Virus record (IMG/VR): IMGVR_UViG_3300028833_000068
Location: 107,412-171,411 of that record
DNA: 64,000 nt
Origin: a virus
Taxonomy: Duplodnaviria; Caudoviricetes
Strand: one strand, 5' to 3'
Shown here: in pieces, positions 1 through 64,000 of the stretch
Layout of the letters: each line of letters opens with the position of its first letter
Position numbering within the stretch: position 1 is the stretch's first letter
The notes under the pieces: generated by a model
Database searches by the model: none
Told to the model about the DNA's origin: nothing
The model's input: only the letters and a program-made list of their open reading frames with translations
Program-made: the position numbers and the translations under genes

Positions 1-1172
1 CCATATTTCTCTGGGAAACCTTCTTCCTTATATCTATCAATCTGTTTATTAACATTGTTGCTTGTATCTTTTCGCATACTTATAACAGCACTAGCTTCAT
101 CATAGATACAATCTCTTTGTGGATGCTGTGGAACATATATTGAACAATCATCCTTCAATGTCTTATTTATAAAGTCATTTAAATCTCCCTTAAGTTCTAC
201 ATTGCCATCAACCCATATTGAAATATCATAATCATTTAACAACTTATGAGCATTAATCTTAACATATCTTTGCTTCTTAACTTGTGATAAACTCTCTGTT
301 TCCTTTGGTAATGGTTTAATATCCCAAACATCACTTTTTAAAGACGAATTATCAGTAAAACAAACATAATCAAAGTCTTCAGTAATATATGTTGGTTCTA
401 TAAGGGCATCATAACCACCAGTTATGCAAGTATAAACAACTTTCTTGTTTTTTTCCATAGACCAATATCTCTTATACTTTTTAATCCACTCTTCTTGGCT
501 TAGTTTTTGAACTCTTTTAGAACCTAATGGCTTCCAAGAACCACTACCGTAATGAACAACATAATCTTCAAATTTTATGTCTATATGTTTAAACTTTTCT
601 GCTTCTAAGAAAAAAGCTCCACCAGTATCATATCTATCAGCATATTTATTTATCTTATTGCAAACTAAGCCATGCATATAATTTTCATTAAAATAGTGTA
701 CGTCTTTCTCCTTACACATTTTAACATTGATGAAAGTTATAAATGGTAAAACTCTTTTAACTGTGCTCATCTGTTGTGTAATTACTTCCCCAGCATATAT
801 AACATTCTCATCAAATAAATTGGAACAATCTCTCTTTAATAATACATCAGAATCTAGCAATATGAAATTATCGTTTATCAATTCCATACATTTTTCAACA
901 CTATAACAATGTTTTGCACTACCCCATTGATTAATTCTACCTCCAGACCTATTCCTATTGGGATATTTCTCAAGCCATTTATCAAAGTTAATGATTTGAC
1001 CTTTTGTGTTATCTAATACCAATACATTATCATAGAATGCAGTAAATGGGGCTTTATCACTATTATCAAAAATATAGATAATAGCATCGTCAACAAATAA
1101 ATTAATACTCCTCACCAAACATTCGGTAAGGAGAGGAGTATTATAATGTATTATTACAAAACGTTTTTTCAT
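1..1172 (-). CDS. Two-domain glycosyltransferase (GT-A-like N-terminal domain + DUF616-like domain), truncated by window edge
   Basis: Translated by hand (not in ORF track): MKKRFVIIHYNTP...YIFDNSD...FILLDSDVLL (DxD), continuing in frame into KKVVYTCITGGYD...FTD...WVDGN...QHPQRDCIYDE, typical of DUF616-type GTs. Confidence 0.75.
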   Translation of the reverse strand, partial: MKKRFVIIHYNTPLLTECLVRSINLFVDDAIIYIFDNSDKAPFTAFYDNVLVLDNTKGQIINFDKWLEKYPNRNRSGGRINQWGSAKHCYSVEKCMELINDNFILLDSDVLLKRDCSNLFDENVIYAGEVITQQMSTVKRVLPFITFINVKMCKEKDVHYFNENYMHGLVCNKINKYADRYDTGGAFFLEAEKFKHIDIKFEDYVVHYGSGSWKPLGSKRVQKLSQEEWIKKYKRYWSMEKNKKVVYTCITGGYDALIEPTYITEDFDYVCFTDNSSLKSDVWDIKPLPKETESLSQVKKQRYVKINAHKLLNDYDISIWVDGNVELKGDLNDFINKTLKDDCSIYVPQHPQRDCIYDEASAVISMRKDTSNNVNKQIDRYKEEGFPEKY

Positions 1173-1180
1173 TAAAAATT

Positions 1181-2065
1181 TTAACTATTCGCCCAATTAT
1201 TATTATCATTAGGGTCAATACCTTGACGAAGAAGGAACTTTCCAGTTACAATCTTATATTGTTTTGGGTCAAGGTCATAATCAATCAAGTCCCTTGTGAA
1301 ATAGTCATACTTAAATTGTCTCAATTCATCAGAATCATATTCAGAATAATCCCAACCATTTACAATCTTATTGGTTGCCTTGTTAACAGCAAAGTGAGAA
1401 TAACCTTGATTGTTTTGGAATGATTCTTCAGTTAAAGGCTTGTTATTATGCTTACTCTCAATATCTAACATTGCCTCATACCATTCACGAGTCTTTCCAG
1501 GATATTTCTTTCTGATTGCAATATTTCTACGCTCCCAATCAGCATTCGTCATTTTCTCTCTTTGTGTATAATAATCATCCATATATGCCTTGTCATCTAA
1601 TTGGTCTGGAGAAAATGTCCATTCCTTCAAACACTTTTTAACTGACTTTCCAATCATTTGTTGGAGTTGACTTTCAGTTAATCTTATAACTCTATTTTTC
1701 ATCTTTATATTTCTTGATTCCTTTTTAACATATTTGCCATCTCTGTATTCAAGATTACCCTCATGCCAATCTTGAACATCGTTTGCTTGCCTATCAAGTC
1801 TTTTTAACTCTCCATTAGTATATGAGAAAGGCATCTTGGTTTTACCCAACATTCTATCCATTTCGTGACTATCCTTCCTCTGTTTAACCTTATCAACGCC
1901 AAACTGTTTATCACAAGTATCTATTGCATGGTCTCTGAAAGCTTCTGCTTGATTCTTTCTTCTTTCAGCTTCATATGTTGTTATATCTGGGCTGTTTGAT
2001 AACTGCTTTGCTTTCGTTGCAGCAGCATCATAAGTCTTCCAATCCATTTCGTTCATATTAGCCAT
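1181..2065 (-). CDS. Modular hypothetical (putative virion internal) protein carrying the shared LTES tag
   Basis: ORF; likely start MANMNEMDW at 2065 just after the upstream stop; internal NRVIRLTESQLQQMIGKSVKKCLKE. Confidence 0.6.
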   Translation of the reverse strand: MANMNEMDWKTYDAAATKAKQLSNSPDITTYEAERRKNQAEAFRDHAIDTCDKQFGVDKVKQRKDSHEMDRMLGKTKMPFSYTNGELKRLDRQANDVQDWHEGNLEYRDGKYVKKESRNIKMKNRVIRLTESQLQQMIGKSVKKCLKEWTFSPDQLDDKAYMDDYYTQREKMTNADWERRNIAIRKKYPGKTREWYEAMLDIESKHNNKPLTEESFQNNQGYSHFAVNKATNKIVNGWDYSEYDSDELRQFKYDYFTRDLIDYDLDPKQYKIVTGKFLLRQGIDPNDNNNWANS

Positions 2066-2069
2066 GTTC

Positions 2070-2339
2070 TTACCAATTTTTAATCCACTCAGCCTTCTGA
2101 AGTCCTTCATCTAGAGTGTCATTATCTGTACGATATAACTCTGCTGCTTTTGTTCCATCAGCATCATCAATATTGCTCTGAGCATTGTAATCCTTGTCAC
2201 CAAAGACACTACTTACCTTTGTAAGGTCATAGTAAGCACCAACAGCATAATGACCATTAGCACCATATACTACTGAATCTTCATCCAATTTAGCTGCCAT
2301 AGCCTTTAGGATGTCACTATCTTTAAATTTCTTTGTCAT
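2070..2339 (-). CDS. Hypothetical protein
   Basis: 89-aa ORF preceded by the ATATTTATA motif. Confidence 0.6.
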   Translation of the reverse strand: MTKKFKDSDILKAMAAKLDEDSVVYGANGHYAVGAYYDLTKVSSVFGDKDYNAQSNIDDADGTKAAELYRTDNDTLDEGLQKAEWIKNW

Positions 2340-2355
2340 AATTCGAATTATTTCC

Positions 2356-2364
2356 TATAAATAT
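2356..2364 (-). promoter_or_regulatory. Putative phage late-promoter motif ATATTTATA
   Basis: Recurrent motif about 17 nt upstream of the 2339 start. Confidence 0.6.
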
Positions 2365-2395
2365 TTGTTTTTTTCAAAAATTTAACATATCTTTG
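2364..2395 (+). promoter_or_regulatory. Bacteroidota primary-sigma-type promoter (TTTG ... TATCTTTG)
   Basis: Matches the Bacteroides -33 TTTG / -7 TAnnTTTG consensus; the primase ATG follows 5 nt later. Confidence 0.7.
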
Positions 2396-2400
2396 CAATT

Positions 2401-3435
2401 ATGAAACAAGAACTTGAAAAATTATACAATATTCTAACGATATTCCTTGGGGAATCAAAGGGAGGTTTTGATGAGAATAACTTCCAATATCAATTCCCTT
2501 GTCCACACTGTGTTGAAAAATACGGATGGCAAGAAGCACGCAAACATAACCTAGAGGTTAATATCGGAAAAGGGGTTTACAGTTGTTGGAAATGCTCATC
2601 AGAAGGTGATGACATTATGCACGGTTCAATCAAGAAACTAATCAAGGCGTTTGGAAATGAAAAACTCCTTGATGAATATATGTCCATAATGCGTTCCATT
2701 AGGGACAGCGAACTCTATAAATTGCATTTCAGTGATTTTAACATTGATACATCCATTGTTGAAAATGAAGAATTTAAGTTTCCATCAACATTCAAGTTCT
2801 TCAAGAAAGGAGAAAAATGTAATTATGGTGCATTGAAATATCTTAATGATAGAGGAATAGATTGGGATATAATTGAAAGGTATAAGATTGGATATACTGA
2901 GAAAGAGGAAGATTACAAGATGAAGAAATATTCATATCGTGTCATTATACCCTCTTATAATACCCTAGGAGACCTTAATTATTGGGTGGGTAGGGATTAT
3001 CTACCCAAGAGTGATAAATTCCCTTCTAGGACAAAATATGCCAATCCAAAAGCAGAAAAAAAGGAGATAATATTTAATGAGGATAAAATACAATGGGATG
3101 CTGACATAACATTGGTTGAGGGTGCTTTTGACCACATAGTTGTACCTAACTCAATTCCATTGTTGGGTAAGGCATTGGATAAGGATTACAAGTTATATTG
3201 GGATTTGATTACAAAGGCCAATGCCAACGTGAATATCTTCCTTGATTCTGATGCATATCAGACTGTTAAAGAGGTATATAAACTTCTCAATCATGGTAGA
3301 CTGTACGGTAAGGTCAGATATATACTTGTGGAGAATGATGAAGACCCGTCCTCACTGTTTCAAAAGGGGGGATATAAAGAAATTGCTAGGCATCTTGCAA
3401 ATGCCCAACAAATTGATGAAGTGTATTTACAATGA
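2401..3435 (+). CDS. DNA primase (Zn-ribbon + TOPRIM)
   Basis: CPHC...CWKC zinc finger, RVIIP...GR...KY-NP, LVEGAFD and FLDSD TOPRIM motifs. Confidence 0.9.
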   Translation: MKQELEKLYNILTIFLGESKGGFDENNFQYQFPCPHCVEKYGWQEARKHNLEVNIGKGVYSCWKCSSEGDDIMHGSIKKLIKAFGNEKLLDEYMSIMRSIRDSELYKLHFSDFNIDTSIVENEEFKFPSTFKFFKKGEKCNYGALKYLNDRGIDWDIIERYKIGYTEKEEDYKMKKYSYRVIIPSYNTLGDLNYWVGRDYLPKSDKFPSRTKYANPKAEKKEIIFNEDKIQWDADITLVEGAFDHIVVPNSIPLLGKALDKDYKLYWDLITKANANVNIFLDSDAYQTVKEVYKLLNHGRLYGKVRYILVENDEDPSSLFQKGGYKEIARHLANAQQIDEVYLQ

Positions 3436-3753
3436 TAACCAACCAATTTCAACACTTATATCATCCCTACAGTAGCTGTAAGTGACAGTGGTGACATCGA
3501 AACCATTTGACTTATACTTTGTCTTAATCCTGTCTGCAAGAGTTTCTAACTGTCCCTTTGACAATTCAACCTTCATGTACCTTTTAGTAGTATATTTGAC
3601 AGAAAAGTCTACTGACATTTTCCCATCCTTTGCTGCTGTTTCTATCATTGCGTCAATTGCGTTGTACAGACTGTCAAGTGCATCTTGAGTACAAGCCATA
3701 CAAACACTCTTATAGGCATAGCTACGTGCCATTGCTGCATTAATCATATTCAA
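3427..3753 (-). CDS. Hypothetical protein
   Basis: 108-aa ORF, start overlaps the stop of 3750..4112. Confidence 0.6.
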   Translation of the reverse strand: MNMINAAMARSYAYKSVCMACTQDALDSLYNAIDAMIETAAKDGKMSVDFSVKYTTKRYMKVELSKGQLETLADRIKTKYKSNGFDVTTVTYSYCRDDISVEIGWLSL

Positions 3754-4112
3754 TCTATTCTTTCAAGTTTAACTTCAATTACACCTCCCTGCCATGATGA
3801 CAGTAACATACAGCCCCAGTTTTCTGAGACAGCTAGAGCGGTCTTAACCTTTTCGTTTTTGTAGTCTACCTCTATTATTGGTAGACCACCATTAAGGATT
3901 AAATTATTTATCTTCTCTTGAGACTCCCAATCAAGATACTCAAAATCATAAGGAGCAGCTTGCTCTTGAGGATTGTTAACATCCTTTCCGTATACCCTAT
4001 ATGGTTTGCCACTCCTCAGCAAACGAATCTCGTATACTCTAACAATGCTGTTAAGGATTCTTCCCTCATAAGCCACATTAAATGGCTCTTTTAATACTAC
4101 TTTATTAGACAT
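3750..4112 (-). CDS. Hypothetical protein (early-type)
   Basis: 120-aa ORF downstream of TATATTTG (4131-4138, minus strand). Confidence 0.65.
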   Translation of the reverse strand: MSNKVVLKEPFNVAYEGRILNSIVRVYEIRLLRSGKPYRVYGKDVNNPQEQAAPYDFEYLDWESQEKINNLILNGGLPIIEVDYKNEKVKTALAVSENWGCMLLSSWQGGVIEVKLERID

Positions 4113-4130
4113 TTTTTACTTCACTTTTTG

Positions 4131-4138
4131 CAAATATA
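4131..4138 (-). promoter_or_regulatory. Bacteroidota-type -7 element TATATTTG
   Basis: TAnnTTTG followed by CA, as in the other copies. Confidence 0.6.
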
Positions 4139-4144
4139 CGAAAA

Positions 4145-4179
4145 AAAATTGAGGTGACAAAACTATCACCCCAATTTTT
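4145..4179. terminator. Intrinsic terminator hairpin
   Basis: aaaattgaggtga...tcaccccaatttt inverted repeat just past the 4188 stop. Confidence 0.65.
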
Positions 4180-4187
4180 AACATATT

Positions 4188-6842
4188 TTATGATTCATTT
4201 TGAACTGTCCATTTATTATCTTCATCTATTCCTGGAATACCATCATTTCCTATTGGCCAAGTAACACCATTTTTCTTTACAAATGTACCATTCTCTGCTA
4301 CATTAAATACCCAATCATTTGTGCATTGATATGCTGATATATCAGTTGAAAGGCACTTTATATAGTTAAGACTTATACAGTCGCAAAACATCTCTCCACA
4401 AGAATAATCTGCCATTTTAGTTACTTGAAGTTCTGGCGCTGTTTCTAATGCTGAACATCCTTTGAACATACCATTATAGCAATATTTCGTCAATGTCGTT
4501 GCTGACAATGTTGTTGCAGTTGTAGAAGTCAAACTAGTACAATCGTGGAACATATACGTATAACAACCCTCAGCTAATGTGGTAGCGGGAAGACTCGGAG
4601 TTTCTGTTAAATTCCTACAATTTTCAAACATTTGTTTATAACAAGAATTTCCTAACACAGTTGCTGGCAGATTTGGTGGCGTTGTTATACTAGTTCCATT
4701 GAACATATATGCATAAGCTAACATAGGCACATATTGGGCGGCTAATAAATCACTAGGAACGCTAGTAATTCCACTACAACCAGCAAACATACTAGAATAA
4801 CACTGGTCTGCTAATACTGTTGCTGGTAACAATCCACTAGGAACACTAGTTAGTTTAGTGCCTCCAAACATACCAGCATAACATCCACTTGCAAGTTCAG
4901 TTGATGGTAAATAATTCCAACTAAGGCTTGTAATTCCACTACATCCGCCAAACATATTACTATAGCAATCTTTTTCCATCTTTGTTGCGCTTAAGATAGG
5001 AAGGCTTGTCAAATTAGTATCTGCAAACATATACCCATAACAACCCTCAGCTAATGTGGTAGCGGGAAGTTCTGGGCCTTCTACTAAGTTATTACAGTCA
5101 TAGAACATACCATAATAACAATATTTAGTCAATGTAGCTGGAACTAATTTAATTCCACTTGCATCAGTTAAACCAGTACAATTCATAAATAAATTAACAA
5201 ATGGTCCATCTATTTCCCCAGTCCCACTTGCCTTACTAGGGAATTTTGTTTTATCTGCAAAGAAATCTCCGTATAGTAATGATAATGGATTTCCACTTAC
5301 TTTAAATTTTAAATTACTTGTAGTAAAAGTTCCTATACCAGGAGATGCTTGATAACCTGGAACTTCATTTGGCATAAGTTCTCCTTTAAAATAAATTACA
5401 TCACCCACATTAAGAGAATCAACGTTAAGCCTTTGTTCACCGTGTTCTGTACTTGCATTTGGCACTTCTTGCCAAGTTGCCCCTTTATCAAGAGAAGCAT
5501 ATAACTTACCACTAGTAGTTCTATTAGTCCAATAAATTGCAGTTCCCCAATCTGCTGGGTCTACTGTTAATTTTTCAGTAATTTCAAATGTTAAATATTC
5601 AGAACAAGCAACTGCTCCCATATATTGTTCTATATAAATTGTCTTTCCACTTTCACACTCTTCATCAGAACTAGTTAATTTTGGAGTACAAGTACCACTT
5701 ATAGTTTGTTGTGTATTATTCTCTTTAAACTTAATTAAGACTGACCTACCATCTGAGTCCAAAAATGGACTTCCGTCATTGTTAATTGTTCCTTCTGTCT
5801 CTACAAAAACGAAATTGTTAAAGTCTGATTCATTTTGTACAGTATATGCTGTAATTGTTCCGCCAGCTTGAGGTACATAGAACTTTTCTTGTGCTCGACT
5901 AATAGAAGAACAAGAGAAACTTGTTTTAGCCAATTGTGTAATAGTTATATCACTATTTTCACATTCAATTCCATTATTTTTCGCCTTAATGGTAAATATT
6001 CTATCAGACCCTGTATTGTTTTCATAAATCTTTGTGATTTTAATTGGATTGGCAGAAGTATTTATATCTATTATTCCGTCAGTAGAGCTTTGGAAACCAT
6101 TAATAAACACAGATGTTGTAAACGAACAACCGCTTCTTCCAATATTATACAAGTTTATATCTGTCGTTCTACCGCTATAAGGAATTATAGTATCACTTTG
6201 ACTTAAAACCTTAGATAAGAATTGGCAACAATCAATCAACAATGGTGTTGCATGTAATTGCTTTATATTAACAACTTTATCATTACAAAGTTCATTATTA
6301 AAATAAGGCTTTATTGTTATATTATTATCAAGAAATATAGAGGTATTTTGTTTTGCAGATATATTAAAAGAATTACTATTTTTAATGGTTTCCTCAACGG
6401 TTCCATCAACCTCAAAAGTAAACAAGTCCTTGCAAGCACTGTCAAAATTATAAATGTTATAACTTTGCATTGCATTTGCTGGTATCGTAAGTCCATCAAG
6501 ATAACTACTAGTTAAAGAACTGCAAGCACATGTAACACCAAAACCTTTTTGTACAATTGTCACTTGAGCAGCGTTAAATCCACTACATCTTTCACCATTA
6601 ATGAATGGTTCAATTGTAACTATAGTTCCCCTATCAGCTTCGTTAGGGTTTGATTTTGCTTTAAGAGTTATTCTGTTGTCAGCAATGCTAGATAGTGATA
6701 ACCAATCACTAGCAGTACTAGGTATATTTATGGAACTATCATAAATTTGCATTGACCCATCACTACATTCATCGCTTATACTATAGACAATTGCAATATT
6801 GTGTTCATTTCTATCAATTTGTATCGAACGATTATCAGCCAT
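4188..6842 (-). CDS. Putative virion-surface/receptor-binding protein: BACON/Ig-like repeats + leucine-rich repeats (BspA/DUF285-like)
   Basis: N-terminal SDWLS...N...R...VTIVQKG BACON-like repeats; C-terminal tandem LPATTLAxxCYxxMFxxC repeats. Confidence 0.7.
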   Translation of the reverse strand: MADNRSIQIDRNEHNIAIVYSISDECSDGSMQIYDSSINIPSTASDWLSLSSIADNRITLKAKSNPNEADRGTIVTIEPFINGERCSGFNAAQVTIVQKGFGVTCACSSLTSSYLDGLTIPANAMQSYNIYNFDSACKDLFTFEVDGTVEETIKNSNSFNISAKQNTSIFLDNNITIKPYFNNELCNDKVVNIKQLHATPLLIDCCQFLSKVLSQSDTIIPYSGRTTDINLYNIGRSGCSFTTSVFINGFQSSTDGIIDINTSANPIKITKIYENNTGSDRIFTIKAKNNGIECENSDITITQLAKTSFSCSSISRAQEKFYVPQAGGTITAYTVQNESDFNNFVFVETEGTINNDGSPFLDSDGRSVLIKFKENNTQQTISGTCTPKLTSSDEECESGKTIYIEQYMGAVACSEYLTFEITEKLTVDPADWGTAIYWTNRTTSGKLYASLDKGATWQEVPNASTEHGEQRLNVDSLNVGDVIYFKGELMPNEVPGYQASPGIGTFTTSNLKFKVSGNPLSLLYGDFFADKTKFPSKASGTGEIDGPFVNLFMNCTGLTDASGIKLVPATLTKYCYYGMFYDCNNLVEGPELPATTLAEGCYGYMFADTNLTSLPILSATKMEKDCYSNMFGGCSGITSLSWNYLPSTELASGCYAGMFGGTKLTSVPSGLLPATVLADQCYSSMFAGCSGITSVPSDLLAAQYVPMLAYAYMFNGTSITTPPNLPATVLGNSCYKQMFENCRNLTETPSLPATTLAEGCYTYMFHDCTSLTSTTATTLSATTLTKYCYNGMFKGCSALETAPELQVTKMADYSCGEMFCDCISLNYIKCLSTDISAYQCTNDWVFNVAENGTFVKKNGVTWPIGNDGIPGIDEDNKWTVQNES

Positions 6843-6884
6843 AAAAATTATTTTTTTATTTGAATTATTATTTGAAACATTTAT

Positions 6885-7070
6885 TTAATTTTCCTCAAGG
6901 GAAATATATTTCTTAACATACTTATCAATATCTATTATCCTACCATCCTCATCAAAAAGTTTATATGTGGATATTCCATTTTTATTAATCCCAAACACCA
7001 CTTTATTATATGGTATATACTTTTCAATTGATGACCATGTTATATCATCTTCACCATATATTCTAGACAT
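6885..7070 (-). CDS. Hypothetical protein
   Basis: 61-aa ORF starting 2 nt after the amidase stop. Confidence 0.5.
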   Translation of the reverse strand: MSRIYGEDDITWSSIEKYIPYNKVVFGINKNGISTYKLFDEDGRIIDIDKYVKKYISLEEN

Positions 7071-7072
7071 GA

Positions 7073-7720
7073 TTATTTCCCTTTCTTATAATTAATAAAA
7101 TCAATTATTCCCTCAACGTGAAGTCTCACAACACCATGAACACCTTCGTCAGATGTAAGATATTTAAGGTCTTCCTTATTATCATAAAAGAAGTTTTCTG
7201 TTAATACAGCAGCACACTTTGCCTTTTTAATGATGTAGAAGTCTGCTTCCTTATCTCTATCACCATCAGTCCAATCTTCCCTTATCTTTCTACCTTTTAA
7301 ATTGGAATCTGCCCTCTTATAAAGGAAATCAGCCAATGTATCTGAAATTGTCTTTCCTCTTGTAGTATATGCTTCCCAACCCTTTCCATTCATCCATTGT
7401 GATGAATCTCCAACAGCATTCGCATGAACTGATACAAGAAGAACATTTGAAGCACCTTCCTTATTACAAATTGTGTTTATTCTTCTAATCCTTTCAGCTA
7501 ATGAAACATCTACTGTTTCTGGGGTAACCAATCTAGCATCATATTTCATATCTTTTAGTTTATCAACTATCATTTCAGATATTACTCTAGTATACTTCCA
7601 TTCTTTGAATCTACCCTTTTCAACGAAGTCAGAAGGAACATTTAAGTCACTACCTTCAAGAATCGGGGATTGCTTTCCGAGCGTATTATACCCATGTCCG
7701 TTATCTATTAATATTATCAT
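7073..7720 (-). CDS. N-acetylmuramoyl-L-alanine amidase (Amidase_3), probable endolysin
   Basis: ILIDNGHG, E, SVHANA, VLTENFFYDN zinc-amidase motifs. Confidence 0.92.
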   Translation of the reverse strand: MIILIDNGHGYNTLGKQSPILEGSDLNVPSDFVEKGRFKEWKYTRVISEMIVDKLKDMKYDARLVTPETVDVSLAERIRRINTICNKEGASNVLLVSVHANAVGDSSQWMNGKGWEAYTTRGKTISDTLADFLYKRADSNLKGRKIREDWTDGDRDKEADFYIIKKAKCAAVLTENFFYDNKEDLKYLTSDEGVHGVVRLHVEGIIDFINYKKGK

Positions 7721-7736
7721 AATATTTGTTTTTTCA

Positions 7737-7746
7737 TATAAATATC
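7737..7746 (-). promoter_or_regulatory. Putative late-promoter motif GATATTTATA
   Basis: About 17 nt upstream of the amidase start. Confidence 0.6.
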
Positions 7747-7763
7747 TTATTTTTTATAAAAAG

Positions 7764-8075
7764 ATGGGATACGTTTATTTAATTGGAGAAGAAAATGATG
7801 AAAGCAAATATAAAATTGGTTCAACCAAATGCAAAGACATTAACAATAGGTTGAAACAACTTCAAACTGGGAATTCCAATCCTTTATTTATTCGTGAATA
7901 CTATGAGACATCACGTCCATTCAAGTTGGAAACAATGCTCCATAATAGATTCAAGAATAATAATGTCATTGGAGAGTGGTTTGAACTAAGTGACGATGAT
8001 ATAAAAGCGTTCAAAGATGAATGCGAGCATTTTCAAACCATAATTGATAGTTTAAAAGAAAATCCGTACTTCTAA
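7764..8075 (+). CDS. T5orf172/MUG113-type GIY-YIG domain protein
   Basis: MGYVYLI...YKIG-T...RLKQLQTGN...E..LH..F...GEWF; true start is the ATG at 7764, not the longer 7473 ORF. Confidence 0.85.
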   Translation: MGYVYLIGEENDESKYKIGSTKCKDINNRLKQLQTGNSNPLFIREYYETSRPFKLETMLHNRFKNNNVIGEWFELSDDDIKAFKDECEHFQTIIDSLKENPYF

Positions 8076-8092
8076 ATGAAATACGGATTTTC
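8058..8092. terminator. Bidirectional terminator hairpin
   Basis: gaaaatccgta...tacggattttc between convergent genes. Confidence 0.7.
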
Positions 8093-8105
8093 CTTATTTA
8101 AGAGT

Positions 8106-11100
8106 TTATTGCTTATTCTCTAGATTTTCCAATCTTGCTTTCAAGTCCATTATGGTGTTCTTCAAAGCTTCATTTTCATTCTCAAGATAGCCAATCTTAA
8201 GCATCATTAATGATGTATAATCAACTGCCTTATAGCCATCTTCCTTGGTGAAAACAATCTCATTAAGACCTTGTTCTTCAACCTCTTGTGCAATGATACC
8301 ATAGACCTTATCCTTATTTGGATTATCCTTGAAGTTGAATTCCTTAATCTCAACCTTTCTTGCTGCAATCTTCTTGTTGATGTCAGCATTGTTGATATTC
8401 TCTTTCAAGTTAACGTCTGATGAATAGATTGCACTAGTTGCAGTAATTTGTCCAGCAACGTTTAAAGAACCTGGAACATTAAGAGTTGTTGTAGCTGCAT
8501 CCCAGTTTGTAAGATGTTGCAACTGATTTGCAATTCTCAATGTTGTTGCAGTTGACCCATTATAGGTTGTATCACTTGTGCTAGGAACGCCAGTTTGTAC
8601 TGTAAGTGCTGCCAAATCATTTGTAAGTTCACTCGTACTAGTAGGCACTGTGATGTTAATCGTTGAAACACCAGTTGGATTATAAGTTCCAACATTTGTG
8701 CCATTCTTCTGAATTGTAAGTGTTTGAACTCCACTCAAATGGCTTAAATTACTTGGAATATTAAATGATTTTCCAGTCGAACCATTATATCCAGCACCAT
8801 CGGCAGATGGAGCGCCTAAAGCCCAAGTAAGCGAACTCAAGTCATTTGTGAATGCCTTTATTGTTGTTGGTAAACTAAATGTTGCATTTCCATCCTTTGG
8901 ATTAAATGTAGTAGTTCCACCAGTTTGGTCTTTTAAGGTAAGAGTGCCAACACCATCCAAATGAGACAATGAGCTTGGAATTGTAATACCCTTTGCGCTA
9001 GAACCATTATATCCAGTAGAATCAGCAATCGGTGTACCTAATGACCAAGTTAATTTCTCTAGGTCATTGTCCAAATCACTTATTTTAGTTACTCCAGTGA
9101 TAGTAATTGCTGTACTAGTTCCTGGATGGAATGTAACAGTATTCAAACCTTGTGTTATGGTAAAAGTGCTATTCTTAATGGTGTTTTCAACTCCAGTTGC
9201 ACGACTAATTTCATTAGTAATTGCAGTTTGTAATTCAGTTTCAGCACTAGTTGCACGTGTTACCTCATTGCTGATTGCAGTTTGTAAGTTTCCACTAATA
9301 GCATTTACTTCTGATTTTGTATAATAATTGCTTGGGTCAAATATTTGATTAAGTTCAATTTTTATAGTTTCTTGACCAGCATCTGTATTAAATACTATAA
9401 CAAGTTGTCTATTAGTGTTATCAAGATATACTGAATTAACCATTCCATCCTTAATGAAATTAGTTGCATCAATGCTATCTATAATTACACCATTTTTATT
9501 TTTGAAATCAATGGTTTTACCACTTGGGTTATAGTCAGCGTAATGAACAGCATCAGCCTTTCTTTCACTGATTTCAGTGTTAAGCGCTGTTTGTAACGTT
9601 GTCTCAGCATTAGTTGCACGTGTAACTTCATTATCAATTGCAGTTCGCAATGCTGTATCAGCAGTTGTACGATTAGTAATCTCAGTTTCTAATGCGCCAC
9701 TTAATGCATTATCAAAGTTTGTTGAACGAGTAACTTCTGCTGTCAAGTCAGCTTGCAATTGGTCATCTCTATTACTTGAACGAGTAATCTCAGCATTAAG
9801 ATTTGAAGTTAATGTGCTCTCAGCATTAGTTGCACGTGTTCTCTCAGTATCAATTGCAGTATTCAATGCTGTTTCAGCACTTTGAGCACGATTCTTCTCT
9901 GCTGTAATCTTATCATCTAAGTCATTCTCAGCATTGGTTGCACGAGTTACCTCATTACTGATTGCAGTTTCATTTGCAGAAATCTTAGTATCATGTTCAT
10001 TATCCTTTGCAACTGAATGACTAATCTCATTATCAAGCTTAGTGTTAAGAGTTGTTTCTGCGCTGATTGCACGATTTGTCTCAGTTACAATTTCATTATG
10101 TAATGTTGTCTCAGCACTCGTTGCACGAGTAGTTTCTGCTATTAAATCTGTGCGCAATTGATTTTCAACTCCAGTCGCACGAGTTTCCTCTGCATTAACA
10201 TCATTGATTCTATCTTGAATCTCAGTGTTCAATGCTCCGCTTAAAGCGTTAAACTTAGCAGTTACATTATTAGTGTCAGCAGTTGTAAATCCAGTACCAA
10301 TCTTATCGGTTAGAATTGTTTCAGCACTAATAGCACGATTTCTTTCCTCAGTGTCCGCACTAACTCTATAATCTATCTCCTCATTAATTAGATTTCTTAA
10401 TGCATTATCTTCACTTGCTCTATCAATACCTTCTTGGATAAGTTTATCATTTAATACACCAAACTGATATGTAACTGTTTCAAATGCATTACTAGAGAAA
10501 CCGCTACCAATCGTTGATTTAATATCTGATATATCATTGTCGTGCTCATGGTCCTTTTGTTCAGAACGCTCAATTTCAGCATTTAATACATCTCTTATTT
10601 CATTTTCAACACTAGTTGCACGTTGTATCTCGTGATTAATATCATAAGCATTCTTAGTAATACCACTATTTGAAACATAGAGTGCATTGTTTTCATAATC
10701 AATTACGAGAATATTATCATCTTTTGGTGATGTTGTTGCACTAGCATAAAGAATGTCTGAACCAGTTGCAGCACTAACTCTTCTTAACTTAATTGCTTGG
10801 TTATCGTTGTCATCAGCTGGTTTCCATTCATTAATTAATCCTCTCAAAGGAATACGCTCCTCTTTACGAGTTGTTCCTGAATAGTAGACAATAACCAATG
10901 TCTCGTCACTTGGGTCATAGGTTATGCTATCAATGAATGAAATATTGTCAACAACTGCCTCTCTAGTATTAACACCAGTAGACTGAGTTGAGTCTGAATA
11001 GTAAAGTATAATCTTTGTGCCCCCACTATAATTTTCAGTCTTCAAATCAATAAAATTAAATAAACCATCTTCTAATAGTCTGATTGTATTACCACTTTGA

Positions 11101-12863
11101 GAACTTAAGTTAACCTTAATATCAGCCTTTTTACCTACTTGAGGATATGCAATATCGCCAATTTCTACGTTGATTGATGAATCAGCACTGATAGTCTTTA
11201 AGCTTGCTTGCGTGTTTGCACTAAGTTCAGCAATCTCATTATCATGTTTTGTATCAGCACTTTCAGAACGAGCAATCTCAGTATCAATCTTACCACTTAA
11301 TGTATCAAGGACGTTCTTAACAGTTGTTGCTCCAGTTACATCATACTTGATGTTATCAGCTTCACCCCTTACATAAAGCTCATGGTTTCTATCTTCTAGA
11401 ATATTATGTGCGGCTGTTGTTGCAATTTTAGCATCGGCAGAAAGCTTATCCTTTCCAGCAACATCTCTGTTTTTATAAAGATTAATATTATGTCCTTCAT
11501 TAAAGACATCCCACTCATCTATCATTTTCCCAATAGGGATTCTGACTATTTTTTCTTCTCCCTTATCATCAGTGTATGTTAAAACAAGTTCTTCTGTGAC
11601 TGTATCATAGTAAATGTATTTAAACACTTCAACAGTATTAAGTTCAATTTCTGTTTTTTTGTCAACAATTTGTCCATTATCATTTAAACTAGATACTTTG
11701 AAAATAAGTTTATTCTCATTGGAAATATATTCAAGTTTTGAACTTGCAAAAAAACCATCAACTTTATTAACAATAATATTATTACTATCATTAGATAACT
11801 TTAGTTTAGTTAACTCGTCAAGAACAGATTTAACACTAGTTTTTTCTCCGTCTTTATAGTATATAATATTACTTGCTTTTCCATCAACATATAAACATCT
11901 TCCATCACTTGTTCTATTGAGAATATTACTAGATGTGGCAAGTTTTTCATATTGCTTAGTTATAGGATTAATGGTTTCATCTTTAATTCTAATGTCAGCA
12001 CTTAATATATCTTGGTTTGGTTTATGATGAACATAATCTGGGCTATCCATCTTTACCTCAGTTTTTGTGAGAATAACTGGAGTTTTAGTTCCTTCATCCA
12101 CTGTCCATTCATCAATCAAATTAGTGCAATCAATCTTAACTGGTTCATCAATATCCTTAATATCTAACCATATTGATTGGTCTTCAATATGATATGTACC
12201 ACCAGTCACATAATGATTAAGAAGAGGAACAGTAGTTCCACTTTCATCATTAACCTTAAAAGTAAACTCTTCTTTTTCTTCATCATAATTAAGGTCAATG
12301 TAGATGAATAAACCTTCATATTTTTTATCACCAGTAGGGTTGGTTACTATTCTTAGGTCATTTTTTCTAACAATTCCTTCTTCTGGAAATATTGTAGATT
12401 CTGCGACCTTAACTTCACCGCTAATGAAAGTACTATCATCAGTCTTTTCTGCAAACATATTTAAGGTGGTACTGCTCAATGCAGTAACAGTAAGACTCTT
12501 GATTGCATCTTCAAGAGCTTGACCAAGGTCTTCGATTTCAGCTTCTGTTTTATCAATATCGATAATACAAAATTTATTATAGTCATTTGTCCACCCATCT
12601 TCATTTGTGTCTGCACCGATACAGAACATTATATGAGGTTCTTCACCATCAATAGCATATCTAAGAATAGTAGGTTCTGCCAAAAGAGAACGTCCATAGT
12701 GAGGCTCGTCACCTTCTAGTACCTCGTTACGCCATATATCTTCATAAATATACTTTTTTGCTGCGCTTCTAGCTTTATCTAAAGTTGGAGCAGTAAACAC
12801 ATCACTGTGGTGTCTAAATTGTAATCTATTAATCGTATTCATTGTATATATTTTTTCTTTCAA
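8106..12863 (-). CDS. Long tail fibre with C-terminal peptidase S74-type intramolecular chaperone
   Basis: Coiled-coil E-x-T-R-A-T-x-A-E repeats, three ~75-aa TxYNGS repeats, SSDVNLKENI...GIIAQEVE...VDY + terminal coiled coil. Confidence 0.85.
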   Translation of the reverse strand: MKEKIYTMNTINRLQFRHHSDVFTAPTLDKARSAAKKYIYEDIWRNEVLEGDEPHYGRSLLAEPTILRYAIDGEEPHIMFCIGADTNEDGWTNDYNKFCIIDIDKTEAEIEDLGQALEDAIKSLTVTALSSTTLNMFAEKTDDSTFISGEVKVAESTIFPEEGIVRKNDLRIVTNPTGDKKYEGLFIYIDLNYDEEKEEFTFKVNDESGTTVPLLNHYVTGGTYHIEDQSIWLDIKDIDEPVKIDCTNLIDEWTVDEGTKTPVILTKTEVKMDSPDYVHHKPNQDILSADIRIKDETINPITKQYEKLATSSNILNRTSDGRCLYVDGKASNIIYYKDGEKTSVKSVLDELTKLKLSNDSNNIIVNKVDGFFASSKLEYISNENKLIFKVSSLNDNGQIVDKKTEIELNTVEVFKYIYYDTVTEELVLTYTDDKGEEKIVRIPIGKMIDEWDVFNEGHNINLYKNRDVAGKDKLSADAKIATTAAHNILEDRNHELYVRGEADNIKYDVTGATTVKNVLDTLSGKIDTEIARSESADTKHDNEIAELSANTQASLKTISADSSINVEIGDIAYPQVGKKADIKVNLSSQSGNTIRLLEDGLFNFIDLKTENYSGGTKIILYYSDSTQSTGVNTREAVVDNISFIDSITYDPSDETLVIVYYSGTTRKEERIPLRGLINEWKPADDNDNQAIKLRRVSAATGSDILYASATTSPKDDNILVIDYENNALYVSNSGITKNAYDINHEIQRATSVENEIRDVLNAEIERSEQKDHEHDNDISDIKSTIGSGFSSNAFETVTYQFGVLNDKLIQEGIDRASEDNALRNLINEEIDYRVSADTEERNRAISAETILTDKIGTGFTTADTNNVTAKFNALSGALNTEIQDRINDVNAEETRATGVENQLRTDLIAETTRATSAETTLHNEIVTETNRAISAETTLNTKLDNEISHSVAKDNEHDTKISANETAISNEVTRATNAENDLDDKITAEKNRAQSAETALNTAIDTERTRATNAESTLTSNLNAEITRSSNRDDQLQADLTAEVTRSTNFDNALSGALETEITNRTTADTALRTAIDNEVTRATNAETTLQTALNTEISERKADAVHYADYNPSGKTIDFKNKNGVIIDSIDATNFIKDGMVNSVYLDNTNRQLVIVFNTDAGQETIKIELNQIFDPSNYYTKSEVNAISGNLQTAISNEVTRATSAETELQTAITNEISRATGVENTIKNSTFTITQGLNTVTFHPGTSTAITITGVTKISDLDNDLEKLTWSLGTPIADSTGYNGSSAKGITIPSSLSHLDGVGTLTLKDQTGGTTTFNPKDGNATFSLPTTIKAFTNDLSSLTWALGAPSADGAGYNGSTGKSFNIPSNLSHLSGVQTLTIQKNGTNVGTYNPTGVSTINITVPTSTSELTNDLAALTVQTGVPSTSDTTYNGSTATTLRIANQLQHLTNWDAATTTLNVPGSLNVAGQITATSAIYSSDVNLKENINNADINKKIAARKVEIKEFNFKDNPNKDKVYGIIAQEVEEQGLNEIVFTKEDGYKAVDYTSLMMLKIGYLENENEALKNTIMDLKARLENLENKQ

Positions 12864-12868
12864 TGTTA

Positions 12869-15049
12869 TTAAATCTCACCAAAGTTTCCATCAAACTTAA
12901 CTTTTATGAAATGGTCTGGATTCTTGTCCTTTGACTCAAGAACTAAATTGAAGTCATTTTTTTCAACACTAGCCGACATCGTATATGCACTGCTAGTATC
13001 TATGGTTAAACCACTAATCTCATCCTCCCTTTCTTTTGCTCTTTCTGTCTCAGCATCTATCTTTTCATCTAATGCTGTATCAGCAGAAATTCTTTCTTCA
13101 CGTTCAGTGTCAATTGCGCCACTTAAAGCCTCATCAACAGCTTCACGCTCTGCTCTCTCATCTTCAATTGCGCCACTTAGAATCTCATCACCCTCAATTC
13201 TAGCCTCAGTTTCAGCACTAAGCATGTCTAATAATTCAGTAGTGGTACTTGATATAGCATCAATTGCATCCCAAATCTCAGTATCAGCAGATTCTCTAAT
13301 CTGTCTCTCTTCTTCAAGAGCATCCTCAAGGTCTGTGATTGCACTAATGGTATATGCTGAAAGTTCATCAATTTCATATTGAAGGATGGTGTCTCCAGAA
13401 ATACGAGCATCTCTTTCTTCATCAATTAATGGAATTACAATGTCAAGTATTCTCTCTGTGATTAAGTCATCAGTATTCTTAAGATATTTATCACAATTTT
13501 CGACATATACTCTATACTCTAGATTCTTTTGTTTAGCATCTGGGTCAAAACATGGATTCTGAATAACAATGGTATCACCTTCATTCATCACTTTCTTTTC
13601 CCAATATCTACCGTTGTATTCATTAATGAACATTTCAACTCTAGATTCAAGAATGTGCCCACCATTCACTAGTAATACCTCTGCATCCTTGCCTTCAGTT
13701 TCAAAACCCTTCTTGTCAGCAAAGTTTGTTGCAAGCCAAACTTGTCCACTCTCTGGCATTAATATTGCCTTATACAGCACGCCATCAATATATTCTGAAT
13801 CACGATAATTAGAACCATCATAATCCTTCACAAGCCTTACACTATAATAAGGAGTTGGGCATTCAGCAACTTGCCATACACCACCCTTGTCATAGTCAAA
13901 TACCTTAACATATGTATCTTGACCTTCAGCAATTTCAGTAGTTGTCCAAAAGAATGCTTGCTCAGTAATACCTTGATATTTTTGACCATTCTTATAATAA
14001 CCACTTCCAGCTGGAAGTACCTTCATTCCATACTTATCAACTCCCTTTGCATCTTCATTAATTGGATTCTCATTTGGAGTAACATCAGTGTTATCGAATA
14101 TATAATCATCAGAATCATCACTAGCATTAGATGCTGTTGATGAACAAGTTCCAATATATGGTTTAGTACCACTACAAGTGCATTGCTCTTGTCCTACCCA
14201 ACCACACTCTGACTTAAGATACTTACCAGCCACCTTACCAAGCTCAACATGACATTGTGCCGAATTGTGGTTTCTATATTCACAAGGTTCAATAGAATTC
14301 AATAGTTTATCCCAATCAGCCTTAGATGGAACACGCCAGTAATACTTTCTATCACTAACTTCCTTGCAAATTTCATTCACATCATATTCAAGGTCAAGAA
14401 GTTCTTGAATCTTCTTAACACCATTACCATTGTAAAGATATCCATAGTCATTCACCTTCTCCTTGGTCACATATCTAGTACCATTCTCAGCATCAGTTGG
14501 CAAAGTTCCACCATCAGTCAAGTCAATGACCTTTATGGCTGGAGCTAACATACCAGTTTTCTCAACTCCAGCAATACCAAGAGGAGATTTCATAGTACCC
14601 AATCCCCTTAATGTGTTGTCACTGATAACCTTTGTCAACACATCATTACCGATGACATCTATGAGGTTGTCTGCTGTGATGATGTTCTCAATTGTTGTTG
14701 ATTTTTCACCATCGTCATCCTTGTAAGTAATAGTTAATGTAACACCATTTTTGTCGCCACATTCAGTAACGGTATTGAAATCATATGTGAAGTTTTTATC
14801 GATTGTTGTATCAATATCTACTTTAATCTCTTGACCATTATTTCTTGTAATGATAAGAGTACCATCTGACTTCGTACAGTCTTCACCCCTTACAAAAGTT
14901 GCAGCACTGATGTCATAATCCTTGAGAGTAAGGAAGTTACTGTCTATCTCCCCGATAGATAGTTTACAATTTTTTGTAATATCGATCGGTTTTCCATGCT
15001 CATCATAGTAATTAGAATTAACCTTATAGAAAAAAAGACTTTCTGCCAT
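12869..15049 (-). CDS. Fibre-associated protein with FISUMP (Fibrobacter major paralogous, CLec-like) domain and coiled coil
   Basis: YGYLYN...WRVPSKADW..L...GKYLKS..GW...DKYG...LPAG...FWTTT...YSVRLVKD; EE..AR..AD repeats. Confidence 0.75.
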   Translation of the reverse strand: MAESLFFYKVNSNYYDEHGKPIDITKNCKLSIGEIDSNFLTLKDYDISAATFVRGEDCTKSDGTLIITRNNGQEIKVDIDTTIDKNFTYDFNTVTECGDKNGVTLTITYKDDDGEKSTTIENIITADNLIDVIGNDVLTKVISDNTLRGLGTMKSPLGIAGVEKTGMLAPAIKVIDLTDGGTLPTDAENGTRYVTKEKVNDYGYLYNGNGVKKIQELLDLEYDVNEICKEVSDRKYYWRVPSKADWDKLLNSIEPCEYRNHNSAQCHVELGKVAGKYLKSECGWVGQEQCTCSGTKPYIGTCSSTASNASDDSDDYIFDNTDVTPNENPINEDAKGVDKYGMKVLPAGSGYYKNGQKYQGITEQAFFWTTTEIAEGQDTYVKVFDYDKGGVWQVAECPTPYYSVRLVKDYDGSNYRDSEYIDGVLYKAILMPESGQVWLATNFADKKGFETEGKDAEVLLVNGGHILESRVEMFINEYNGRYWEKKVMNEGDTIVIQNPCFDPDAKQKNLEYRVYVENCDKYLKNTDDLITERILDIVIPLIDEERDARISGDTILQYEIDELSAYTISAITDLEDALEEERQIRESADTEIWDAIDAISSTTTELLDMLSAETEARIEGDEILSGAIEDERAEREAVDEALSGAIDTEREERISADTALDEKIDAETERAKEREDEISGLTIDTSSAYTMSASVEKNDFNLVLESKDKNPDHFIKVKFDGNFGEI

Positions 15050-15088
15050 ATTTTTTTATTATTTTTTATTTTATTATTTTCTTTAAAA

Positions 15089-15097
15089 ATAAATATC
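15089..15097 (-). promoter_or_regulatory. Putative late-promoter motif GATATTTAT
   Basis: Upstream of the fibre operon start at 15049. Confidence 0.55.
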
Positions 15098-15167
15098 AAA
15101 AACTTTCAGATATAATCTATTTATTGGTGATATATTATTATAAATCCTACAAATTTTTGAAAAAAAT

Positions 15168-15494
15168 ATGAGACACCCAAAAGGATATTGGAAAAATAGG
15201 GAAAATATGATGGCTGAAGCCAAGAAATATTTAACCAAAGATGAGTTTAAAAAAGGAAACCTTACGGCATTCTTAATGTCGTATAAATATGGTTTCATAG
15301 ACGAAATGCACTGGCTAGTCAAACAGAAACAACACAAGAACGGATATTGGACTTACAAACATATTGAGGAAGAGGCATTGAAGTATAATACCAAGACAGA
15401 ATTCTTCAAGGGAAATCAAACAGCATATAGAGCAGCATTAAAACTAGGAATAATAGATGATTTCTTCATGCTTAATGACTACATACAAAACTAA
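15168..15494 (+). CDS. Stand-alone pair of endonuclease-associated DNA-binding repeats (no nuclease domain)
   Basis: Two GYW..E....EA.KY.TK.EF.KGN.TA(F/Y) repeats, similar to the repeats in the GIY-YIG protein at 60105..61097. Confidence 0.65.
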   Translation: MRHPKGYWKNRENMMAEAKKYLTKDEFKKGNLTAFLMSYKYGFIDEMHWLVKQKQHKNGYWTYKHIEEEALKYNTKTEFFKGNQTAYRAALKLGIIDDFFMLNDYIQN

Positions 15495-15526
15495 AAAAGA
15501 GCAACCATTATTGATTACTCTTTTTT
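15493..15526. terminator. Bidirectional terminator hairpin
   Basis: aaaaaagag...ctctttttt between convergent genes. Confidence 0.6.
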
Positions 15527-15532
15527 CTATTG

Positions 15533-16189
15533 TTATTCCCATCCTTTTCCTTTGGTATACTTAGATTTTCCACTATAATAATCATGCATATCATTTGCCA
15601 TTGAGATTTTTATTTTATCATGAAACAATTTATTGTTACTTATTTTATTTATTAAGAAATTTAATATTTTTTGGTTTATTTTTGAATCATCTAAATTTGG
15701 AAATTTATTCACAAACTTATCATAAAGTTCATACTCTTCATCAAAATCACGGTCACTAGACCAAGAACGCTCATTGTTTGATAATTTAATCTCAATCCTT
15801 TTTAAATACTTATGCAAAGGATATATATCCAAGTTATACAATCTTTCTTCTGCTTCACCTTTTCCATCAAAAGCAAAAGGCTGTAATCTTGCACCACGCA
15901 AATTCTGAATCATATCGCCATCAAACACGAAACAAACTGAACTTCCTTTACTTTGTATGTTATAATTTTTATCTCTTGTAAATGAAATACATGGTTTGCT
16001 AGATATATCTTCTTCACTAGAAGGGACATTAGCTCTCAAACAATCATCATCAACAATCCAAGATGCTTGTATAAGGCTAGTATAATGATATAGTTCTCCA
16101 TGATAGTTTTCATTTATATTTTGTCTTAAATAACTATCTATCGTTTCCCTAATAATCGATTTAACTCTATTTTGATTTATTCTTCTCAT
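15533..16189 (-). CDS. ADP-ribosyltransferase-like protein with N-terminal tag
   Basis: LYHYTS, ISFTRD, EAEER resemble the ART strand-1, S-x-S/T and ExE motifs; N-terminus RVKSIIRETIDSYLRQNINE; likely start at 16189. Confidence 0.5.
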   Translation of the reverse strand: MRRINQNRVKSIIRETIDSYLRQNINENYHGELYHYTSLIQASWIVDDDCLRANVPSSEEDISSKPCISFTRDKNYNIQSKGSSVCFVFDGDMIQNLRGARLQPFAFDGKGEAEERLYNLDIYPLHKYLKRIEIKLSNNERSWSSDRDFDEEYELYDKFVNKFPNLDDSKINQKILNFLINKISNNKLFHDKIKISMANDMHDYYSGKSKYTKGKGWE

Positions 16190-18152
16190 ACTTATAATTA
16201 TGTTCAATTATCATTTGTTCCATGAAGCAATTATATATCTTGAATGAAGAAAGGTATCCAATAAATGTTCCTGCAAAATATTTTTCAAGTGGGTATACCC
16301 TTGTTGGATTCAGCATATAATTTCTTTGTATTGTTTCAGCAAGACCTTGCGTACCGCCACCAATGGATATGTTATACGGTACTCCCTCTTGTTTCTCATA
16401 GAGTTCATTCAATGCCTTTAAATTAATCATTGGGAGGTCTTTTGTTATATATACTAGTTTACCATTAACATAAAAGAAAAGTTTCATTTTACCAAATACA
16501 TTTGTCATCCTAACATTAACTGTACACCATTCACAACTTGGTATTACATTTTCGAATGAATATCCTTCAATGATATTTGTCTTATCCCTTCCTTCCTTCT
16601 CACAATCCATTACAAGCATCCTATAACCTATTTCACCCTTATCTGTTATTCTAAAGGCTAAGGCATTGTTATATAGGTCGTTATATGGGTTATAATCATT
16701 TGCTGATTGGTCTCTTAAGGCATCAATATTGGATATGGTATATCCAGTCTTGGTACGATTCATCAAGATGAAGAGATTGCCTTTGAATTGGCTCTTGCGT
16801 CCCATATACATAAACTGAGTTCCTTCAACCCAATTGGAAACTGTCTTACCTGTCTTGGTTCTATCGAAGAACAAGAACTTATTATCAGTATAAAAATAAT
16901 ATTGGTTTGCTTCAGATAACTTAAAGCCATCATTGGTTTGATATTCGAAATCAGATATATCTAACTCAGGTTCAATATAATCCCTTGCTTCATCCAAACC
17001 CATTACTTCACCATTGTCGAATATATAATCGTCACCAAATTCATCGCATCCATTTAATTCATTTCCATTATAATTTGGATTTTTCTTTTTCTTATACGAT
17101 ATTGGACATCCACATCCGTGAAAGAATGGAATTAATATGAATTCATTATCTTCATCACCCCCATTTTCACCGCAACACCAAGTAAGCGTTTTATAAGGTA
17201 AATCTGAATCACAAGGTATTACCTTTGGCTTTCTATTTGATTCTATATCAAGATAATCTGACATGTCATCCCAATCACATTCATCTCTTTCAAATAAATC
17301 AATATCATAATATCTATAGTTGGTATAATCTCCCAATTCAAATGGGTCACATCCATCAAAATCAGGATTTGGATTATAAAAGTTTCCAATAATATAATCT
17401 TTCTTATCTATTTCTCCACCTTCAACATAATCATCAACACCCAATTCATAACACTCCTCAAGTCCATCTACATCGTCTTTGTCATACATATAAATCCACT
17501 TGTTTTCTGCCCTCGTTCCAATGTAGAAGAATATACCTTTATTCTGAGGATATTTATCATTCAATGTCTTATTTGATTCCTTATCTAAGTCACATCTTTT
17601 TAATGTGAATTCAAGATTCAATGTGTCTCCATGTTCAAATGACGTTGGTAATACTTGATACTTATCGCACTCAGTCTTGAAAAAGCCTTGAAAAAAACCC
17701 CCATTAAGTTTCACAGAGCCGTTTTCTATATGAAGTGGGTAGTCATACTGCAAGGTATTTCCAGACACAGCATGGAGCTTTAAACGAGTGTCATTTTCAA
17801 CAATTTCAAACTTGTTCTTTTGAAATAATTCGAAGAAGTCTTTATTTGAAATTCTATCCTTACGGAATGTAAATAAACCATTATCCACCCCAGTATATGT
17901 TATATTATATAATGTATAACCCAAAGATATGGATTTATCCCAAGTATAACCACTTTTACTATATATCCAATTATTACTGTCAAAACAATCTTCATCTGAC
18001 AAATCTATATATGATATTAAACAATCATCATATAACCCATCCTTTATTCTGAATGAGCCATAAGAGTCTTTATTCACATAAAAATCCCAATATTCATCTC
18101 TATTAATCCTTAATTTAAGATTATGATAGTTGTTTACCTTTAAATTTGCCAT
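16167..18152 (-). CDS. Putative structural protein (LamG/ConA-like C-terminus)
   Basis: W..V.V...L.FYVNGKL...ISIGGG...F.GY.SSFKIYN; late motif upstream. Confidence 0.5.
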   Translation of the reverse strand: MANLKVNNYHNLKLRINRDEYWDFYVNKDSYGSFRIKDGLYDDCLISYIDLSDEDCFDSNNWIYSKSGYTWDKSISLGYTLYNITYTGVDNGLFTFRKDRISNKDFFELFQKNKFEIVENDTRLKLHAVSGNTLQYDYPLHIENGSVKLNGGFFQGFFKTECDKYQVLPTSFEHGDTLNLEFTLKRCDLDKESNKTLNDKYPQNKGIFFYIGTRAENKWIYMYDKDDVDGLEECYELGVDDYVEGGEIDKKDYIIGNFYNPNPDFDGCDPFELGDYTNYRYYDIDLFERDECDWDDMSDYLDIESNRKPKVIPCDSDLPYKTLTWCCGENGGDEDNEFILIPFFHGCGCPISYKKKKNPNYNGNELNGCDEFGDDYIFDNGEVMGLDEARDYIEPELDISDFEYQTNDGFKLSEANQYYFYTDNKFLFFDRTKTGKTVSNWVEGTQFMYMGRKSQFKGNLFILMNRTKTGYTISNIDALRDQSANDYNPYNDLYNNALAFRITDKGEIGYRMLVMDCEKEGRDKTNIIEGYSFENVIPSCEWCTVNVRMTNVFGKMKLFFYVNGKLVYITKDLPMINLKALNELYEKQEGVPYNISIGGGTQGLAETIQRNYMLNPTRVYPLEKYFAGTFIGYLSSFKIYNCFMEQMIIEHNYKYEKNKSK

Positions 18153-18177
18153 TATATAATGTAATTAATTCTCTTTA

Positions 18178-18190
18178 ATAAATATTTATA
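18178..18190. promoter_or_regulatory. Overlapping divergent late-promoter motifs (palindrome ATAAATATTTAT)
   Basis: Between divergent starts at 18152 (-) and 18211 (+). Confidence 0.6.
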
Positions 18191-18210
18191 TGAAATAAAA
18201 GAAGATACTT

Positions 18211-18459
18211 ATGAAAGTAATTAATTTAAATGAATCTCAGTTTGGAAGATTGTTTGAAGGTGTAACTGACGCAGACTTTGGAACAAGTTCAGTTCCAGAA
18301 TTTGATAGTAAAGACCAAGTTGAACTTCAACCAACAATTACAGATAAAGGTGGTAGTCCTAAAAAGGCTAATCCAATAGACAGCAATGAGTTTGCTGATG
18401 AAATGTGCCCACAAGGATGGGGATTCATTGGCGGTAAAAATGCTTCAAGACCAGTTTAA
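18211..18459 (+). CDS. Small protein with N-terminal tag (MKVINLNESQFGRLFE)
   Basis: ORF + shared tag. Confidence 0.65.
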   Translation: MKVINLNESQFGRLFEGVTDADFGTSSVPEFDSKDQVELQPTITDKGGSPKKANPIDSNEFADEMCPQGWGFIGGKNASRPV

Positions 18460-18462
18460 ACT

Positions 18463-18981
18463 ATGTCATTAATAATAGAAGATTCACAGAAAGTGACACA
18501 AAGGAAAATTCCAGTTCCTAAGAATGCTCAACAAGTTTTTAGTGCATTATATAATGCGCTAGAACCAACTATGGGTAAAAATAACCTCAAGAACCTTAAA
18601 AACCTTGCAACTGATAAGACTTATAATAAAAAAGGTGAGGAAACAAAGAAAAATGGTAAAGAACAAGGTGTTAACTATGTGAATATTGATGTTGCAAAAA
18701 TGAGAAAAAGCAGATGGCCAAATGACCCATTACAACAAATGGCACAAGGTGGACAACTTGCTTATGATTTATATGACAAGGGCATTGAAAAGGCAAGAAG
18801 ACAAGAAGAAATTCCTCCAGTAGAGCCACCAAAGCCTACAAGCGATGCTGACGTTAAACCAAGCGATGTGAAGGTAAAACAAATAGAACTTCCTAGCGGA
18901 ACTATCTCATATAATGAGAATAAAGAGATTGGTAAAAAAATATACATAACTGAAAAACAAGTTATTAAATTGAAAAAATGA
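18463..18981 (+). CDS. Hypothetical protein with C-terminal tag-like KKIYITEKQ
   Basis: ORF in the late operon. Confidence 0.65.
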   Translation: MSLIIEDSQKVTQRKIPVPKNAQQVFSALYNALEPTMGKNNLKNLKNLATDKTYNKKGEETKKNGKEQGVNYVNIDVAKMRKSRWPNDPLQQMAQGGQLAYDLYDKGIEKARRQEEIPPVEPPKPTSDADVKPSDVKVKQIELPSGTISYNENKEIGKKIYITEKQVIKLKK

Positions 18982-19232
18982 ATACAGTCGAAAATACATA
19001 TAATAAAATAGGTAATACCATTGATTATATATTTGGTGGAGGAACTAAAGAACAAGGCGGAAACCTCGCAAGCGCAGATGGAAAACCAACAACACTAGAA
19101 ATGTATGGAATGAAAGCAAGACAATACCATTTAATGAGAAATGAATGGAAAAAAGACTTGCAATATACAAAACCATTAATAGAATCAGAATATATGGTTC
19201 AAACTGAATTTAAAATAAACGGTGGAAAATAA
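18978..19232 (+). CDS. Hypothetical protein
   Basis: ATGA overlap with the upstream gene. Confidence 0.6.
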   Translation: MNTVENTYNKIGNTIDYIFGGGTKEQGGNLASADGKPTTLEMYGMKARQYHLMRNEWKKDLQYTKPLIESEYMVQTEFKINGGK

Positions 19233-19284
19233 TAAAAGAACTATTTATAATAGAATAATAAAATATTAAATTTTATATAAGATT

Positions 19285-19704
19285 ATGGGAAAACAGACAT
19301 GTTTAGAGAAAGCAGGAATCAATGAACGTCATAACGAAATTGTACGTTCAGATTATAATATCGAAGACCAGTATTCAAGTGCTCATAAAGATGCTATTTC
19401 TGACGATGAAGCTCAAGGCAAAGGACATCCTACTATAAAAGGTCACACACACTGGCTACCAAACTGTAATGGAACTGCAAGTAATATGATTAAATATGAC
19501 AACTTTGCAACAAGCCCAAGTGACCAGATAGGCGGTTTATATGACCGTAAGGGCAGAGCTGGAATTCCTGGACGTGAGGAACAAATGGCACGTTCAATTT
19601 ACAATTATGAAGAGTCTTATGGCCCTACTTCAGTTGATACCACAGCCAATGTGAATGACGGTCAGTACTTCGTGGGTCAGCAGATTGGCCAAGAAAACGC
19701 TTAA
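19285..19704 (+). CDS. Hypothetical (possibly virion) protein
   Basis: 139-aa ORF, CTATTTATA variant motif upstream. Confidence 0.65.
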   Translation: MGKQTCLEKAGINERHNEIVRSDYNIEDQYSSAHKDAISDDEAQGKGHPTIKGHTHWLPNCNGTASNMIKYDNFATSPSDQIGGLYDRKGRAGIPGREEQMARSIYNYEESYGPTSVDTTANVNDGQYFVGQQIGQENA

Positions 19705-19708
19705 AAAA

Positions 19709-19739
19709 TTTGGAATTCTCCAGATTTTCTATATCTTTG
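19709..19739 (+). promoter_or_regulatory. Bacteroidota-type promoter (TTTG...TATCTTTG)
   Basis: Consensus -33/-7 elements. Confidence 0.65.
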
Positions 19740-19740
19740 C

Positions 19741-19839
19741 ATAAATCTTTTATATTATACAAACTACAAAAATATTGAAGAAGACAATATAAAAACTTTT
19801 AAAGATAAAGAGAAATTAATAAAAAGTATAATTACATAA
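19741..19839 (+). pseudogene. Relic C-terminal tail of a Vsr-like free-standing endonuclease
   Basis: Start-less frame INLLYYTNYKNIEEDNIKTFKDKEKLIKSIIT* resembles the tails GIKVLYYSN...FENKEELLKEIIK and GVKLLYYDS...ILKEITS elsewhere in the window. Confidence 0.5.
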
Positions 19840-19843
19840 TGTT

Positions 19844-20125
19844 ATGGGATTTTACGACAGCAATAGATTAGCAAATTTGGCAAGAAACATACTATTTGGT
19901 ATGGATGTTGTCAGTAAAAGATGTGACAAAATTTATGAGTCTGCAAAAGATAAGAAGCTTGAAGATGTTAATTTTGACATGAGTGAAGAGGCGAAGAGAA
20001 GGGCAATTAATGAAAATAAGAGGTTCTTCTCAGACCAAAATGTTCAAAGAAGATTAAAGCTACTTCAAGATATTATAGTTGATGATACACACCTTAATAA
20101 ATTAAGAGCATTATACGGACAATAA
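19844..20125 (+). CDS. Hypothetical protein
   Basis: 93-aa ORF. Confidence 0.6.
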   Translation: MGFYDSNRLANLARNILFGMDVVSKRCDKIYESAKDKKLEDVNFDMSEEAKRRAINENKRFFSDQNVQRRLKLLQDIIVDDTHLNKLRALYGQ

Positions 20126-20127
20126 TA

Positions 20128-20859
20128 ATGAAGAAAATACTTTTACGAGATAGAATAAAACCTTTCTTGAACGAAGAAATCGATAGTGATAGCGTATTAC
20201 AATCGATTCGCAATAAGAATAAAGTTAGGATACGCTATGATGATGGTATGGAGGACAATGGCGGTAACTCCAAGGGTAGCCGTGTCATCATGCCTATGGC
20301 TATTGGTACAACTAAGAAAGGGTATCCAGTAGTAAGAGCATGGCAAGAAGGTGGTGGCTCTCGTAGAGGTATACCAAAGTGGAAATTCTTCAGATTAGAT
20401 CGTATTACATCTTGGCAACCATTAAGGAATAAAAAGTTCTTCCAAGCCCCAGATGGCTATAACCCAAATGGGGATAAAACAATGGGAACATTTGTTGATA
20501 ATGCAAAGTTTAATGATTTTATTAGCCCATTAGAGAGGGAGAAAATGCGTTATCAAAATGATGTTAAGTTTGGCCAGCAAAAGAACAACCCCCAAGGACC
20601 TATTCAACAACCAAGAGTTACACAACAATGGAAGAAGAATGTTTATACTTCTCAGCCAAACAGTAAGAAGTATGCTGACATAAGGAAAAATATTGATGCA
20701 ACGCCAAAAAAAGACGATGATTTTTGGAAGTTGTTTGACCTTAATGATGCTGAACAAACAATGGCGCAGAATCCGCAAGGACCAATTAATAATAATAGTT
20801 ATGATTCAGATGAAGTAGACTTCAATGAAGACGAATTTTTAAACAATAACAGAAGATAG
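20128..20859 (+). CDS. WYL-domain protein with low-complexity C-terminus
   Basis: VRIRY...R.I.P..IG....VRAWQ...WKFFRLDRI. Confidence 0.8.
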   Translation: MKKILLRDRIKPFLNEEIDSDSVLQSIRNKNKVRIRYDDGMEDNGGNSKGSRVIMPMAIGTTKKGYPVVRAWQEGGGSRRGIPKWKFFRLDRITSWQPLRNKKFFQAPDGYNPNGDKTMGTFVDNAKFNDFISPLEREKMRYQNDVKFGQQKNNPQGPIQQPRVTQQWKKNVYTSQPNSKKYADIRKNIDATPKKDDDFWKLFDLNDAEQTMAQNPQGPINNNSYDSDEVDFNEDEFLNNNRR

Positions 20860-20860
20860 T

Positions 20861-21559
20861 ATGGCAAATAATAACGTAAATAGAGAGTCTGTCGTAAAAA
20901 ACGCAATGTCTAGGGCTGCAAAACTAATGCAGTTGGAATCAAATGGAACACTTGATAAAATAGCTAAAGACCCAAACTTTAAGGCAAATATCAATAATTC
21001 ACTTGAGAATGGTGAGATAATGACGAAAGACTTAATGACAACTGCAAGGAATAGAAAGACTGAAGCCCCAATGATTACAAGGGAAATGGGAGAAAATGCA
21101 AGCAATGTTCCAGCAGCAATCAGAGAAGCCTTTATGAATAACCCAATTGATGAGTCTAGCTTATACGGTGCATTTGGCGGAGGTGGAGATGGTAGTTTAG
21201 ATTTCTTAAATGAGGTAACAATGCCACAACAGCAGCCACAAATTACACAACCAACACAAGATGTTAGACAAATTGTGAATGAAGGAATGGGTGGACACAC
21301 ACAAATGCAGTATACTCCTTCAGCACAGATTGACTATCCAATGATTAGAACAATTGTTGAAGAGATTGTAAGAAAGTATGCTGTATCTCTTAAGAAGAAC
21401 ATACTTTCGGAGGGAAAACAAGAGCCAATGAGTCAAGTGAATACGATTGCATTGGGAGAAACTTTTAAATTTCTAACAAAAAACGGGGATATATATGAGT
21501 GCACCATGAAGAAAGTATCAAATATTAATGGTATGAAAAAGAAAAAAGGCATCAACTAA
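20861..21559 (+). CDS. Hypothetical protein (possible head core/scaffold-like)
   Basis: Q/P-rich linker, IRTIVEEIV and VRQIVNE tag-like segments. Confidence 0.55.
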   Translation: MANNNVNRESVVKNAMSRAAKLMQLESNGTLDKIAKDPNFKANINNSLENGEIMTKDLMTTARNRKTEAPMITREMGENASNVPAAIREAFMNNPIDESSLYGAFGGGGDGSLDFLNEVTMPQQQPQITQPTQDVRQIVNEGMGGHTQMQYTPSAQIDYPMIRTIVEEIVRKYAVSLKKNILSEGKQEPMSQVNTIALGETFKFLTKNGDIYECTMKKVSNINGMKKKKGIN

Positions 21560-21571
21560 TGCCTTTTTTTT
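21542..21571 (+). terminator. Intrinsic terminator
   Basis: aaaaggcat...atgcctttttt followed by a T-run. Confidence 0.7.
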
Positions 21572-21614
21572 GTTAAAATAGTTTAAATATTTTGGATAAT
21601 CCATATATATTTAG

Positions 21615-21622
21615 TATATTTG
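21615..21622 (+). promoter_or_regulatory. Bacteroidota-type -7 element TATATTTG
   Basis: TTTG upstream; ATG only 4 nt downstream. Confidence 0.65.
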
Positions 21623-21626
21623 CAAT

Positions 21627-21860
21627 ATGAATAAGATAAATTGGTTTTGGAAATGTGAATTCCTTGACAAGGATGGAAAGTCAGTTTGGAAGATGCTTTC
21701 AGCGTCAACGCATCTTGGGGCAAAGAAACGTGCCTATGAGGTTGCATTCAACAGCAATGGGGAATTAGACCCCAAATATGAGACAATTAGGGAAGCAACA
21801 AAGAAAGAGGTTGCAGAGTTTAAGAAGATGCTTAAAGATAGGATAAAGAAAAAAAGTTAG
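21627..21860 (+). CDS. Small hypothetical early protein
   Basis: 77-aa ORF after host-type promoter. Confidence 0.65.
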   Translation: MNKINWFWKCEFLDKDGKSVWKMLSASTHLGAKKRAYEVAFNSNGELDPKYETIREATKKEVAEFKKMLKDRIKKKS

Positions 21861-21866
21861 AAAATA

Positions 21867-21898
21867 TTTGGTTTTATCAGGAATTTTTTATATCTTTG
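21867..21898 (+). promoter_or_regulatory. Bacteroidota-type promoter (TTTG...TATCTTTG)
   Basis: Consensus -33/-7 elements. Confidence 0.65.
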
Positions 21899-21915
21899 CA
21901 AAAACATTTTAGACT

Positions 21916-22347
21916 ATGGTTAAAATATATGTTGCAGCTTATAAAAATTTCAATGATTACAAGACCTTAAAGAAAGTATATGACTATTTCTTAAGCAAGC
22001 AAGATAAAGAAAATATCTTATTCTATGCCACTACTGGGGAGCGTGGCGATAACCTCTGTATGAAATATATACGAGAAAATGGCTATAACTATGTTGATTG
22101 GCTTCCAAATAAATGGAATAAGAATAGAGCAAAGGAAAAAGAACCATTTATTAGGGATTCTGACCATGTTATATTAATAACAGATGGAAATAGCAAGGGA
22201 ATTGGTGTTGCCTTTAATTATGCAGCGAAATATATCCAAGGAAAAATAGTTCAAGTCAGAATGCAATGTGGCGATTTGTTGGTGTTTACAAAAGAAAGAT
22301 TTGAAAATAATGAAGAGCCAATTAAAATATTATTAAACAAATTTTAA
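21916..22347 (+). CDS. Divergent SLOG-family (DUF2493/YspA-like) protein
   Basis: KIYVAA.KNFNDY..L....DY.LS...GERGD.L...Y..E.GY...DG.SKG pattern. Confidence 0.55.
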   Translation: MVKIYVAAYKNFNDYKTLKKVYDYFLSKQDKENILFYATTGERGDNLCMKYIRENGYNYVDWLPNKWNKNRAKEKEPFIRDSDHVILITDGNSKGIGVAFNYAAKYIQGKIVQVRMQCGDLLVFTKERFENNEEPIKILLNKF

Positions 22348-22359
22348 AATAATAAACGC

Positions 22360-22587
22360 ATGGAAGAAAATTTTGATAGAGAGTATTATATTGCTGCAAT
22401 CTGTGATAAGTTTGGCTGTGATGATGATGTAGATGTTGAAGCTTATTTTAAAGCTGTAGATGAAGCGATTGACAAAACATTACAGTCATATACCAAAAAT
22501 GGAAAACCCTTAGTCGAAGACTGGGATATGTTCGACCAAGAGTTATATACAAATGCTTCTAAAGAATTAGAAAAACTATATGATTAG
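22360..22587 (+). CDS. Hypothetical acidic protein
   Basis: 75-aa ORF. Confidence 0.6.
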   Translation: MEENFDREYYIAAICDKFGCDDDVDVEAYFKAVDEAIDKTLQSYTKNGKPLVEDWDMFDQELYTNASKELEKLYD

Positions 22588-24506
22588 AAACCAGAATTGG
22601 AGTATGCGTTAACAAGACATAATAAGTTGCTAGAATTCTGTTCTGGCAACTTTTCTTCTAATGCATCAATTACTATCTTCAAAGTTGCGCCACTATTGAT
22701 GTCCTCATCAAAAATCAAAAACTTTGCATTCTTGAATCTATTCATCAATTCCCCATTTGACATATATTCGTCAGCAATGATGTAAAGATTCGATAAGAAA
22801 GGGCGAAACATCTTTTTAAAGCTAGTTATCTTGAATTTCTTTATATTGAATCTAAGTTTATAACCATTATTCTTCAAAATATCAGAATATTTCAATACTA
22901 AATTCATTGTTTCCATTAGTAATGAATTAAAAACCTTTATTCCTATTTTTGTCTTAATTCTAAATACCACCTCATTAAATATTCTTTTTGAATCATACTG
23001 TTTTGAGTATAACTTTTTCTTTTCTTTTAAGAAATTTTTTACTAAGTGTGAAGATACGTTGTCACCATCATTCATGTTTTCAAGAATAGTATTATAGGCA
23101 TAAATCATGACACAATCAAAAACTTCATTTAAAGAAAACTTTTCTCTACTACTTCTCTCAATGGATATAGTACCAAAAACATTTTCATTATTATAAATAA
23201 ATTTACGAATAGGTTCAGACACCATATAGCCAATTTCATTGTATGCTATGTTTTTAGCTTGGCTTTCAAACTCAAGTACATCCTTTGGTGAAAATCCCTT
23301 TGACAATAAATCTTGACCATCTGCATATCTTACATTAATAACATTTCTCTTAAAGAAATCATTAATATACCTAATACCTAACTTATTTGATAAGTTTCTA
23401 CAGTAATATTCATTAAAGCTAGAAGATGATGGGGCAGAAACTATAAAATCTGGGCTAAAGTTCTCTTTCCTTAATGCGTATGCAGCATAATTAACAGATT
23501 TATCCAAGAACTGAGCAACACTAGAATATGCTCCACCGCCATTTAATCCATATTGTTGTTTGAAGTGTCCATCTTTAACGCCATTTAATGAAAAGTTTTG
23601 AGCAACATTTGGCTGTATTGTTTTATCATACATTATATCCAAAGTTTTAAGATTTCCATTCTGGTCAACTTCCCTATCCTTTTCACCAATACCTAAAATG
23701 TCATCAGTATTTCCATTTTGTCTCACTGTTCCATGCTTAATTGCATCACTAAAATTGAAATCAGTCATAGAGAATAAAGATATATACTTTACATTGGTAT
23801 TTGGAACAATACCAGTGATGTATCTTGCGACATCTTTGTTCATAGATTTATTGCATAAATCAATAATTTTATCGTTTGGAAGAGATGTAACCCATTTATT
23901 AATTGTTACTCTTGTAGCTTGGTCTAAATTATCAGGCAAAACAAGTTCTCCAATACGACCGCCTTTAACCCAATCAATGACCATTTTATATACATTATCA
24001 GAATTTGAAATTCTATTACGAGTCATTGATAGTCTATTATAATCAGATTCTATTCTTGTTATAGATTTCTTGCATAAATCTATAACCCTATTATCTGAAA
24101 ATCTAGATGATAACCACCTATTTATTGCTGTTTCTGTAACCTTATCCAAACCTTCTGGTAACTTACACTCACCAACTCTGCCCCCATTAATCCAATTAAT
24201 TACTGTTTTATATGCATTAATTGCAGCACTTTTCGAATTATAATCTTGTTCCAATGATTTGGAAGTGCCAAGAGGTTTACCTGTTTTTGATAACATCTTA
24301 CCATGCAAAATATCATCCTTTGTGCCAAATACACGAGTATCGACACTATTTGTACCCTTATTGGAGTTATTATCCTTATTTTGATTTATAGACATACTTA
24401 TCTTACCATCATCAGTCTTAGACCAATCTACACCCTCTAATGATAGTATCTTTGACTCATTTATATAAACCCTTTTTGGATTATTTATCTTTGTATATAA
24501 TATCAT
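22584..24506 (-). CDS. Phosphoribosyltransferase-fold protein with N-terminal tag and internal duplication
   Basis: PDFIVSAPSSS.FN and LIFDEDINSGATL (PRPP-binding loop); KRVYINESK tag. Confidence 0.7.
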   Translation of the reverse strand: MILYTKINNPKRVYINESKILSLEGVDWSKTDDGKISMSINQNKDNNSNKGTNSVDTRVFGTKDDILHGKMLSKTGKPLGTSKSLEQDYNSKSAAINAYKTVINWINGGRVGECKLPEGLDKVTETAINRWLSSRFSDNRVIDLCKKSITRIESDYNRLSMTRNRISNSDNVYKMVIDWVKGGRIGELVLPDNLDQATRVTINKWVTSLPNDKIIDLCNKSMNKDVARYITGIVPNTNVKYISLFSMTDFNFSDAIKHGTVRQNGNTDDILGIGEKDREVDQNGNLKTLDIMYDKTIQPNVAQNFSLNGVKDGHFKQQYGLNGGGAYSSVAQFLDKSVNYAAYALRKENFSPDFIVSAPSSSSFNEYYCRNLSNKLGIRYINDFFKRNVINVRYADGQDLLSKGFSPKDVLEFESQAKNIAYNEIGYMVSEPIRKFIYNNENVFGTISIERSSREKFSLNEVFDCVMIYAYNTILENMNDGDNVSSHLVKNFLKEKKKLYSKQYDSKRIFNEVVFRIKTKIGIKVFNSLLMETMNLVLKYSDILKNNGYKLRFNIKKFKITSFKKMFRPFLSNLYIIADEYMSNGELMNRFKNAKFLIFDEDINSGATLKIVIDALEEKLPEQNSSNLLCLVNAYSNSGF

Positions 24507-24511
24507 ATAAC

Positions 24512-25576
24512 TTATTTATTTCCAAATTTATGGCGATATTGGGTTTGATTGTTATTAAGCCAACTTTTCATTTTTTGGTCGCCTTCATATCTGCCATTGT
24601 TATTTATTACCTTTACATGGAAAAGAGATTCCATATCACCTTTCATCAAAGTTTTTCCATTTTTATCAACTACTTTAACACCTTCAAAATATTCTAAATC
24701 CTCAATATTATTACTATTATATTGTAAATATTGTTCTTTTTCATTATCTGTCATTGGTAATAAAAGCAAAAAGTTATGAGCTGAATTAGCATTAAATATT
24801 ACTTCATTCTTTTCACCAAAAGCAGACCAAGCGTTAAATCCATTTGCTTGGAATATTACACCACACCATTCTTCATCATAATCTTTTATTTGCTGTACTA
24901 TACCATACCAATTATCATCATCGTCTAATTGACATGAAAAACACAACCCACTACTAGATAATTCTTTGGCTACTTCTATATCTTGTGTTGCTCTAAAATT
25001 TAAGTCAGTAATACAACTTTTAAACCCTTCTTTCATTATTTTGTAACCAACATCTTGTGTTGTAATATGTATTAGCCAAGAATTTTTGTTCAAACCTATT
25101 TTCCCCTTTACTGGATTGAACAAATCTTTTTGCAAATATCTATGAGTTTGTTTAGCTAAATCAGAAGGACTATCTGTTGTCCCTAAACTTCTCATAGCGT
25201 TGCTTGTCATCGTATCTAAATACTCATTGATGGTTTCTGTTATTAGCTTACTTATGTTAATAAAACTCTCGTTTTTTTCCCATTCATAATCTTTATTATC
25301 CCTCTCACCATTGTAGGTATAGTAATCACCCTCTCTCGCTTGTTTTAAAGCCCTCTGAGGCATTTTCATTCCTATCTTCTTGTCATACTCCACAGCTTTA
25401 TTAAAATGTCTTGTAATGGCTGTAATTAGACTTGAGTCATAACCAACCTTGCCGCCAATACGCTTCAAGTTATAACCAAGTTTAACTGCCATGTAACTAA
25501 TGGTTTTAGGGTTAAACTTATAACATTGTCCCTCAGTTCGGAATCTTTTTATTATTTCGTTTACTGTTAATAACAT
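24512..25576 (-). CDS. Modular protein, possibly with an ART-like C-terminal domain
   Basis: NES..ISKLITETINEYL linker; WLIHIT...I.KEGF...CFS...E..EVI. Confidence 0.4.
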   Translation of the reverse strand: MLLTVNEIIKRFRTEGQCYKFNPKTISYMAVKLGYNLKRIGGKVGYDSSLITAITRHFNKAVEYDKKIGMKMPQRALKQAREGDYYTYNGERDNKDYEWEKNESFINISKLITETINEYLDTMTSNAMRSLGTTDSPSDLAKQTHRYLQKDLFNPVKGKIGLNKNSWLIHITTQDVGYKIMKEGFKSCITDLNFRATQDIEVAKELSSSGLCFSCQLDDDDNWYGIVQQIKDYDEEWCGVIFQANGFNAWSAFGEKNEVIFNANSAHNFLLLLPMTDNEKEQYLQYNSNNIEDLEYFEGVKVVDKNGKTLMKGDMESLFHVKVINNNGRYEGDQKMKSWLNNNQTQYRHKFGNK

Positions 25577-25605
25577 TTTGTTTTATTTTTTTTGTTTTAT
25601 TTTTT

Positions 25606-25627
25606 TAATAAATATCGATATTTATTA
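25606..25627. promoter_or_regulatory. Perfect 22-bp palindrome made of two back-to-back GATATTTAT motifs
   Basis: TAATAAATATCGATATTTATTA between divergent genes 25576 (-) and 25645 (+). Confidence 0.7.
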
Positions 25628-25644
25628 TAAAATATATATATATT

Positions 25645-25935
25645 ATGGATAGAAAATTAATCAGATTAACAGAAGCAGACCTCCATAGAATTGTAAAAGA
25701 ATCAGTGAATAGGATATTAAAGGAAGGTTATGTTGACGATACAATAGAAACTTATGGAAATCCACCATATACAGCCTCTTTCAAATATGAAGGTGATTGG
25801 ACTCCTTGTAATAACCCTAATGATTTGGAAGATTATATGATTGATGTCGAGAATCACTATAACTCTACTATGGGAGAATGCGGAAGAGCAACAATATATA
25901 ATAGCGATGGGGAAGATATATGGAGTCTTGGATGA
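25645..25935 (+). CDS. Small tagged protein (LIRLTEADLHRIVKESVNRILKE + acidic domain)
   Basis: ORF + tag. Confidence 0.75.
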   Translation: MDRKLIRLTEADLHRIVKESVNRILKEGYVDDTIETYGNPPYTASFKYEGDWTPCNNPNDLEDYMIDVENHYNSTMGECGRATIYNSDGEDIWSLG

Positions 25936-25971
25936 AAATAATAAAAGTAAAGAAAAAAATTTAATTTTAAT

Positions 25972-26727
25972 ATGAGTATAATAAATGAATGGTCTCCGTT
26001 TCCTAAAAATAAGGATTGGAGAAAGAAAGGACAAGAAAAACCAAAGACTACCCCTAATCCAAACCCACATGATGATAAAAAAGGTTGGGGAACAAAGACT
26101 AATAAGGAAAAAGAAGACGATTGGTATCAAAACGAATCTAGAAATATGAATGAAGATAAATGGAAAGATGCATATAGAACATCTGATGGTAAAATTATAC
26201 AGTACAGTAGACCATATCAAGGCAGTAAAAATAAAAACTTTAGAACAATAAATGCACCACAACCAAAACCAAGTAATGCATATAATGATTTTGACGAAGG
26301 ATGGAGAGATGAATATGCTGACAAAAATGGTAAAACTATTGCTCAATCAAGGATAAACCCAACAACCAAGAAAAGAGAATTTAGAATCCCAAAGAATGAG
26401 TCTGTTGTACCTAAGAAACTTATAAGATTAACAGAATCAGACCTTCATAGAATCATTAAAGAGTCTGTAAATAGAATTCTTAACGAAGATTGGGCTGATG
26501 ACCTTTGTCAAAAAATGAAAGGCGCACTTGGAACAGTCGGAAATCCATACCCACAAGGAAAATCTGAATTTGCTGTCCCTAGTATGGATGAATTAACGCC
26601 AGAGGAACTTGAATTTGTGAGCAAAGCTGTAAATGGTATGGGAAGATGGGGTCGTCTTTGCATAGTCAGAGACGCAAGACGTAGTGGCATGCCATTGGGA
26701 GAATATTTAATTCATAGAAAAGGGTAA
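25972..26727 (+). CDS. Modular tagged protein
   Basis: Internal LIRLTESDLHRIIKESVNRILNE; two W[KR]D.Y....GK.I..SR repeats. Confidence 0.7.
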   Translation: MSIINEWSPFPKNKDWRKKGQEKPKTTPNPNPHDDKKGWGTKTNKEKEDDWYQNESRNMNEDKWKDAYRTSDGKIIQYSRPYQGSKNKNFRTINAPQPKPSNAYNDFDEGWRDEYADKNGKTIAQSRINPTTKKREFRIPKNESVVPKKLIRLTESDLHRIIKESVNRILNEDWADDLCQKMKGALGTVGNPYPQGKSEFAVPSMDELTPEELEFVSKAVNGMGRWGRLCIVRDARRSGMPLGEYLIHRKG

Positions 26728-26750
26728 TCTTAAACGGTTACTCTTTTTTT
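26718..26750 (+). terminator. Intrinsic terminator
   Basis: aaaagggtaatc...ggttactctttt + T-run. Confidence 0.65.
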
Positions 26751-26759
26751 TTATTTTTA

Positions 26760-26791
26760 TTTGCTTTTTTAACTTTTTTTATATATCTTTG
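26760..26791 (+). promoter_or_regulatory. Bacteroidota-type promoter (TTTG...TATCTTTG)
   Basis: Consensus -33/-7 elements. Confidence 0.65.
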
Positions 26792-26807
26792 CAAAAATTA
26801 ATTTTTT

Positions 26808-27089
26808 ATGCAGTACAAAATTTTAAGAGGACATAACTTAAAAGAAGGCAGAGGAATGGATTACATTCCAGAGGAAGGAGTCCTATGTTGGGGAATGGAT
26901 ACCAATGAATTGTTCATTGGAGATGGAAGAACAATGGTTAAAAACCTAAAAGGTATAGGCAACATCTGCAAAGCCCCAAATGGCAGATTATACGCTGTAG
27001 ATGTAGATAACTTTGGGCATGCAACAGTGAAACCATTGATGAGCAAATTAAACGGAATACAAAAAACAGTCGATTTTTACGCAGAATGA
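26808..27089 (+). CDS. Small protein resembling the Mtd_N/phage hyaluronidase N-terminal module
   Basis: P.EG.L....DT.EL.IGDG.T..KNL motif. Confidence 0.5.
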   Translation: MQYKILRGHNLKEGRGMDYIPEEGVLCWGMDTNELFIGDGRTMVKNLKGIGNICKAPNGRLYAVDVDNFGHATVKPLMSKLNGIQKTVDFYAE

Positions 27090-27179
27090 TTTTTTATAGG
27101 AAATATATTAAGAACTGATGACATCTTGGTATGTCTTAAGGTTTAACAAAAATAACAATACCTAACAATTTAAACTTTT

Positions 27180-29609
27180 ATGTTGAAACAAATTACAACT
27201 GACGTTGTTAACACCTTTCTATTAGGTCATGACCCAATGGAACACATCATTTCCATTGAATGTGGGTTCGATGAAGACAAGGTTAACATCATTTACGTAA
27301 ATGAAAAAGGTGAAAAACGTATTAAGCAAGACGATTTCAAACCATTCATTTGGGTAAAACATAGTGCTGCAATAAGACTATTCAATGGTAATAGAGCAGA
27401 ACTTAGAAAACAATTGAGATGGTATGGAATCTCAATTAAAAAACTAATCACCTCCAATGATAACGGAGAAGAACACGAAAGACTAGAAAGTGGATATAAA
27501 TACCTCTTTTATGCCACTAGAAAAATGAGCAATCAAGTGTTTCAAAGTTTCTTTTCAAAAGGTGGAGTACCCATCCATCCTAGACAGAAAAAAGGTGAAA
27601 CACAAAATGGAAATAAAGAGTTCATGGGAGTTACACCAGTTGAACAATATATGATTGCAACTGGACGAAGACTCTTTAAAGGCTATGACACATACGATGA
27701 ACTCAACAGATTCATCTTTGACTTGGAAACACAAGGACTCAACCCTAGAATACATAGGATTGAGCAAATTGGTATACACACAAATAAAGGATACAATAAG
27801 GTAATATCTGTCGAAGGCAATTCAAAAGAAGAACTAGATAAAAACGAAATTGCTGCAATCGAAGAGTTTTTGGAAATATTGGCTGACTTAAAACCAGATA
27901 CAGTAGTTGGGCATAATTCAGAAAACTTCGACTGGAACTTCTTTATCGTTCGCTGTGAAATGCTTGGGGTAGATTTTTCAGAACTTTCACTTAAATACTT
28001 TAGACACGCAATATATAAGAAGAAAAAAGAATCTGTACTTAAACTAGGAGGAGAAGTGGAATACTACTATCCAACAATTATGTGGGGACATAATGTTCTA
28101 GATTCACTACATGCAGCACGTAGGGCACAAGCCATCGACTCCAATATGAAATCTTCAAACTTGAAATATGTTACCAAATATCTTAATCTGAAGAAACAAA
28201 ATCGTGTGTATGTACCAGGTGATAAAATCACCACAACTTGGAACATCCAAGAAAAAGTATTTGGACTATGTGAAGATGATGGAGATTGGTATAGAGTAAC
28301 AGATAAAAGACCATTACTTAAAGGATATAATCTAGTAAGTGGCAGATATATAGTTGAAAGATATTTGTTAGATGACTTATGGGAGACTGATAAGGTAGAA
28401 GATAAACTAAACGAGTCTAACTTCCTTGTGGGTAAGATGTTACCAACCAACTTCTCAAGAACTTGTACAATGGGTACGGCTGGCATTTGGAAGCTCATCA
28501 TGCTTGCGTGGTGCTATGAAAATGACCTTGCAATACCATCAGCAGCACCAAATAAACGCTTTACTGGTGGACTTTCACGTCTCCTTAAGACTGGATTCGT
28601 TGACCGTATTGTAAAACTTGACTATAACTCACTTTATCCTTCAGTAATCCTTACATGGCATGTTTCAACACCAATTGACGTTATGAATGTCATGCTTTCA
28701 TTCCTTGAATATATCCTCACGCAACGAGAAAAATACAAGGAACTTAAGGCAGAAGCTGGAGATAACGTTGATAAGTTTAAGGAACTTCTTGAAAAGGCAG
28801 AAGGAGAAGAATTAAAGAAGATAGAAGAACAGATAAAGTATTGGAAAGCAGAGAAGAGTGGTAACGATAAGAAACAGTTGCCTCTTAAGATTCTTGCTAA
28901 TAGCTTCTTCGGAGGATACGGCTCTCCAAATGTATTCCCATTTGGAGACATCCTTGCAGCAGAAAAGACAACTTGCATCAGTCGTATGTCACTGAGACTT
29001 ATGATTTCTCACTTCAAGTCAATTGGTTATGAACCAATCGTAGGTGATTCGTTTACGGCAGATACTCCTTTATTCATTAAGTATGATATAGATGGAAAAA
29101 TTGATATTAAACCAATATGTGAATTAATTGGCAAGACAGAAACAGATGCTTTAGGCAGAGAATATGATACTTCTGAAAAACCATATAAAGTTCTTTGTAG
29201 AAGCGGTTGGATGAGACCTAAGTACATATACCGTCACAAGACAAATAAGCCGTTATACGAGATTTCTGAGGGTAATATGAGTGTTACAGTAACAGAAGAC
29301 CACAGCTTGTTTAATGATAAACAGCAGAAGATTAAACCAAGTGAAATAAACCAAAACACAAGATTAGAATATTATAAGGATAAGTTTTGGCATGGTGAAG
29401 GTTCTCATAAGGTTCATGGCAGTGTCATTACCTCTACAGCACGTATGCTTAAGAGAGGCGCACTAGACAGAGTACCAATGTTCTTATTCAATGATGTTAG
29501 CTTGGATTATATTAGGATGTTTCTTAATGAACTAGAAGGATGGGATTATTCTAATACAAGCAAGACTTGTCAAGCTGGAATAATGTTTTTAAAGAATAAA
29601 ATAAAATGA
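27180..29609 (+). CDS. polB: Family-B DNA polymerase, N-terminal part fused to a split-intein N-fragment
   Basis: FDLET (ExoI), GHNSENFD (ExoII), Y..DD (ExoIII), LDYNSLYPS (motif A), K...NS..G (motif B), ending VGD|SFTADTP intein start. Confidence 0.93.
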   Translation: MLKQITTDVVNTFLLGHDPMEHIISIECGFDEDKVNIIYVNEKGEKRIKQDDFKPFIWVKHSAAIRLFNGNRAELRKQLRWYGISIKKLITSNDNGEEHERLESGYKYLFYATRKMSNQVFQSFFSKGGVPIHPRQKKGETQNGNKEFMGVTPVEQYMIATGRRLFKGYDTYDELNRFIFDLETQGLNPRIHRIEQIGIHTNKGYNKVISVEGNSKEELDKNEIAAIEEFLEILADLKPDTVVGHNSENFDWNFFIVRCEMLGVDFSELSLKYFRHAIYKKKKESVLKLGGEVEYYYPTIMWGHNVLDSLHAARRAQAIDSNMKSSNLKYVTKYLNLKKQNRVYVPGDKITTTWNIQEKVFGLCEDDGDWYRVTDKRPLLKGYNLVSGRYIVERYLLDDLWETDKVEDKLNESNFLVGKMLPTNFSRTCTMGTAGIWKLIMLAWCYENDLAIPSAAPNKRFTGGLSRLLKTGFVDRIVKLDYNSLYPSVILTWHVSTPIDVMNVMLSFLEYILTQREKYKELKAEAGDNVDKFKELLEKAEGEELKKIEEQIKYWKAEKSGNDKKQLPLKILANSFFGGYGSPNVFPFGDILAAEKTTCISRMSLRLMISHFKSIGYEPIVGDSFTADTPLFIKYDIDGKIDIKPICELIGKTETDALGREYDTSEKPYKVLCRSGWMRPKYIYRHKTNKPLYEISEGNMSVTVTEDHSLFNDKQQKIKPSEINQNTRLEYYKDKFWHGEGSHKVHGSVITSTARMLKRGALDRVPMFLFNDVSLDYIRMFLNELEGWDYSNTSKTCQAGIMFLKNKIK
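29049..29606 (+). mobile_element. Split intein N-fragment (186 aa, Ser1)
   Basis: SFTADTP block A directly after VGD; YRHK; VTVTEDHSLF block B (TxxH); degenerate LAGLIDADG-like tail. Confidence 0.88.
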
Positions 29610-30493
29610 ATAATACAGAAACTTTTATAAAAAAAGCAATTAAAATACATGGAAACAAATATGACTATTCCAAAGTAAATTACATAAATGCGCATACAAA
29701 AATATGTATAGTTTGTCCAATTCATAGTGATTTCTGGATAAGACCAAATAATCACTTGAATGGACAAGGGTGTTCATATTGTGGTGGAACTAGAAAAGAT
29801 GATACATAAACATTTATTGAAAAAGCAAGAAAAATTCATGGAGATAAATATGATTACTCAAAGGTAGAATATAAAAATAACAAAACCAAAATATGTATTA
29901 CTTGTCCAACTCATGGGGATTTCTGGATGAAACCAAATGACCATCTAAATCATCATGGATGTCCAACTTGTGGAGGAACTAAAAAAATTAGGCAAAATGA
30001 AATAATTAATAAATTTAAAGAAGTTCATGGGAATAAATATGATTATTCAAAAGTAGAATATGTTAATGCGCATGCCAAAGTTTGTATTATTTGTCCTAAA
30101 CACGGAGAGTTTTGGCAACCTCCGCATGACCATTTAAAAGGTTGTGGATGCCCAACTTGTAATGAAAGCGCATTAGAAAAACATTTATTTGATTTTTTAA
30201 CTGATAGGAATATTTCATTTAAGTCCCAGAAAAAATTTAATTGGTTGGGAAAACAACGTTTAGATTTTTATATTCCAAAGTATAATATCGCAATAGAATG
30301 CCAAGGAATACAACACTTTGAAAATAGAGATTTCTTTGAACCATTAGAAATTATACAAGAAAGAGACAAACTAAAGAAACAACTTTGTGAAGAACACGGT
30401 ATTAAAGTGTTGTACTATAGCAACGTAGGTATAGAATACCCGTATCAAGTTTTTGAAAATAAAGAAGAACTTTTAAAAGAAATAATAAAATGA
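29606..30493 (+). pseudogene. Free-standing Zn-ribbon-repeat + Vsr-like (PD-D/ExK) endonuclease, interrupted by in-frame TAA at 29807-29809
   Basis: HG.KYDYSKV.Y...C..CP.H..FW..P..HL...GC..C repeats continue in frame through the TAA into ORF 29927..30493; LDFY.P...IAIECQG.QH nuclease motif. Confidence 0.82.
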
Positions 30494-30603
30494 ATAGTAT
30501 TAACGTAAAAAAAATGGAGGACTGCCAAGGCATCGGTGTTGTGTACGACATATCTCTGGACGGAACTGTGGTTAACGCCCTAGGAATGAACGTAATAAGC
30601 AAC
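30490..30603 (+). mobile_element. Split intein C-fragment (38 aa, ends Ser-Asn; Thr+1)
   Basis: Block F VYDISLD, block G NVISN followed by T. Confidence 0.88.
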
Positions 30604-32067
30604 ACCGATGGCTTCAACTTCCAAATGCCAAAGGAAGAAGATTTCCGCTATACAAAAGAACACCCATACGTCAGCACTGGCGAAGGACGTAACTCAGTTA
30701 AAGGTAAAGAATATACACGAGTCGATGCCGACGTTGCTGAGTTCGAAGACTTGTTCTTGTCCAAACCTTATAACGGCGGCATCAACAAAATGGGGTTAGG
30801 CATAGACGAGTACTGCGATGCTTGCATCCAATTCGCACGTAAGAACTATGCCGATTTGATGCCAGACGGTAAGACAAAGAAAGTTGGTAACACAATTAAG
30901 TCTCGTAAGATGAGTGGTTATCTTGAGAAATTTATTGATGAAGGTGTTGACTTATTATTAAGGAACAATGGCTATAAGTTCTTATCGAATTATTATGATT
31001 ACATCGACAAGATTTATAACTATCAGATTCCAATTAAGGATATTGCTTCAAAGGGCAACATCAAGAAGACATTGAAGGAATACACTGCTGATTGTGGAAC
31101 ACTTACAAAGGCTGGTTCAAAGAAATCACGTCAAGCTTGGTATGAACTTGCAATCAATGAAAACCTTAATGTAAACGTTGGTGACACTGTATTCTATATC
31201 AACACTGGTACAAAGAAAGGTCATACTGATGTAAAGCGTGTTACGCATTACTATTATTATCTTAATGGTGAAAAGACAGAAATCACCAAGGAAGTTGAAA
31301 AACTATACAAGGATAATACAAAGGAAGTTAAACTTAATGGTGGTGAAAAGAAATCTCGCATTGAACTAGCAAAGGAAAAGTATGGCAGTAAGGCATTTGA
31401 TGAGGATGAAATCATCCTTAACTGTAAGTTAGTACCAAATGAAATCCTTGATAAGGAAGAGGATGTGCTTTGCAGCGAATATGAAGGTCTTGAATACAAT
31501 GTGGAGAAATACATTGAGCAATTCAATAAGAGAATCACCCCATTGTTGGTTTGTTTCCATCCAGATATAAGAAATCAAATTCTTATAACCAATCCAAAGG
31601 ATAAGAAATTCTTTACTGAGGAGCAATCTAAACTTGTAAGCGGTTATCCAAATAAGGAAGGAGACCAAGACACATATGAGGCATTGATGACACCAGAGAG
31701 AAAAGAAATTGAATTTTGGCTTAAGATTAATGAAGTTCCGCCATTTGTTAAAGAATGCGGAATTGATTGGGATGGTCTTGTAGAGAAATACAAAAAAGAG
31801 GTTGAGGAAGAGAACAATGCATTATTCCAAGAGGAAAATCAGAAGTATCTCGAAATCCTTGAAGAGATTACCAATGATGAGGTTGAGGAATTTGAATCAG
31901 AAGGAAAAATACCAACAGCATTGGCATCAATTGTAACACTGAATGCAGCAGACATGAGGTTCTACTTCAAGAAAATGCCAGATAGAACGCCATCTACTGG
32001 TGGATTTGTCTTTGATGACATCCAATATAACTATGCTGAAACAGTAGATGCATTAGGAGACTTCTAA
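30490..32067 (+). CDS. polB: Family-B DNA polymerase, C-terminal part with split-intein C-fragment
   Basis: VYDIS...NVISN|TDG restores motif C (GD-TDG); RKNYA, K..G. Confidence 0.92.
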   Translation: MNSINVKKMEDCQGIGVVYDISLDGTVVNALGMNVISNTDGFNFQMPKEEDFRYTKEHPYVSTGEGRNSVKGKEYTRVDADVAEFEDLFLSKPYNGGINKMGLGIDEYCDACIQFARKNYADLMPDGKTKKVGNTIKSRKMSGYLEKFIDEGVDLLLRNNGYKFLSNYYDYIDKIYNYQIPIKDIASKGNIKKTLKEYTADCGTLTKAGSKKSRQAWYELAINENLNVNVGDTVFYINTGTKKGHTDVKRVTHYYYYLNGEKTEITKEVEKLYKDNTKEVKLNGGEKKSRIELAKEKYGSKAFDEDEIILNCKLVPNEILDKEEDVLCSEYEGLEYNVEKYIEQFNKRITPLLVCFHPDIRNQILITNPKDKKFFTEEQSKLVSGYPNKEGDQDTYEALMTPERKEIEFWLKINEVPPFVKECGIDWDGLVEKYKKEVEEENNALFQEENQKYLEILEEITNDEVEEFESEGKIPTALASIVTLNAADMRFYFKKMPDRTPSTGGFVFDDIQYNYAETVDALGDF

Positions 32068-32073
32068 AAAAAG

Positions 32074-32107
32074 AAAAAGAACTAAGTTTATTGCTTAGTT
32101 CTTTTTT
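32074..32107. terminator. Bidirectional terminator hairpin
   Basis: aaaaagaactaag...cttagttcttttt. Confidence 0.7.
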
Positions 32108-32378
32108 GTTTTCTTTCAATATATTCTAACTGTCTTAGTTTATTATCAATTGTTGTTTCAAATTCAATCATTTGGTTTCTAATAAACACTGTGATACCAA
32201 AGAATGCAAGTGCAACGCCAAGCATTGTCGTTCCAGCTGTTATAACTGGATACCCAATTGATAGCGTTACTATAAATGCTATGAAGTATAGTATGACTGC
32301 CGCAAATACTAATACAGTACCATTGATGATTTGCATTTTATCCCTAATTCCTATGTCTCTCCAACCTTCTCTTCTCAT
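32088..32378 (-). CDS. Small two-TM membrane protein (holin-like?)
   Basis: Two hydrophobic stretches, charged C-terminus. Confidence 0.5.
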   Translation of the reverse strand: MRREGWRDIGIRDKMQIINGTVLVFAAVILYFIAFIVTLSIGYPVITAGTTMLGVALAFFGITVFIRNQMIEFETTIDNKLRQLEYIERKQKRTKQ

Positions 32379-32395
32379 GCTTCTTGTTTTAGTAA

Positions 32396-34219
32396 TTATT
32401 TCTTATTCCAGCGTTTGGCGTTTTGAGCAAATACAGCCCTTTTACGAGTAAGTGGATTCTTTGAATGTGTTAGTTCTTCAGTAGATTTTCCAGTTGCCTT
32501 TTTGGTGGCATTAAACTTTCCTTTATTCTTTGGGTCAATCTCAATTGACTCTTCAACTTCATCCTTTATACCCAAACGTCTTCTAGCTTCTGCTCTTTCT
32601 TCTGGCGCAACTTGTTTCTTAAAACCCTTTCTGTGACCATGCGTTGACCTAATGAAACCCTTAGTGTTGGCTTGCTTTTGGGTATATTCCTTTATAATAT
32701 TTATTGCAGCTTCCTTAACAACTTGTTTAAGCTCTTGTTCTGTGACTTTTATTGGCTTCTTGGATTCATCAATCCCATCACCTTCTTTCATGCCTAGTTT
32801 TTTAAACATTTTCATTAAATATGGCTCTAACTTAGATGGCATTTTTGATGCTGGGCCGTATGTCTCTTCATATGGAAGCCAAGTACCGTCATTATAAAGT
32901 TCGACATCCCATTCACCATTATTCTGTACCTCTTTATAACTGTCTAGTAATGCCCAGTATGCACGACAATCAGCCATATCTAACACAGCAACCAATTGTC
33001 CATCACCATATTTCATTCTAGAAACTTTACGTCTAGTTTTTTCGGCTTCTCTACGTCTTTTAGCATCTTCCTTTCTCCTTAAAGCTGAAGATTCTTTTGC
33101 TTTAGTTTTTGCCTCTATTTTATCTTGCTCTGCTTTTTTTGATGCTAGGTCACTATATGTGTTTTGCCAGTTATCACTGTCTTTTACCCCATGATTAGGA
33201 AAATCAGTATCTGTTTGCTGTTTAAACCATTTATTCCTTTCATAAAAATCACCCATTGGGATTTGAGAATAATCAATCTCATTGATAATCTGCATTGCAG
33301 CTTCCTTAATAACTTGTTTAAGTTCAGATTCGGTTAACTTAACTTGTTTATTTATTTCTTTATCTTCAATCACTCGATTATTCTTAGGCCATAACACAAT
33401 GCAAGTATCATAACGAGAAAATGGGTCTTCAACAGTTCCACAAGCCATGCACTTGATATAACCACTAATCTTCATTCCATCATCGAACATGATATTAATT
33501 GCATATTGCTTTGAACGTGGCATACCATCTTCAGCATAATCACAATAACCGCCATCTGATTCCATGCTGTCAGCATTTTCTATATGACCACAAGGTTTCA
33601 TTTCAACCTCACAACCCAATGAAGATATTGCTCTATAATAATCTGATATCGCTTGCCAATTCTCATCATGATAAACTCTAGAATCAATACCATATTTCTT
33701 TACAATTCTATATATTTGATTGATTCTTGCTTGAATTGACTTTGGCTTTCTGCCCATAAACTTATCAACCTCATCGTGTCTTCCCAAGTTTTTTGGCATA
33801 GACTCTGTTAACTTCTCTCTAAGCCTATTTTTAAGCTCTTCCTTGAGCGTGAAGTTAACAAGGTATAACTTTCTCTGCATATCACCAATAAAACTCTCAC
33901 ATTCGCTCTTAATGCCTATATAATTCTCACCCATCCCTTCAAGTTCCTTTAAGAAATCCTTGGAATCTGAGATGACATCTTCAACAAATGCTTTCAAAGT
34001 GGTTTCATTAGCTTCTTCTGGAGTTAATGCATTCAACTTAATCTTTCCACTGATGGACTGTTCAACCTCAGACACCAAATCCTCAAAATCAGAGATAGAA
34101 CTTGCAATGTCATCACAAAGCTCATGTTGTGACATATTATCAGCACTCCAATGGAAATTCTTAATTTCTACCTTCCACTTCTCGCATTTATTTATAAAAC
34201 TTAATATTTTCTTATTCAT
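32396..34219 (-). CDS. Multi-module tagged protein: ferritin/Dps-like N-terminal domain + unknown domains + basic C-terminal module
   Basis: FHW...QHE..D....FED...E (ferritin-like); two copies of [L/V]TE.ELKQV.KEAA..II.E; C-terminal IEIDPKNKGKF...HSKNPLTRKRAVFAQNAKRW. Confidence 0.65.
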   Translation of the reverse strand: MNKKILSFINKCEKWKVEIKNFHWSADNMSQHELCDDIASSISDFEDLVSEVEQSISGKIKLNALTPEEANETTLKAFVEDVISDSKDFLKELEGMGENYIGIKSECESFIGDMQRKLYLVNFTLKEELKNRLREKLTESMPKNLGRHDEVDKFMGRKPKSIQARINQIYRIVKKYGIDSRVYHDENWQAISDYYRAISSLGCEVEMKPCGHIENADSMESDGGYCDYAEDGMPRSKQYAINIMFDDGMKISGYIKCMACGTVEDPFSRYDTCIVLWPKNNRVIEDKEINKQVKLTESELKQVIKEAAMQIINEIDYSQIPMGDFYERNKWFKQQTDTDFPNHGVKDSDNWQNTYSDLASKKAEQDKIEAKTKAKESSALRRKEDAKRRREAEKTRRKVSRMKYGDGQLVAVLDMADCRAYWALLDSYKEVQNNGEWDVELYNDGTWLPYEETYGPASKMPSKLEPYLMKMFKKLGMKEGDGIDESKKPIKVTEQELKQVVKEAAINIIKEYTQKQANTKGFIRSTHGHRKGFKKQVAPEERAEARRRLGIKDEVEESIEIDPKNKGKFNATKKATGKSTEELTHSKNPLTRKRAVFAQNAKRWNKK

Positions 34220-34240
34220 GACTTTTAATTTATTCTTCCT

Positions 34241-34249
34241 ATAAATATC
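34241..34249 (-). promoter_or_regulatory. Putative late-promoter motif GATATTTAT
   Basis: About 22 nt upstream of 34219. Confidence 0.6.
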
Positions 34250-34301
34250 TTTTTATAACTAAATGTTTGCTTATTTTGATATAAATTTATCTTTTATATA
34301 T

Positions 34302-34684
34302 ATGAATAATGGAAAACGATTAACAAATCAAGAAGCATTAGAAAGAATACAAGAAAATATGTTCATGATTGCAGAAGTAAAATATTACCTTGGTTAAAAC
34401 ATAAGATTTCAATGTCTTTAGATTTCTATCTACCAGAATACAAAATAGCAATTGAATGCCAAGGAAGACAGCACTTCGAACCAGTTCTTGACTTCGGAGG
34501 GAATAAAGCATTCGAAGAAAGCCTAGAAAGAGATAGAAGAAAACTGTTGTTATGTAAGGAACACGGAGTCAAATTATTATACTATGACAGCGAACGTGGG
34601 CATACAGAATTTTTAGGAGAAAAAGTTTACAATGAAGAAAATAAAATATTAAAAGAAATAACTAGTTATGGAGAAAAAAATTAA
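34302..34684 (+). pseudogene. Internally deleted/frameshifted Vsr-like endonuclease
   Basis: MNNGKRLTNQEALERIQE start joined out of frame to ...PWLKHKISMSLDFYLPEYKIAIECQGRQHF nuclease domain (ORF 34412..34684). Confidence 0.65.
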
Positions 34685-35885
34685 AATGTTGGTCATTCCC
34701 AGTGACCATACAGGTGTGGGATTTTACAGGTCGGTAGGTCCACACAAGTACATTGCAGAGCACTACGGTGATGAGTTTGACGTTGACATTGTTTACAGTA
34801 TGCCGAATGGTGATTTGGAAAAGTTTTTGAGTCAATATGACTTGATTCACATTCACAAACAGCTTGATAAGGAATGTAAGATTATGGATATGATTAAGTT
34901 CTTAGGTATTCCAGTAATCATTGACATTGATGACCACTACCTTTTGGGAAACGACCATCCAATGTCTTTAACAGCCAAAAAGGAGAGATGGCATGAGCCA
35001 ATTATCAATCATCTAAAGAAGGCTGATTATGTTACAACTACAACACCAATTTTTGCAGAGGTGATAAAGAAACATAATAAGAACGTTGCAGTATTTCCAA
35101 ATGCAATTGACCCAAAGGAAGAGCAGTTTGCAGTGCCCAAGACAGCAATGGGTGATAAGCTAAGAGTTGGTATTATTTGTGGTTCTTCGCACTTAAAGGA
35201 CTTGCAGTTGCTTGATGGCATTGCAAAACAAGTTGATAAGGATAAGGTACAGTTTGTGCTTTGTGGCTTCGATACAAGGGGAAATAGAACCATTTATAAT
35301 CAACAGACTGGAGAGAAAACAACACGTCCAATTCTCCCAGAGGAATCAGTATGGTGTGATTATGAGAAGATTTTCACTGATAACTATAACACAATTTCAC
35401 CTGAGCATAAGGAGTTCTTGATGAAATATATGCCAAATGTTGATGACCCATTTACCAATGAACCATACCGTAGAATGTGGACAAGAGACATCAATAAGTA
35501 TGCAACGCATTATGCGAATGTTGATGTATTAATTGCACCGCTTAAGGAAAATGAGTTCAATAAGGTTAAGTCTCAACTTAAGGAGACTGAATGTGGTTTT
35601 ACTCATACGGCATTTATTGGTCAGAACTTTGGCGCATACACCATTGACCTTGTACCAATGATTGAGAAGGGTGGCAAGATTAACGAGAACGGCACTGCTT
35701 TGCTTGTAGACTCGTCAAAGAACCACAAGCAATGGGCAAAGTACATTAACAAGCTTGCTGATGATAGAGAGATGCTTAAGAAGCTTCAAGACAACCTTGC
35801 AGAGTTTGTAGAGAAGACTTACTCGATGGAGAAGGTTTGCAATGACAGAGTTGAATTTTATAAGTCAATAGTTAATAAAGGATAA
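34668..35885 (+). CDS. Glycosyltransferase (GT-B/GT4-like)
   Basis: GVGFYRS, IDIDD, AD.VTTTT, PNAID, DVLIAPL..NEFN.VKSQLK..E. Confidence 0.85.
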   Translation: MEKKIKMLVIPSDHTGVGFYRSVGPHKYIAEHYGDEFDVDIVYSMPNGDLEKFLSQYDLIHIHKQLDKECKIMDMIKFLGIPVIIDIDDHYLLGNDHPMSLTAKKERWHEPIINHLKKADYVTTTTPIFAEVIKKHNKNVAVFPNAIDPKEEQFAVPKTAMGDKLRVGIICGSSHLKDLQLLDGIAKQVDKDKVQFVLCGFDTRGNRTIYNQQTGEKTTRPILPEESVWCDYEKIFTDNYNTISPEHKEFLMKYMPNVDDPFTNEPYRRMWTRDINKYATHYANVDVLIAPLKENEFNKVKSQLKETECGFTHTAFIGQNFGAYTIDLVPMIEKGGKINENGTALLVDSSKNHKQWAKYINKLADDREMLKKLQDNLAEFVEKTYSMEKVCNDRVEFYKSIVNKG

Positions 35886-35888
35886 GAT

Positions 35889-36056
35889 ATGAGAGATTAT
35901 AAACGAGGAGATATTGTTGCCACATTAGAGGGGACATTTTTAGTTTCTGAGGTAATAGAGGCGATTAATCCATTTACATTTATGGCAGAGCCTTGTGTAA
36001 TGGTTTATTGGTATGGTACAGAACGCAAAATTCCTTACAATAGGATTATTGGTTAA
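35889..36056 (+). CDS. Small hypothetical protein (55 aa)
   Basis: MRDYKRGDIVATLEG...RIIG*, below the ORF-track cutoff. Confidence 0.45.
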   Translation: MRDYKRGDIVATLEGTFLVSEVIEAINPFTFMAEPCVMVYWYGTERKIPYNRIIG

Positions 36057-36062
36057 AAAGAA

Positions 36063-36093
36063 AAAAGAGTGTGGGTTTGTTCCTCACTCTTTT
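36063..36093. terminator. Bidirectional terminator hairpin
   Basis: aaaagagtg...cactctttt. Confidence 0.65.
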
Positions 36094-36094
36094 A

Positions 36095-36634
36095 TTATGC
36101 TGTAAATTCTGTAGAATCAACACTATAACCTTCCCACGTAATCCATAACCTAGTCGTACCCCATAAACTATGGGCATTGGCATAACCATTATTAATTGCA
36201 TTAAGAACAAAATATTCAGAATGCTCTGGAGTAACTTGCACCATAATATAATCCCCCTTTTTAGCATCAACATTAAGCTCTTTTAATGTCTCTGGGTAAA
36301 CACCAATTGTTATCTTTCCTGGCTTCATATAAGTGCCAAGTTGTTTTGACTTGTCATATGACTTTAGTTCTGGTTCTTCTATCTTATACGTACACGGTAT
36401 TTCTATTGGGGTTTTAAACTGTATATTATTAGACTCTGTTTCTCCATAGACTGCATCGGTTTGGGTATTGGATGCATCAAATTGATATAGGACTACGGTT
36501 TGTCCCATATCTTGTTCTATATAATCCTTTCCAATTTCTCTTTCTAGGTCAAACATCTCTGCATCATAGAATAGAGAGTTTCTGTTGATTGGAACACGTC
36601 TTACGCTATTTGTGTTAAATTTTAAATTTGCCAT
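36095..36634 (-). CDS. Putative neck/head-closure protein (gp14-like)
   Basis: GQTVVLY...D.VYGE....F..P...GD.I pattern typical of head-closure proteins. Confidence 0.5.
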   Translation of the reverse strand: MANLKFNTNSVRRVPINRNSLFYDAEMFDLEREIGKDYIEQDMGQTVVLYQFDASNTQTDAVYGETESNNIQFKTPIEIPCTYKIEEPELKSYDKSKQLGTYMKPGKITIGVYPETLKELNVDAKKGDYIMVQVTPEHSEYFVLNAINNGYANAHSLWGTTRLWITWEGYSVDSTEFTA

Positions 36635-36646
36635 ATTTTACCTTTA

Positions 36647-37438
36647 TTAGGATTTATAATGTTTTTCCCAAACATCTAGGTTAAGTCCACTATCAAGAAC
36701 CACAATCGTTGGGTTTCCATCTCTGTTAACTATTCCAAAGTTTGCCAATTGAACAAAATCGCTCATTTTGGTATCTATTACTAACTTAATAAACTCTTGT
36801 AACCATTGTGACTTATTTATTGCATCTTGGCAATTTTTATCATAATATTCTTCTCCCAAGACATAATTTGCTTCAATATACATTAATATATCAGTCATTG
36901 ATAGTTCTGACATTTCATTTGGTTTTTTTATGTTGTCAAAATACTTATTAAAGCCTATTTTTTTATCACCATTATTTCTAGAAAAATCATCACTACTTTG
37001 AACTGAATTTTGGTGATAAAAATGATAAAATGGTATTCCCAATATCTTTTCAAAATCCTCTTCAGTACAAGGTAATACTGCCTCTGAAACCAAGAACGTG
37101 AAATTCTTATCATAGTTAAACACTCTAGCTAATAATGGAGAATCAACTACTTGGAATAGTGTATATTCTTGTAGGTTTTGGTCAATTCCAGCTTCATATC
37201 TTCTTCCGTATGCAAGTTTTAACACCAAGTTATCATTTAACGTGAATACGCATCTAGAGCTACCCATAGAATCTGGGTATCCTAACCACCTTCTACAGTA
37301 TTCCATCTGAGGAACACTATTGTCCTCGTTTGCAAATGCGCTATCAGCAATCATTGATAGTTCTTTAAGTGAAAACCCTTCTTGATATGCTTCAAACAAC
37401 CTTTTTCTCTGTGATTCATTTATTTTAACTAATTTCAT
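36647..37438 (-). CDS. Protein-kinase-like fold protein with N-terminal tag
   Basis: GSSR Gly-loop, VLK, N..E, D....N catalytic loop, LDSG; N-terminus MKLVKINESQRKRLFE. Confidence 0.65.
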   Translation of the reverse strand: MKLVKINESQRKRLFEAYQEGFSLKELSMIADSAFANEDNSVPQMEYCRRWLGYPDSMGSSRCVFTLNDNLVLKLAYGRRYEAGIDQNLQEYTLFQVVDSPLLARVFNYDKNFTFLVSEAVLPCTEEDFEKILGIPFYHFYHQNSVQSSDDFSRNNGDKKIGFNKYFDNIKKPNEMSELSMTDILMYIEANYVLGEEYYDKNCQDAINKSQWLQEFIKLVIDTKMSDFVQLANFGIVNRDGNPTIVVLDSGLNLDVWEKHYKS

Positions 37439-37459
37439 TACAATAATACAATTTATTAT

Positions 37460-37468
37460 ATAAATATC
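37460..37468 (-). promoter_or_regulatory. Putative late-promoter motif GATATTTAT
   Basis: About 22 nt upstream of 37438. Confidence 0.6.
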
Positions 37469-37542
37469 TCATTTTTTTCGTTTAAACACTTGTTTTTTAC
37501 AGAAATTTTCTTATATTTTATACGTGTATAAAATATAAGAAA

Positions 37543-39498
37543 ATGGCATTATCATTAAAAAAAATTGAAGAGGCATATAATAAGTTAAAGGAATACAAGG
37601 GCGATAACTCTTATATCACGAAACTCAAGAACACCATCATTACTTATCAAACTAGGTCAATGAATGATTTTGAGTCAGAATATGTCTTGTCCAATTGGGA
37701 TAGAGAACCGTTCGAAGTTAACAAGATGGTTATGGTTGCTGATTGGTATGGGGAGAAACTACAAGAGAAGTGGGAGATTGAGTTTATTCCAAAGAAACTG
37801 AAGATTACTTGGTTCTTGGGTGAGACTGATACTCACTATCATTTCTATTGTATATATAGAAGGTCACAAGACAAGGCTGTTGAACTATTTGCACCAAAGA
37901 AGGGCATACTGACTGACTTCTTGATGGAAGACTACCATGATGTTGAGTTTGATGCCTCAAAGTATATAACAGAAAAGAGGATTCCATTACCCCATCAAGT
38001 TGATGCTGCAAAGTTTATGCTTTCTAGAAAGAGGTGCATTATAGCAGATGAGATGGGAAGTGGCAAAAGCTGTAGCGCAATCTTAGCAGCACTTGAGGGT
38101 AATTACGAACATGTGCTGATTGTATGCCCAGCGTCAGTTAAGAAGACGTGGGAGAAAGAACTGAAGTTCTACGTTAAGGATGAAGATATAACCATAGTTC
38201 AAGGTTCTAAATGGGATGATGCAAAGTTTACTATAATTAACTTTGATATTTTAGATAATTTTTATGAAATACCAGAACAGATAGTTAAAACAAGTGAATT
38301 GAATGTTGATGACGATGGTAATGTTATTAGGGAGTATAAGGAGAAAAAAATCGTCTCTAGGAGCAAGAAAATCATTGATGAGGCAATGAGTAAGAGTCAA
38401 TTGTTTCAGAGTCACTACGACCTTGTAATCATTGATGAGGCTCATAGATTGTCTAATAATACATCTGGGCGTTTTAAAATCATCTCTGACCTTTTAAAAA
38501 GGCTTAATCCAAAAGGAATATTTGAGTTAACTGGCACCATGATTACCAATTCGACACAGAACTTAAGAAATCTTCTTAAACTGATTGATTTGCCTATTGC
38601 AAAAGATTGGCAATACTTTATGGAAAGGTATTGTGGTGCAAAGTTCTTTTATAAGAAGAATGAAAGGAATGCATATACTGCAATGTTCTTAAAGGATAAG
38701 AAAAAAGCAACTTGGTATGACTTATCTCAAGATGAGAAGAAGGAGTTGGATGAACTATTGGAAAAGAAATGTAAGAAGCTTTGTATTCCAGGAGAAGATA
38801 CCAATATGGAAGAACTTCAAGAGATTATTAAACCTTATTATCTTAGAAGACTTAAGACTGATTTTGCTACAATGCCAAAGAAAACTGTTAAGTGCCTTCA
38901 TTATGAAATGACAGATGAAGAACAAAAATCATATGATGAATTATGGGATAAATATCTTGAACTTCAAGAGGATAAGGAAAAAACTGAAAAGAACAAAAAG
39001 TTAATTGAGGTTTCGCTCATGAGACAATGGCTTGCTGATAAAATGATAACAAGGACAATTGATTTAACTAGAAAATGTATCGATGTTGGAAGAAAGGTAA
39101 TCATATTCTGTGCATATGACAATGAGATAAACAAGTTTATCGAGGAATTTGGCGATATTTGTGTGTATCATAATGGCAAGCTAAATGAGAAAAAGAAAAA
39201 TGAGGCTGTTGAGAAATTCCAAAATGATGATAATATAAAAGTTTTTATAGGTAATATAGTTAGTTCAGGCGTGGGTATAACTCTTACGAAAGCATCAGTT
39301 GTTATTTTTAACTCATTTTCTTTTACCCCTAGTGATTGTAAACAATGTGAAGACCGTGTGTATCGTATTGGGCAAAATAAAAACTGTACAATTTATTATC
39401 AATCATTTAATGGAACTTACTTTGATAGAATGTTAGAGATTATACATAATAAAGAATACGTAATAAATAAAATAGTTTTAACTGAGAAAGAAAAATAA
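37543..39498 (+). CDS. SNF2-family DEAH helicase
   Basis: ADEMGSGKS, IVCPAS, IIDEAH, LTGT, G.GITL, Q.EDR.YRIGQ. Confidence 0.92.
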   Translation: MALSLKKIEEAYNKLKEYKGDNSYITKLKNTIITYQTRSMNDFESEYVLSNWDREPFEVNKMVMVADWYGEKLQEKWEIEFIPKKLKITWFLGETDTHYHFYCIYRRSQDKAVELFAPKKGILTDFLMEDYHDVEFDASKYITEKRIPLPHQVDAAKFMLSRKRCIIADEMGSGKSCSAILAALEGNYEHVLIVCPASVKKTWEKELKFYVKDEDITIVQGSKWDDAKFTIINFDILDNFYEIPEQIVKTSELNVDDDGNVIREYKEKKIVSRSKKIIDEAMSKSQLFQSHYDLVIIDEAHRLSNNTSGRFKIISDLLKRLNPKGIFELTGTMITNSTQNLRNLLKLIDLPIAKDWQYFMERYCGAKFFYKKNERNAYTAMFLKDKKKATWYDLSQDEKKELDELLEKKCKKLCIPGEDTNMEELQEIIKPYYLRRLKTDFATMPKKTVKCLHYEMTDEEQKSYDELWDKYLELQEDKEKTEKNKKLIEVSLMRQWLADKMITRTIDLTRKCIDVGRKVIIFCAYDNEINKFIEEFGDICVYHNGKLNEKKKNEAVEKFQNDDNIKVFIGNIVSSGVGITLTKASVVIFNSFSFTPSDCKQCEDRVYRIGQNKNCTIYYQSFNGTYFDRMLEIIHNKEYVINKIVLTEKEK

Positions 39499-39543
39499 TT
39501 CTTCGGATATTGCATATAATTTTTTATTTTTTATAAAAAGACT

Positions 39544-39705
39544 ATGGCAATTAATCAACAAATTTATCTAAATGGAATAAGGGGGCTATTATCTCACTAT
39601 GAAATAGAAACACTTCCTAGGAGCTATGAAGGATACAAATCTATGTTCCATCATGCAACAGAATTAAAAGAAGAAAGAGATAGAATAGGCAATAATAACA
39701 AGTAA
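39544..39705 (+). CDS. Small hypothetical protein (53 aa)
   Basis: MAINQQIYLNG...GNNNK*, below the ORF-track cutoff. Confidence 0.45.
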   Translation: MAINQQIYLNGIRGLLSHYEIETLPRSYEGYKSMFHHATELKEERDRIGNNNK

Positions 39706-39718
39706 AATATTTTAAATT

Positions 39719-40330
39719 ATGAATTTCGAAATTGATTTAACAAATGCGGTTAAGATAGTAACCAAGAAGGATGATGCAACTTTCATCGAATACACGATTG
39801 ATGATGGTAAAATTGTAGATGTTTCAATTGTTGAGAGAGAGAAGACAACTGAAGAGAAAGTTGAAGAGCTGAAAAGTAACCCAGACGTGCAAAAAATAAA
39901 TAAGCTTATCACACTTTCTGATAATGCTGGAGTTTTAACTAAGATGGTAGATGGGAAATATACCTCTATTGCTGATGTTATAAAGGATAGTGTTAAGAAT
40001 GAGCCAATCGAAACTGTAATTAAAGATGATATTGTCGTTCCAATTAAGAAGCAAGACATTAAAATCGATAACAGTAAAAATATATTAGCTAATGCAATGG
40101 CTTCTAGTGAAATTATGAAGCTTGATGAAAAGATGGACGAGACAGCAAAAGTTTTCAGAGGTGTGATTGCTGAAAAGCTGTCAGAAGATGAACCTAAAGA
40201 CGTTAAACAAGGTGAAATCGATAATGACATTGATAAGGCATTGGCAATTAGTGATAGAGATAAGAGAATCAACTATCTCAAAGATGTAATTTCAAAGATT
40301 AACACCAAGAAGGAAGAAGACAATGAGTGA
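39719..40330 (+). CDS. Hypothetical protein
   Basis: 203-aa ORF. Confidence 0.65.
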   Translation: MNFEIDLTNAVKIVTKKDDATFIEYTIDDGKIVDVSIVEREKTTEEKVEELKSNPDVQKINKLITLSDNAGVLTKMVDGKYTSIADVIKDSVKNEPIETVIKDDIVVPIKKQDIKIDNSKNILANAMASSEIMKLDEKMDETAKVFRGVIAEKLSEDEPKDVKQGEIDNDIDKALAISDRDKRINYLKDVISKINTKKEEDNE

Positions 40331-40769
40331 ACTGACAAATTTGGCTAATGACCCAAGAAACTTCGATGACATAAAAGATGAAGTATATTTATGTTTTATT
40401 CGATATATTGGGGAAGAAAATGATGGCTTCTACAGATATGAATTCATATTTACAGATAGCATCGATGAGGTATGGGGTGAAGGGTTTGACCAAAAACCAG
40501 CATGTTTGGTTAATGATTTAATGGTTGATGGACAATATATAACTGAAGTGCATATAGTAAAAACCAAGATAAAGCTAGACCTCATTCAAGACAACTGTTG
40601 CTTCTCTATCAGTGATTGTTATGACGGTCTTGTTTGTCTTGCAGGAGAAAATCTTGATGGATATGAAGAATATCCAGATGAAAGGGGCAGACTTTTCTTT
40701 AGATTTGGAGAGACATTAGAAAAAACTGAAGAAAAATTAGCAAAATGCGGTATTTTAATGATTAATTAG
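40323..40769 (+). CDS. Hypothetical acidic protein
   Basis: 148-aa ORF. Confidence 0.65.
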   Translation: MSELTNLANDPRNFDDIKDEVYLCFIRYIGEENDGFYRYEFIFTDSIDEVWGEGFDQKPACLVNDLMVDGQYITEVHIVKTKIKLDLIQDNCCFSISDCYDGLVCLAGENLDGYEEYPDERGRLFFRFGETLEKTEEKLAKCGILMIN

Positions 40770-40815
40770 ATATTTATAATAAACTAAGATTAATATCCAA
40801 TTAATATTTTTATAT

Positions 40816-41736
40816 ATGGTAACAGAGCAATTTATTGAACGAGCCAAAAAAGTTCATGGCGATAAATACGATTATTCAAAGGTAGAATATAAAAACAACC
40901 ATACAAAAGTTTGTATAATCTGTCCTATTCATGGCGAATTCTGGATGACCCCAAATAATCATTTACAAGGACACGGATGTAAACCTTGTGGGTATAATAA
41001 AAATGCAGAAAATCAAACATTGTCATTAGAACAATTCATAGAAAAAGCTAAAAAGATTCATGGGGAAAAATATGATTATTCAAAAGTAAAATATTTTGGT
41101 ATGCACACAAGGATTTGTATTATCTGTCCTAAACACGGTGAATTTTGGCAACTTCCGTATGACCATTTACAAGGAAAGGGGTGTAAAAAATGTGGGTATG
41201 AAAGTAATTGTTTAACTAATGAACAATTCATAGAAAAAGCTAAAAAAATTCATGGAGAAAAATATGATTATTCGAAAATAATTTATAAAGATAATAATAC
41301 GCCTGTTTGTATTATATGTAAAGAACACGGTGAATTCTGGCAAACACCTCATACGCATTTAAAAGGTTACGGTTGTAATAAATGTAGTGAAACTACATTA
41401 GAAAATAAATGTAGACTACTGTTAGAAAAAAACCACATTGAATATATTTCTCAAAAAAAATTTGATTGGCTGGGTAACCAAAGATTAGATTTTTATTTGC
41501 CAAATCATAATATTGGAATAGAATGTCAAGGTGAACAACATTACAGGCCAATAGAATTTTTTGGTGGTTTAAAAACATTTAATAAAATAAAAAATAATGA
41601 TATAAAAAAAAGCAATAAATGTAAAGAAAATAAAATTAAATTAATATATTTTTCTGAAGAAAGGCACAATAGTTTTAATGGTGTTAAAAGTTATTACGAT
41701 AATAACATTCTAAAAGAATTAATTAGTTATGATTGA
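40816..41736 (+). mobile_element. Intact free-standing endonuclease (three Zn-ribbon repeats + Vsr-like nuclease)
   Basis: HG.KYDYSK...C..C..HGEFW..P..HL.G.GC..C x3; QRLDFYLP...IECQGEQHY; GATATTTATA at 40769-40778. Confidence 0.85.
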
Positions 41737-41983
41737 ACCAAAATTCGGTAAAGGAGATTATATAATTAACCGCACTGCTGGCGATATGGGCATAATCAAA
41801 GGAATAACCAAAAAAGGTTATTACCAATTCAAAGAATATTATGATGCAATGTTTAACGAATTGAAGGATTTAAAAAATCTAAATTATGATTTGCAAGTGA
41901 ATTACCAAAAATTCTTTGAGTTATGTACAGATGAAGAAAAGAAAAAATTTGACGAAATCATAAAAGAAAAAGGAGGGAATTAA
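41729..41983 (+). CDS. Hypothetical protein
   Basis: 84-aa ORF. Confidence 0.6.
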   Translation: MIEPKFGKGDYIINRTAGDMGIIKGITKKGYYQFKEYYDAMFNELKDLKNLNYDLQVNYQKFFELCTDEEKKKFDEIIKEKGGN

Positions 41984-41995
41984 TTTCTCTCCTTT
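41969..41995. terminator. Bidirectional terminator hairpin
   Basis: aaaggaggga...tctctccttt at convergent stops. Confidence 0.6.
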
Positions 41996-42354
41996 AATTT
42001 ATCTTTTTCGCTATGAAATCCTCTAGCGTATATATCCGATTTTTTTAAATCGCCATTTCGTTTTTGTTTAGCGTAATCCATAACATCAGAATAGCCATTA
42101 TAATCTCCATTAAAAGCTTTTTTACCAGCTAATCTTCCTAATAAATATTGACCATCTTCAGTTTCACCAACCTCTTTTAATACTTTTTTTACTGATTCTT
42201 TTATAACCCAATGAAGCTCACTTTCAGTAATTCGTATTGGCTTTTTTGATTCCATTTGTACATTGTTTTCTTCTTGTTGTTTTGATGCTTGATACATTTT
42301 TCCATATCCCATAGCTTGTGCTAATTCAAATCCATTTTTAAAAGGTAGTCCCAT
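41980..42354 (-). CDS. Small tagged protein
   Basis: KKPIRITESELHWVIKESVKKVLKE. Confidence 0.7.
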   Translation of the reverse strand: MGLPFKNGFELAQAMGYGKMYQASKQQEENNVQMESKKPIRITESELHWVIKESVKKVLKEVGETEDGQYLLGRLAGKKAFNGDYNGYSDVMDYAKQKRNGDLKKSDIYARGFHSEKDKLKERN

Positions 42355-42357
42355 AGT

Positions 42358-43761
42358 TTACTGTTGTGTTTGTTTCATTATTCCTTCGTACATAAAGTCT
42401 GCGACCTTCATAATTGAGTCGAAGACGCTTGCACAGTTATTTACGTTCATTCCCCAGTTTGCAAGATAATTAAAATGTTCTTGTTGATTTTCATATCCAA
42501 ATCCGCTTAAAACAATCCATGCGCATAGTTCAGCTTCTTGTTCAATGATATCAGTTCCTCTAAGTGAGCTTCCACCACGATAGAATTTCTTAAGATTTGG
42601 GTTTGTAGTACTTACAACTTCCCAGTGCATGATTTGGTGTGCTGTCTCATGTATCACTGTGCTTAACAAACCATGATTCTTTTTATCGTCAATAATATCA
42701 ACAATACCCTTATTACTAGCAGACCCTCTAGCTCCACCTAATTTATCACTGCCTACGAAGTTATATTCTTTAACTCCAATTGACTTACCAAATTTTACAC
42801 AAGCATCTATAAGTATTCTTTCCTTTTCAGTTTCATCACTATCAGCATCATACCATTTGAAATTATTCTCTGGAAATTCCTCTGCACCTTCTCCTTTAAT
42901 CAAGTCAGAAATATCGTATGCAAGATATTCCTTAAATCCTCCTCTAGGGTCTGGATATTTTGTTTCTCTATCCAATCTACGCTTCTGTGAAGGGGTTAAC
43001 TCGCTAATTGACCTTACTCCCTCTTTTTCAAGAAAACGCCTTACAACTTCATCATATTGAGCGCCAAACAATTTTTTAAATGATGCTGGCATTGCAAGTA
43101 TAATGGGAACTGCATTTGGTTTTGGTGTATAGCCCATATCCCTCCATTCTCCCTTTGAACGAACATCTCTAGCGTTACTCTTTTGCATAAAAATCAAAAT
43201 TGTATTCAACCAAGAAAGTTGATGTCCCCTATGTTTTGACATTTCAGCTCTGAATCTAGACAATTCAGCCAATGCATTCATAGTTTCTCTACTTCCAACT
43301 CCTTGCGCCAATTTTTTCTTGAATTCTTCTGCATTAGCAATAATGCCATTACCATCAATTCTTCCGCCACTTGAGGCTTCTGCTTTCATGATAACATCTT
43401 TCAATTGTTCAATTGAAGAAAGAACCTCATTGATATCTCTATTGTTTCCGCCATCTGGTGGCGTCTCTTGTTGTCCTATTTCTTCCGCAAACTTCTTAAT
43501 TAATGGATATACCTCTTGTTCACTTCCATCCCATACAATCCATCCCCAAGCTTGTGGTACTCCTTGTATGTTTCTAATGTAGCGATTATATGGCAAATAC
43601 TCCATGCCATATTTTTTCATTAAATCCTTATTATCAAAAGTGCTATCAGTTGATGCATTTGGGTCAACATACACCAATTTGAATCCCTTTCCATTTTTTG
43701 TTTTAAGAACGTTTTGGTTTGTTGCCAATTGATAATATTCTCGTACTAGCTTCTTATTCAT
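42358..43761 (-). CDS. ArdC-like ssDNA-binding domain + HExxH metallopeptidase (MPTase/IrrE-like)
   Basis: SWLNTILI..Q...A..V.....W...G......A..I.I..P; HETAH...EQEAE...YL..W. Confidence 0.75.
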   Translation of the reverse strand: MNKKLVREYYQLATNQNVLKTKNGKGFKLVYVDPNASTDSTFDNKDLMKKYGMEYLPYNRYIRNIQGVPQAWGWIVWDGSEQEVYPLIKKFAEEIGQQETPPDGGNNRDINEVLSSIEQLKDVIMKAEASSGGRIDGNGIIANAEEFKKKLAQGVGSRETMNALAELSRFRAEMSKHRGHQLSWLNTILIFMQKSNARDVRSKGEWRDMGYTPKPNAVPIILAMPASFKKLFGAQYDEVVRRFLEKEGVRSISELTPSQKRRLDRETKYPDPRGGFKEYLAYDISDLIKGEGAEEFPENNFKWYDADSDETEKERILIDACVKFGKSIGVKEYNFVGSDKLGGARGSASNKGIVDIIDDKKNHGLLSTVIHETAHQIMHWEVVSTTNPNLKKFYRGGSSLRGTDIIEQEAELCAWIVLSGFGYENQQEHFNYLANWGMNVNNCASVFDSIMKVADFMYEGIMKQTQQ

Positions 43762-43767
43762 TTCTTT

Positions 43768-44157
43768 TTAATTTAAAATCGTAATCATTAATTGTTCTCT
43801 AATTGGTGCAATCAAAAGCCCTTTTGGATATGTATATTCATCATTTTTTAACCCACCATTGAAATTGATTTCAAATGTCCCAATATATGTTCCAGCTTCT
43901 TTAGTGTCACGTGCTTTCCAATCATAGCATATGACATATTGTTCAGTGCAACTATCAATATCACGTAGTTTAATGTAAGCTTTATTCTTAGCTATTTTTG
44001 TAACATTTGTATCAGCGTTAACCATTGTGAATGTAATGTCTGCATTTTGTATACATTCATGAAACTTATGGTATGGATGTGTAGAACCATCCTCTATTAG
44101 TTCCATACGTAATGTTGGTAAAACACTATTTTGTTTTATAAAGAAATGCTGCGCCAT
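43768..44157 (-). CDS. BppU-like/Ig-fold structural protein
   Basis: F.IKQN...P.L..EL...Y.W...DT..AG.Y.G.FEI. Confidence 0.55.
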   Translation of the reverse strand: MAQHFFIKQNSVLPTLRMELIEDGSTHPYHKFHECIQNADITFTMVNADTNVTKIAKNKAYIKLRDIDSCTEQYVICYDWKARDTKEAGTYIGTFEINFNGGLKNDEYTYPKGLLIAPIREQLMITILN

Positions 44158-44175
44158 TTTAACTATTATTTCTCA

Positions 44176-44205
44176 ATAAATATTACATTCTTAACAATAT
44201 TTATA
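44176..44205. promoter_or_regulatory. Divergent pair of late-promoter motifs
   Basis: ATAAATAT (44176-44183, serving 44157 -) and ATATTTATA (44197-44205, serving 44222 +). Confidence 0.65.
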
Positions 44206-44221
44206 TAAAAATATAACAAAA

Positions 44222-45559
44222 ATGCAACAATCACCAAAGGCATATAGAGATAAATTGAGGTTGAGAAGACACAGTTACGGTATTGAAAAGCGTAGGAATA
44301 TGTCCAAGTTAATACTTGAGCATGGAACACCAATACCGCAGCCCATCGACTATCCAGATATTGATAGTACGATGCATAAATGGGTTGAGGATAATATACA
44401 GATAGTTTACGATGGAAAGAGATTACCAGTATATAAATTGTATAGCACTCAAAGATTGAGCGAATATATTCAAGAATGGGATAAACAAGATGATACTGGT
44501 AACCCAATTATCAATTTCTTAACCATTACACGTGAACTTAATCCACAGAAAGGAGAAAATCAAGGAAATTACTTCAATATTCCTGGACATAAGGATTTTG
44601 CAATGTTCTATGTTCCTGTATTACAAGAGAATGGGACTGAGGCATATGACAAGTATACCATGAAACAGCCAACTCAGATTAACTTTATTTATACTGTTTC
44701 AGTTGTTTCAAATAAAATGGAGATTATAAATAAAATGAATGAACTGATGCATTATGAGTTTAATGCAATTGATTGCTTTATATCTCCAAATGACCACCCA
44801 ATGTCAATGACGTTGGAAGATATTTCTGATGAATCAGAATATACGATTGATGACCGTAAGTATTATTCTCAATCTTATAAAATAAAGGTAAGAGGTTATA
44901 TCATAAGACGAGAGGATTATAAGGTTGAAAGAATTCCTTCAAGATTAGTTTTATCTTCACATGATTCTGATGCTAGCGGAATTATAAATAAGAGGGGAAA
45001 GAATAGACGAGAAGAAGATAAGGTTAAATTTATTGAGGAATATAAAGAAAGCTTACAATATCAAGAATTTAAAGATGAAACATTAAAGAAGGATGACCAT
45101 TGTGAACCTATTCCAATTGATGAGAAGGATAGACCATCTGAGATTTATGAAGAGACTAGTGGGAATACTGATTGTTGTGACCCAGCTCCAAATAAGTATT
45201 ACAATAAGATTGTAAAGATAATGATGAACTTTGATGATTGTACGTCAGAATTATCATTTGAAATAGATAAAGATGTGGTACTTGATTCAGTTGAAACAAC
45301 CAATGTTTATGATTTCAGACTAATTGTCAATGGTGAAGCAATGGACTTGGAAACTGATATTAAGTTCTTGAAAGGTGATGAAATTATGGTAAGAATCACA
45401 AGAGATGACTTGCATAAGGATTCAGAGGTAATATTGGTTGGTTACGACCCAGAAGTTGCATTTGATAGAACTAAGCTTGCAGAATCATCATTGGATGAAC
45501 CAATCGATGAAGAAGACATAATGATAAACTATAAAGAGGAAGAAACAAATGGTATTTAA
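44222..45559 (+). CDS. Putative tail terminator/completion protein (gp15-like)
   Basis: DID......V...PV....QR...W...P...ITR...P....Y.V.V...N.... pattern; late context. Confidence 0.45.
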   Translation: MQQSPKAYRDKLRLRRHSYGIEKRRNMSKLILEHGTPIPQPIDYPDIDSTMHKWVEDNIQIVYDGKRLPVYKLYSTQRLSEYIQEWDKQDDTGNPIINFLTITRELNPQKGENQGNYFNIPGHKDFAMFYVPVLQENGTEAYDKYTMKQPTQINFIYTVSVVSNKMEIINKMNELMHYEFNAIDCFISPNDHPMSMTLEDISDESEYTIDDRKYYSQSYKIKVRGYIIRREDYKVERIPSRLVLSSHDSDASGIINKRGKNRREEDKVKFIEEYKESLQYQEFKDETLKKDDHCEPIPIDEKDRPSEIYEETSGNTDCCDPAPNKYYNKIVKIMMNFDDCTSELSFEIDKDVVLDSVETTNVYDFRLIVNGEAMDLETDIKFLKGDEIMVRITRDDLHKDSEVILVGYDPEVAFDRTKLAESSLDEPIDEEDIMINYKEEETNGI

Positions 45560-47021
45560 AACTTACATTAATAAAACGTGTAGCATTATCTCCAATAGCA
45601 AAATTAACACTGGTTTGAATCCCATACTAAAGTTAGTATACGGGAGAGATACCATTGTATCTAGAGGTTTAATATACTTTGACCATAACAAAGTAAAAGA
45701 ATTGATTGAAAATGGAACAATGAGTGATATGACGAAAATGAAACACATACTTCATATCACCAATGCTGGTTCTCTTGACTTTACAGAACTCCATGACTGT
45801 ACGACTAGCGACATTAATGATAACAAATCAATCAGAGCTACCTCATTTGACCTTATTTTCTTCTTAATACCAAAACCTTGGGATAGAGGTAAGGGATTCG
45901 ATTATTCAATGAACTTTCTTAATGTTGGATATTATTCTCCAACTCCAATTGACCCACAAAGGCTTATTTCAACTGATGGCTGCAATTGGTTTCAACGCAT
46001 GAATGGTCTTCCTTGGGATGAAGAAGGTGTATATACTAATGACCACTTATCCAAGGAATATGACAAATTCTCTTGTGGAGAAGAATCAATTGTAATTGGT
46101 AGACAACATTTTGATGTTGGCAATGAAAATATTGAATTGGATATTACTGATGTGTTTAATAAGTTCTTAAATGGTGAACTAGAAAACTACGGTATTGGAA
46201 TTGCCTTTTCTCCATTATTGGAAATGTCTGAATCAGAATTTGAAAACTATTTTTCAATGTTAACTGATAAAACCAATACTTTCTTTGAACCATATGTCGA
46301 AACTAGATATGATGACGTAATATTGGATGACAGAGCTAATTTCGTACTTAACAAAAAGAACAGACTCTATCTATATTGTAATATTGGTGACATGATGGAT
46401 GACTTGGACAAAAACCCAATAGTAACCATTACAAATTCTGATGATGAAGTGGTATTTGACAATATCGAGACTGTTAGACAAAGTAAAGGGGTATACTATA
46501 TTGAATTAACACTCTCTAAAAACGATTTTGAGGCTGATACAATGCTTTATGACACATGGGATGGTATAGTCTACCAAGGAGTAGAATTGGATGCTGTAGA
46601 GCTTGATTTTACCCTTAAATCAACCCCTAACTTCTTCAACATAGGAAATTCACTTAGTGCTACCAATGTAAGGTTTACCCCATCCATATCTGGTATTCAA
46701 CAACGTGAACAGATTAAACGTTCAGATATTAGAAAGTTAATCATATCAGCAAAACCAAACTATACAGTTAATACAACCCAATTAGTTGATAATATGGACA
46801 TAAGATTATATGTTAAGGATGGTACTAGAGAAATTGATGTTATCGAATGGGATAAAATCAATAAGACATTCTCAGAAAATTTCTATATTATTGATACTAA
46901 TATACTCATACCACAAAGATATTTTGTAGATATTAGGATTAAATACGGAATGGATATGATTGTCCATCATGATGTTCTTTCATTCGATATTGTTGATGAT
47001 TTGAACAACAAATATGCTTAA
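45549..47021 (+). CDS. Putative structural protein
   Basis: LDITD...L.G..ENYG.G...P..E..Y (DNRLRE/CBM96-like) module; late operon. Confidence 0.5.
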   Translation: MVFKTYINKTCSIISNSKINTGLNPILKLVYGRDTIVSRGLIYFDHNKVKELIENGTMSDMTKMKHILHITNAGSLDFTELHDCTTSDINDNKSIRATSFDLIFFLIPKPWDRGKGFDYSMNFLNVGYYSPTPIDPQRLISTDGCNWFQRMNGLPWDEEGVYTNDHLSKEYDKFSCGEESIVIGRQHFDVGNENIELDITDVFNKFLNGELENYGIGIAFSPLLEMSESEFENYFSMLTDKTNTFFEPYVETRYDDVILDDRANFVLNKKNRLYLYCNIGDMMDDLDKNPIVTITNSDDEVVFDNIETVRQSKGVYYIELTLSKNDFEADTMLYDTWDGIVYQGVELDAVELDFTLKSTPNFFNIGNSLSATNVRFTPSISGIQQREQIKRSDIRKLIISAKPNYTVNTTQLVDNMDIRLYVKDGTREIDVIEWDKINKTFSENFYIIDTNILIPQRYFVDIRIKYGMDMIVHHDVLSFDIVDDLNNKYA

Positions 47022-47074
47022 AGAAGATATTTATATTAAAGAAAAAACATGAACAATTTATTTAAAACATAATC

Positions 47075-47114
47075 AAAAGCGCACTAGTTCTTTCATGGAC
47101 TAATGCGCTTTTTT
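47075..47114 (+). terminator. Hairpin + T-run in the phoH leader
   Basis: aaaagcgca...tgcgctttttt. Confidence 0.6.
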
Positions 47115-47129
47115 CTTAAAATCAATTTT

Positions 47130-47936
47130 ATGGGTAAGAAAAAAAATTTACAAGGTTTAGATGAACTTGAAAAAGAATTCATTGAACAAAAGATGAAAGG
47201 AGACAGCGCTCTCAACTATCTTACATCAGAAGGGTTATGTACGAAACTTAAAACACTAGGTTATAAATTAGATATTAAATGTAAAACAGAAACTCAAAAA
47301 CAGTTCTTAAAACAATTAAAAGATAAGAAAAAACAAATTTGTTTTGGTATTGGTTCTCCTGGAACAGGAAAGTCTTACATGTCTCTAGCATATGCGTTAA
47401 AAGAGTTAAAAGAAGGTAACTACTCAAGCATCATAATGATGATACCTACAGCGCCAGCTGGTGGATTGGATTTGAACCTTGGTTATCTAAAGGGGGATTT
47501 AGATACCAAAATTAGGCCTTATCTCGAATGTGATGAACAAACCGTTGCAAAAATTTTGAAAAATAGTGGTAATATGGATTCATTTATGATTGCACAATCA
47601 TTGGTTAATAATGGATATATTAAATATGAATTTATTAATTTTGCATTGGGAAAAACATTTGATGACGCTTTAATACTTGTAAATGAAGCAGAACAATATA
47701 CTGCCCCTAATATGCGATTAATTTTAACTAGATTGGGTGAAAATAGTAAGATGATAATTACTGGTGATATTTTACAAACGAATCGTAGAGATATTGTAAT
47801 AAAAAAATCAGAAAGTGGACTCTCATATGCAATTGACCACATTGGAGATATGGAAGAGGTTAGTGTAACTGAATTTGGAAGAGAAGACATTGTTAGAAAC
47901 CCATTAATTACAAAAATACTTGATAATTGGGATTGA
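47130..47936 (+). CDS. phoH: PhoH-family ATPase
   Basis: GSPGTGKS, LGYL.G....K..PY, GKTF, LTRLG..SK.I.TGD..Q, DIVR.PL; likely start MGKKK at 47130. Confidence 0.88.
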   Translation: MGKKKNLQGLDELEKEFIEQKMKGDSALNYLTSEGLCTKLKTLGYKLDIKCKTETQKQFLKQLKDKKKQICFGIGSPGTGKSYMSLAYALKELKEGNYSSIIMMIPTAPAGGLDLNLGYLKGDLDTKIRPYLECDEQTVAKILKNSGNMDSFMIAQSLVNNGYIKYEFINFALGKTFDDALILVNEAEQYTAPNMRLILTRLGENSKMIITGDILQTNRRDIVIKKSESGLSYAIDHIGDMEEVSVTEFGREDIVRNPLITKILDNWD

Positions 47937-47940
47937 TGTA

Positions 47941-47949
47941 ATATTTATA
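47941..47949 (+). promoter_or_regulatory. Putative late-promoter motif ATATTTATA
   Basis: Between co-directional genes, which fixes motif orientation. Confidence 0.6.
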
Positions 47950-47955
47950 TAAGTT

Positions 47956-49110
47956 ATGGATAAAACATTTAAGCCAACAGTAGAATGGATGACAGCTAAA
48001 TATGCTGAAATGAATGACCAATTATTTAGAGGTGAACTTGGGGAATGTAACTTCAAGGTCTTTACTACTGGCAAGGGCAGTGAAGGTGGTACATTGGGGT
48101 GGTTCAAGATAACTAGTCGTGGTATTCGTGTTGATAGATACAGTAGAAGAATGTTTAAAATTAGTAATTGGGGTACAAAAATATTTGTTAATAAAGATAA
48201 TTTCACTACTATGTGTAGTCCAGCTATTGAATTAAATGGTAATTATACTGGTACTGAACATGGATTCTTAGCTACACTAGTACATGAAATGTGCCACTAT
48301 TACACATATATGAATGGTTATTGTCCAAGACAAGGACATGGTAGGGAATTCAAAGATATTGGATATGTTGTGTCAAGTAGGTCAAATGGAATGTTTACAA
48401 TACAAAGATTGGCTTCAGCAGAACAAATGTCAGAACTTGAGCTTAGTGCTGAAATGAAAGCCAAGAGAGAAAAAAGACTTTCAAATAGAAAAGCATCAGT
48501 TACTGCAATATTTGTGTTCACTAAACAAGGACAAGTTAAACTTACAATAACTTCAAGCCCAAATCTAATTAATATGATTTCGACAAGCGAAGAAGGAAGA
48601 GGTAATAACGTTGTAACATCAAATGATGCAAATGTAATAGAATTCTTATTCTCAAAAGGATATGAGAAAAACATGAGGACTTGGAGATATTGGAGTCTTG
48701 AAGGAAAACCTTGGATTGATGAACTGAAAGAAATGTTGCCAGAAACTAGTGGTGAAACTATTGGAGTTAAAAGAAATGCTGCGCAACAAGTTCAACCTAA
48801 GCAGCAGTCAAAACAGCCTAAGAGAATATTTAGCATACAAACAAGTAATGGAAGATTTGAACATGATGCTGATGTATATTATTCATTACTTAATGCTTTA
48901 AAGGAAAGATTCCCTAAAACAAGCGAAGAGGCAATTATGAAATTAATAAATAACCCAGCAAACTATAGAATGGTTGAAAATAAAATGAATACAAAGAATA
49001 TTTTAAAAGAAGTCATTGAGGAATTCATGCAAAATGATATGGAAAATAATGATTCAGTTGAAATAAACCCAAACATGAATTTAGGGCTTGAATCACCTTT
49101 AGAGGCTTAA
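47956..49110 (+). CDS. SprT-like zinc metalloprotease with C-terminal tag-like segment
   Basis: Y...N...F.G.L, TLVHEMCH...HG..F; KNILKEVIEEF. Confidence 0.8.
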   Translation: MDKTFKPTVEWMTAKYAEMNDQLFRGELGECNFKVFTTGKGSEGGTLGWFKITSRGIRVDRYSRRMFKISNWGTKIFVNKDNFTTMCSPAIELNGNYTGTEHGFLATLVHEMCHYYTYMNGYCPRQGHGREFKDIGYVVSSRSNGMFTIQRLASAEQMSELELSAEMKAKREKRLSNRKASVTAIFVFTKQGQVKLTITSSPNLINMISTSEEGRGNNVVTSNDANVIEFLFSKGYEKNMRTWRYWSLEGKPWIDELKEMLPETSGETIGVKRNAAQQVQPKQQSKQPKRIFSIQTSNGRFEHDADVYYSLLNALKERFPKTSEEAIMKLINNPANYRMVENKMNTKNILKEVIEEFMQNDMENNDSVEINPNMNLGLESPLEA

Positions 49111-49117
49111 AAATAAA

Positions 49118-49148
49118 AAAGCGAGATTCTTCAGTTGAGTCTCGCTTT
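49118..49148. terminator. Bidirectional terminator hairpin
   Basis: aaagcgagattc...gagtctcgcttt. Confidence 0.7.
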
Positions 49149-49607
49149 AAATTTATCTAAAAGTATCTTTTTCTTTTCTTCAAATGGTTTTGATACAATA
49201 TACATAAAATCATCTTTATGTTTATTTCTATATGCCTCTAATGTACAAATTGGTTTACAAGGAGTTCCTACTGCAACAGTGTTTGAAGGTATATTTCTGT
49301 TAACAATACTTCCAGCTCCAATTATACAGTTATCTCCAATTGTAACCCCTGGAAGTATAACCGTTCTACATCCTATGAAACAATTCTTTCCAATGACTAT
49401 TGGCGCATAAATTACTGTTTCTTTATCCCCATCTGGCAAGTTTCTTATTACCCTTGTCGATGCATCGTGCGTCACAAACGCACAATCAAATGAAATGGTG
49501 GTATTATCTCCAATCTTAATTAAATAAGGTTCTGAACCCCAATTAACTTCCCCAATTAATTGTACATTCTTGCCTAGATTAGGATTTCCGTATTTTGGTG
49601 TATACAT
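49131..49607 (-). CDS. Hexapeptide-repeat (LbH) O-acyltransferase
   Basis: IGDN..I...THD...PIVIGKNCFIG...ILPGVTIGDNCIIGAGSIV...GTP. Confidence 0.9.
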   Translation of the reverse strand: MYTPKYGNPNLGKNVQLIGEVNWGSEPYLIKIGDNTTISFDCAFVTHDASTRVIRNLPDGDKETVIYAPIVIGKNCFIGCRTVILPGVTIGDNCIIGAGSIVNRNIPSNTVAVGTPCKPICTLEAYRNKHKDDFMYIVSKPFEEKKKILLDKFKARLN

Positions 49608-49610
49608 AAC

Positions 49611-50540
49611 TTAAGATATTTTTACATAATCTGAAAGGATTGAATCAATGTCATATCCTTCTAATTCTTTAATGTAGCCACTCCAATCACCACATTGTTC
49701 CATACCAGCCCAAGGATGAACGTGATGCATAATTGCCCCCTTAATAAGTTTAAGTAAAGTAACTAATTTATCACCCTTTGGGACTGGATGTAATTTATCC
49801 ATAATCTCATCCATTTTAGATTCAGCAACCAAAGTATTTTTATCATTTAAGTTGTGGGCAATCTCATTGTCCTTGTTACTCATAATGTTAATTCTGTTTG
49901 CCACAATATTAACGATAGAATTTGCTTGGTTCTTTTCGTGCGTTGCTAAACCTTGTTTATATTTCAATTGTATATAAGCTGGGTCTTGGTCATTAAATAT
50001 AATATTTCCAATCATATTTGGATTACTAGAATTTGTAGCTTCTCCACGAATACCAGCCCTGAGGTCAACTTCACTAGTCTTTGTTGTGTTGTCATATTTT
50101 AAGGTAATATCTTCTCTTCCCCTACCAATAACTGCAACATCTTCAGATTTTGGAAATGACCCCCTAGTATCATCTACATTTGAAATTTTTTCAATTGGCT
50201 TGTGCTGACGTATTTGGAATAATGACGTTGACTTTTCCTTTGAACAATCTGTAAAATATTGTGGTTGGGATATAATTGGGCCTAAAAAATATCTTTGTGA
50301 AGAATGTTTATCTCCACCTTTATCTTCTTCCATGAAAATAAACACACCTTCTCCAACTTTAGGAATACTTTGGAATACTTTTGGTAGCAAAGGAAATGCC
50401 CAAGGTATATCATTTATATCTCTTGCTCTGTCTTTCCCTTCTAGTTCTGCACGTATTCTAAGTCCATCATATCCATCTTTAGAATAAGTATTTTCAACTT
50501 CCCTAACAATTCCTATGTTAATAGAAAAATTACTCATCAC
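49611..50540 (-). CDS. Baseplate central spike (gp5/gpV-like)
   Basis: OB-fold PWAFPL.......PKVGE.V.I and C-terminal HVHP (HxH) motif. Confidence 0.65.
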   Translation of the reverse strand: MMSNFSINIGIVREVENTYSKDGYDGLRIRAELEGKDRARDINDIPWAFPLLPKVFQSIPKVGEGVFIFMEEDKGGDKHSSQRYFLGPIISQPQYFTDCSKEKSTSLFQIRQHKPIEKISNVDDTRGSFPKSEDVAVIGRGREDITLKYDNTTKTSEVDLRAGIRGEATNSSNPNMIGNIIFNDQDPAYIQLKYKQGLATHEKNQANSIVNIVANRINIMSNKDNEIAHNLNDKNTLVAESKMDEIMDKLHPVPKGDKLVTLLKLIKGAIMHHVHPWAGMEQCGDWSGYIKELEGYDIDSILSDYVKIS

Positions 50541-50721
50541 TCAAAACCCCTCTCTTATTTAACTCGCTAGTTGCCTTATTATACAAATAATCCAAGTCTT
50601 CCAATTCATGTACCAACTCAATTATTTTATCCTTCTTAACCTTATATTCATTGTCATAACCCATAATCTTAAGATTAATCTCTGAGTTTGACATTTTACT
50701 AAAATCTACATTTCTATTCAT
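50530..50721 (-). CDS. Small coiled-coil protein
   Basis: 63-aa ORF in the operon. Confidence 0.55.
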   Translation of the reverse strand: MNRNVDFSKMSNSEINLKIMGYDNEYKVKKDKIIELVHELEDLDYLYNKATSELNKRGVLSDE

Positions 50722-50723
50722 GA

Positions 50724-51116
50724 TTAGTCTGCTTTATTTAATACTGTTGGAGATTGTACTAGTGTCCCAAATGCTGTAAAAGGTCCTCCACCATTTGCCC
50801 CAGTAACAGAAACAACACCAGTTCCTGGAACAGTTCCTCCTTGTATTATCATATCCATTTTAATTCCCCTATAAATTTCTTTAGTACTAGCAAATGCAAA
50901 TGCTAAAGTAAGATTAGGACTTCCATCTGGCATTGCCCCAGTAGGTATTCCAAGTTTATTCAAATCCCTTGTTATATTTGCCACAGATTGAATAACTGAA
51001 AGTCCTGGTCTACGTATCATAGAACACACTAATAAGATTTTGTTCAATTGTGGAAATGGCGGTCTTATTCTACTGAAATAATTGTTTATTGTTTGACAAA
51101 TCTCTGCTATGCCCAT
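50724..51116 (-). CDS. Hypothetical baseplate-region protein
   Basis: 130-aa ORF, Gly-rich beta C-terminus, near the spike gene. Confidence 0.5.
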   Translation of the reverse strand: MGIAEICQTINNYFSRIRPPFPQLNKILLVCSMIRRPGLSVIQSVANITRDLNKLGIPTGAMPDGSPNLTLAFAFASTKEIYRGIKMDMIIQGGTVPGTGVVSVTGANGGGPFTAFGTLVQSPTVLNKAD

Positions 51117-51119
51117 ATG

Positions 51120-53222
51120 TTAACAGTTTTTAGTTGGTGTATCCACACCGTTATTTTTACTAGATTCTATGTCAGCATAATCGACAGTATCAAGTTTTGT
51201 TTCTAAATCATCACCTCCAAAACTCCACCATATGCTAGGACAATTTCGTATAATGTCATTAATTGCTTCAGTATAATTCTCAAGCTGCTCTCTTACAATT
51301 GCAGATTGAAGGGTTGCTACAATAGGGGCTAAGTGCTTAAGCAATAACTTGGTTAACTCTTGAAGTATTAAATCTCTTATTTCCCTAATGATTGAAATGA
51401 TGATACTTCTAACAGCTATAAGTAAATCTTCAAACGTTATCTTCTGGCGTTTACCACCCATAATGGTTTCATTAACCTCAAGAAGCATTAACACTTTAGG
51501 ACTTAAAACTGATTTAACTATCGCTAATGTTAGCTGTTCGATTAAGTCAGTTACAAAACTAAATTGTACATTAACCTCATCACCACCTTCGACACCTTCT
51601 GTAACACTTACAGCAGCTTGAGTGATGGTTCGTTTCAAGACATCTATCTGGCCATTAACATCTACTGCATCATCATATTCATTTAAAATATCTATAACTG
51701 ATTTAAAGTCTCGCCTTTTAGCCTTTTTTTCTGCTGTATTTCTTAATAATGCGTCATACTTTTCATTACTGAAAGTGAAGAAGCAATCTTCTACTGTAGA
51801 ATCATCAGAATTAATGATGTTTTTCAATATTTCACGAATGGTATCAGTTGCTTCTTGATGTTCTACACTTAGTCCAACATTCAATCCTAATCTCATATTC
51901 TTCAATGAATCAAATAGGTTTGTGACAATTGTTTTTGGGTCAAAAAGCTTCATTCCCATTACATAGTCATAATTGAACTCATAAACAGTAAGCCCCTTGT
52001 AGCATTCCATCAAGTTTTTTACAACCTCATTTTTATCTGACACTGTAACTTCACCACTTTTCTTATCAATAGTAACTTTTCCACCTAAATATTCTAAATT
52101 TGGGCTATCACTAATATCTGCCAATGTATACTTACCATTGGGGTCATATTCACCCTTTGAATTGAATAATAATTTCTTAAATCTCCAAGGTGGTTCTCCT
52201 TCATTGATGTTTGGAATGTGCATCAATGGCTTTGGTAAAATCGTAAAGCGGAATTTGTTATTAACAAGACCAGTTATTGGTTCATCACTACTAGTAGCTT
52301 GGTCTAAGAATTGTAAGTTACAAATACCTATTTCCTTGTTATAGTCTCTAGATGCTCCACTTGTCCAAAGTAAATTCTTTGTTAATTGATTTGCTCTTCT
52401 TATATACCAATTAACTGAATTCCAATCATCTGATACTGGAACTAACGTATTTTTCATAATCTCATTACTTTTATCATACTGACTATCAATACACATTGAA
52501 ATAATGTGAGGTGAACCAGTATATGTAAAAGTATTTCCTTGAAGTATATTAGATTTAAGGTCTCCATTATAAAACATCTCAACTTTTTCTAATAAAGAGT
52601 TTCCACTTACATTAGTTGCTCCTCCACCATGAATTGGGTCAGTAAATGTACTCATGTCACTAATTTGAGATGAGTTTGGGAAATGTCCCTTATGCATTAC
52701 AAACCAAAGAAAAGCATCGAAATCATCTGCCCTAGCGAACTTATATACATCAGTCACCCCACTTAACCCAAAATACATATTCTTACCTTCATCAGATAAT
52801 GGACTTATAGTCAATTTATTAAAGAAATCAATTGTTTCCAAACTAATGTCAATTCCATATTCTTGGGATGTGTTAGTATTGTTTGGTACTTTGTGTTGTT
52901 TTCTATACTTATCTGGTATTCTTGGGTCTATTGAACAACTTACCATTGTCTTAAGATTGGTTAGCAAAATGGCTTTAACTGCAATTTCTAAAGAAGCCGT
53001 GTATACGGTGAGAAAATTTGTAAGAAAATCTACGAGTTCTTCATAAGTAATACCAATTTCCTTTAATAACTGCAATATGAATTCCATTGGGTTTATTGCC
53101 ATACCAAGTGACAGCGATGGAGATGTAGATAATAATGTTAATACGGTTAACACCTTATCTATTGCCTTCGCAGCATTCACATTTGCTATAGTATCTTGTT
53201 GTTGTTGCTTTGCACTAGCCAT
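51120..53222 (-). CDS. Large hypothetical (probably structural) protein
   Basis: 700-aa ORF in the late operon. Confidence 0.6.
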   Translation of the reverse strand: MASAKQQQQDTIANVNAAKAIDKVLTVLTLLSTSPSLSLGMAINPMEFILQLLKEIGITYEELVDFLTNFLTVYTASLEIAVKAILLTNLKTMVSCSIDPRIPDKYRKQHKVPNNTNTSQEYGIDISLETIDFFNKLTISPLSDEGKNMYFGLSGVTDVYKFARADDFDAFLWFVMHKGHFPNSSQISDMSTFTDPIHGGGATNVSGNSLLEKVEMFYNGDLKSNILQGNTFTYTGSPHIISMCIDSQYDKSNEIMKNTLVPVSDDWNSVNWYIRRANQLTKNLLWTSGASRDYNKEIGICNLQFLDQATSSDEPITGLVNNKFRFTILPKPLMHIPNINEGEPPWRFKKLLFNSKGEYDPNGKYTLADISDSPNLEYLGGKVTIDKKSGEVTVSDKNEVVKNLMECYKGLTVYEFNYDYVMGMKLFDPKTIVTNLFDSLKNMRLGLNVGLSVEHQEATDTIREILKNIINSDDSTVEDCFFTFSNEKYDALLRNTAEKKAKRRDFKSVIDILNEYDDAVDVNGQIDVLKRTITQAAVSVTEGVEGGDEVNVQFSFVTDLIEQLTLAIVKSVLSPKVLMLLEVNETIMGGKRQKITFEDLLIAVRSIIISIIREIRDLILQELTKLLLKHLAPIVATLQSAIVREQLENYTEAINDIIRNCPSIWWSFGGDDLETKLDTVDYADIESSKNNGVDTPTKNC

Positions 53223-53620
53223 TACTTCTTAAGTTCAATAGTCTTAGTTTTCTCTTTTCCTTGATATGATTCATCCACCATCTTCTTGATGTCATCAAAG
53301 TTAAAATCCATATTCTTCATATTACTTCCATTCTCAAATGCATCCTTTACATCACCATTTGACTTCAATACATCTGCCAAAATCTTTGCAATATCCAACT
53401 TCTTAGATATTGCCTTATCCTTCATTCCAAGATAATCATTAATTGCCTTTGCATACTTTGTTCGAGCCTCCATAGGCTCATTTTCCAACTGAGATGCAAC
53501 TGACAATTTGTTTATCTCATTCTGAGCTTGAATCATCTGTTCGTCACTAATTCTATATGCCTCTTGTAAGAGGTCTTTCAAGCTCTGCATATCATTCAAT
53601 TCTATCTTTAATTTTCCCAT
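53222..53620 (-). CDS. Hypothetical coiled-coil protein
   Basis: 132-aa ORF; ATATTTAT motif at 53638-53645. Confidence 0.6.
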   Translation of the reverse strand: MGKLKIELNDMQSLKDLLQEAYRISDEQMIQAQNEINKLSVASQLENEPMEARTKYAKAINDYLGMKDKAISKKLDIAKILADVLKSNGDVKDAFENGSNMKNMDFNFDDIKKMVDESYQGKEKTKTIELKK

Positions 53621-53644
53621 AAATTCTTTACTTTAACATAAATA

Positions 53645-54433
53645 TTATTCATTTATAATTTTCCATTTAACTTCATAATATCTTTTCTTATATATCTTTA
53701 AAGAATCACGAATTTCCTTTGTGTTCATATTGGTGGTTTCTTTCAAGAACAATAAAATAGAACTCTTATTGAATTTATTGCTTCCCATTTGGGCAAATAT
53801 GTCATCCCAATTGGTCATAAGGGTCAATAAAGCACTTCCAACCTTAATCTCATTCTCATTGAGCTTAAGTTTCTCCTTATCAGCCAATATTCGCTTGATA
53901 TTTTCAACGGTATTACCAGTTAACTCAGAAAGGAAAGTTTTCCTTGGGTCATCATCACTGTATGAAAAACTTAAATTATTATCAAACGTGTTCTGCATAT
54001 CATTCGAAGGATTGTCATATGACTCATTCCTCTTCTGATTCTTAGCAAACTGATTAATCTTATAAATCAAATAATTCTTGCAAATTGTACCACAATATGA
54101 ATACGCCTTGTAATTAGTCGTAGGGTCAAAACAAGATAACTTTGTCATAAGAAATGACATCGTGTCATCAAACGTCTCAACAAACTCCTCAGATGGTGGA
54201 TAAAGTGAATAACGTCTGATGATGCTCTCTATCATCTTTGTAAATGCGGGTCTAAGTATCTCATTGTATATCTTATTTTTCTTATAAGCATCATCAGTAG
54301 ATAGGTAATCGACTACCGCTTGCTCTTCTCGCTCATAAAAATAGCCCTTTCTTTCCTTGGATGGTTTTCTGCCCCTCTTTTTCTTAACTGGGGCTTGTTC
54401 AACTGTTTCAGTAATTCCACTATTTTCAATCAT
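53645..54433 (-). CDS. Phage sigma factor (T4 gp55-like, sigma region 2)
   Basis: YF...E..A...Y; K..ESII..Y; FL..KL..FDP....KAYSY.GTI.KNYLI. Confidence 0.72.
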   Translation of the reverse strand: MIENSGITETVEQAPVKKKRGRKPSKERKGYFYEREEQAVVDYLSTDDAYKKNKIYNEILRPAFTKMIESIIRRYSLYPPSEEFVETFDDTMSFLMTKLSCFDPTTNYKAYSYCGTICKNYLIYKINQFAKNQKRNESYDNPSNDMQNTFDNNLSFSYSDDDPRKTFLSELTGNTVENIKRILADKEKLKLNENEIKVGSALLTLMTNWDDIFAQMGSNKFNKSSILLFLKETTNMNTKEIRDSLKIYKKRYYEVKWKIINE

Positions 54434-54596
54434 TTTCTTAGATTAAAGATATTTATATTTAGGAAATATGTCCTAATTAGTTTTATATTTAATACTAAAT
54501 ATCACGTCAAATCCAAAAATCTACATTGAAAATGTACTTTCTTTCACATTTCTCAATTGAGAAATCTCTGTGTTTGGTTTTTGATGTTTCAAACAA

Positions 54597-54626
54597 AAAG
54601 GCACTAACCATCAAATTAGTGCCTTT
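54597..54626. terminator. Terminator hairpin
   Basis: aaaggcactaa...ttagtgccttt. Confidence 0.7.
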
Positions 54627-54633
54627 GATTTTT

Positions 54634-55422
54634 TTAATCTTCAGCTTTTTCCTCTAGATTTTTCTTATAATCTTCGTATGTCTTATTTCTATCTTCCTTG
54701 AAGAAGTATTCTCTCTTGGCGAGGTCGAAAAGCCACTGTGACTCTTCCTTATCTACAGTTTCCTTATAGATTTCAACAAGAGAACCACTTCTGCCAAGTG
54801 TATGATTATAGCATACCTTTGGAATTACAAATACCTTCTTACTCTTATTTGTTAAGCGAAGAAGCCATTCATACCAGAATGTAATCTTAATTGAAGGTTT
54901 CAATCCACCAACCTCACGCCAATCTGCGGTATTGAAGATAGAACCAGTTAGATAGAAATCAAAATAATTCTGAAGACAATCATTGTCAATATATCCAATC
55001 TCATTTGAAAAAGAACTTGCCCATGCCTCTGCATTGCCAAAACCAATATATTTACCATTATTAAAATCAGTAATATCCTCAAGGAACATAAACACACTCA
55101 TATCTGGCATGAACTCAATATACTTCTTTGCATTGTCTAGCCAAATTGGAGTATAAGTATCATCGAACTCAAGAATTGAAAACCACTTCTCCTCAATGTT
55201 GTTTGCAGCAGTATTCACTAATTCTGCAAATGAATCGCCATCACTCTCAGCAAGCACTGTAAGTCTCTCAGACACCCCCTTAAGCGTTCTGCCATCAACA
55301 CCCTTCTTAACTGAAAGAATGGCTTTCACGCCCTCTGGAATGCTCTCTACAGCCTTATTCAATAACTCTATATTATCCTTACCAAATTCATGCATTGGTA
55401 TTATCACTACCAAGTCCTTCAT
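54634..55422 (-). CDS. Glycosyltransferase family 2-like
   Basis: VVIIP, ILEFDD, W..VGG, YEW.LR, V.PK..Y.H. Confidence 0.75.
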   Translation of the reverse strand: MKDLVVIIPMHEFGKDNIELLNKAVESIPEGVKAILSVKKGVDGRTLKGVSERLTVLAESDGDSFAELVNTAANNIEEKWFSILEFDDTYTPIWLDNAKKYIEFMPDMSVFMFLEDITDFNNGKYIGFGNAEAWASSFSNEIGYIDNDCLQNYFDFYLTGSIFNTADWREVGGLKPSIKITFWYEWLLRLTNKSKKVFVIPKVCYNHTLGRSGSLVEIYKETVDKEESQWLFDLAKREYFFKEDRNKTYEDYKKNLEEKAED

Positions 55423-55427
55423 ATCTC

Positions 55428-56045
55428 TTATTCCCTTTCTTTGTTTTTTTCTTTATTCTTATTTGCAATTGCATAAAATTCTTCTAGACTTTCATCTATC
55501 AATTTCTTGAAATCTGCATTTTCATCCTTAAAAAGTTCTTCAATGGCTTTGCACGCAATAAATACTGCTTCTGCCTCATTGTCAATGTGAAATTTTCTAT
55601 CTTCCCAAGGAATAAAATTACCATTTTCATCTTTAACTGGATTGAACTTATTAATTTTATCCAAGATTTCATAAACATTTACATAATCTTCACCGCAATA
55701 CTTCAAGAAATCCTTGAAATTGTATACACCTTCATCCAATTTGGTGCATACCCTTCTTATCATAGGGAATACAATTGTTTCAAACGACAAATCATTTTCA
55801 GTAAACTCTTTTTCATCCTCATCTTTAGACAAGATGTATACTGCCATTTGTTCATAGGCGAATGAACATTCTTTTCGTTTAATATCATTTAGCCCTTCTA
55901 TGAACCCCAATTTCTGCCATTTTTCCTCATAACTTTGAAGCCGTCTGCGTCCAGCATCACTTTTTTTAAGTTCATTATATGTATGAAAGCATATTCTTCT
56001 ATCCAATTCTATGAAGCTTTTCTGCGCTTTGATAAATTCTCTCAT
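55428..56045 (-). CDS. Protein resembling only the N-terminal segment of T4 gp23-type major capsid proteins
   Basis: KWQKLGFIEGL...YEQMA...FETIVFPMIRRV. Confidence 0.45.
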   Translation of the reverse strand: MREFIKAQKSFIELDRRICFHTYNELKKSDAGRRRLQSYEEKWQKLGFIEGLNDIKRKECSFAYEQMAVYILSKDEDEKEFTENDLSFETIVFPMIRRVCTKLDEGVYNFKDFLKYCGEDYVNVYEILDKINKFNPVKDENGNFIPWEDRKFHIDNEAEAVFIACKAIEELFKDENADFKKLIDESLEEFYAIANKNKEKNKERE

Positions 56046-56048
56046 ACC

Positions 56049-57140
56049 TTATTCCTCTTCTTTTTTATTTTTTATTTGCAACACAAGGTCTTCCATTTCC
56101 TTCTTTCTCTTATCAAGAAGTTCTGTCACATATTTCAAGATATCAGCCTTTGTATTTTCCTCAGTCATTGGTTCATACACTTTCTTAGCCTCTTCTGCAA
56201 GAATTGTAGGAACTTTATCAGTAATCCAAGAACGAACAACACTAGCAATCTGCTTATGCAAGGTATCATAGTCGTTAAACCATACGCAACAGTTAGGTAA
56301 TTCTCCGTTTTCATCGCTAGCCCAATCTACGGTAGTTGTAGGAACTTTAACCATTGTGATACTTCCGCTCTTCATTGCCTCAATTGCAGAATACATAAAG
56401 CTTGCAGTCTCATCAACGACAATTGTGATTGCATTTTCCCTAAGTTCCTTTGCGAACTCTTCTTTGGATAAATTTCTAAGCTCCTTAAATGACACCCATC
56501 TAAAAAATGGATATTTCCAATAGAAAGCCTTTACAATTTTCTTAATATCGCTTTGGTCTTTTGAGATTACGTTAACAACCATTTTCTTTGGGGCATTTGT
56601 GTTTCCAAATATCTTTGAGATATAAGGTCTAACCTTCTTAAGTTTAACATATGGAAAAGCCTCATTAAGTTCTGCTGCTTGATAATCAGAATTGGTAATA
56701 CCTTCCATAATACCGAAATCACCCCACTGTGCTGCATAAGGCATTTGTTCAACAACATAATCATAGTTCTGAAGGATTGCAACCCTCTTACAAGGAAGAT
56801 TCTTTGTTTGATTCATGACTTGAGAGAAAATCTCTGGGATAAACAGCAAATCTGATGGAGAAGTACCAATTTCTCCCTTATTAACATTGAAATGCGGTAG
56901 ATTCGCGTATTCTTCTCCAAGCCAAGCTCCAACACCGACAAATTCGTCTTCAGTATGAAGCATATTAACATCATAACCTTCTTTCTTCAAGATAAGAGCA
57001 AGGTTGTAGATATACTCCAATGAGCCAGAACTAACTCCCTTAGTATCAATTACAAAGAAATTAATCTTATTTTCCTTCTTATCAATTTTTGAAATTTCCT
57101 TTTGGATATTTTCTATTACCTTTAAATCTTTTTCGCTCAT
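56049..57140 (-). CDS. Glycosyltransferase (GT-B-like)
   Basis: SGS..YIY..A..L...GY.V, D...IPE, QN, F....EAM.SG. Confidence 0.65.
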   Translation of the reverse strand: MSEKDLKVIENIQKEISKIDKKENKINFFVIDTKGVSSGSLEYIYNLALILKKEGYDVNMLHTEDEFVGVGAWLGEEYANLPHFNVNKGEIGTSPSDLLFIPEIFSQVMNQTKNLPCKRVAILQNYDYVVEQMPYAAQWGDFGIMEGITNSDYQAAELNEAFPYVKLKKVRPYISKIFGNTNAPKKMVVNVISKDQSDIKKIVKAFYWKYPFFRWVSFKELRNLSKEEFAKELRENAITIVVDETASFMYSAIEAMKSGSITMVKVPTTTVDWASDENGELPNCCVWFNDYDTLHKQIASVVRSWITDKVPTILAEEAKKVYEPMTEENTKADILKYVTELLDKRKKEMEDLVLQIKNKKEEE

Positions 57141-57142
57141 GT

Positions 57143-57469
57143 TTATTCTTCATTTACATCTTTAATTAGTTCATATGCTTTCATTGTGTTCAACGTGATA
57201 TTTTGTCCCATTGTCATAATTTTTTCGTCTTCAATTGAATCTAAAATGTCGATAAACATCTTCACCATATCATAACGAATTGTGTTTTGCCCAGTGTAAT
57301 CATTAACCTTTACTTCCTTTACCTCTCTAGTATTAGGCATCATTGACTTAGATTCCTTATCATAGATGTAATGTTCTGTAATCTCAACCTCATTTGTCTT
57401 ATCATTTGGATTACCAAAGACGAACTCTGTTATCTTATTAATATCAAAAATATACGGTACGCTATTCAT
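57143..57469 (-). CDS. Hypothetical protein
   Basis: 108-aa ORF. Confidence 0.6.
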   Translation of the reverse strand: MNSVPYIFDINKITEFVFGNPNDKTNEVEITEHYIYDKESKSMMPNTREVKEVKVNDYTGQNTIRYDMVKMFIDILDSIEDEKIMTMGQNITLNTMKAYELIKDVNEE

Positions 57470-58068
57470 TATCCTTTAACTTTTTCAAAAAAATTATTAT
57501 CTGCAATAATATCACTTAAATTATTATAGTTTAAAAATGCCTTATCCTTATTTTCCTTATTAAACTGACGATTAATCAATACAACCTTCTTCCCCTCTGG
57601 TGTTTCTTTTTCAAAGAACTCATTCCTTGCAGTGATTACAACATCACACTCATTCCAAACTTCTTCAAGACTCTTTGGAAATATTACCTTTCTTACCCTT
57701 GCCCCAATCTTACTTAAGAAGAAATAACTAGATTGTATTGTTAATGCATCTTCATCAAGACTATAGAATATAATTCTAATATCTTCATCTTCAATATTTG
57801 TGATGTCAGCAAGCCATCCAGTAATCTTTGTTGCTAACTTACTTTCTGCTGTATTTGCCGCACCAAAGCATTCGAAAGGATAATCAACATATAAGAAATT
57901 ATTTTTTTCATACTTGCTCTTAAACTTGCAATATTTTTCAAAGACATCAACTTGGTCATCAAGTTCTTCCCAATCCATTGATGGGTCAAATTCCTTTGCA
58001 TAATATCTTAATATTTGTCTGTTGATATTTCTTACAACGTGATTTAATTCAATACCTATTGTTAACAT
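57469..58068 (-). CDS. HAD-fold 5'(3')-deoxyribonucleotidase-like protein, degenerate active site
   Basis: IGIELNHVVRN in place of the DxDGV motif; ..FLSK, FN terminal motif. Confidence 0.55.
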   Translation of the reverse strand: MLTIGIELNHVVRNINRQILRYYAKEFDPSMDWEELDDQVDVFEKYCKFKSKYEKNNFLYVDYPFECFGAANTAESKLATKITGWLADITNIEDEDIRIIFYSLDEDALTIQSSYFFLSKIGARVRKVIFPKSLEEVWNECDVVITARNEFFEKETPEGKKVVLINRQFNKENKDKAFLNYNNLSDIIADNNFFEKVKG

Positions 58069-58094
58069 ATTTCTCTTTTATTAAAAAATAATGA

Positions 58095-59084
58095 TTATTT
58101 CTGATTTTTCAATGCTTTTTGCAAACATTCTGTGCAAATTATTTCATGACCATCTGCTTCTTGAATATCTGCATCATATACTGACATCTCCTTGCCACAA
58201 ACTGAACAATATCTCTTCCTCTCAGCTTGAACCATTGACACATCTACATCCTTTCTCTCTTTCCTTTCATATTTCTCAGCCATAGACTTTGAATAATACT
58301 TTGCCTCCAAATCCAATGGTACTCTCATATATTCATTCCATTCTAGTGTTAAGAGATATTCATATCCTTCTTGTCTAAATGACTTAAATTTTCCTCCGTT
58401 TATAAAACAATAATTAACAAAATCATCCTCATTATATGCCTTATATGTAGTAAACGCAATATTCTTTATTGATGATGCTATTTCATGCCTTGAAATAAAA
58501 TATTCACTGTTATCTCCCAACAATTTCTTAAGCTCATTTATAAATGGCATTGAAGATTCTTCATAAGGATTTGGCTCTGTACTGAAATGCAATGTGGTTT
58601 GAATTTTTCCACTTTCTTCATTAATATCAACATCAATCTTGGTAGCAAACTTCTCAACCTTAAATCTGACAAATGAATTATATTCTATCTCAAATCTATA
58701 TCTTTCAGCACCATATTTACCAACTTGATTCAAAGTTTGTAATACCGTTTCACATATATTTTCATTATCTTGCGTAAACTTAAACTTTGTCTTCGATGTT
58801 TTCTTATCTGAATTATCTTCTTTTATTGCGATTCCATTTCCCAAATAGCTGTAATTCTTTGATTCATTTTCAACCTTATATGTTCTATATCTCAATTCTT
58901 CAACTTCTTGGGTGACTTCTCCTTTCAATAAATGTTTTCCAACTCTCTGGTCATTTACCTCTTGAGACACTTCAGTTCCATTGCCACCTTCACTGTTAAA
59001 ACCCATTATTTCATCTCCAGCAGCCTTTAGACCAAATGGTAAACCATACCATAAATTAAGGAGATATTTCTTTAACTTATTCAT
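58095..59084 (-). CDS. Hypothetical protein with C-terminal CxxC-CxxC zinc finger
   Basis: CSVCG...CTEC. Confidence 0.6.
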   Translation of the reverse strand: MNKLKKYLLNLWYGLPFGLKAAGDEIMGFNSEGGNGTEVSQEVNDQRVGKHLLKGEVTQEVEELRYRTYKVENESKNYSYLGNGIAIKEDNSDKKTSKTKFKFTQDNENICETVLQTLNQVGKYGAERYRFEIEYNSFVRFKVEKFATKIDVDINEESGKIQTTLHFSTEPNPYEESSMPFINELKKLLGDNSEYFISRHEIASSIKNIAFTTYKAYNEDDFVNYCFINGGKFKSFRQEGYEYLLTLEWNEYMRVPLDLEAKYYSKSMAEKYERKERKDVDVSMVQAERKRYCSVCGKEMSVYDADIQEADGHEIICTECLQKALKNQK

Positions 59085-59337
59085 AATCTATTTCTGTCAT
59101 TAATTTTTTCTTTATTTCATTCATTATTCTATCCTTAATACTAAAATAATGTTGTCTTTCCTCAATAGTACCCCTAAACTCTTGTGGTATCGCAGCTAAT
59201 GGGTCAAGAACATTATCACCAGTAGCCAATACATATCCATCTGTCATTCTAGAATAATCCCTACAAATTTCACTAACAATTTCATATAGTGAAGTTAACT
59301 GGGTAAGAGTCATTTTACTTAATTTCTTCATATGCAA
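59077..59337 (-). CDS. Hypothetical protein
   Basis: 86-aa ORF. Confidence 0.55.
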   Translation of the reverse strand: MHMKKLSKMTLTQLTSLYEIVSEICRDYSRMTDGYVLATGDNVLDPLAAIPQEFRGTIEERQHYFSIKDRIMNEIKKKLMTEIDYE

Positions 59338-59350
59338 AAACTATGCCAAA

Positions 59351-60040
59351 TTATTTCAAAATGTCAATTGGAAAATATTTTCCAAATTTTTCATTAATTA
59401 TTTCTCTATTTGTGTACCAACTGTCCTTCAACTTGCCAACTGAATTATGTGCAAGACGTATATTGGTTGTAACTCCAATCTTACACTTCTTTGCAAGCCA
59501 ATTTGCAAGATTGAAATATACATCATACATATCAAACCCAGAAAGTTCTCTGCTAAAATTTTCAGATATTCTTTTCTTGTGTACTGCCATAAAAAGTCCA
59601 TCAATAATTACCACTTCTTGTAAATCCTTATCCAAAAGTGGAGAGAATGCTGTAAGCCATGATTTACCTTCTGCTCTATGCAATACTTGTCCAAATTTTT
59701 TCTCATAATTCCACCAAGCGCCATTCTCATCGAATTGTGCAGAACCAGCAACGCCAATTATGCCATAATCTTCGTGGGTATTGAATAATCTAAGAACTTC
59801 TGCCCCCCAACCTTTTCTAAGGAATTCTATGTCATCGTGTATAAACACAATAACATCGCTATCAACTTCTTGACTATCTATCATATCAGCATAAATCTTT
59901 GAAATTGACACTCCATTTGGATTATGAATCAAGTATACGTGAGTATCACATCCACAAGTCTCTTTAATATGCTCTATAAAATCTTTGTTTTCTTCTGTTG
60001 TTTTCTTAGAAGAGATTACAACCGCAATATTTTTATCCAT
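59351..60040 (-). CDS. Glycosyltransferase family 2-like
   Basis: FIHDD, G.IGVAG, V..IDGLFMA, FD.YD, H.S.G. Confidence 0.8.
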   Translation of the reverse strand: MDKNIAVVISSKKTTEENKDFIEHIKETCGCDTHVYLIHNPNGVSISKIYADMIDSQEVDSDVIVFIHDDIEFLRKGWGAEVLRLFNTHEDYGIIGVAGSAQFDENGAWWNYEKKFGQVLHRAEGKSWLTAFSPLLDKDLQEVVIIDGLFMAVHKKRISENFSRELSGFDMYDVYFNLANWLAKKCKIGVTTNIRLAHNSVGKLKDSWYTNREIINEKFGKYFPIDILK

Positions 60041-60066
60041 AATAATACTTTTCTTTAAAAAATAAT

Positions 60067-60101
60067 AAATGCTAGTAAGAAAACAACACTTACTAGCATT
60101 T
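60067..60101. terminator. Terminator hairpin
   Basis: aaatgctagtaag...cttactagcattt. Confidence 0.7.
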
Positions 60102-60104
60102 TTA

Positions 60105-61097
60105 TCACTTATTTACTGCATTTATTGCATAATCTCTTTTTGGTTTTACGAACCAAATCATTTCTTTTAGCCAATCATTTTTTTCAGCAATTTTAAAATG
60201 TGTATTTGCATACTTTCTGAAATGTGATTTATATTTATATTCTTTAGATTTTTTAAAAACATCTTCTTTAGTGATGTTTTTGCTTTTTAAATATAACGGA
60301 ATTAACCATGTCATTTCATCTAACCATTTATTTTTTAATGCAACATTATAAGCACTAGATTTTTTTTTCTTAAATTCAATGCGTGAAGAATATTTTTTAC
60401 TTTCTTCAAATACTTTATTTTTAGTCCACTTTTTAACATTCCCACCAATTGAGCCAACTCCAAGTCCTGTTTTTTTTATGTTTAACATTGTATATCCCAT
60501 TTCGATATATTTATTTTTCCATTCATCTTCCTTAATTTGAGCATCTTTTTTTGATAAATTATCTTCTAAATAAATTGGTTCTGGAATTTCTTTATTAATT
60601 TTATTGAAATATTTATACACACTACTACTTGATTTGTGCTTGTGTGCCCAATGTCTTTCTTTTTTATTAACAGTTAAACCTACATATGCTACCATATTCT
60701 CTTCATCGACATATGAATAAACACTATTGTTTTTGTTCCATTTATCTTTAGGACACATCCAAGGCATATCTTTAAATAAATCGTTTTTTAAGCATAATTT
60801 ATATGCACTATAATCGCCTTTCTTAAAGGAACGTCTGTTTGGATATTTTTTAGAGATTTTAATAGCTTCATCTTTACTCCATTTTGTACGTTCTTTACTA
60901 AGTTTTTCATATGAGCACTTTTGACATCCCTTACCTTTTAATAATTGAGTTGGAATTCTTTTAAACAAGCCATGTTTTGGGCACATTAAAATAACAGGAG
61001 TTTCATTGTTAAGATATTTAGTCTCGTTACAAATATATTCTTTACCAAAAATATTAACTATTAATTTTTCAAATTCTTCTTGAGTTCGCTTTTTCAT
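60105..61097 (-). mobile_element. Free-standing GIY-YIG endonuclease with Zn-ribbon and helical repeats
   Basis: VYSY...AYVGLT....R...H...E...N; CPKHG...GC.KC; W..E....SKKY..R..F repeats. Confidence 0.8.
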
Positions 61098-61151
61098 ACT
61101 TATAATGTTTTATTATCATATTATATAAGTATCAGCAACAAGCAAAAAGTG

Positions 61152-62270
61152 TTACTTATTAATTGATTTTTGTGCTTCTTGTGAAATTATAATGCCATCA
61201 ACATTATCTGGATTAAATTCTTTTATATTGTGACAATTAGTATAACTCATTGCTGAACGAAGATAATCGGTAAAATTCCTTGTCCATCCTTCCATTGTAT
61301 ATTCTACCTCAAGCGATTTCTTGACACCTTCACTAGTTTTTGTCTTCGCTCCATTCATAGCAATTTGTCCTTCCCTAGAAGCCATACCATAAAAAGTGGC
61401 ATAAACTGGCCCAATGTGGTATTTTTTTCCTTTATATGTTCCTTCCCATCCAACATAGTTTCCATTATAATGTAAATCTCTGAAAGAATTAATATCAATA
61501 CCAAGCATTGTACCATATACTTTTTGTGACGCTGATTCAAACATTTTAGCAAATACGCTTCCTATCATAACATAGTCCGCACCTAATATTCCAACAGCCT
61601 TAATAATATCAGAATAATTTCTTATGCCACCATCTGCAATAATATAAGGAAGATTCTTATAATCGTCAACTATTTCTTTTTTTATTCGATATATTTCTGT
61701 TAACAAAGAAGCGATTGGATAATGTATACCCAAATTTGAAGACGTTATGCAGCCACAACCCCCACCAATTCCACACCTAACGCCCCAAAATCCGTGCCTT
61801 GCATATTCCTCATATGTCTTTGGGTTGGCAATGTTTCCGCCCATTAAAAGTAAATCATCTCCGTATATTTTTTTAGCCTTGTCTGCAAGGTTGAATATAA
61901 TTCTCATATGACCGTTTGCAACGTCTATCAGAGCCTTTAATTTATGTTCGGTGGGCAATTTATTACCTTCATCACAGAAAACGTCTGAGAACTCCTTTAA
62001 AGAGTATGCAGCCCACTTTCCATTTGTTGAATACTTGATTCTATCTTCCAATGATTCTGTTCTAGGTAATATTGCATGGATTTTATTTGCCTCATATAAA
62101 TCGAAGGTATTCTTATCAACAACTGTATTCATTGGTGCTGTAAATAATGGTAATTTTCCTTCATCATCCCAAGGGATACATTCTGAACGATGTTTAATGT
62201 CACTTACGACAGTCGGCACAATCGTGACATCATTATATGTGTAATATATTCTCTTATCTATTAGTCCCAT
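61152..62270 (-). CDS. IMP dehydrogenase / GMP reductase family protein (no CBS domains)
   Basis: Y.DV.I.P, TAPM.TV, IDVANGH, GNIA, GIGGG.GC.T, IADGGI, VMIGS, YGMAS, SEG, LRSAMSY. Confidence 0.9.
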   Translation of the reverse strand: MGLIDKRIYYTYNDVTIVPTVVSDIKHRSECIPWDDEGKLPLFTAPMNTVVDKNTFDLYEANKIHAILPRTESLEDRIKYSTNGKWAAYSLKEFSDVFCDEGNKLPTEHKLKALIDVANGHMRIIFNLADKAKKIYGDDLLLMGGNIANPKTYEEYARHGFWGVRCGIGGGCGCITSSNLGIHYPIASLLTEIYRIKKEIVDDYKNLPYIIADGGIRNYSDIIKAVGILGADYVMIGSVFAKMFESASQKVYGTMLGIDINSFRDLHYNGNYVGWEGTYKGKKYHIGPVYATFYGMASREGQIAMNGAKTKTSEGVKKSLEVEYTMEGWTRNFTDYLRSAMSYTNCHNIKEFNPDNVDGIIISQEAQKSINK

Positions 62271-62829
62271 TATATAACCTCCTATTTCTTTTAATAAAGT
62301 ATTCTAATTTCTTATCCTTATAATATTCAATATTTTTAAACGATATGAAACTATGATGTAAACTTTCATTGTCAGTTCTAGTTCCAGATACAGTAGCAGA
62401 ACCAATATCGATACTACCAATCCTTACTTCTCGTTTCTCACCCCAATCATTAAACTCAATTATATCTCCTACTTTAAGAGAATCTTCTCTAAGGAATATA
62501 TTATGTTTAACGAAATAATCCCATTTTCTAATTATAGGATAGAACTTTCTATCTAGTTCTTCAGCCTTTGGGTAATATTCTTCAAAATTAGCTGTATTTC
62601 TTCTTATGTGGATTTTATAGTTTTGTAAAATGGCATATAATAGATTCGAAAATCCTTGATTCTTTATTATATCAGAAATATATTCCTCAAACGATATATA
62701 TTTTGTTATAACACCCTCCCACTGTTTATATTCACTACGACAAGGGTGTGTTTCATGATATATTTTAAAAAGTAAATGAACTATTTTCTGCTCTTTGCAA
62801 AACCACATTAATACTTGTACTTCATTCAT
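62254..62829 (-). CDS. Hypothetical protein
   Basis: 191-aa ORF. Confidence 0.6.
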   Translation of the reverse strand: MNEVQVLMWFCKEQKIVHLLFKIYHETHPCRSEYKQWEGVITKYISFEEYISDIIKNQGFSNLLYAILQNYKIHIRRNTANFEEYYPKAEELDRKFYPIIRKWDYFVKHNIFLREDSLKVGDIIEFNDWGEKREVRIGSIDIGSATVSGTRTDNESLHHSFISFKNIEYYKDKKLEYFIKRNRRLYNGTNR

Positions 62830-63389
62830 TTTTTCTTGTTTATTTGAATATAAGTTAATTCATTGGCTTGCCTTACCAATGTTGCCATAACACTTGCATG
62901 CCATCTCGCTTGGTCATCTGACAAGTCCCTATCATTAATCGTCATAACCTCGATTTCCTCAGTTGTAAGAGGTATGCCACATTCAAAACACATTGACACG
63001 GAATGAAGACCAGTTCTGATTGAAGGCAAATCCTCTTTATACTTGAAAATCAATCCCCTTTTCTCAATCTCCCATTGGTTATCATTTGCAACCATTCTAA
63101 CAGCTTTTGCTATCTGATGCAATAAACATATCTTAACCAATGTAGACTTATCAACCCTTTGCTCCTCTGGTAACAACTCATTCAGTCTCACAGCATATGG
63201 TGTTAATACCTTCAACACAACCTCAATTAAAGAACCCTCATAAGCATTACCAAATTCGTTTGAATTGGTGAATGTTCCATCCTTAAGTAATGAACCATAC
63301 TTATCAATTAATGAAGATGTATCAATATCAAGTTGATTCAATTTCTTGATAAAAATCTCTAAATTTTTTTCTTTTTGCTCGTTTGTCAT
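62826..63389 (-). CDS. HD-domain-like protein with degenerate metal ligands
   Basis: AYEGSL.EV (H lost), LLHQIAK (HD to HQ), L..EE...I...D, RQANE. Confidence 0.55.
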   Translation of the reverse strand: MTNEQKEKNLEIFIKKLNQLDIDTSSLIDKYGSLLKDGTFTNSNEFGNAYEGSLIEVVLKVLTPYAVRLNELLPEEQRVDKSTLVKICLLHQIAKAVRMVANDNQWEIEKRGLIFKYKEDLPSIRTGLHSVSMCFECGIPLTTEEIEVMTINDRDLSDDQARWHASVMATLVRQANELTYIQINKKK

Positions 63390-63398
63390 AATAATTCC

Positions 63399-63683
63399 CT
63401 ATATTTTATAATGTTTACAAAATTCACTTAATTTAATATCATAATTAGTTCCATCGAAATATGTACCTCTGCATTGGTCATACGCCAAATGTTCCTTTGG
63501 AATATAACAATCACCATTCTCGTTCTTGTAAAACTCAATTAACATTTTTGTTGTGTTGTTTGGATTAGTATAAAATCTGAAATAATACTCAAGGACGATG
63601 AATCTATGCCAAAGGTGTTCTTTTTTCAACCTTAAAGCAAACTTTCTAAAATGTTCTCCCTTGTATTCTCTCCACTTCCACAT
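63399..63683 (-). CDS. Hypothetical early protein
   Basis: 94-aa ORF downstream of TATCTTTG. Confidence 0.6.
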   Translation of the reverse strand: MWKWREYKGEHFRKFALRLKKEHLWHRFIVLEYYFRFYTNPNNTTKMLIEFYKNENGDCYIPKEHLAYDQCRGTYFDGTNYDIKLSEFCKHYKI

Positions 63684-63709
63684 AATATAAAAATTGTTAA
63701 GTTTCAGTG

Positions 63710-63717
63710 CAAAGATA
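63710..63717 (-). promoter_or_regulatory. Bacteroidota-type -7 element TATCTTTG
   Basis: TAnnTTTG-CA with TTTG upstream on the minus strand. Confidence 0.65.
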
Positions 63718-63746
63718 TATAAAAAAAATTAAAAAAACAAAAAAAA

Positions 63747-63770
63747 TGGGAAAGTTTTTTAACTTCCCCA
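63747..63770 (-). terminator. Terminator hairpin
   Basis: tgggaaagtt...aacttcccca with A-run on the left (U-tail on minus). Confidence 0.55.
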
Positions 63771-63777
63771 ATATTCT

Positions 63778-63921
63778 TCAAACATATTCTACGGTTTCAA
63801 AATATGTGTTGCGTCTAGCAGCTATTTGTTCTTCAATGTCTTGTGGAAGTATGAACCGCACTTCCCATCCACCAGTACGAATAGGTTCATACACTTTTTT
63901 TATAATCCGTTCTAGTTTCAT
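63778..63921 (-). CDS. Small hypothetical protein (47 aa)
   Basis: MKLERIIKKVYEPIRTGGWEVRF...EYV*, followed by a terminator. Confidence 0.4.
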   Translation of the reverse strand: MKLERIIKKVYEPIRTGGWEVRFILPQDIEEQIAARRNTYFETVEYV

Positions 63922-64000
63922 AAACCTTTATGTATTTAATCAAATCATCAACATTATTGAAATATATGTACCTTTTCTAGAAATTCCTTTTGGGTAAATT

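Follow-up and report, generated by a model that had tools for sequence, protein, structure and literature searches.

[quoted passage not shown] In phages phiKZ and SPN3US, head and ejection proteins are made with propeptides, many of them cut after Glu, for which targeting to the prohead has been proposed, and the diverged paralogues gp53 and gp54 have identical N-termini (PMC5694885). Domains of ART, zincin/MPTase and kinase type in phage polyvalent proteins (Iyer et al.) are thought to be injected with the DNA, and no shared targeting peptide is described in the review of these proteins (PMC7824862).

Here, a window of 64,000 nucleotides from a 171-kb fragment of a jumbo phage genome was analysed, on which an initial annotation had recognised a short peptide tag shared by otherwise unrelated proteins. 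Like the T4 CTS, this tag is a short peptide common to diverse late proteins, ends in L/I-x-E and is joined to variable payloads, and it occurs in a phage family with gp21, scaffold and gp23. Whereas the T4 CTS has 10 residues and is N-terminal only, the tag has 23 residues (with additional 16-residue and helix-only half forms) and is N-terminal, internal or C-terminal; unlike the CTS, it is accompanied by a second upstream site, is present in 6-20 full copies plus half forms per related rumen or gut jumbo phage record (130-410 kb), and is mobilised by a transposon. No sequence similarity to the IPII/IPIII signal was detectable, and T-even records gave no match even at E 10 among 50,697 phage genomes, a search in which short queries limit sensitivity. 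The propeptides of phiKZ and SPN3US, from another phage lineage, are long (often >100 residues) and protein-specific, with the motif A/S-x-E and no portable tag (PMC5694885). Compared with polyvalent proteins, the domains found here lie mostly in separate small genes or in short chains split by tags. In bacterial microcompartments, encapsulation peptides are amphipathic helices of about 15-20 residues at either end of or inside unrelated cargo proteins; they have no protease site and no phage context, and their likeness to the tag is convergence at most.

Copies and distribution of the tag

An HMM was built from the copies and scanned over the genome and its relatives, and strong copies recurred in both. 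The null was a proteome shuffled 50 times, with a top score of 6.7 bits. The six 23-residue copies that had been called clear were all located at their sites, in five ORFs with scores of 41-52 bits, and their exact limits were set as follows.

1622-1690 (-), full tag, internal (residues 141-163), ORF 1181-2110
25657-25725 (+), full tag, N-terminal, ORF 25645-25935 (acidic payload of 69 residues)
26419-26487 (+), full tag, internal, ORF 25972-26727
33278-33346 (-), full tag, first internal copy, ORF 32396-34219
32687-32755 (-), full tag, second internal copy, ORF 32396-34219
42172-42240 (-), full tag, internal, ORF 41980-42354

Four further strong copies were found in the 171-kb fragment outside the window, and worldwide 5,928 protein clusters (at 50% identity) carry the tag. 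Among the best 150 database matches, 123 copies were N-terminal, 110 internal and 15 C-terminal, so that 125 of 248 were internal or C-terminal, which confirms the variable placement noted in the initial annotation. Up to 4 internal tags occur in one protein. After masking of the tag, 34 tagged proteins fell into 22 unrelated clusters. The module downstream of the tag in ORF 1181-2110 is common to differently built proteins in relatives, and the payload of ORF 41980-42354 is N-terminally tagged in the relative G004. Selection on the peptide, suggested earlier from the copies in ORFs 25645 and 25972, is borne out by their 10 synonymous and 3 non-synonymous codon differences, none at second positions; tag copies generally differ mainly at third codon positions, with 52-77% nucleotide identity, and are in frame in real ORFs without exception.

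Searches of Pfam, PHROG and PDB with the tag returned chance or designed-repeat matches only, and no cultured phage among 50,697 phage genomes carried it. In Flavobacterium phage immuto and Microcystis phage Mel-JY01, the closest relatives by capsid, helix-like leaders reached only 5-7 bits; no virion proteome of either phage was found in the literature. No relevant literature was found on the motif, on jumbo-phage leaders or on IS1595 elements with late promoters, in a search covering mainly openly accessible papers, and neither a family model nor a paper was found for the tag itself. A ribbon-helix-helix domain, a dimeric DNA-binding unit with one strand and two helices, was considered for the tag and rejected, as only one helix is predicted and conservation stops at residue 23.

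Short and helix-only forms

Shorter forms of the tag are listed below; some were compared with orthologues, others were scored with a second HMM made independently from the helix only, for which shuffles reached at most 9.5 bits.

18211-18258 (+), short 16-residue leader, ORF 18211 (82 residues), conserved in orthologues
37391-37438 (-), short 16-residue leader, kinase-like ORF 36647
18937-18978 (+), C-terminal short form, ORF 18463 (orthologue comparison)
24435-24473 (-), N-terminal short form, ORF 22584 (orthologue comparison)
16109-16174 (-), helix-only half-tag, N-terminus of ORF 15533 (helix-only HMM)
25220-25267 (-), helix-only half-tag, module boundary of ORF 24512 (helix-only HMM)
48979-49032 (+), possible helix-only half-tag near the C-terminus, SprT-like protease ORF 47956

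The leaders of ORFs 18211 and 36647 had also been listed as clear copies; they are present, but in a 16-residue form, with a strand, an LNESQ or INESQ core and LFE at the end, to which the 23-residue HMM gives no score. Genes under late promoters carry this short class more often than other genes do (25/496 vs 3/617, p=8e-7). Among the copies described as weak, the short forms of ORFs 22584 and 18463 are retained in orthologues, the latter staying C-terminal in orthologues of 470-480 residues with an extra inserted module, and ORFs 15533 and 24512 scored 19.2 and 10.1 bits, respectively, with the helix-only HMM. Orthologues of ORF 24512 stop just past the half-tag, behind which an ART-like module is fused in the window. 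The helix of ORF 47956 is conserved in three orthologues, with a score of only 6.0. ORFs 20128, 20861 and 42358 could not be sustained as bearers of this tag, the first and last having just a short leader with an L/V-x-E end.

Late promoters of tagged genes

The link between tagged units and the motif ATATTTAT was confirmed, and the following occurrences serve the genes discussed here.

2357-2364 (-), late promoter motif of the 2339/2110 unit
18178-18189, divergent pair of late promoter motifs
25608-25625, palindromic double late promoter, for 24512 (-) and 25645/25972 (+)
34241-34248 (-), late promoter motif of ORF 32396
37460-37467, late promoter of ORF 36647
44176-44183 (-), late promoter motif of the 43768/42358/41980 unit

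The motif precedes all 33 classifiable tagged genes, none of which has a host-type promoter, and 507 of 1135 untagged genes; the association per genome gave p=0.004, 4e-5, 4e-4 and 0.08 for related genomes that are not independent. Genes for capsid, scaffold, protease, portal, terminase, sheath and tube are preceded by the same motif, and those for polymerase, primase, helicase and SSB by TAnnTTTG instead. With 45% of classifiable genes, RNR and a helicase among them, the late class is a broad one. At the level of promoter motifs, tagged genes are expressed late together with head genes. Putative phage sigma factors are encoded at G000:24422-25324 and 99746-100471. Contigs from an RNA run span genes 25645-26700 plus neighbours and are not read as expression.

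Cleavage site and head module

The predicted L/I-x-E site was found at the very end of the tag as a gp21-type site. In copies picked on residues 1-9 alone, [LIVM]-x-E occupied residues 21-23 in 32 of 35 (background 2%), and 219 of 232 database copies ended in this way; past the terminal Glu, conservation dropped at once, from 3.9 to 0.6 bits. In addition, E-S/N occurred within 12 residues upstream of 75% of intact internal copies (control 10%). A mild excess of L/I-x-E (ratio 1.15-1.2) is general to the proteins of these phages. A matching L-I-[YS]-E is present at residue 60 in the capsid proteins of relatives, the region where T4 gp23 is shortened by 65 residues.

The head module was taken from relatives, because the contig, a 53% fragment, is without its own gp21, gp23 and portal. 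A gp21 (PF03420) with intact ELNHP and SSRG motifs was present in 9 of 10 near-complete tag-bearing genomes, and gp23 (PF07068) in 5 of 5 relatives. In most of these genomes small tagged genes adjoin gp21, near the position of the T4 core genes 67 and 68. In the relative G001, gp21 is encoded at L044:16351-17055 and the scaffold at L044:14703-16181. The scaffold of relatives was assigned only by position and acidic composition; its N-terminus compared with the tag gave an hhalign probability of 15% (rank 6-8 of 370-530, within the null). The N-termini of scaffold and capsid were rejected as the origin of the tag, the resemblance being not significant. A complex prediction with four tag copies reached 0.39 against a mark of 0.42 and was not used as evidence. 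In an AlphaFold model of a natural two-tag protein, the tags formed two separate helices without pairing (pTM 0.28).

Proposed function of the tag

These sequence features suggest that the tag is probably a prohead-loading signal of T4-like jumbo myophages of Prevotellaceae/Bacteroidales, a longer and position-free analogue, not a homologue, of the T4 CTS. Judging from promoter motifs, tagged genes would be transcribed late, alongside head genes; the tag, predicted to be an extended stretch followed by an amphipathic helix, would, as in T4, bind the scaffolding core and pull the attached protein into the prohead. The gp21-type protease would cut past the terminal [LIVM]-x-E, and internal and C-terminal copies would also be cut at the upstream E-S/N, by which the tag would be excised and chains of modules released. 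Freed payloads would remain in the head, some being ejected into the next cell and others perhaps serving as core filler. Since the tag would work at any position, fusion of tagged genes gives new polyproteins, as orthologue comparison shows. The capsid-targeting and cleavage label of the initial annotation is in part borne out by late expression, the terminal gp21-type site, the second E-S/N site and the joint occurrence and adjacency with the gp21/gp23 head module in complete relatives.

If this is true, head-internal proteins could be predicted from sequence alone in a very common family of uncultured rumen and gut jumbo phages, and thousands of uncharacterised tagged clusters would be candidate injected anti-defence or takeover factors. 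The single N-terminal signal of T4 would be extended to a modular, any-position system, and turnover of the arsenal would be explained by gene fusion at tag boundaries together with a dedicated transposon.

Payloads and alternative functions

The injected effector arsenal proposed earlier is supported only in part: the kinase-, ART- and PRTase-type proteins bear no more than half-tags or short forms, and full tags are mainly on small uncharacterised payloads. ORF 36647 has a glycine loop, an LKL lysine and D..N..D-G motifs, all unchanged across four orthologues, and its kinase-like assignment rests on these motifs; its kinase alignment found no match among PDB sequences. ORF 15533 has an ART-like fold, taken as a lead only; ORF 22584 has a PRTase-type motif near its C-terminus, seen by eye; and the N-terminal domain of ORF 32396-34219 is a weak Dps/ferritin-like match (PHROG 858, E 0.004). 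The WYL protein (20128) and the ArdC/MPTase-like protein (42358, with weak MPTase-PolyVal and anti-restriction matches) drop out as tagged effectors, their tag claims having failed.

Full-tag payloads are small (median 106 residues, <150 in 83%) and in many cases acidic, with few L/I/V/F and many extra NES and [ILM]NE sites, they cluster beside gp21, and almost none has a known domain; these properties would suit proteins that are loaded into the prohead mainly as filler of the core or to determine its size, like T4 gp67/gp68, and chopped up undelivered, with no effector arsenal. Some full-tag payloads may be such filler. As a general account it is unlikely, in that payloads turn over faster than essential core proteins would (22 clusters in 34 proteins), folded enzymes (kinase-like, ART-like, ParE/RelE fold) bear half-tags and the transposon retains tagged passengers; the last two observations fit a function after delivery.

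It is also rather unlikely that the tag serves late protein interaction or DNA binding with no head role, for instance as half of a ribbon-helix-helix unit for dimerisation, or marks proteins for a viral factory, a membrane or a host protease. The strand-then-helix pattern does resemble the first half of ribbon-helix-helix proteins, and half-tags occur on toxin/antitoxin-like pairs, but the faint RelB-like and Omega repressor matches (1-4 of 111 copies) are far below cut-off, and the fixed terminal [LIVM]-x-E, the upstream E-S/N site and the gp21 adjacency would be left unexplained.

Mobilisation by IS1595 elements

Two tagged genes of the window lie in a block absent from related genomes.

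25645-27089 (+), block of two tagged genes and ORF 26808, missing from the syntenic position in G001 and G004

From this comparison, the block is an insertion; no IS ends were found around it, tblastn gave no transposase match in G000, and no TIR score of >=5 occurred near the tagged genes of the window. Elements of the IS1595 family (PF12762/PF12760) encode a DDE transposase with a zinc ribbon and have TIRs, target duplications and passenger genes. In Prevotellaceae chromosomes and in these phages, IS1595 transposons had as passengers tagged genes under the phage late promoter (in 40/48 close copies of the element and in 0/16 distant ones). The transposase at related loci matched PF12762 at E 1e-43 to 1e-46, with the zinc ribbon PF12760 above cut-off. 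These elements have 22-36 bp TIRs, an 8-bp AT-rich target duplication, passengers and non-autonomous derivatives, and nine of them, of which six are from host contigs and three from virus records, have TIRs and 8-bp target duplications around passengers. Unlike known IS1595 transporter elements, they have passengers that bear the tag and a phage late promoter, and they are shared by lytic jumbo phages and host chromosomes; they evidently carry tagged late-promoter cassettes between phage genomes and into host chromosomes. Transposon mobilisation of the tag was absent from the initial annotation.

It is highly improbable that the tag has no function as a peptide and is only DNA, in a cassette that IS1595 and gene fusion spread. 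A transposase, remnant or TIR lies within 3 kb of 38/80 phage tag loci, a relic start, M-[NSKTR]-[KRN], is preserved in 39% of intact internal copies and the above block is inserted, but the synonymous bias already largely refutes this reading, and tags, always in frame, also occur in conserved genes at syntenic places where no trace of an IS is seen.

The IS passenger L180:2552-2974 was modelled with pLDDT 78, and its top Foldseek rows were PfiT and ParE2 (probability 0.99, E 0.01-0.05); the comparison with VIA gave Z 6.9 and rmsd 3.1 over 84 aligned residues, the first 16 rows were all of the RelE/ParE fold, and no Pfam or PADLOC match was obtained. As a tentative possibility, the tag may form a position-independent, doubly cleavable virion-loading module giving rise to polyprotein cargo, and the IS1595 clade with late promoter and tagged passengers, including the ParE/RelE-fold one, may hold host-resident copies that are switched on only upon jumbo phage infection, with products loaded into progeny heads, be it to sabotage them in a Trojan-horse defence or to hitchhike to the benefit of the element in the next host. 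Tagged late-promoter cassettes were also found in the cultured hosts Segatella bryantii DSM 11371 and Prevotella sp. MA2016, which, if loading by the tag is true, point to the phage hosts and offer an experimental handle.

Form and copies of the tag

An HMM was built on six clear window copies of the 23-residue tag found in unrelated late ORFs (named by start coordinate in the window), with a 50-fold shuffled proteome as the null. The six copies scored 41-52 bits on their own HMM versus a shuffled maximum of 6.7 bits, bearing out the initial annotation that one motif recurs in unrelated ORFs. Scanning the genome and its relatives gave four further copies in the record outside the window (82013, 93938, 94268, and 95139) and 6-20 per relative; a 30-column profile searched against 1.84 billion cluster representatives matched 5,928 proteins with E values no higher than 0.001. 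No covering family was found in Pfam, PHROG, or PDB searches, and no published description in a literature search. In the consensus, an alternating stretch, IRLTE, precedes a helix, SDLH..IVKESV..IL.E (residues 9-22 predicted helical by AlphaFold). Of the codon differences between the copies in ORFs 25645 and 25972, 10 are synonymous and 3 non-synonymous, in agreement with the mostly synonymous difference initially seen between the 25645 and 26413 copies; as judged from the codons, the tag is selected as a peptide.

Two half forms were distinguished, a 16-residue leader (ORFs 18211, 36647, and 22584; at the C-terminus in 18463) and a helix-only form (ORFs 15533 and 24512). An HMM from transposon passengers alone recovered the 15533 and 24512 half-tags above shuffles, and both forms were over-represented among genes with late promoters. 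Thus 18211 and 37438 (ORF 36647), initially annotated as clear copies, carry the motif as the 16-residue half form, not the full tag; of the weaker copies, 15533, 24512, 22584, and 18463 were retained, 47956 is a possible helix-only copy, and 20128, 20861, and 42358 were rejected as not this tag.

Late promoters

Upstream regions were dominated by two promoter words: [AT]ATTTAT ahead of capsid, scaffold, protease, portal, terminase, sheath, and tube genes, and TAnnTTTG, the Bacteroidota kind of host-type promoter, ahead of polymerase, primase, helicase, and SSB genes. All 33 classifiable tagged genes fell into the [AT]ATTTAT class and none into the TAnnTTTG class, versus 507 and 628 untagged genes, respectively (per genome, p = 0.004, 4e-5, 4e-4, and 0.08). 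On this classification tagged genes are linked to the late promoter, as initially proposed for most of them, and the tag is not equally frequent among early/replication genes. The phage encodes two sigma factors, one of which probably reads the ATATTTAT promoter.

Sigma factor genes and divergent late promoters
G000 (whole record) 24422-25324, sigma-70-type factor (PHROG 351), outside the window
G000 99746-100471, sigma-70-type factor (PHROG 351), outside the window
Window 25608-25625, back-to-back late motifs, short palindrome serving divergent units
Window 18178-18189, same

Head module and predicted protease site

The window is the terminal 64 kb of a linear 171,411-bp virus record (~53% complete, 33% G+C, code 11), whose virus was present in sheep and cattle gut samples from several studies. 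Relatives, retrieved via one conserved gene, were rumen/gut phages of 295-413 kb, and all five tested encode a T4 gp23 capsid protein. In the relative G001, the head cluster runs sheath, capsid, scaffold-like protein, gp21 protease (PF03420, E 5e-23), portal, and terminase. The gp21 proteases of relatives retain the His and Ser motifs; gp21 was found in 9/10 near-complete tag-bearing records, most of which have small tagged genes within 5 kb of it, a synteny that is partly inherited. At G009:C1:125480-127138 and G011:C1:265878-267536, the gp21 open frame is 609 aa long and its Pfam match is split, perhaps by an intein. At window positions 27180-32067, as judged from the translations, a DNA polymerase gene is interrupted by an intein-like tail and by ORFs 29606 and 29927, both homing-endonuclease-like, and resumes at 30490.

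T4 gp21 cleaves after L/I-x-E, and the T4 signal comprises the first 10 residues of internal proteins (PMC9026906). When all matches to tag residues 1-9 were taken from four genomes, [LIVM]-x-E occupied positions 21-23 in 32 of 35 (background, 2%), and conservation ended there. Because E-S/N stood shortly upstream of 75% of intact internal copies versus 10% of control stretches, the tag appears excisable on both sides. In the relatives' capsid proteins, L-I-[YS]-E lies at residue 60, which compares with the 65-residue propeptide of T4.

The tag is thus likely to be a head-loading signal removed by gp21. By analogy with T4, it would bind the core and draw its cargo into the head, gp21 would cleave it, and the cargo would be ejected. 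The likeness to the T4 capsid-targeting sequence lies in this proposed mode of working, whereas length, position, and sequence all differ.

In the G001 scaffold-like protein (L044:14703-16181), a conserved N-terminal helix at residues 28-50 is in register with the tag from TES onward, without significance. By capsid, Flavobacterium phage immuto and Mel-JY01 were the closest isolates, matching at only 41% along a portion of the protein. Several genes of immuto 2-6A, a cultured T4-like phage of Bacteroidota, start with a related-looking helix leader, KKSQL..II.E, at only 6.6 bits.

Helix-leader genes of immuto 2-6A
L080:2294-3359
L080:13188-13946
L080:23355-23576

Cargo and gene fusion

With tags masked, 34 tagged proteins fell into 22 unrelated clusters, and the pieces between tags (median, 106 aa) mostly had no known domain. 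That the tag loads filler instead of effectors is improbable. ORF 47956 encodes a SprT-like protease (PF10263 above cut-off), 20128 a WYL match just under cut-off, 36647 a kinase-like protein by motifs, 15533 and 24512 ART-like proteins by Atlas leads, and the 32396 N-terminus and 42358 weakly match Dps and ArdC/MPTase, respectively. Support for the effector arsenal initially proposed is weaker than for the tag, since among the named enzymes only 32396 bears it in full; 36647, 15533, and 24512 bear half-tags, and 20128 and 42358 lack this tag.

The C-terminal module of ORF 1181 stands behind another N-terminus in G001 and alone in G005; the ORF 41980 payload has an N-terminal tag in G004; and orthologues of ORF 24512 in G001 and G004 stop after the half-tag, behind which an ART-like module is fused in the window. 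Modules are therefore swapped at tag boundaries, and a relic start retained in 39% of intact internal tags indicates that these arise by gene fusion; modular fusion is thus evident from the compared genes. That the tag serves interactions unrelated to the head is also rather unlikely. Relative to window 18463-18981, the orthologues G001:284209-285627 and G005:161626-162306 contain a ~300-aa module between Glu sites, resembling by eye a stand-alone short-leader gene beside gp21 in G005.

IS1595 elements carrying the tag

The exact back-translated tag pattern matched 24 bacterial genome contigs, mostly Prevotellaceae and including two isolates; four were misbinned phage contigs. In the others the tagged gene was a passenger of low G+C content, and it usually lay tail-to-tail with an intact or remnant IS1595 transposase. 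Terminal inverted repeats (TIRs) and 8-bp target duplications delimited nine elements, autonomous and non-autonomous forms both occurring (smallest, 306 bp).

IS1595 elements whose passengers carry the tag and phage late promoter
L168:448-2980, host contig
L180:2470-5292, host contig
L176:40-2797, host contig
L175:562-2093, host contig
L177:4446-5883, host contig
L174:504-809, host contig
L143:1906-4504, virus record
L103:2235-3841, virus record
L087:2887-4399, virus record

Late promoters were retained on the passenger side (21 motifs in 58 kb, whereas host flanks had 4 in 96 kb). When transposases were chosen irrespective of the tag, it lay within 2.6 kb downstream in 40/48 copies at 50% identity or more and in 0/16 distant ones; tag-bearing genomes numbered 17/401 in the S. 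bryantii family and 1/401 across the phylum. Among the 80 phage tag loci best matching the IS1595-carried subtype, 38 lay no more than 3 kb from a transposase, a transposase remnant, or a TIR (~3 expected from TIR density in four genomes). By these sequence criteria transposons carry copies of the tag; that it is a cassette devoid of function is very improbable. A Prevotella sp. MA2016 passenger and a phage G007 ORF share 95% identity, which points to Prevotellaceae as hosts. Several host copies are broken and may therefore be dead ends, and intact phage copies argue against a strongly anti-phage role.

Within elements, a divergent late promoter often serves a small ORF, often beginning with a leader ending in L/I-x-E, and a protein of predicted ParE/RelE-type fold ending in a helix-only tag.

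Pairs of a small ORF and a predicted ParE/RelE-fold ORF
L180:2552-3207
L207:820-1375
L226:824-1403
L217:1693-2370

No IS trace was found around the window's own tags. Compared with G001 and G004, the block 25645-27089 is inserted, and the tags in it belong to the subtype carried by the IS1595 element.
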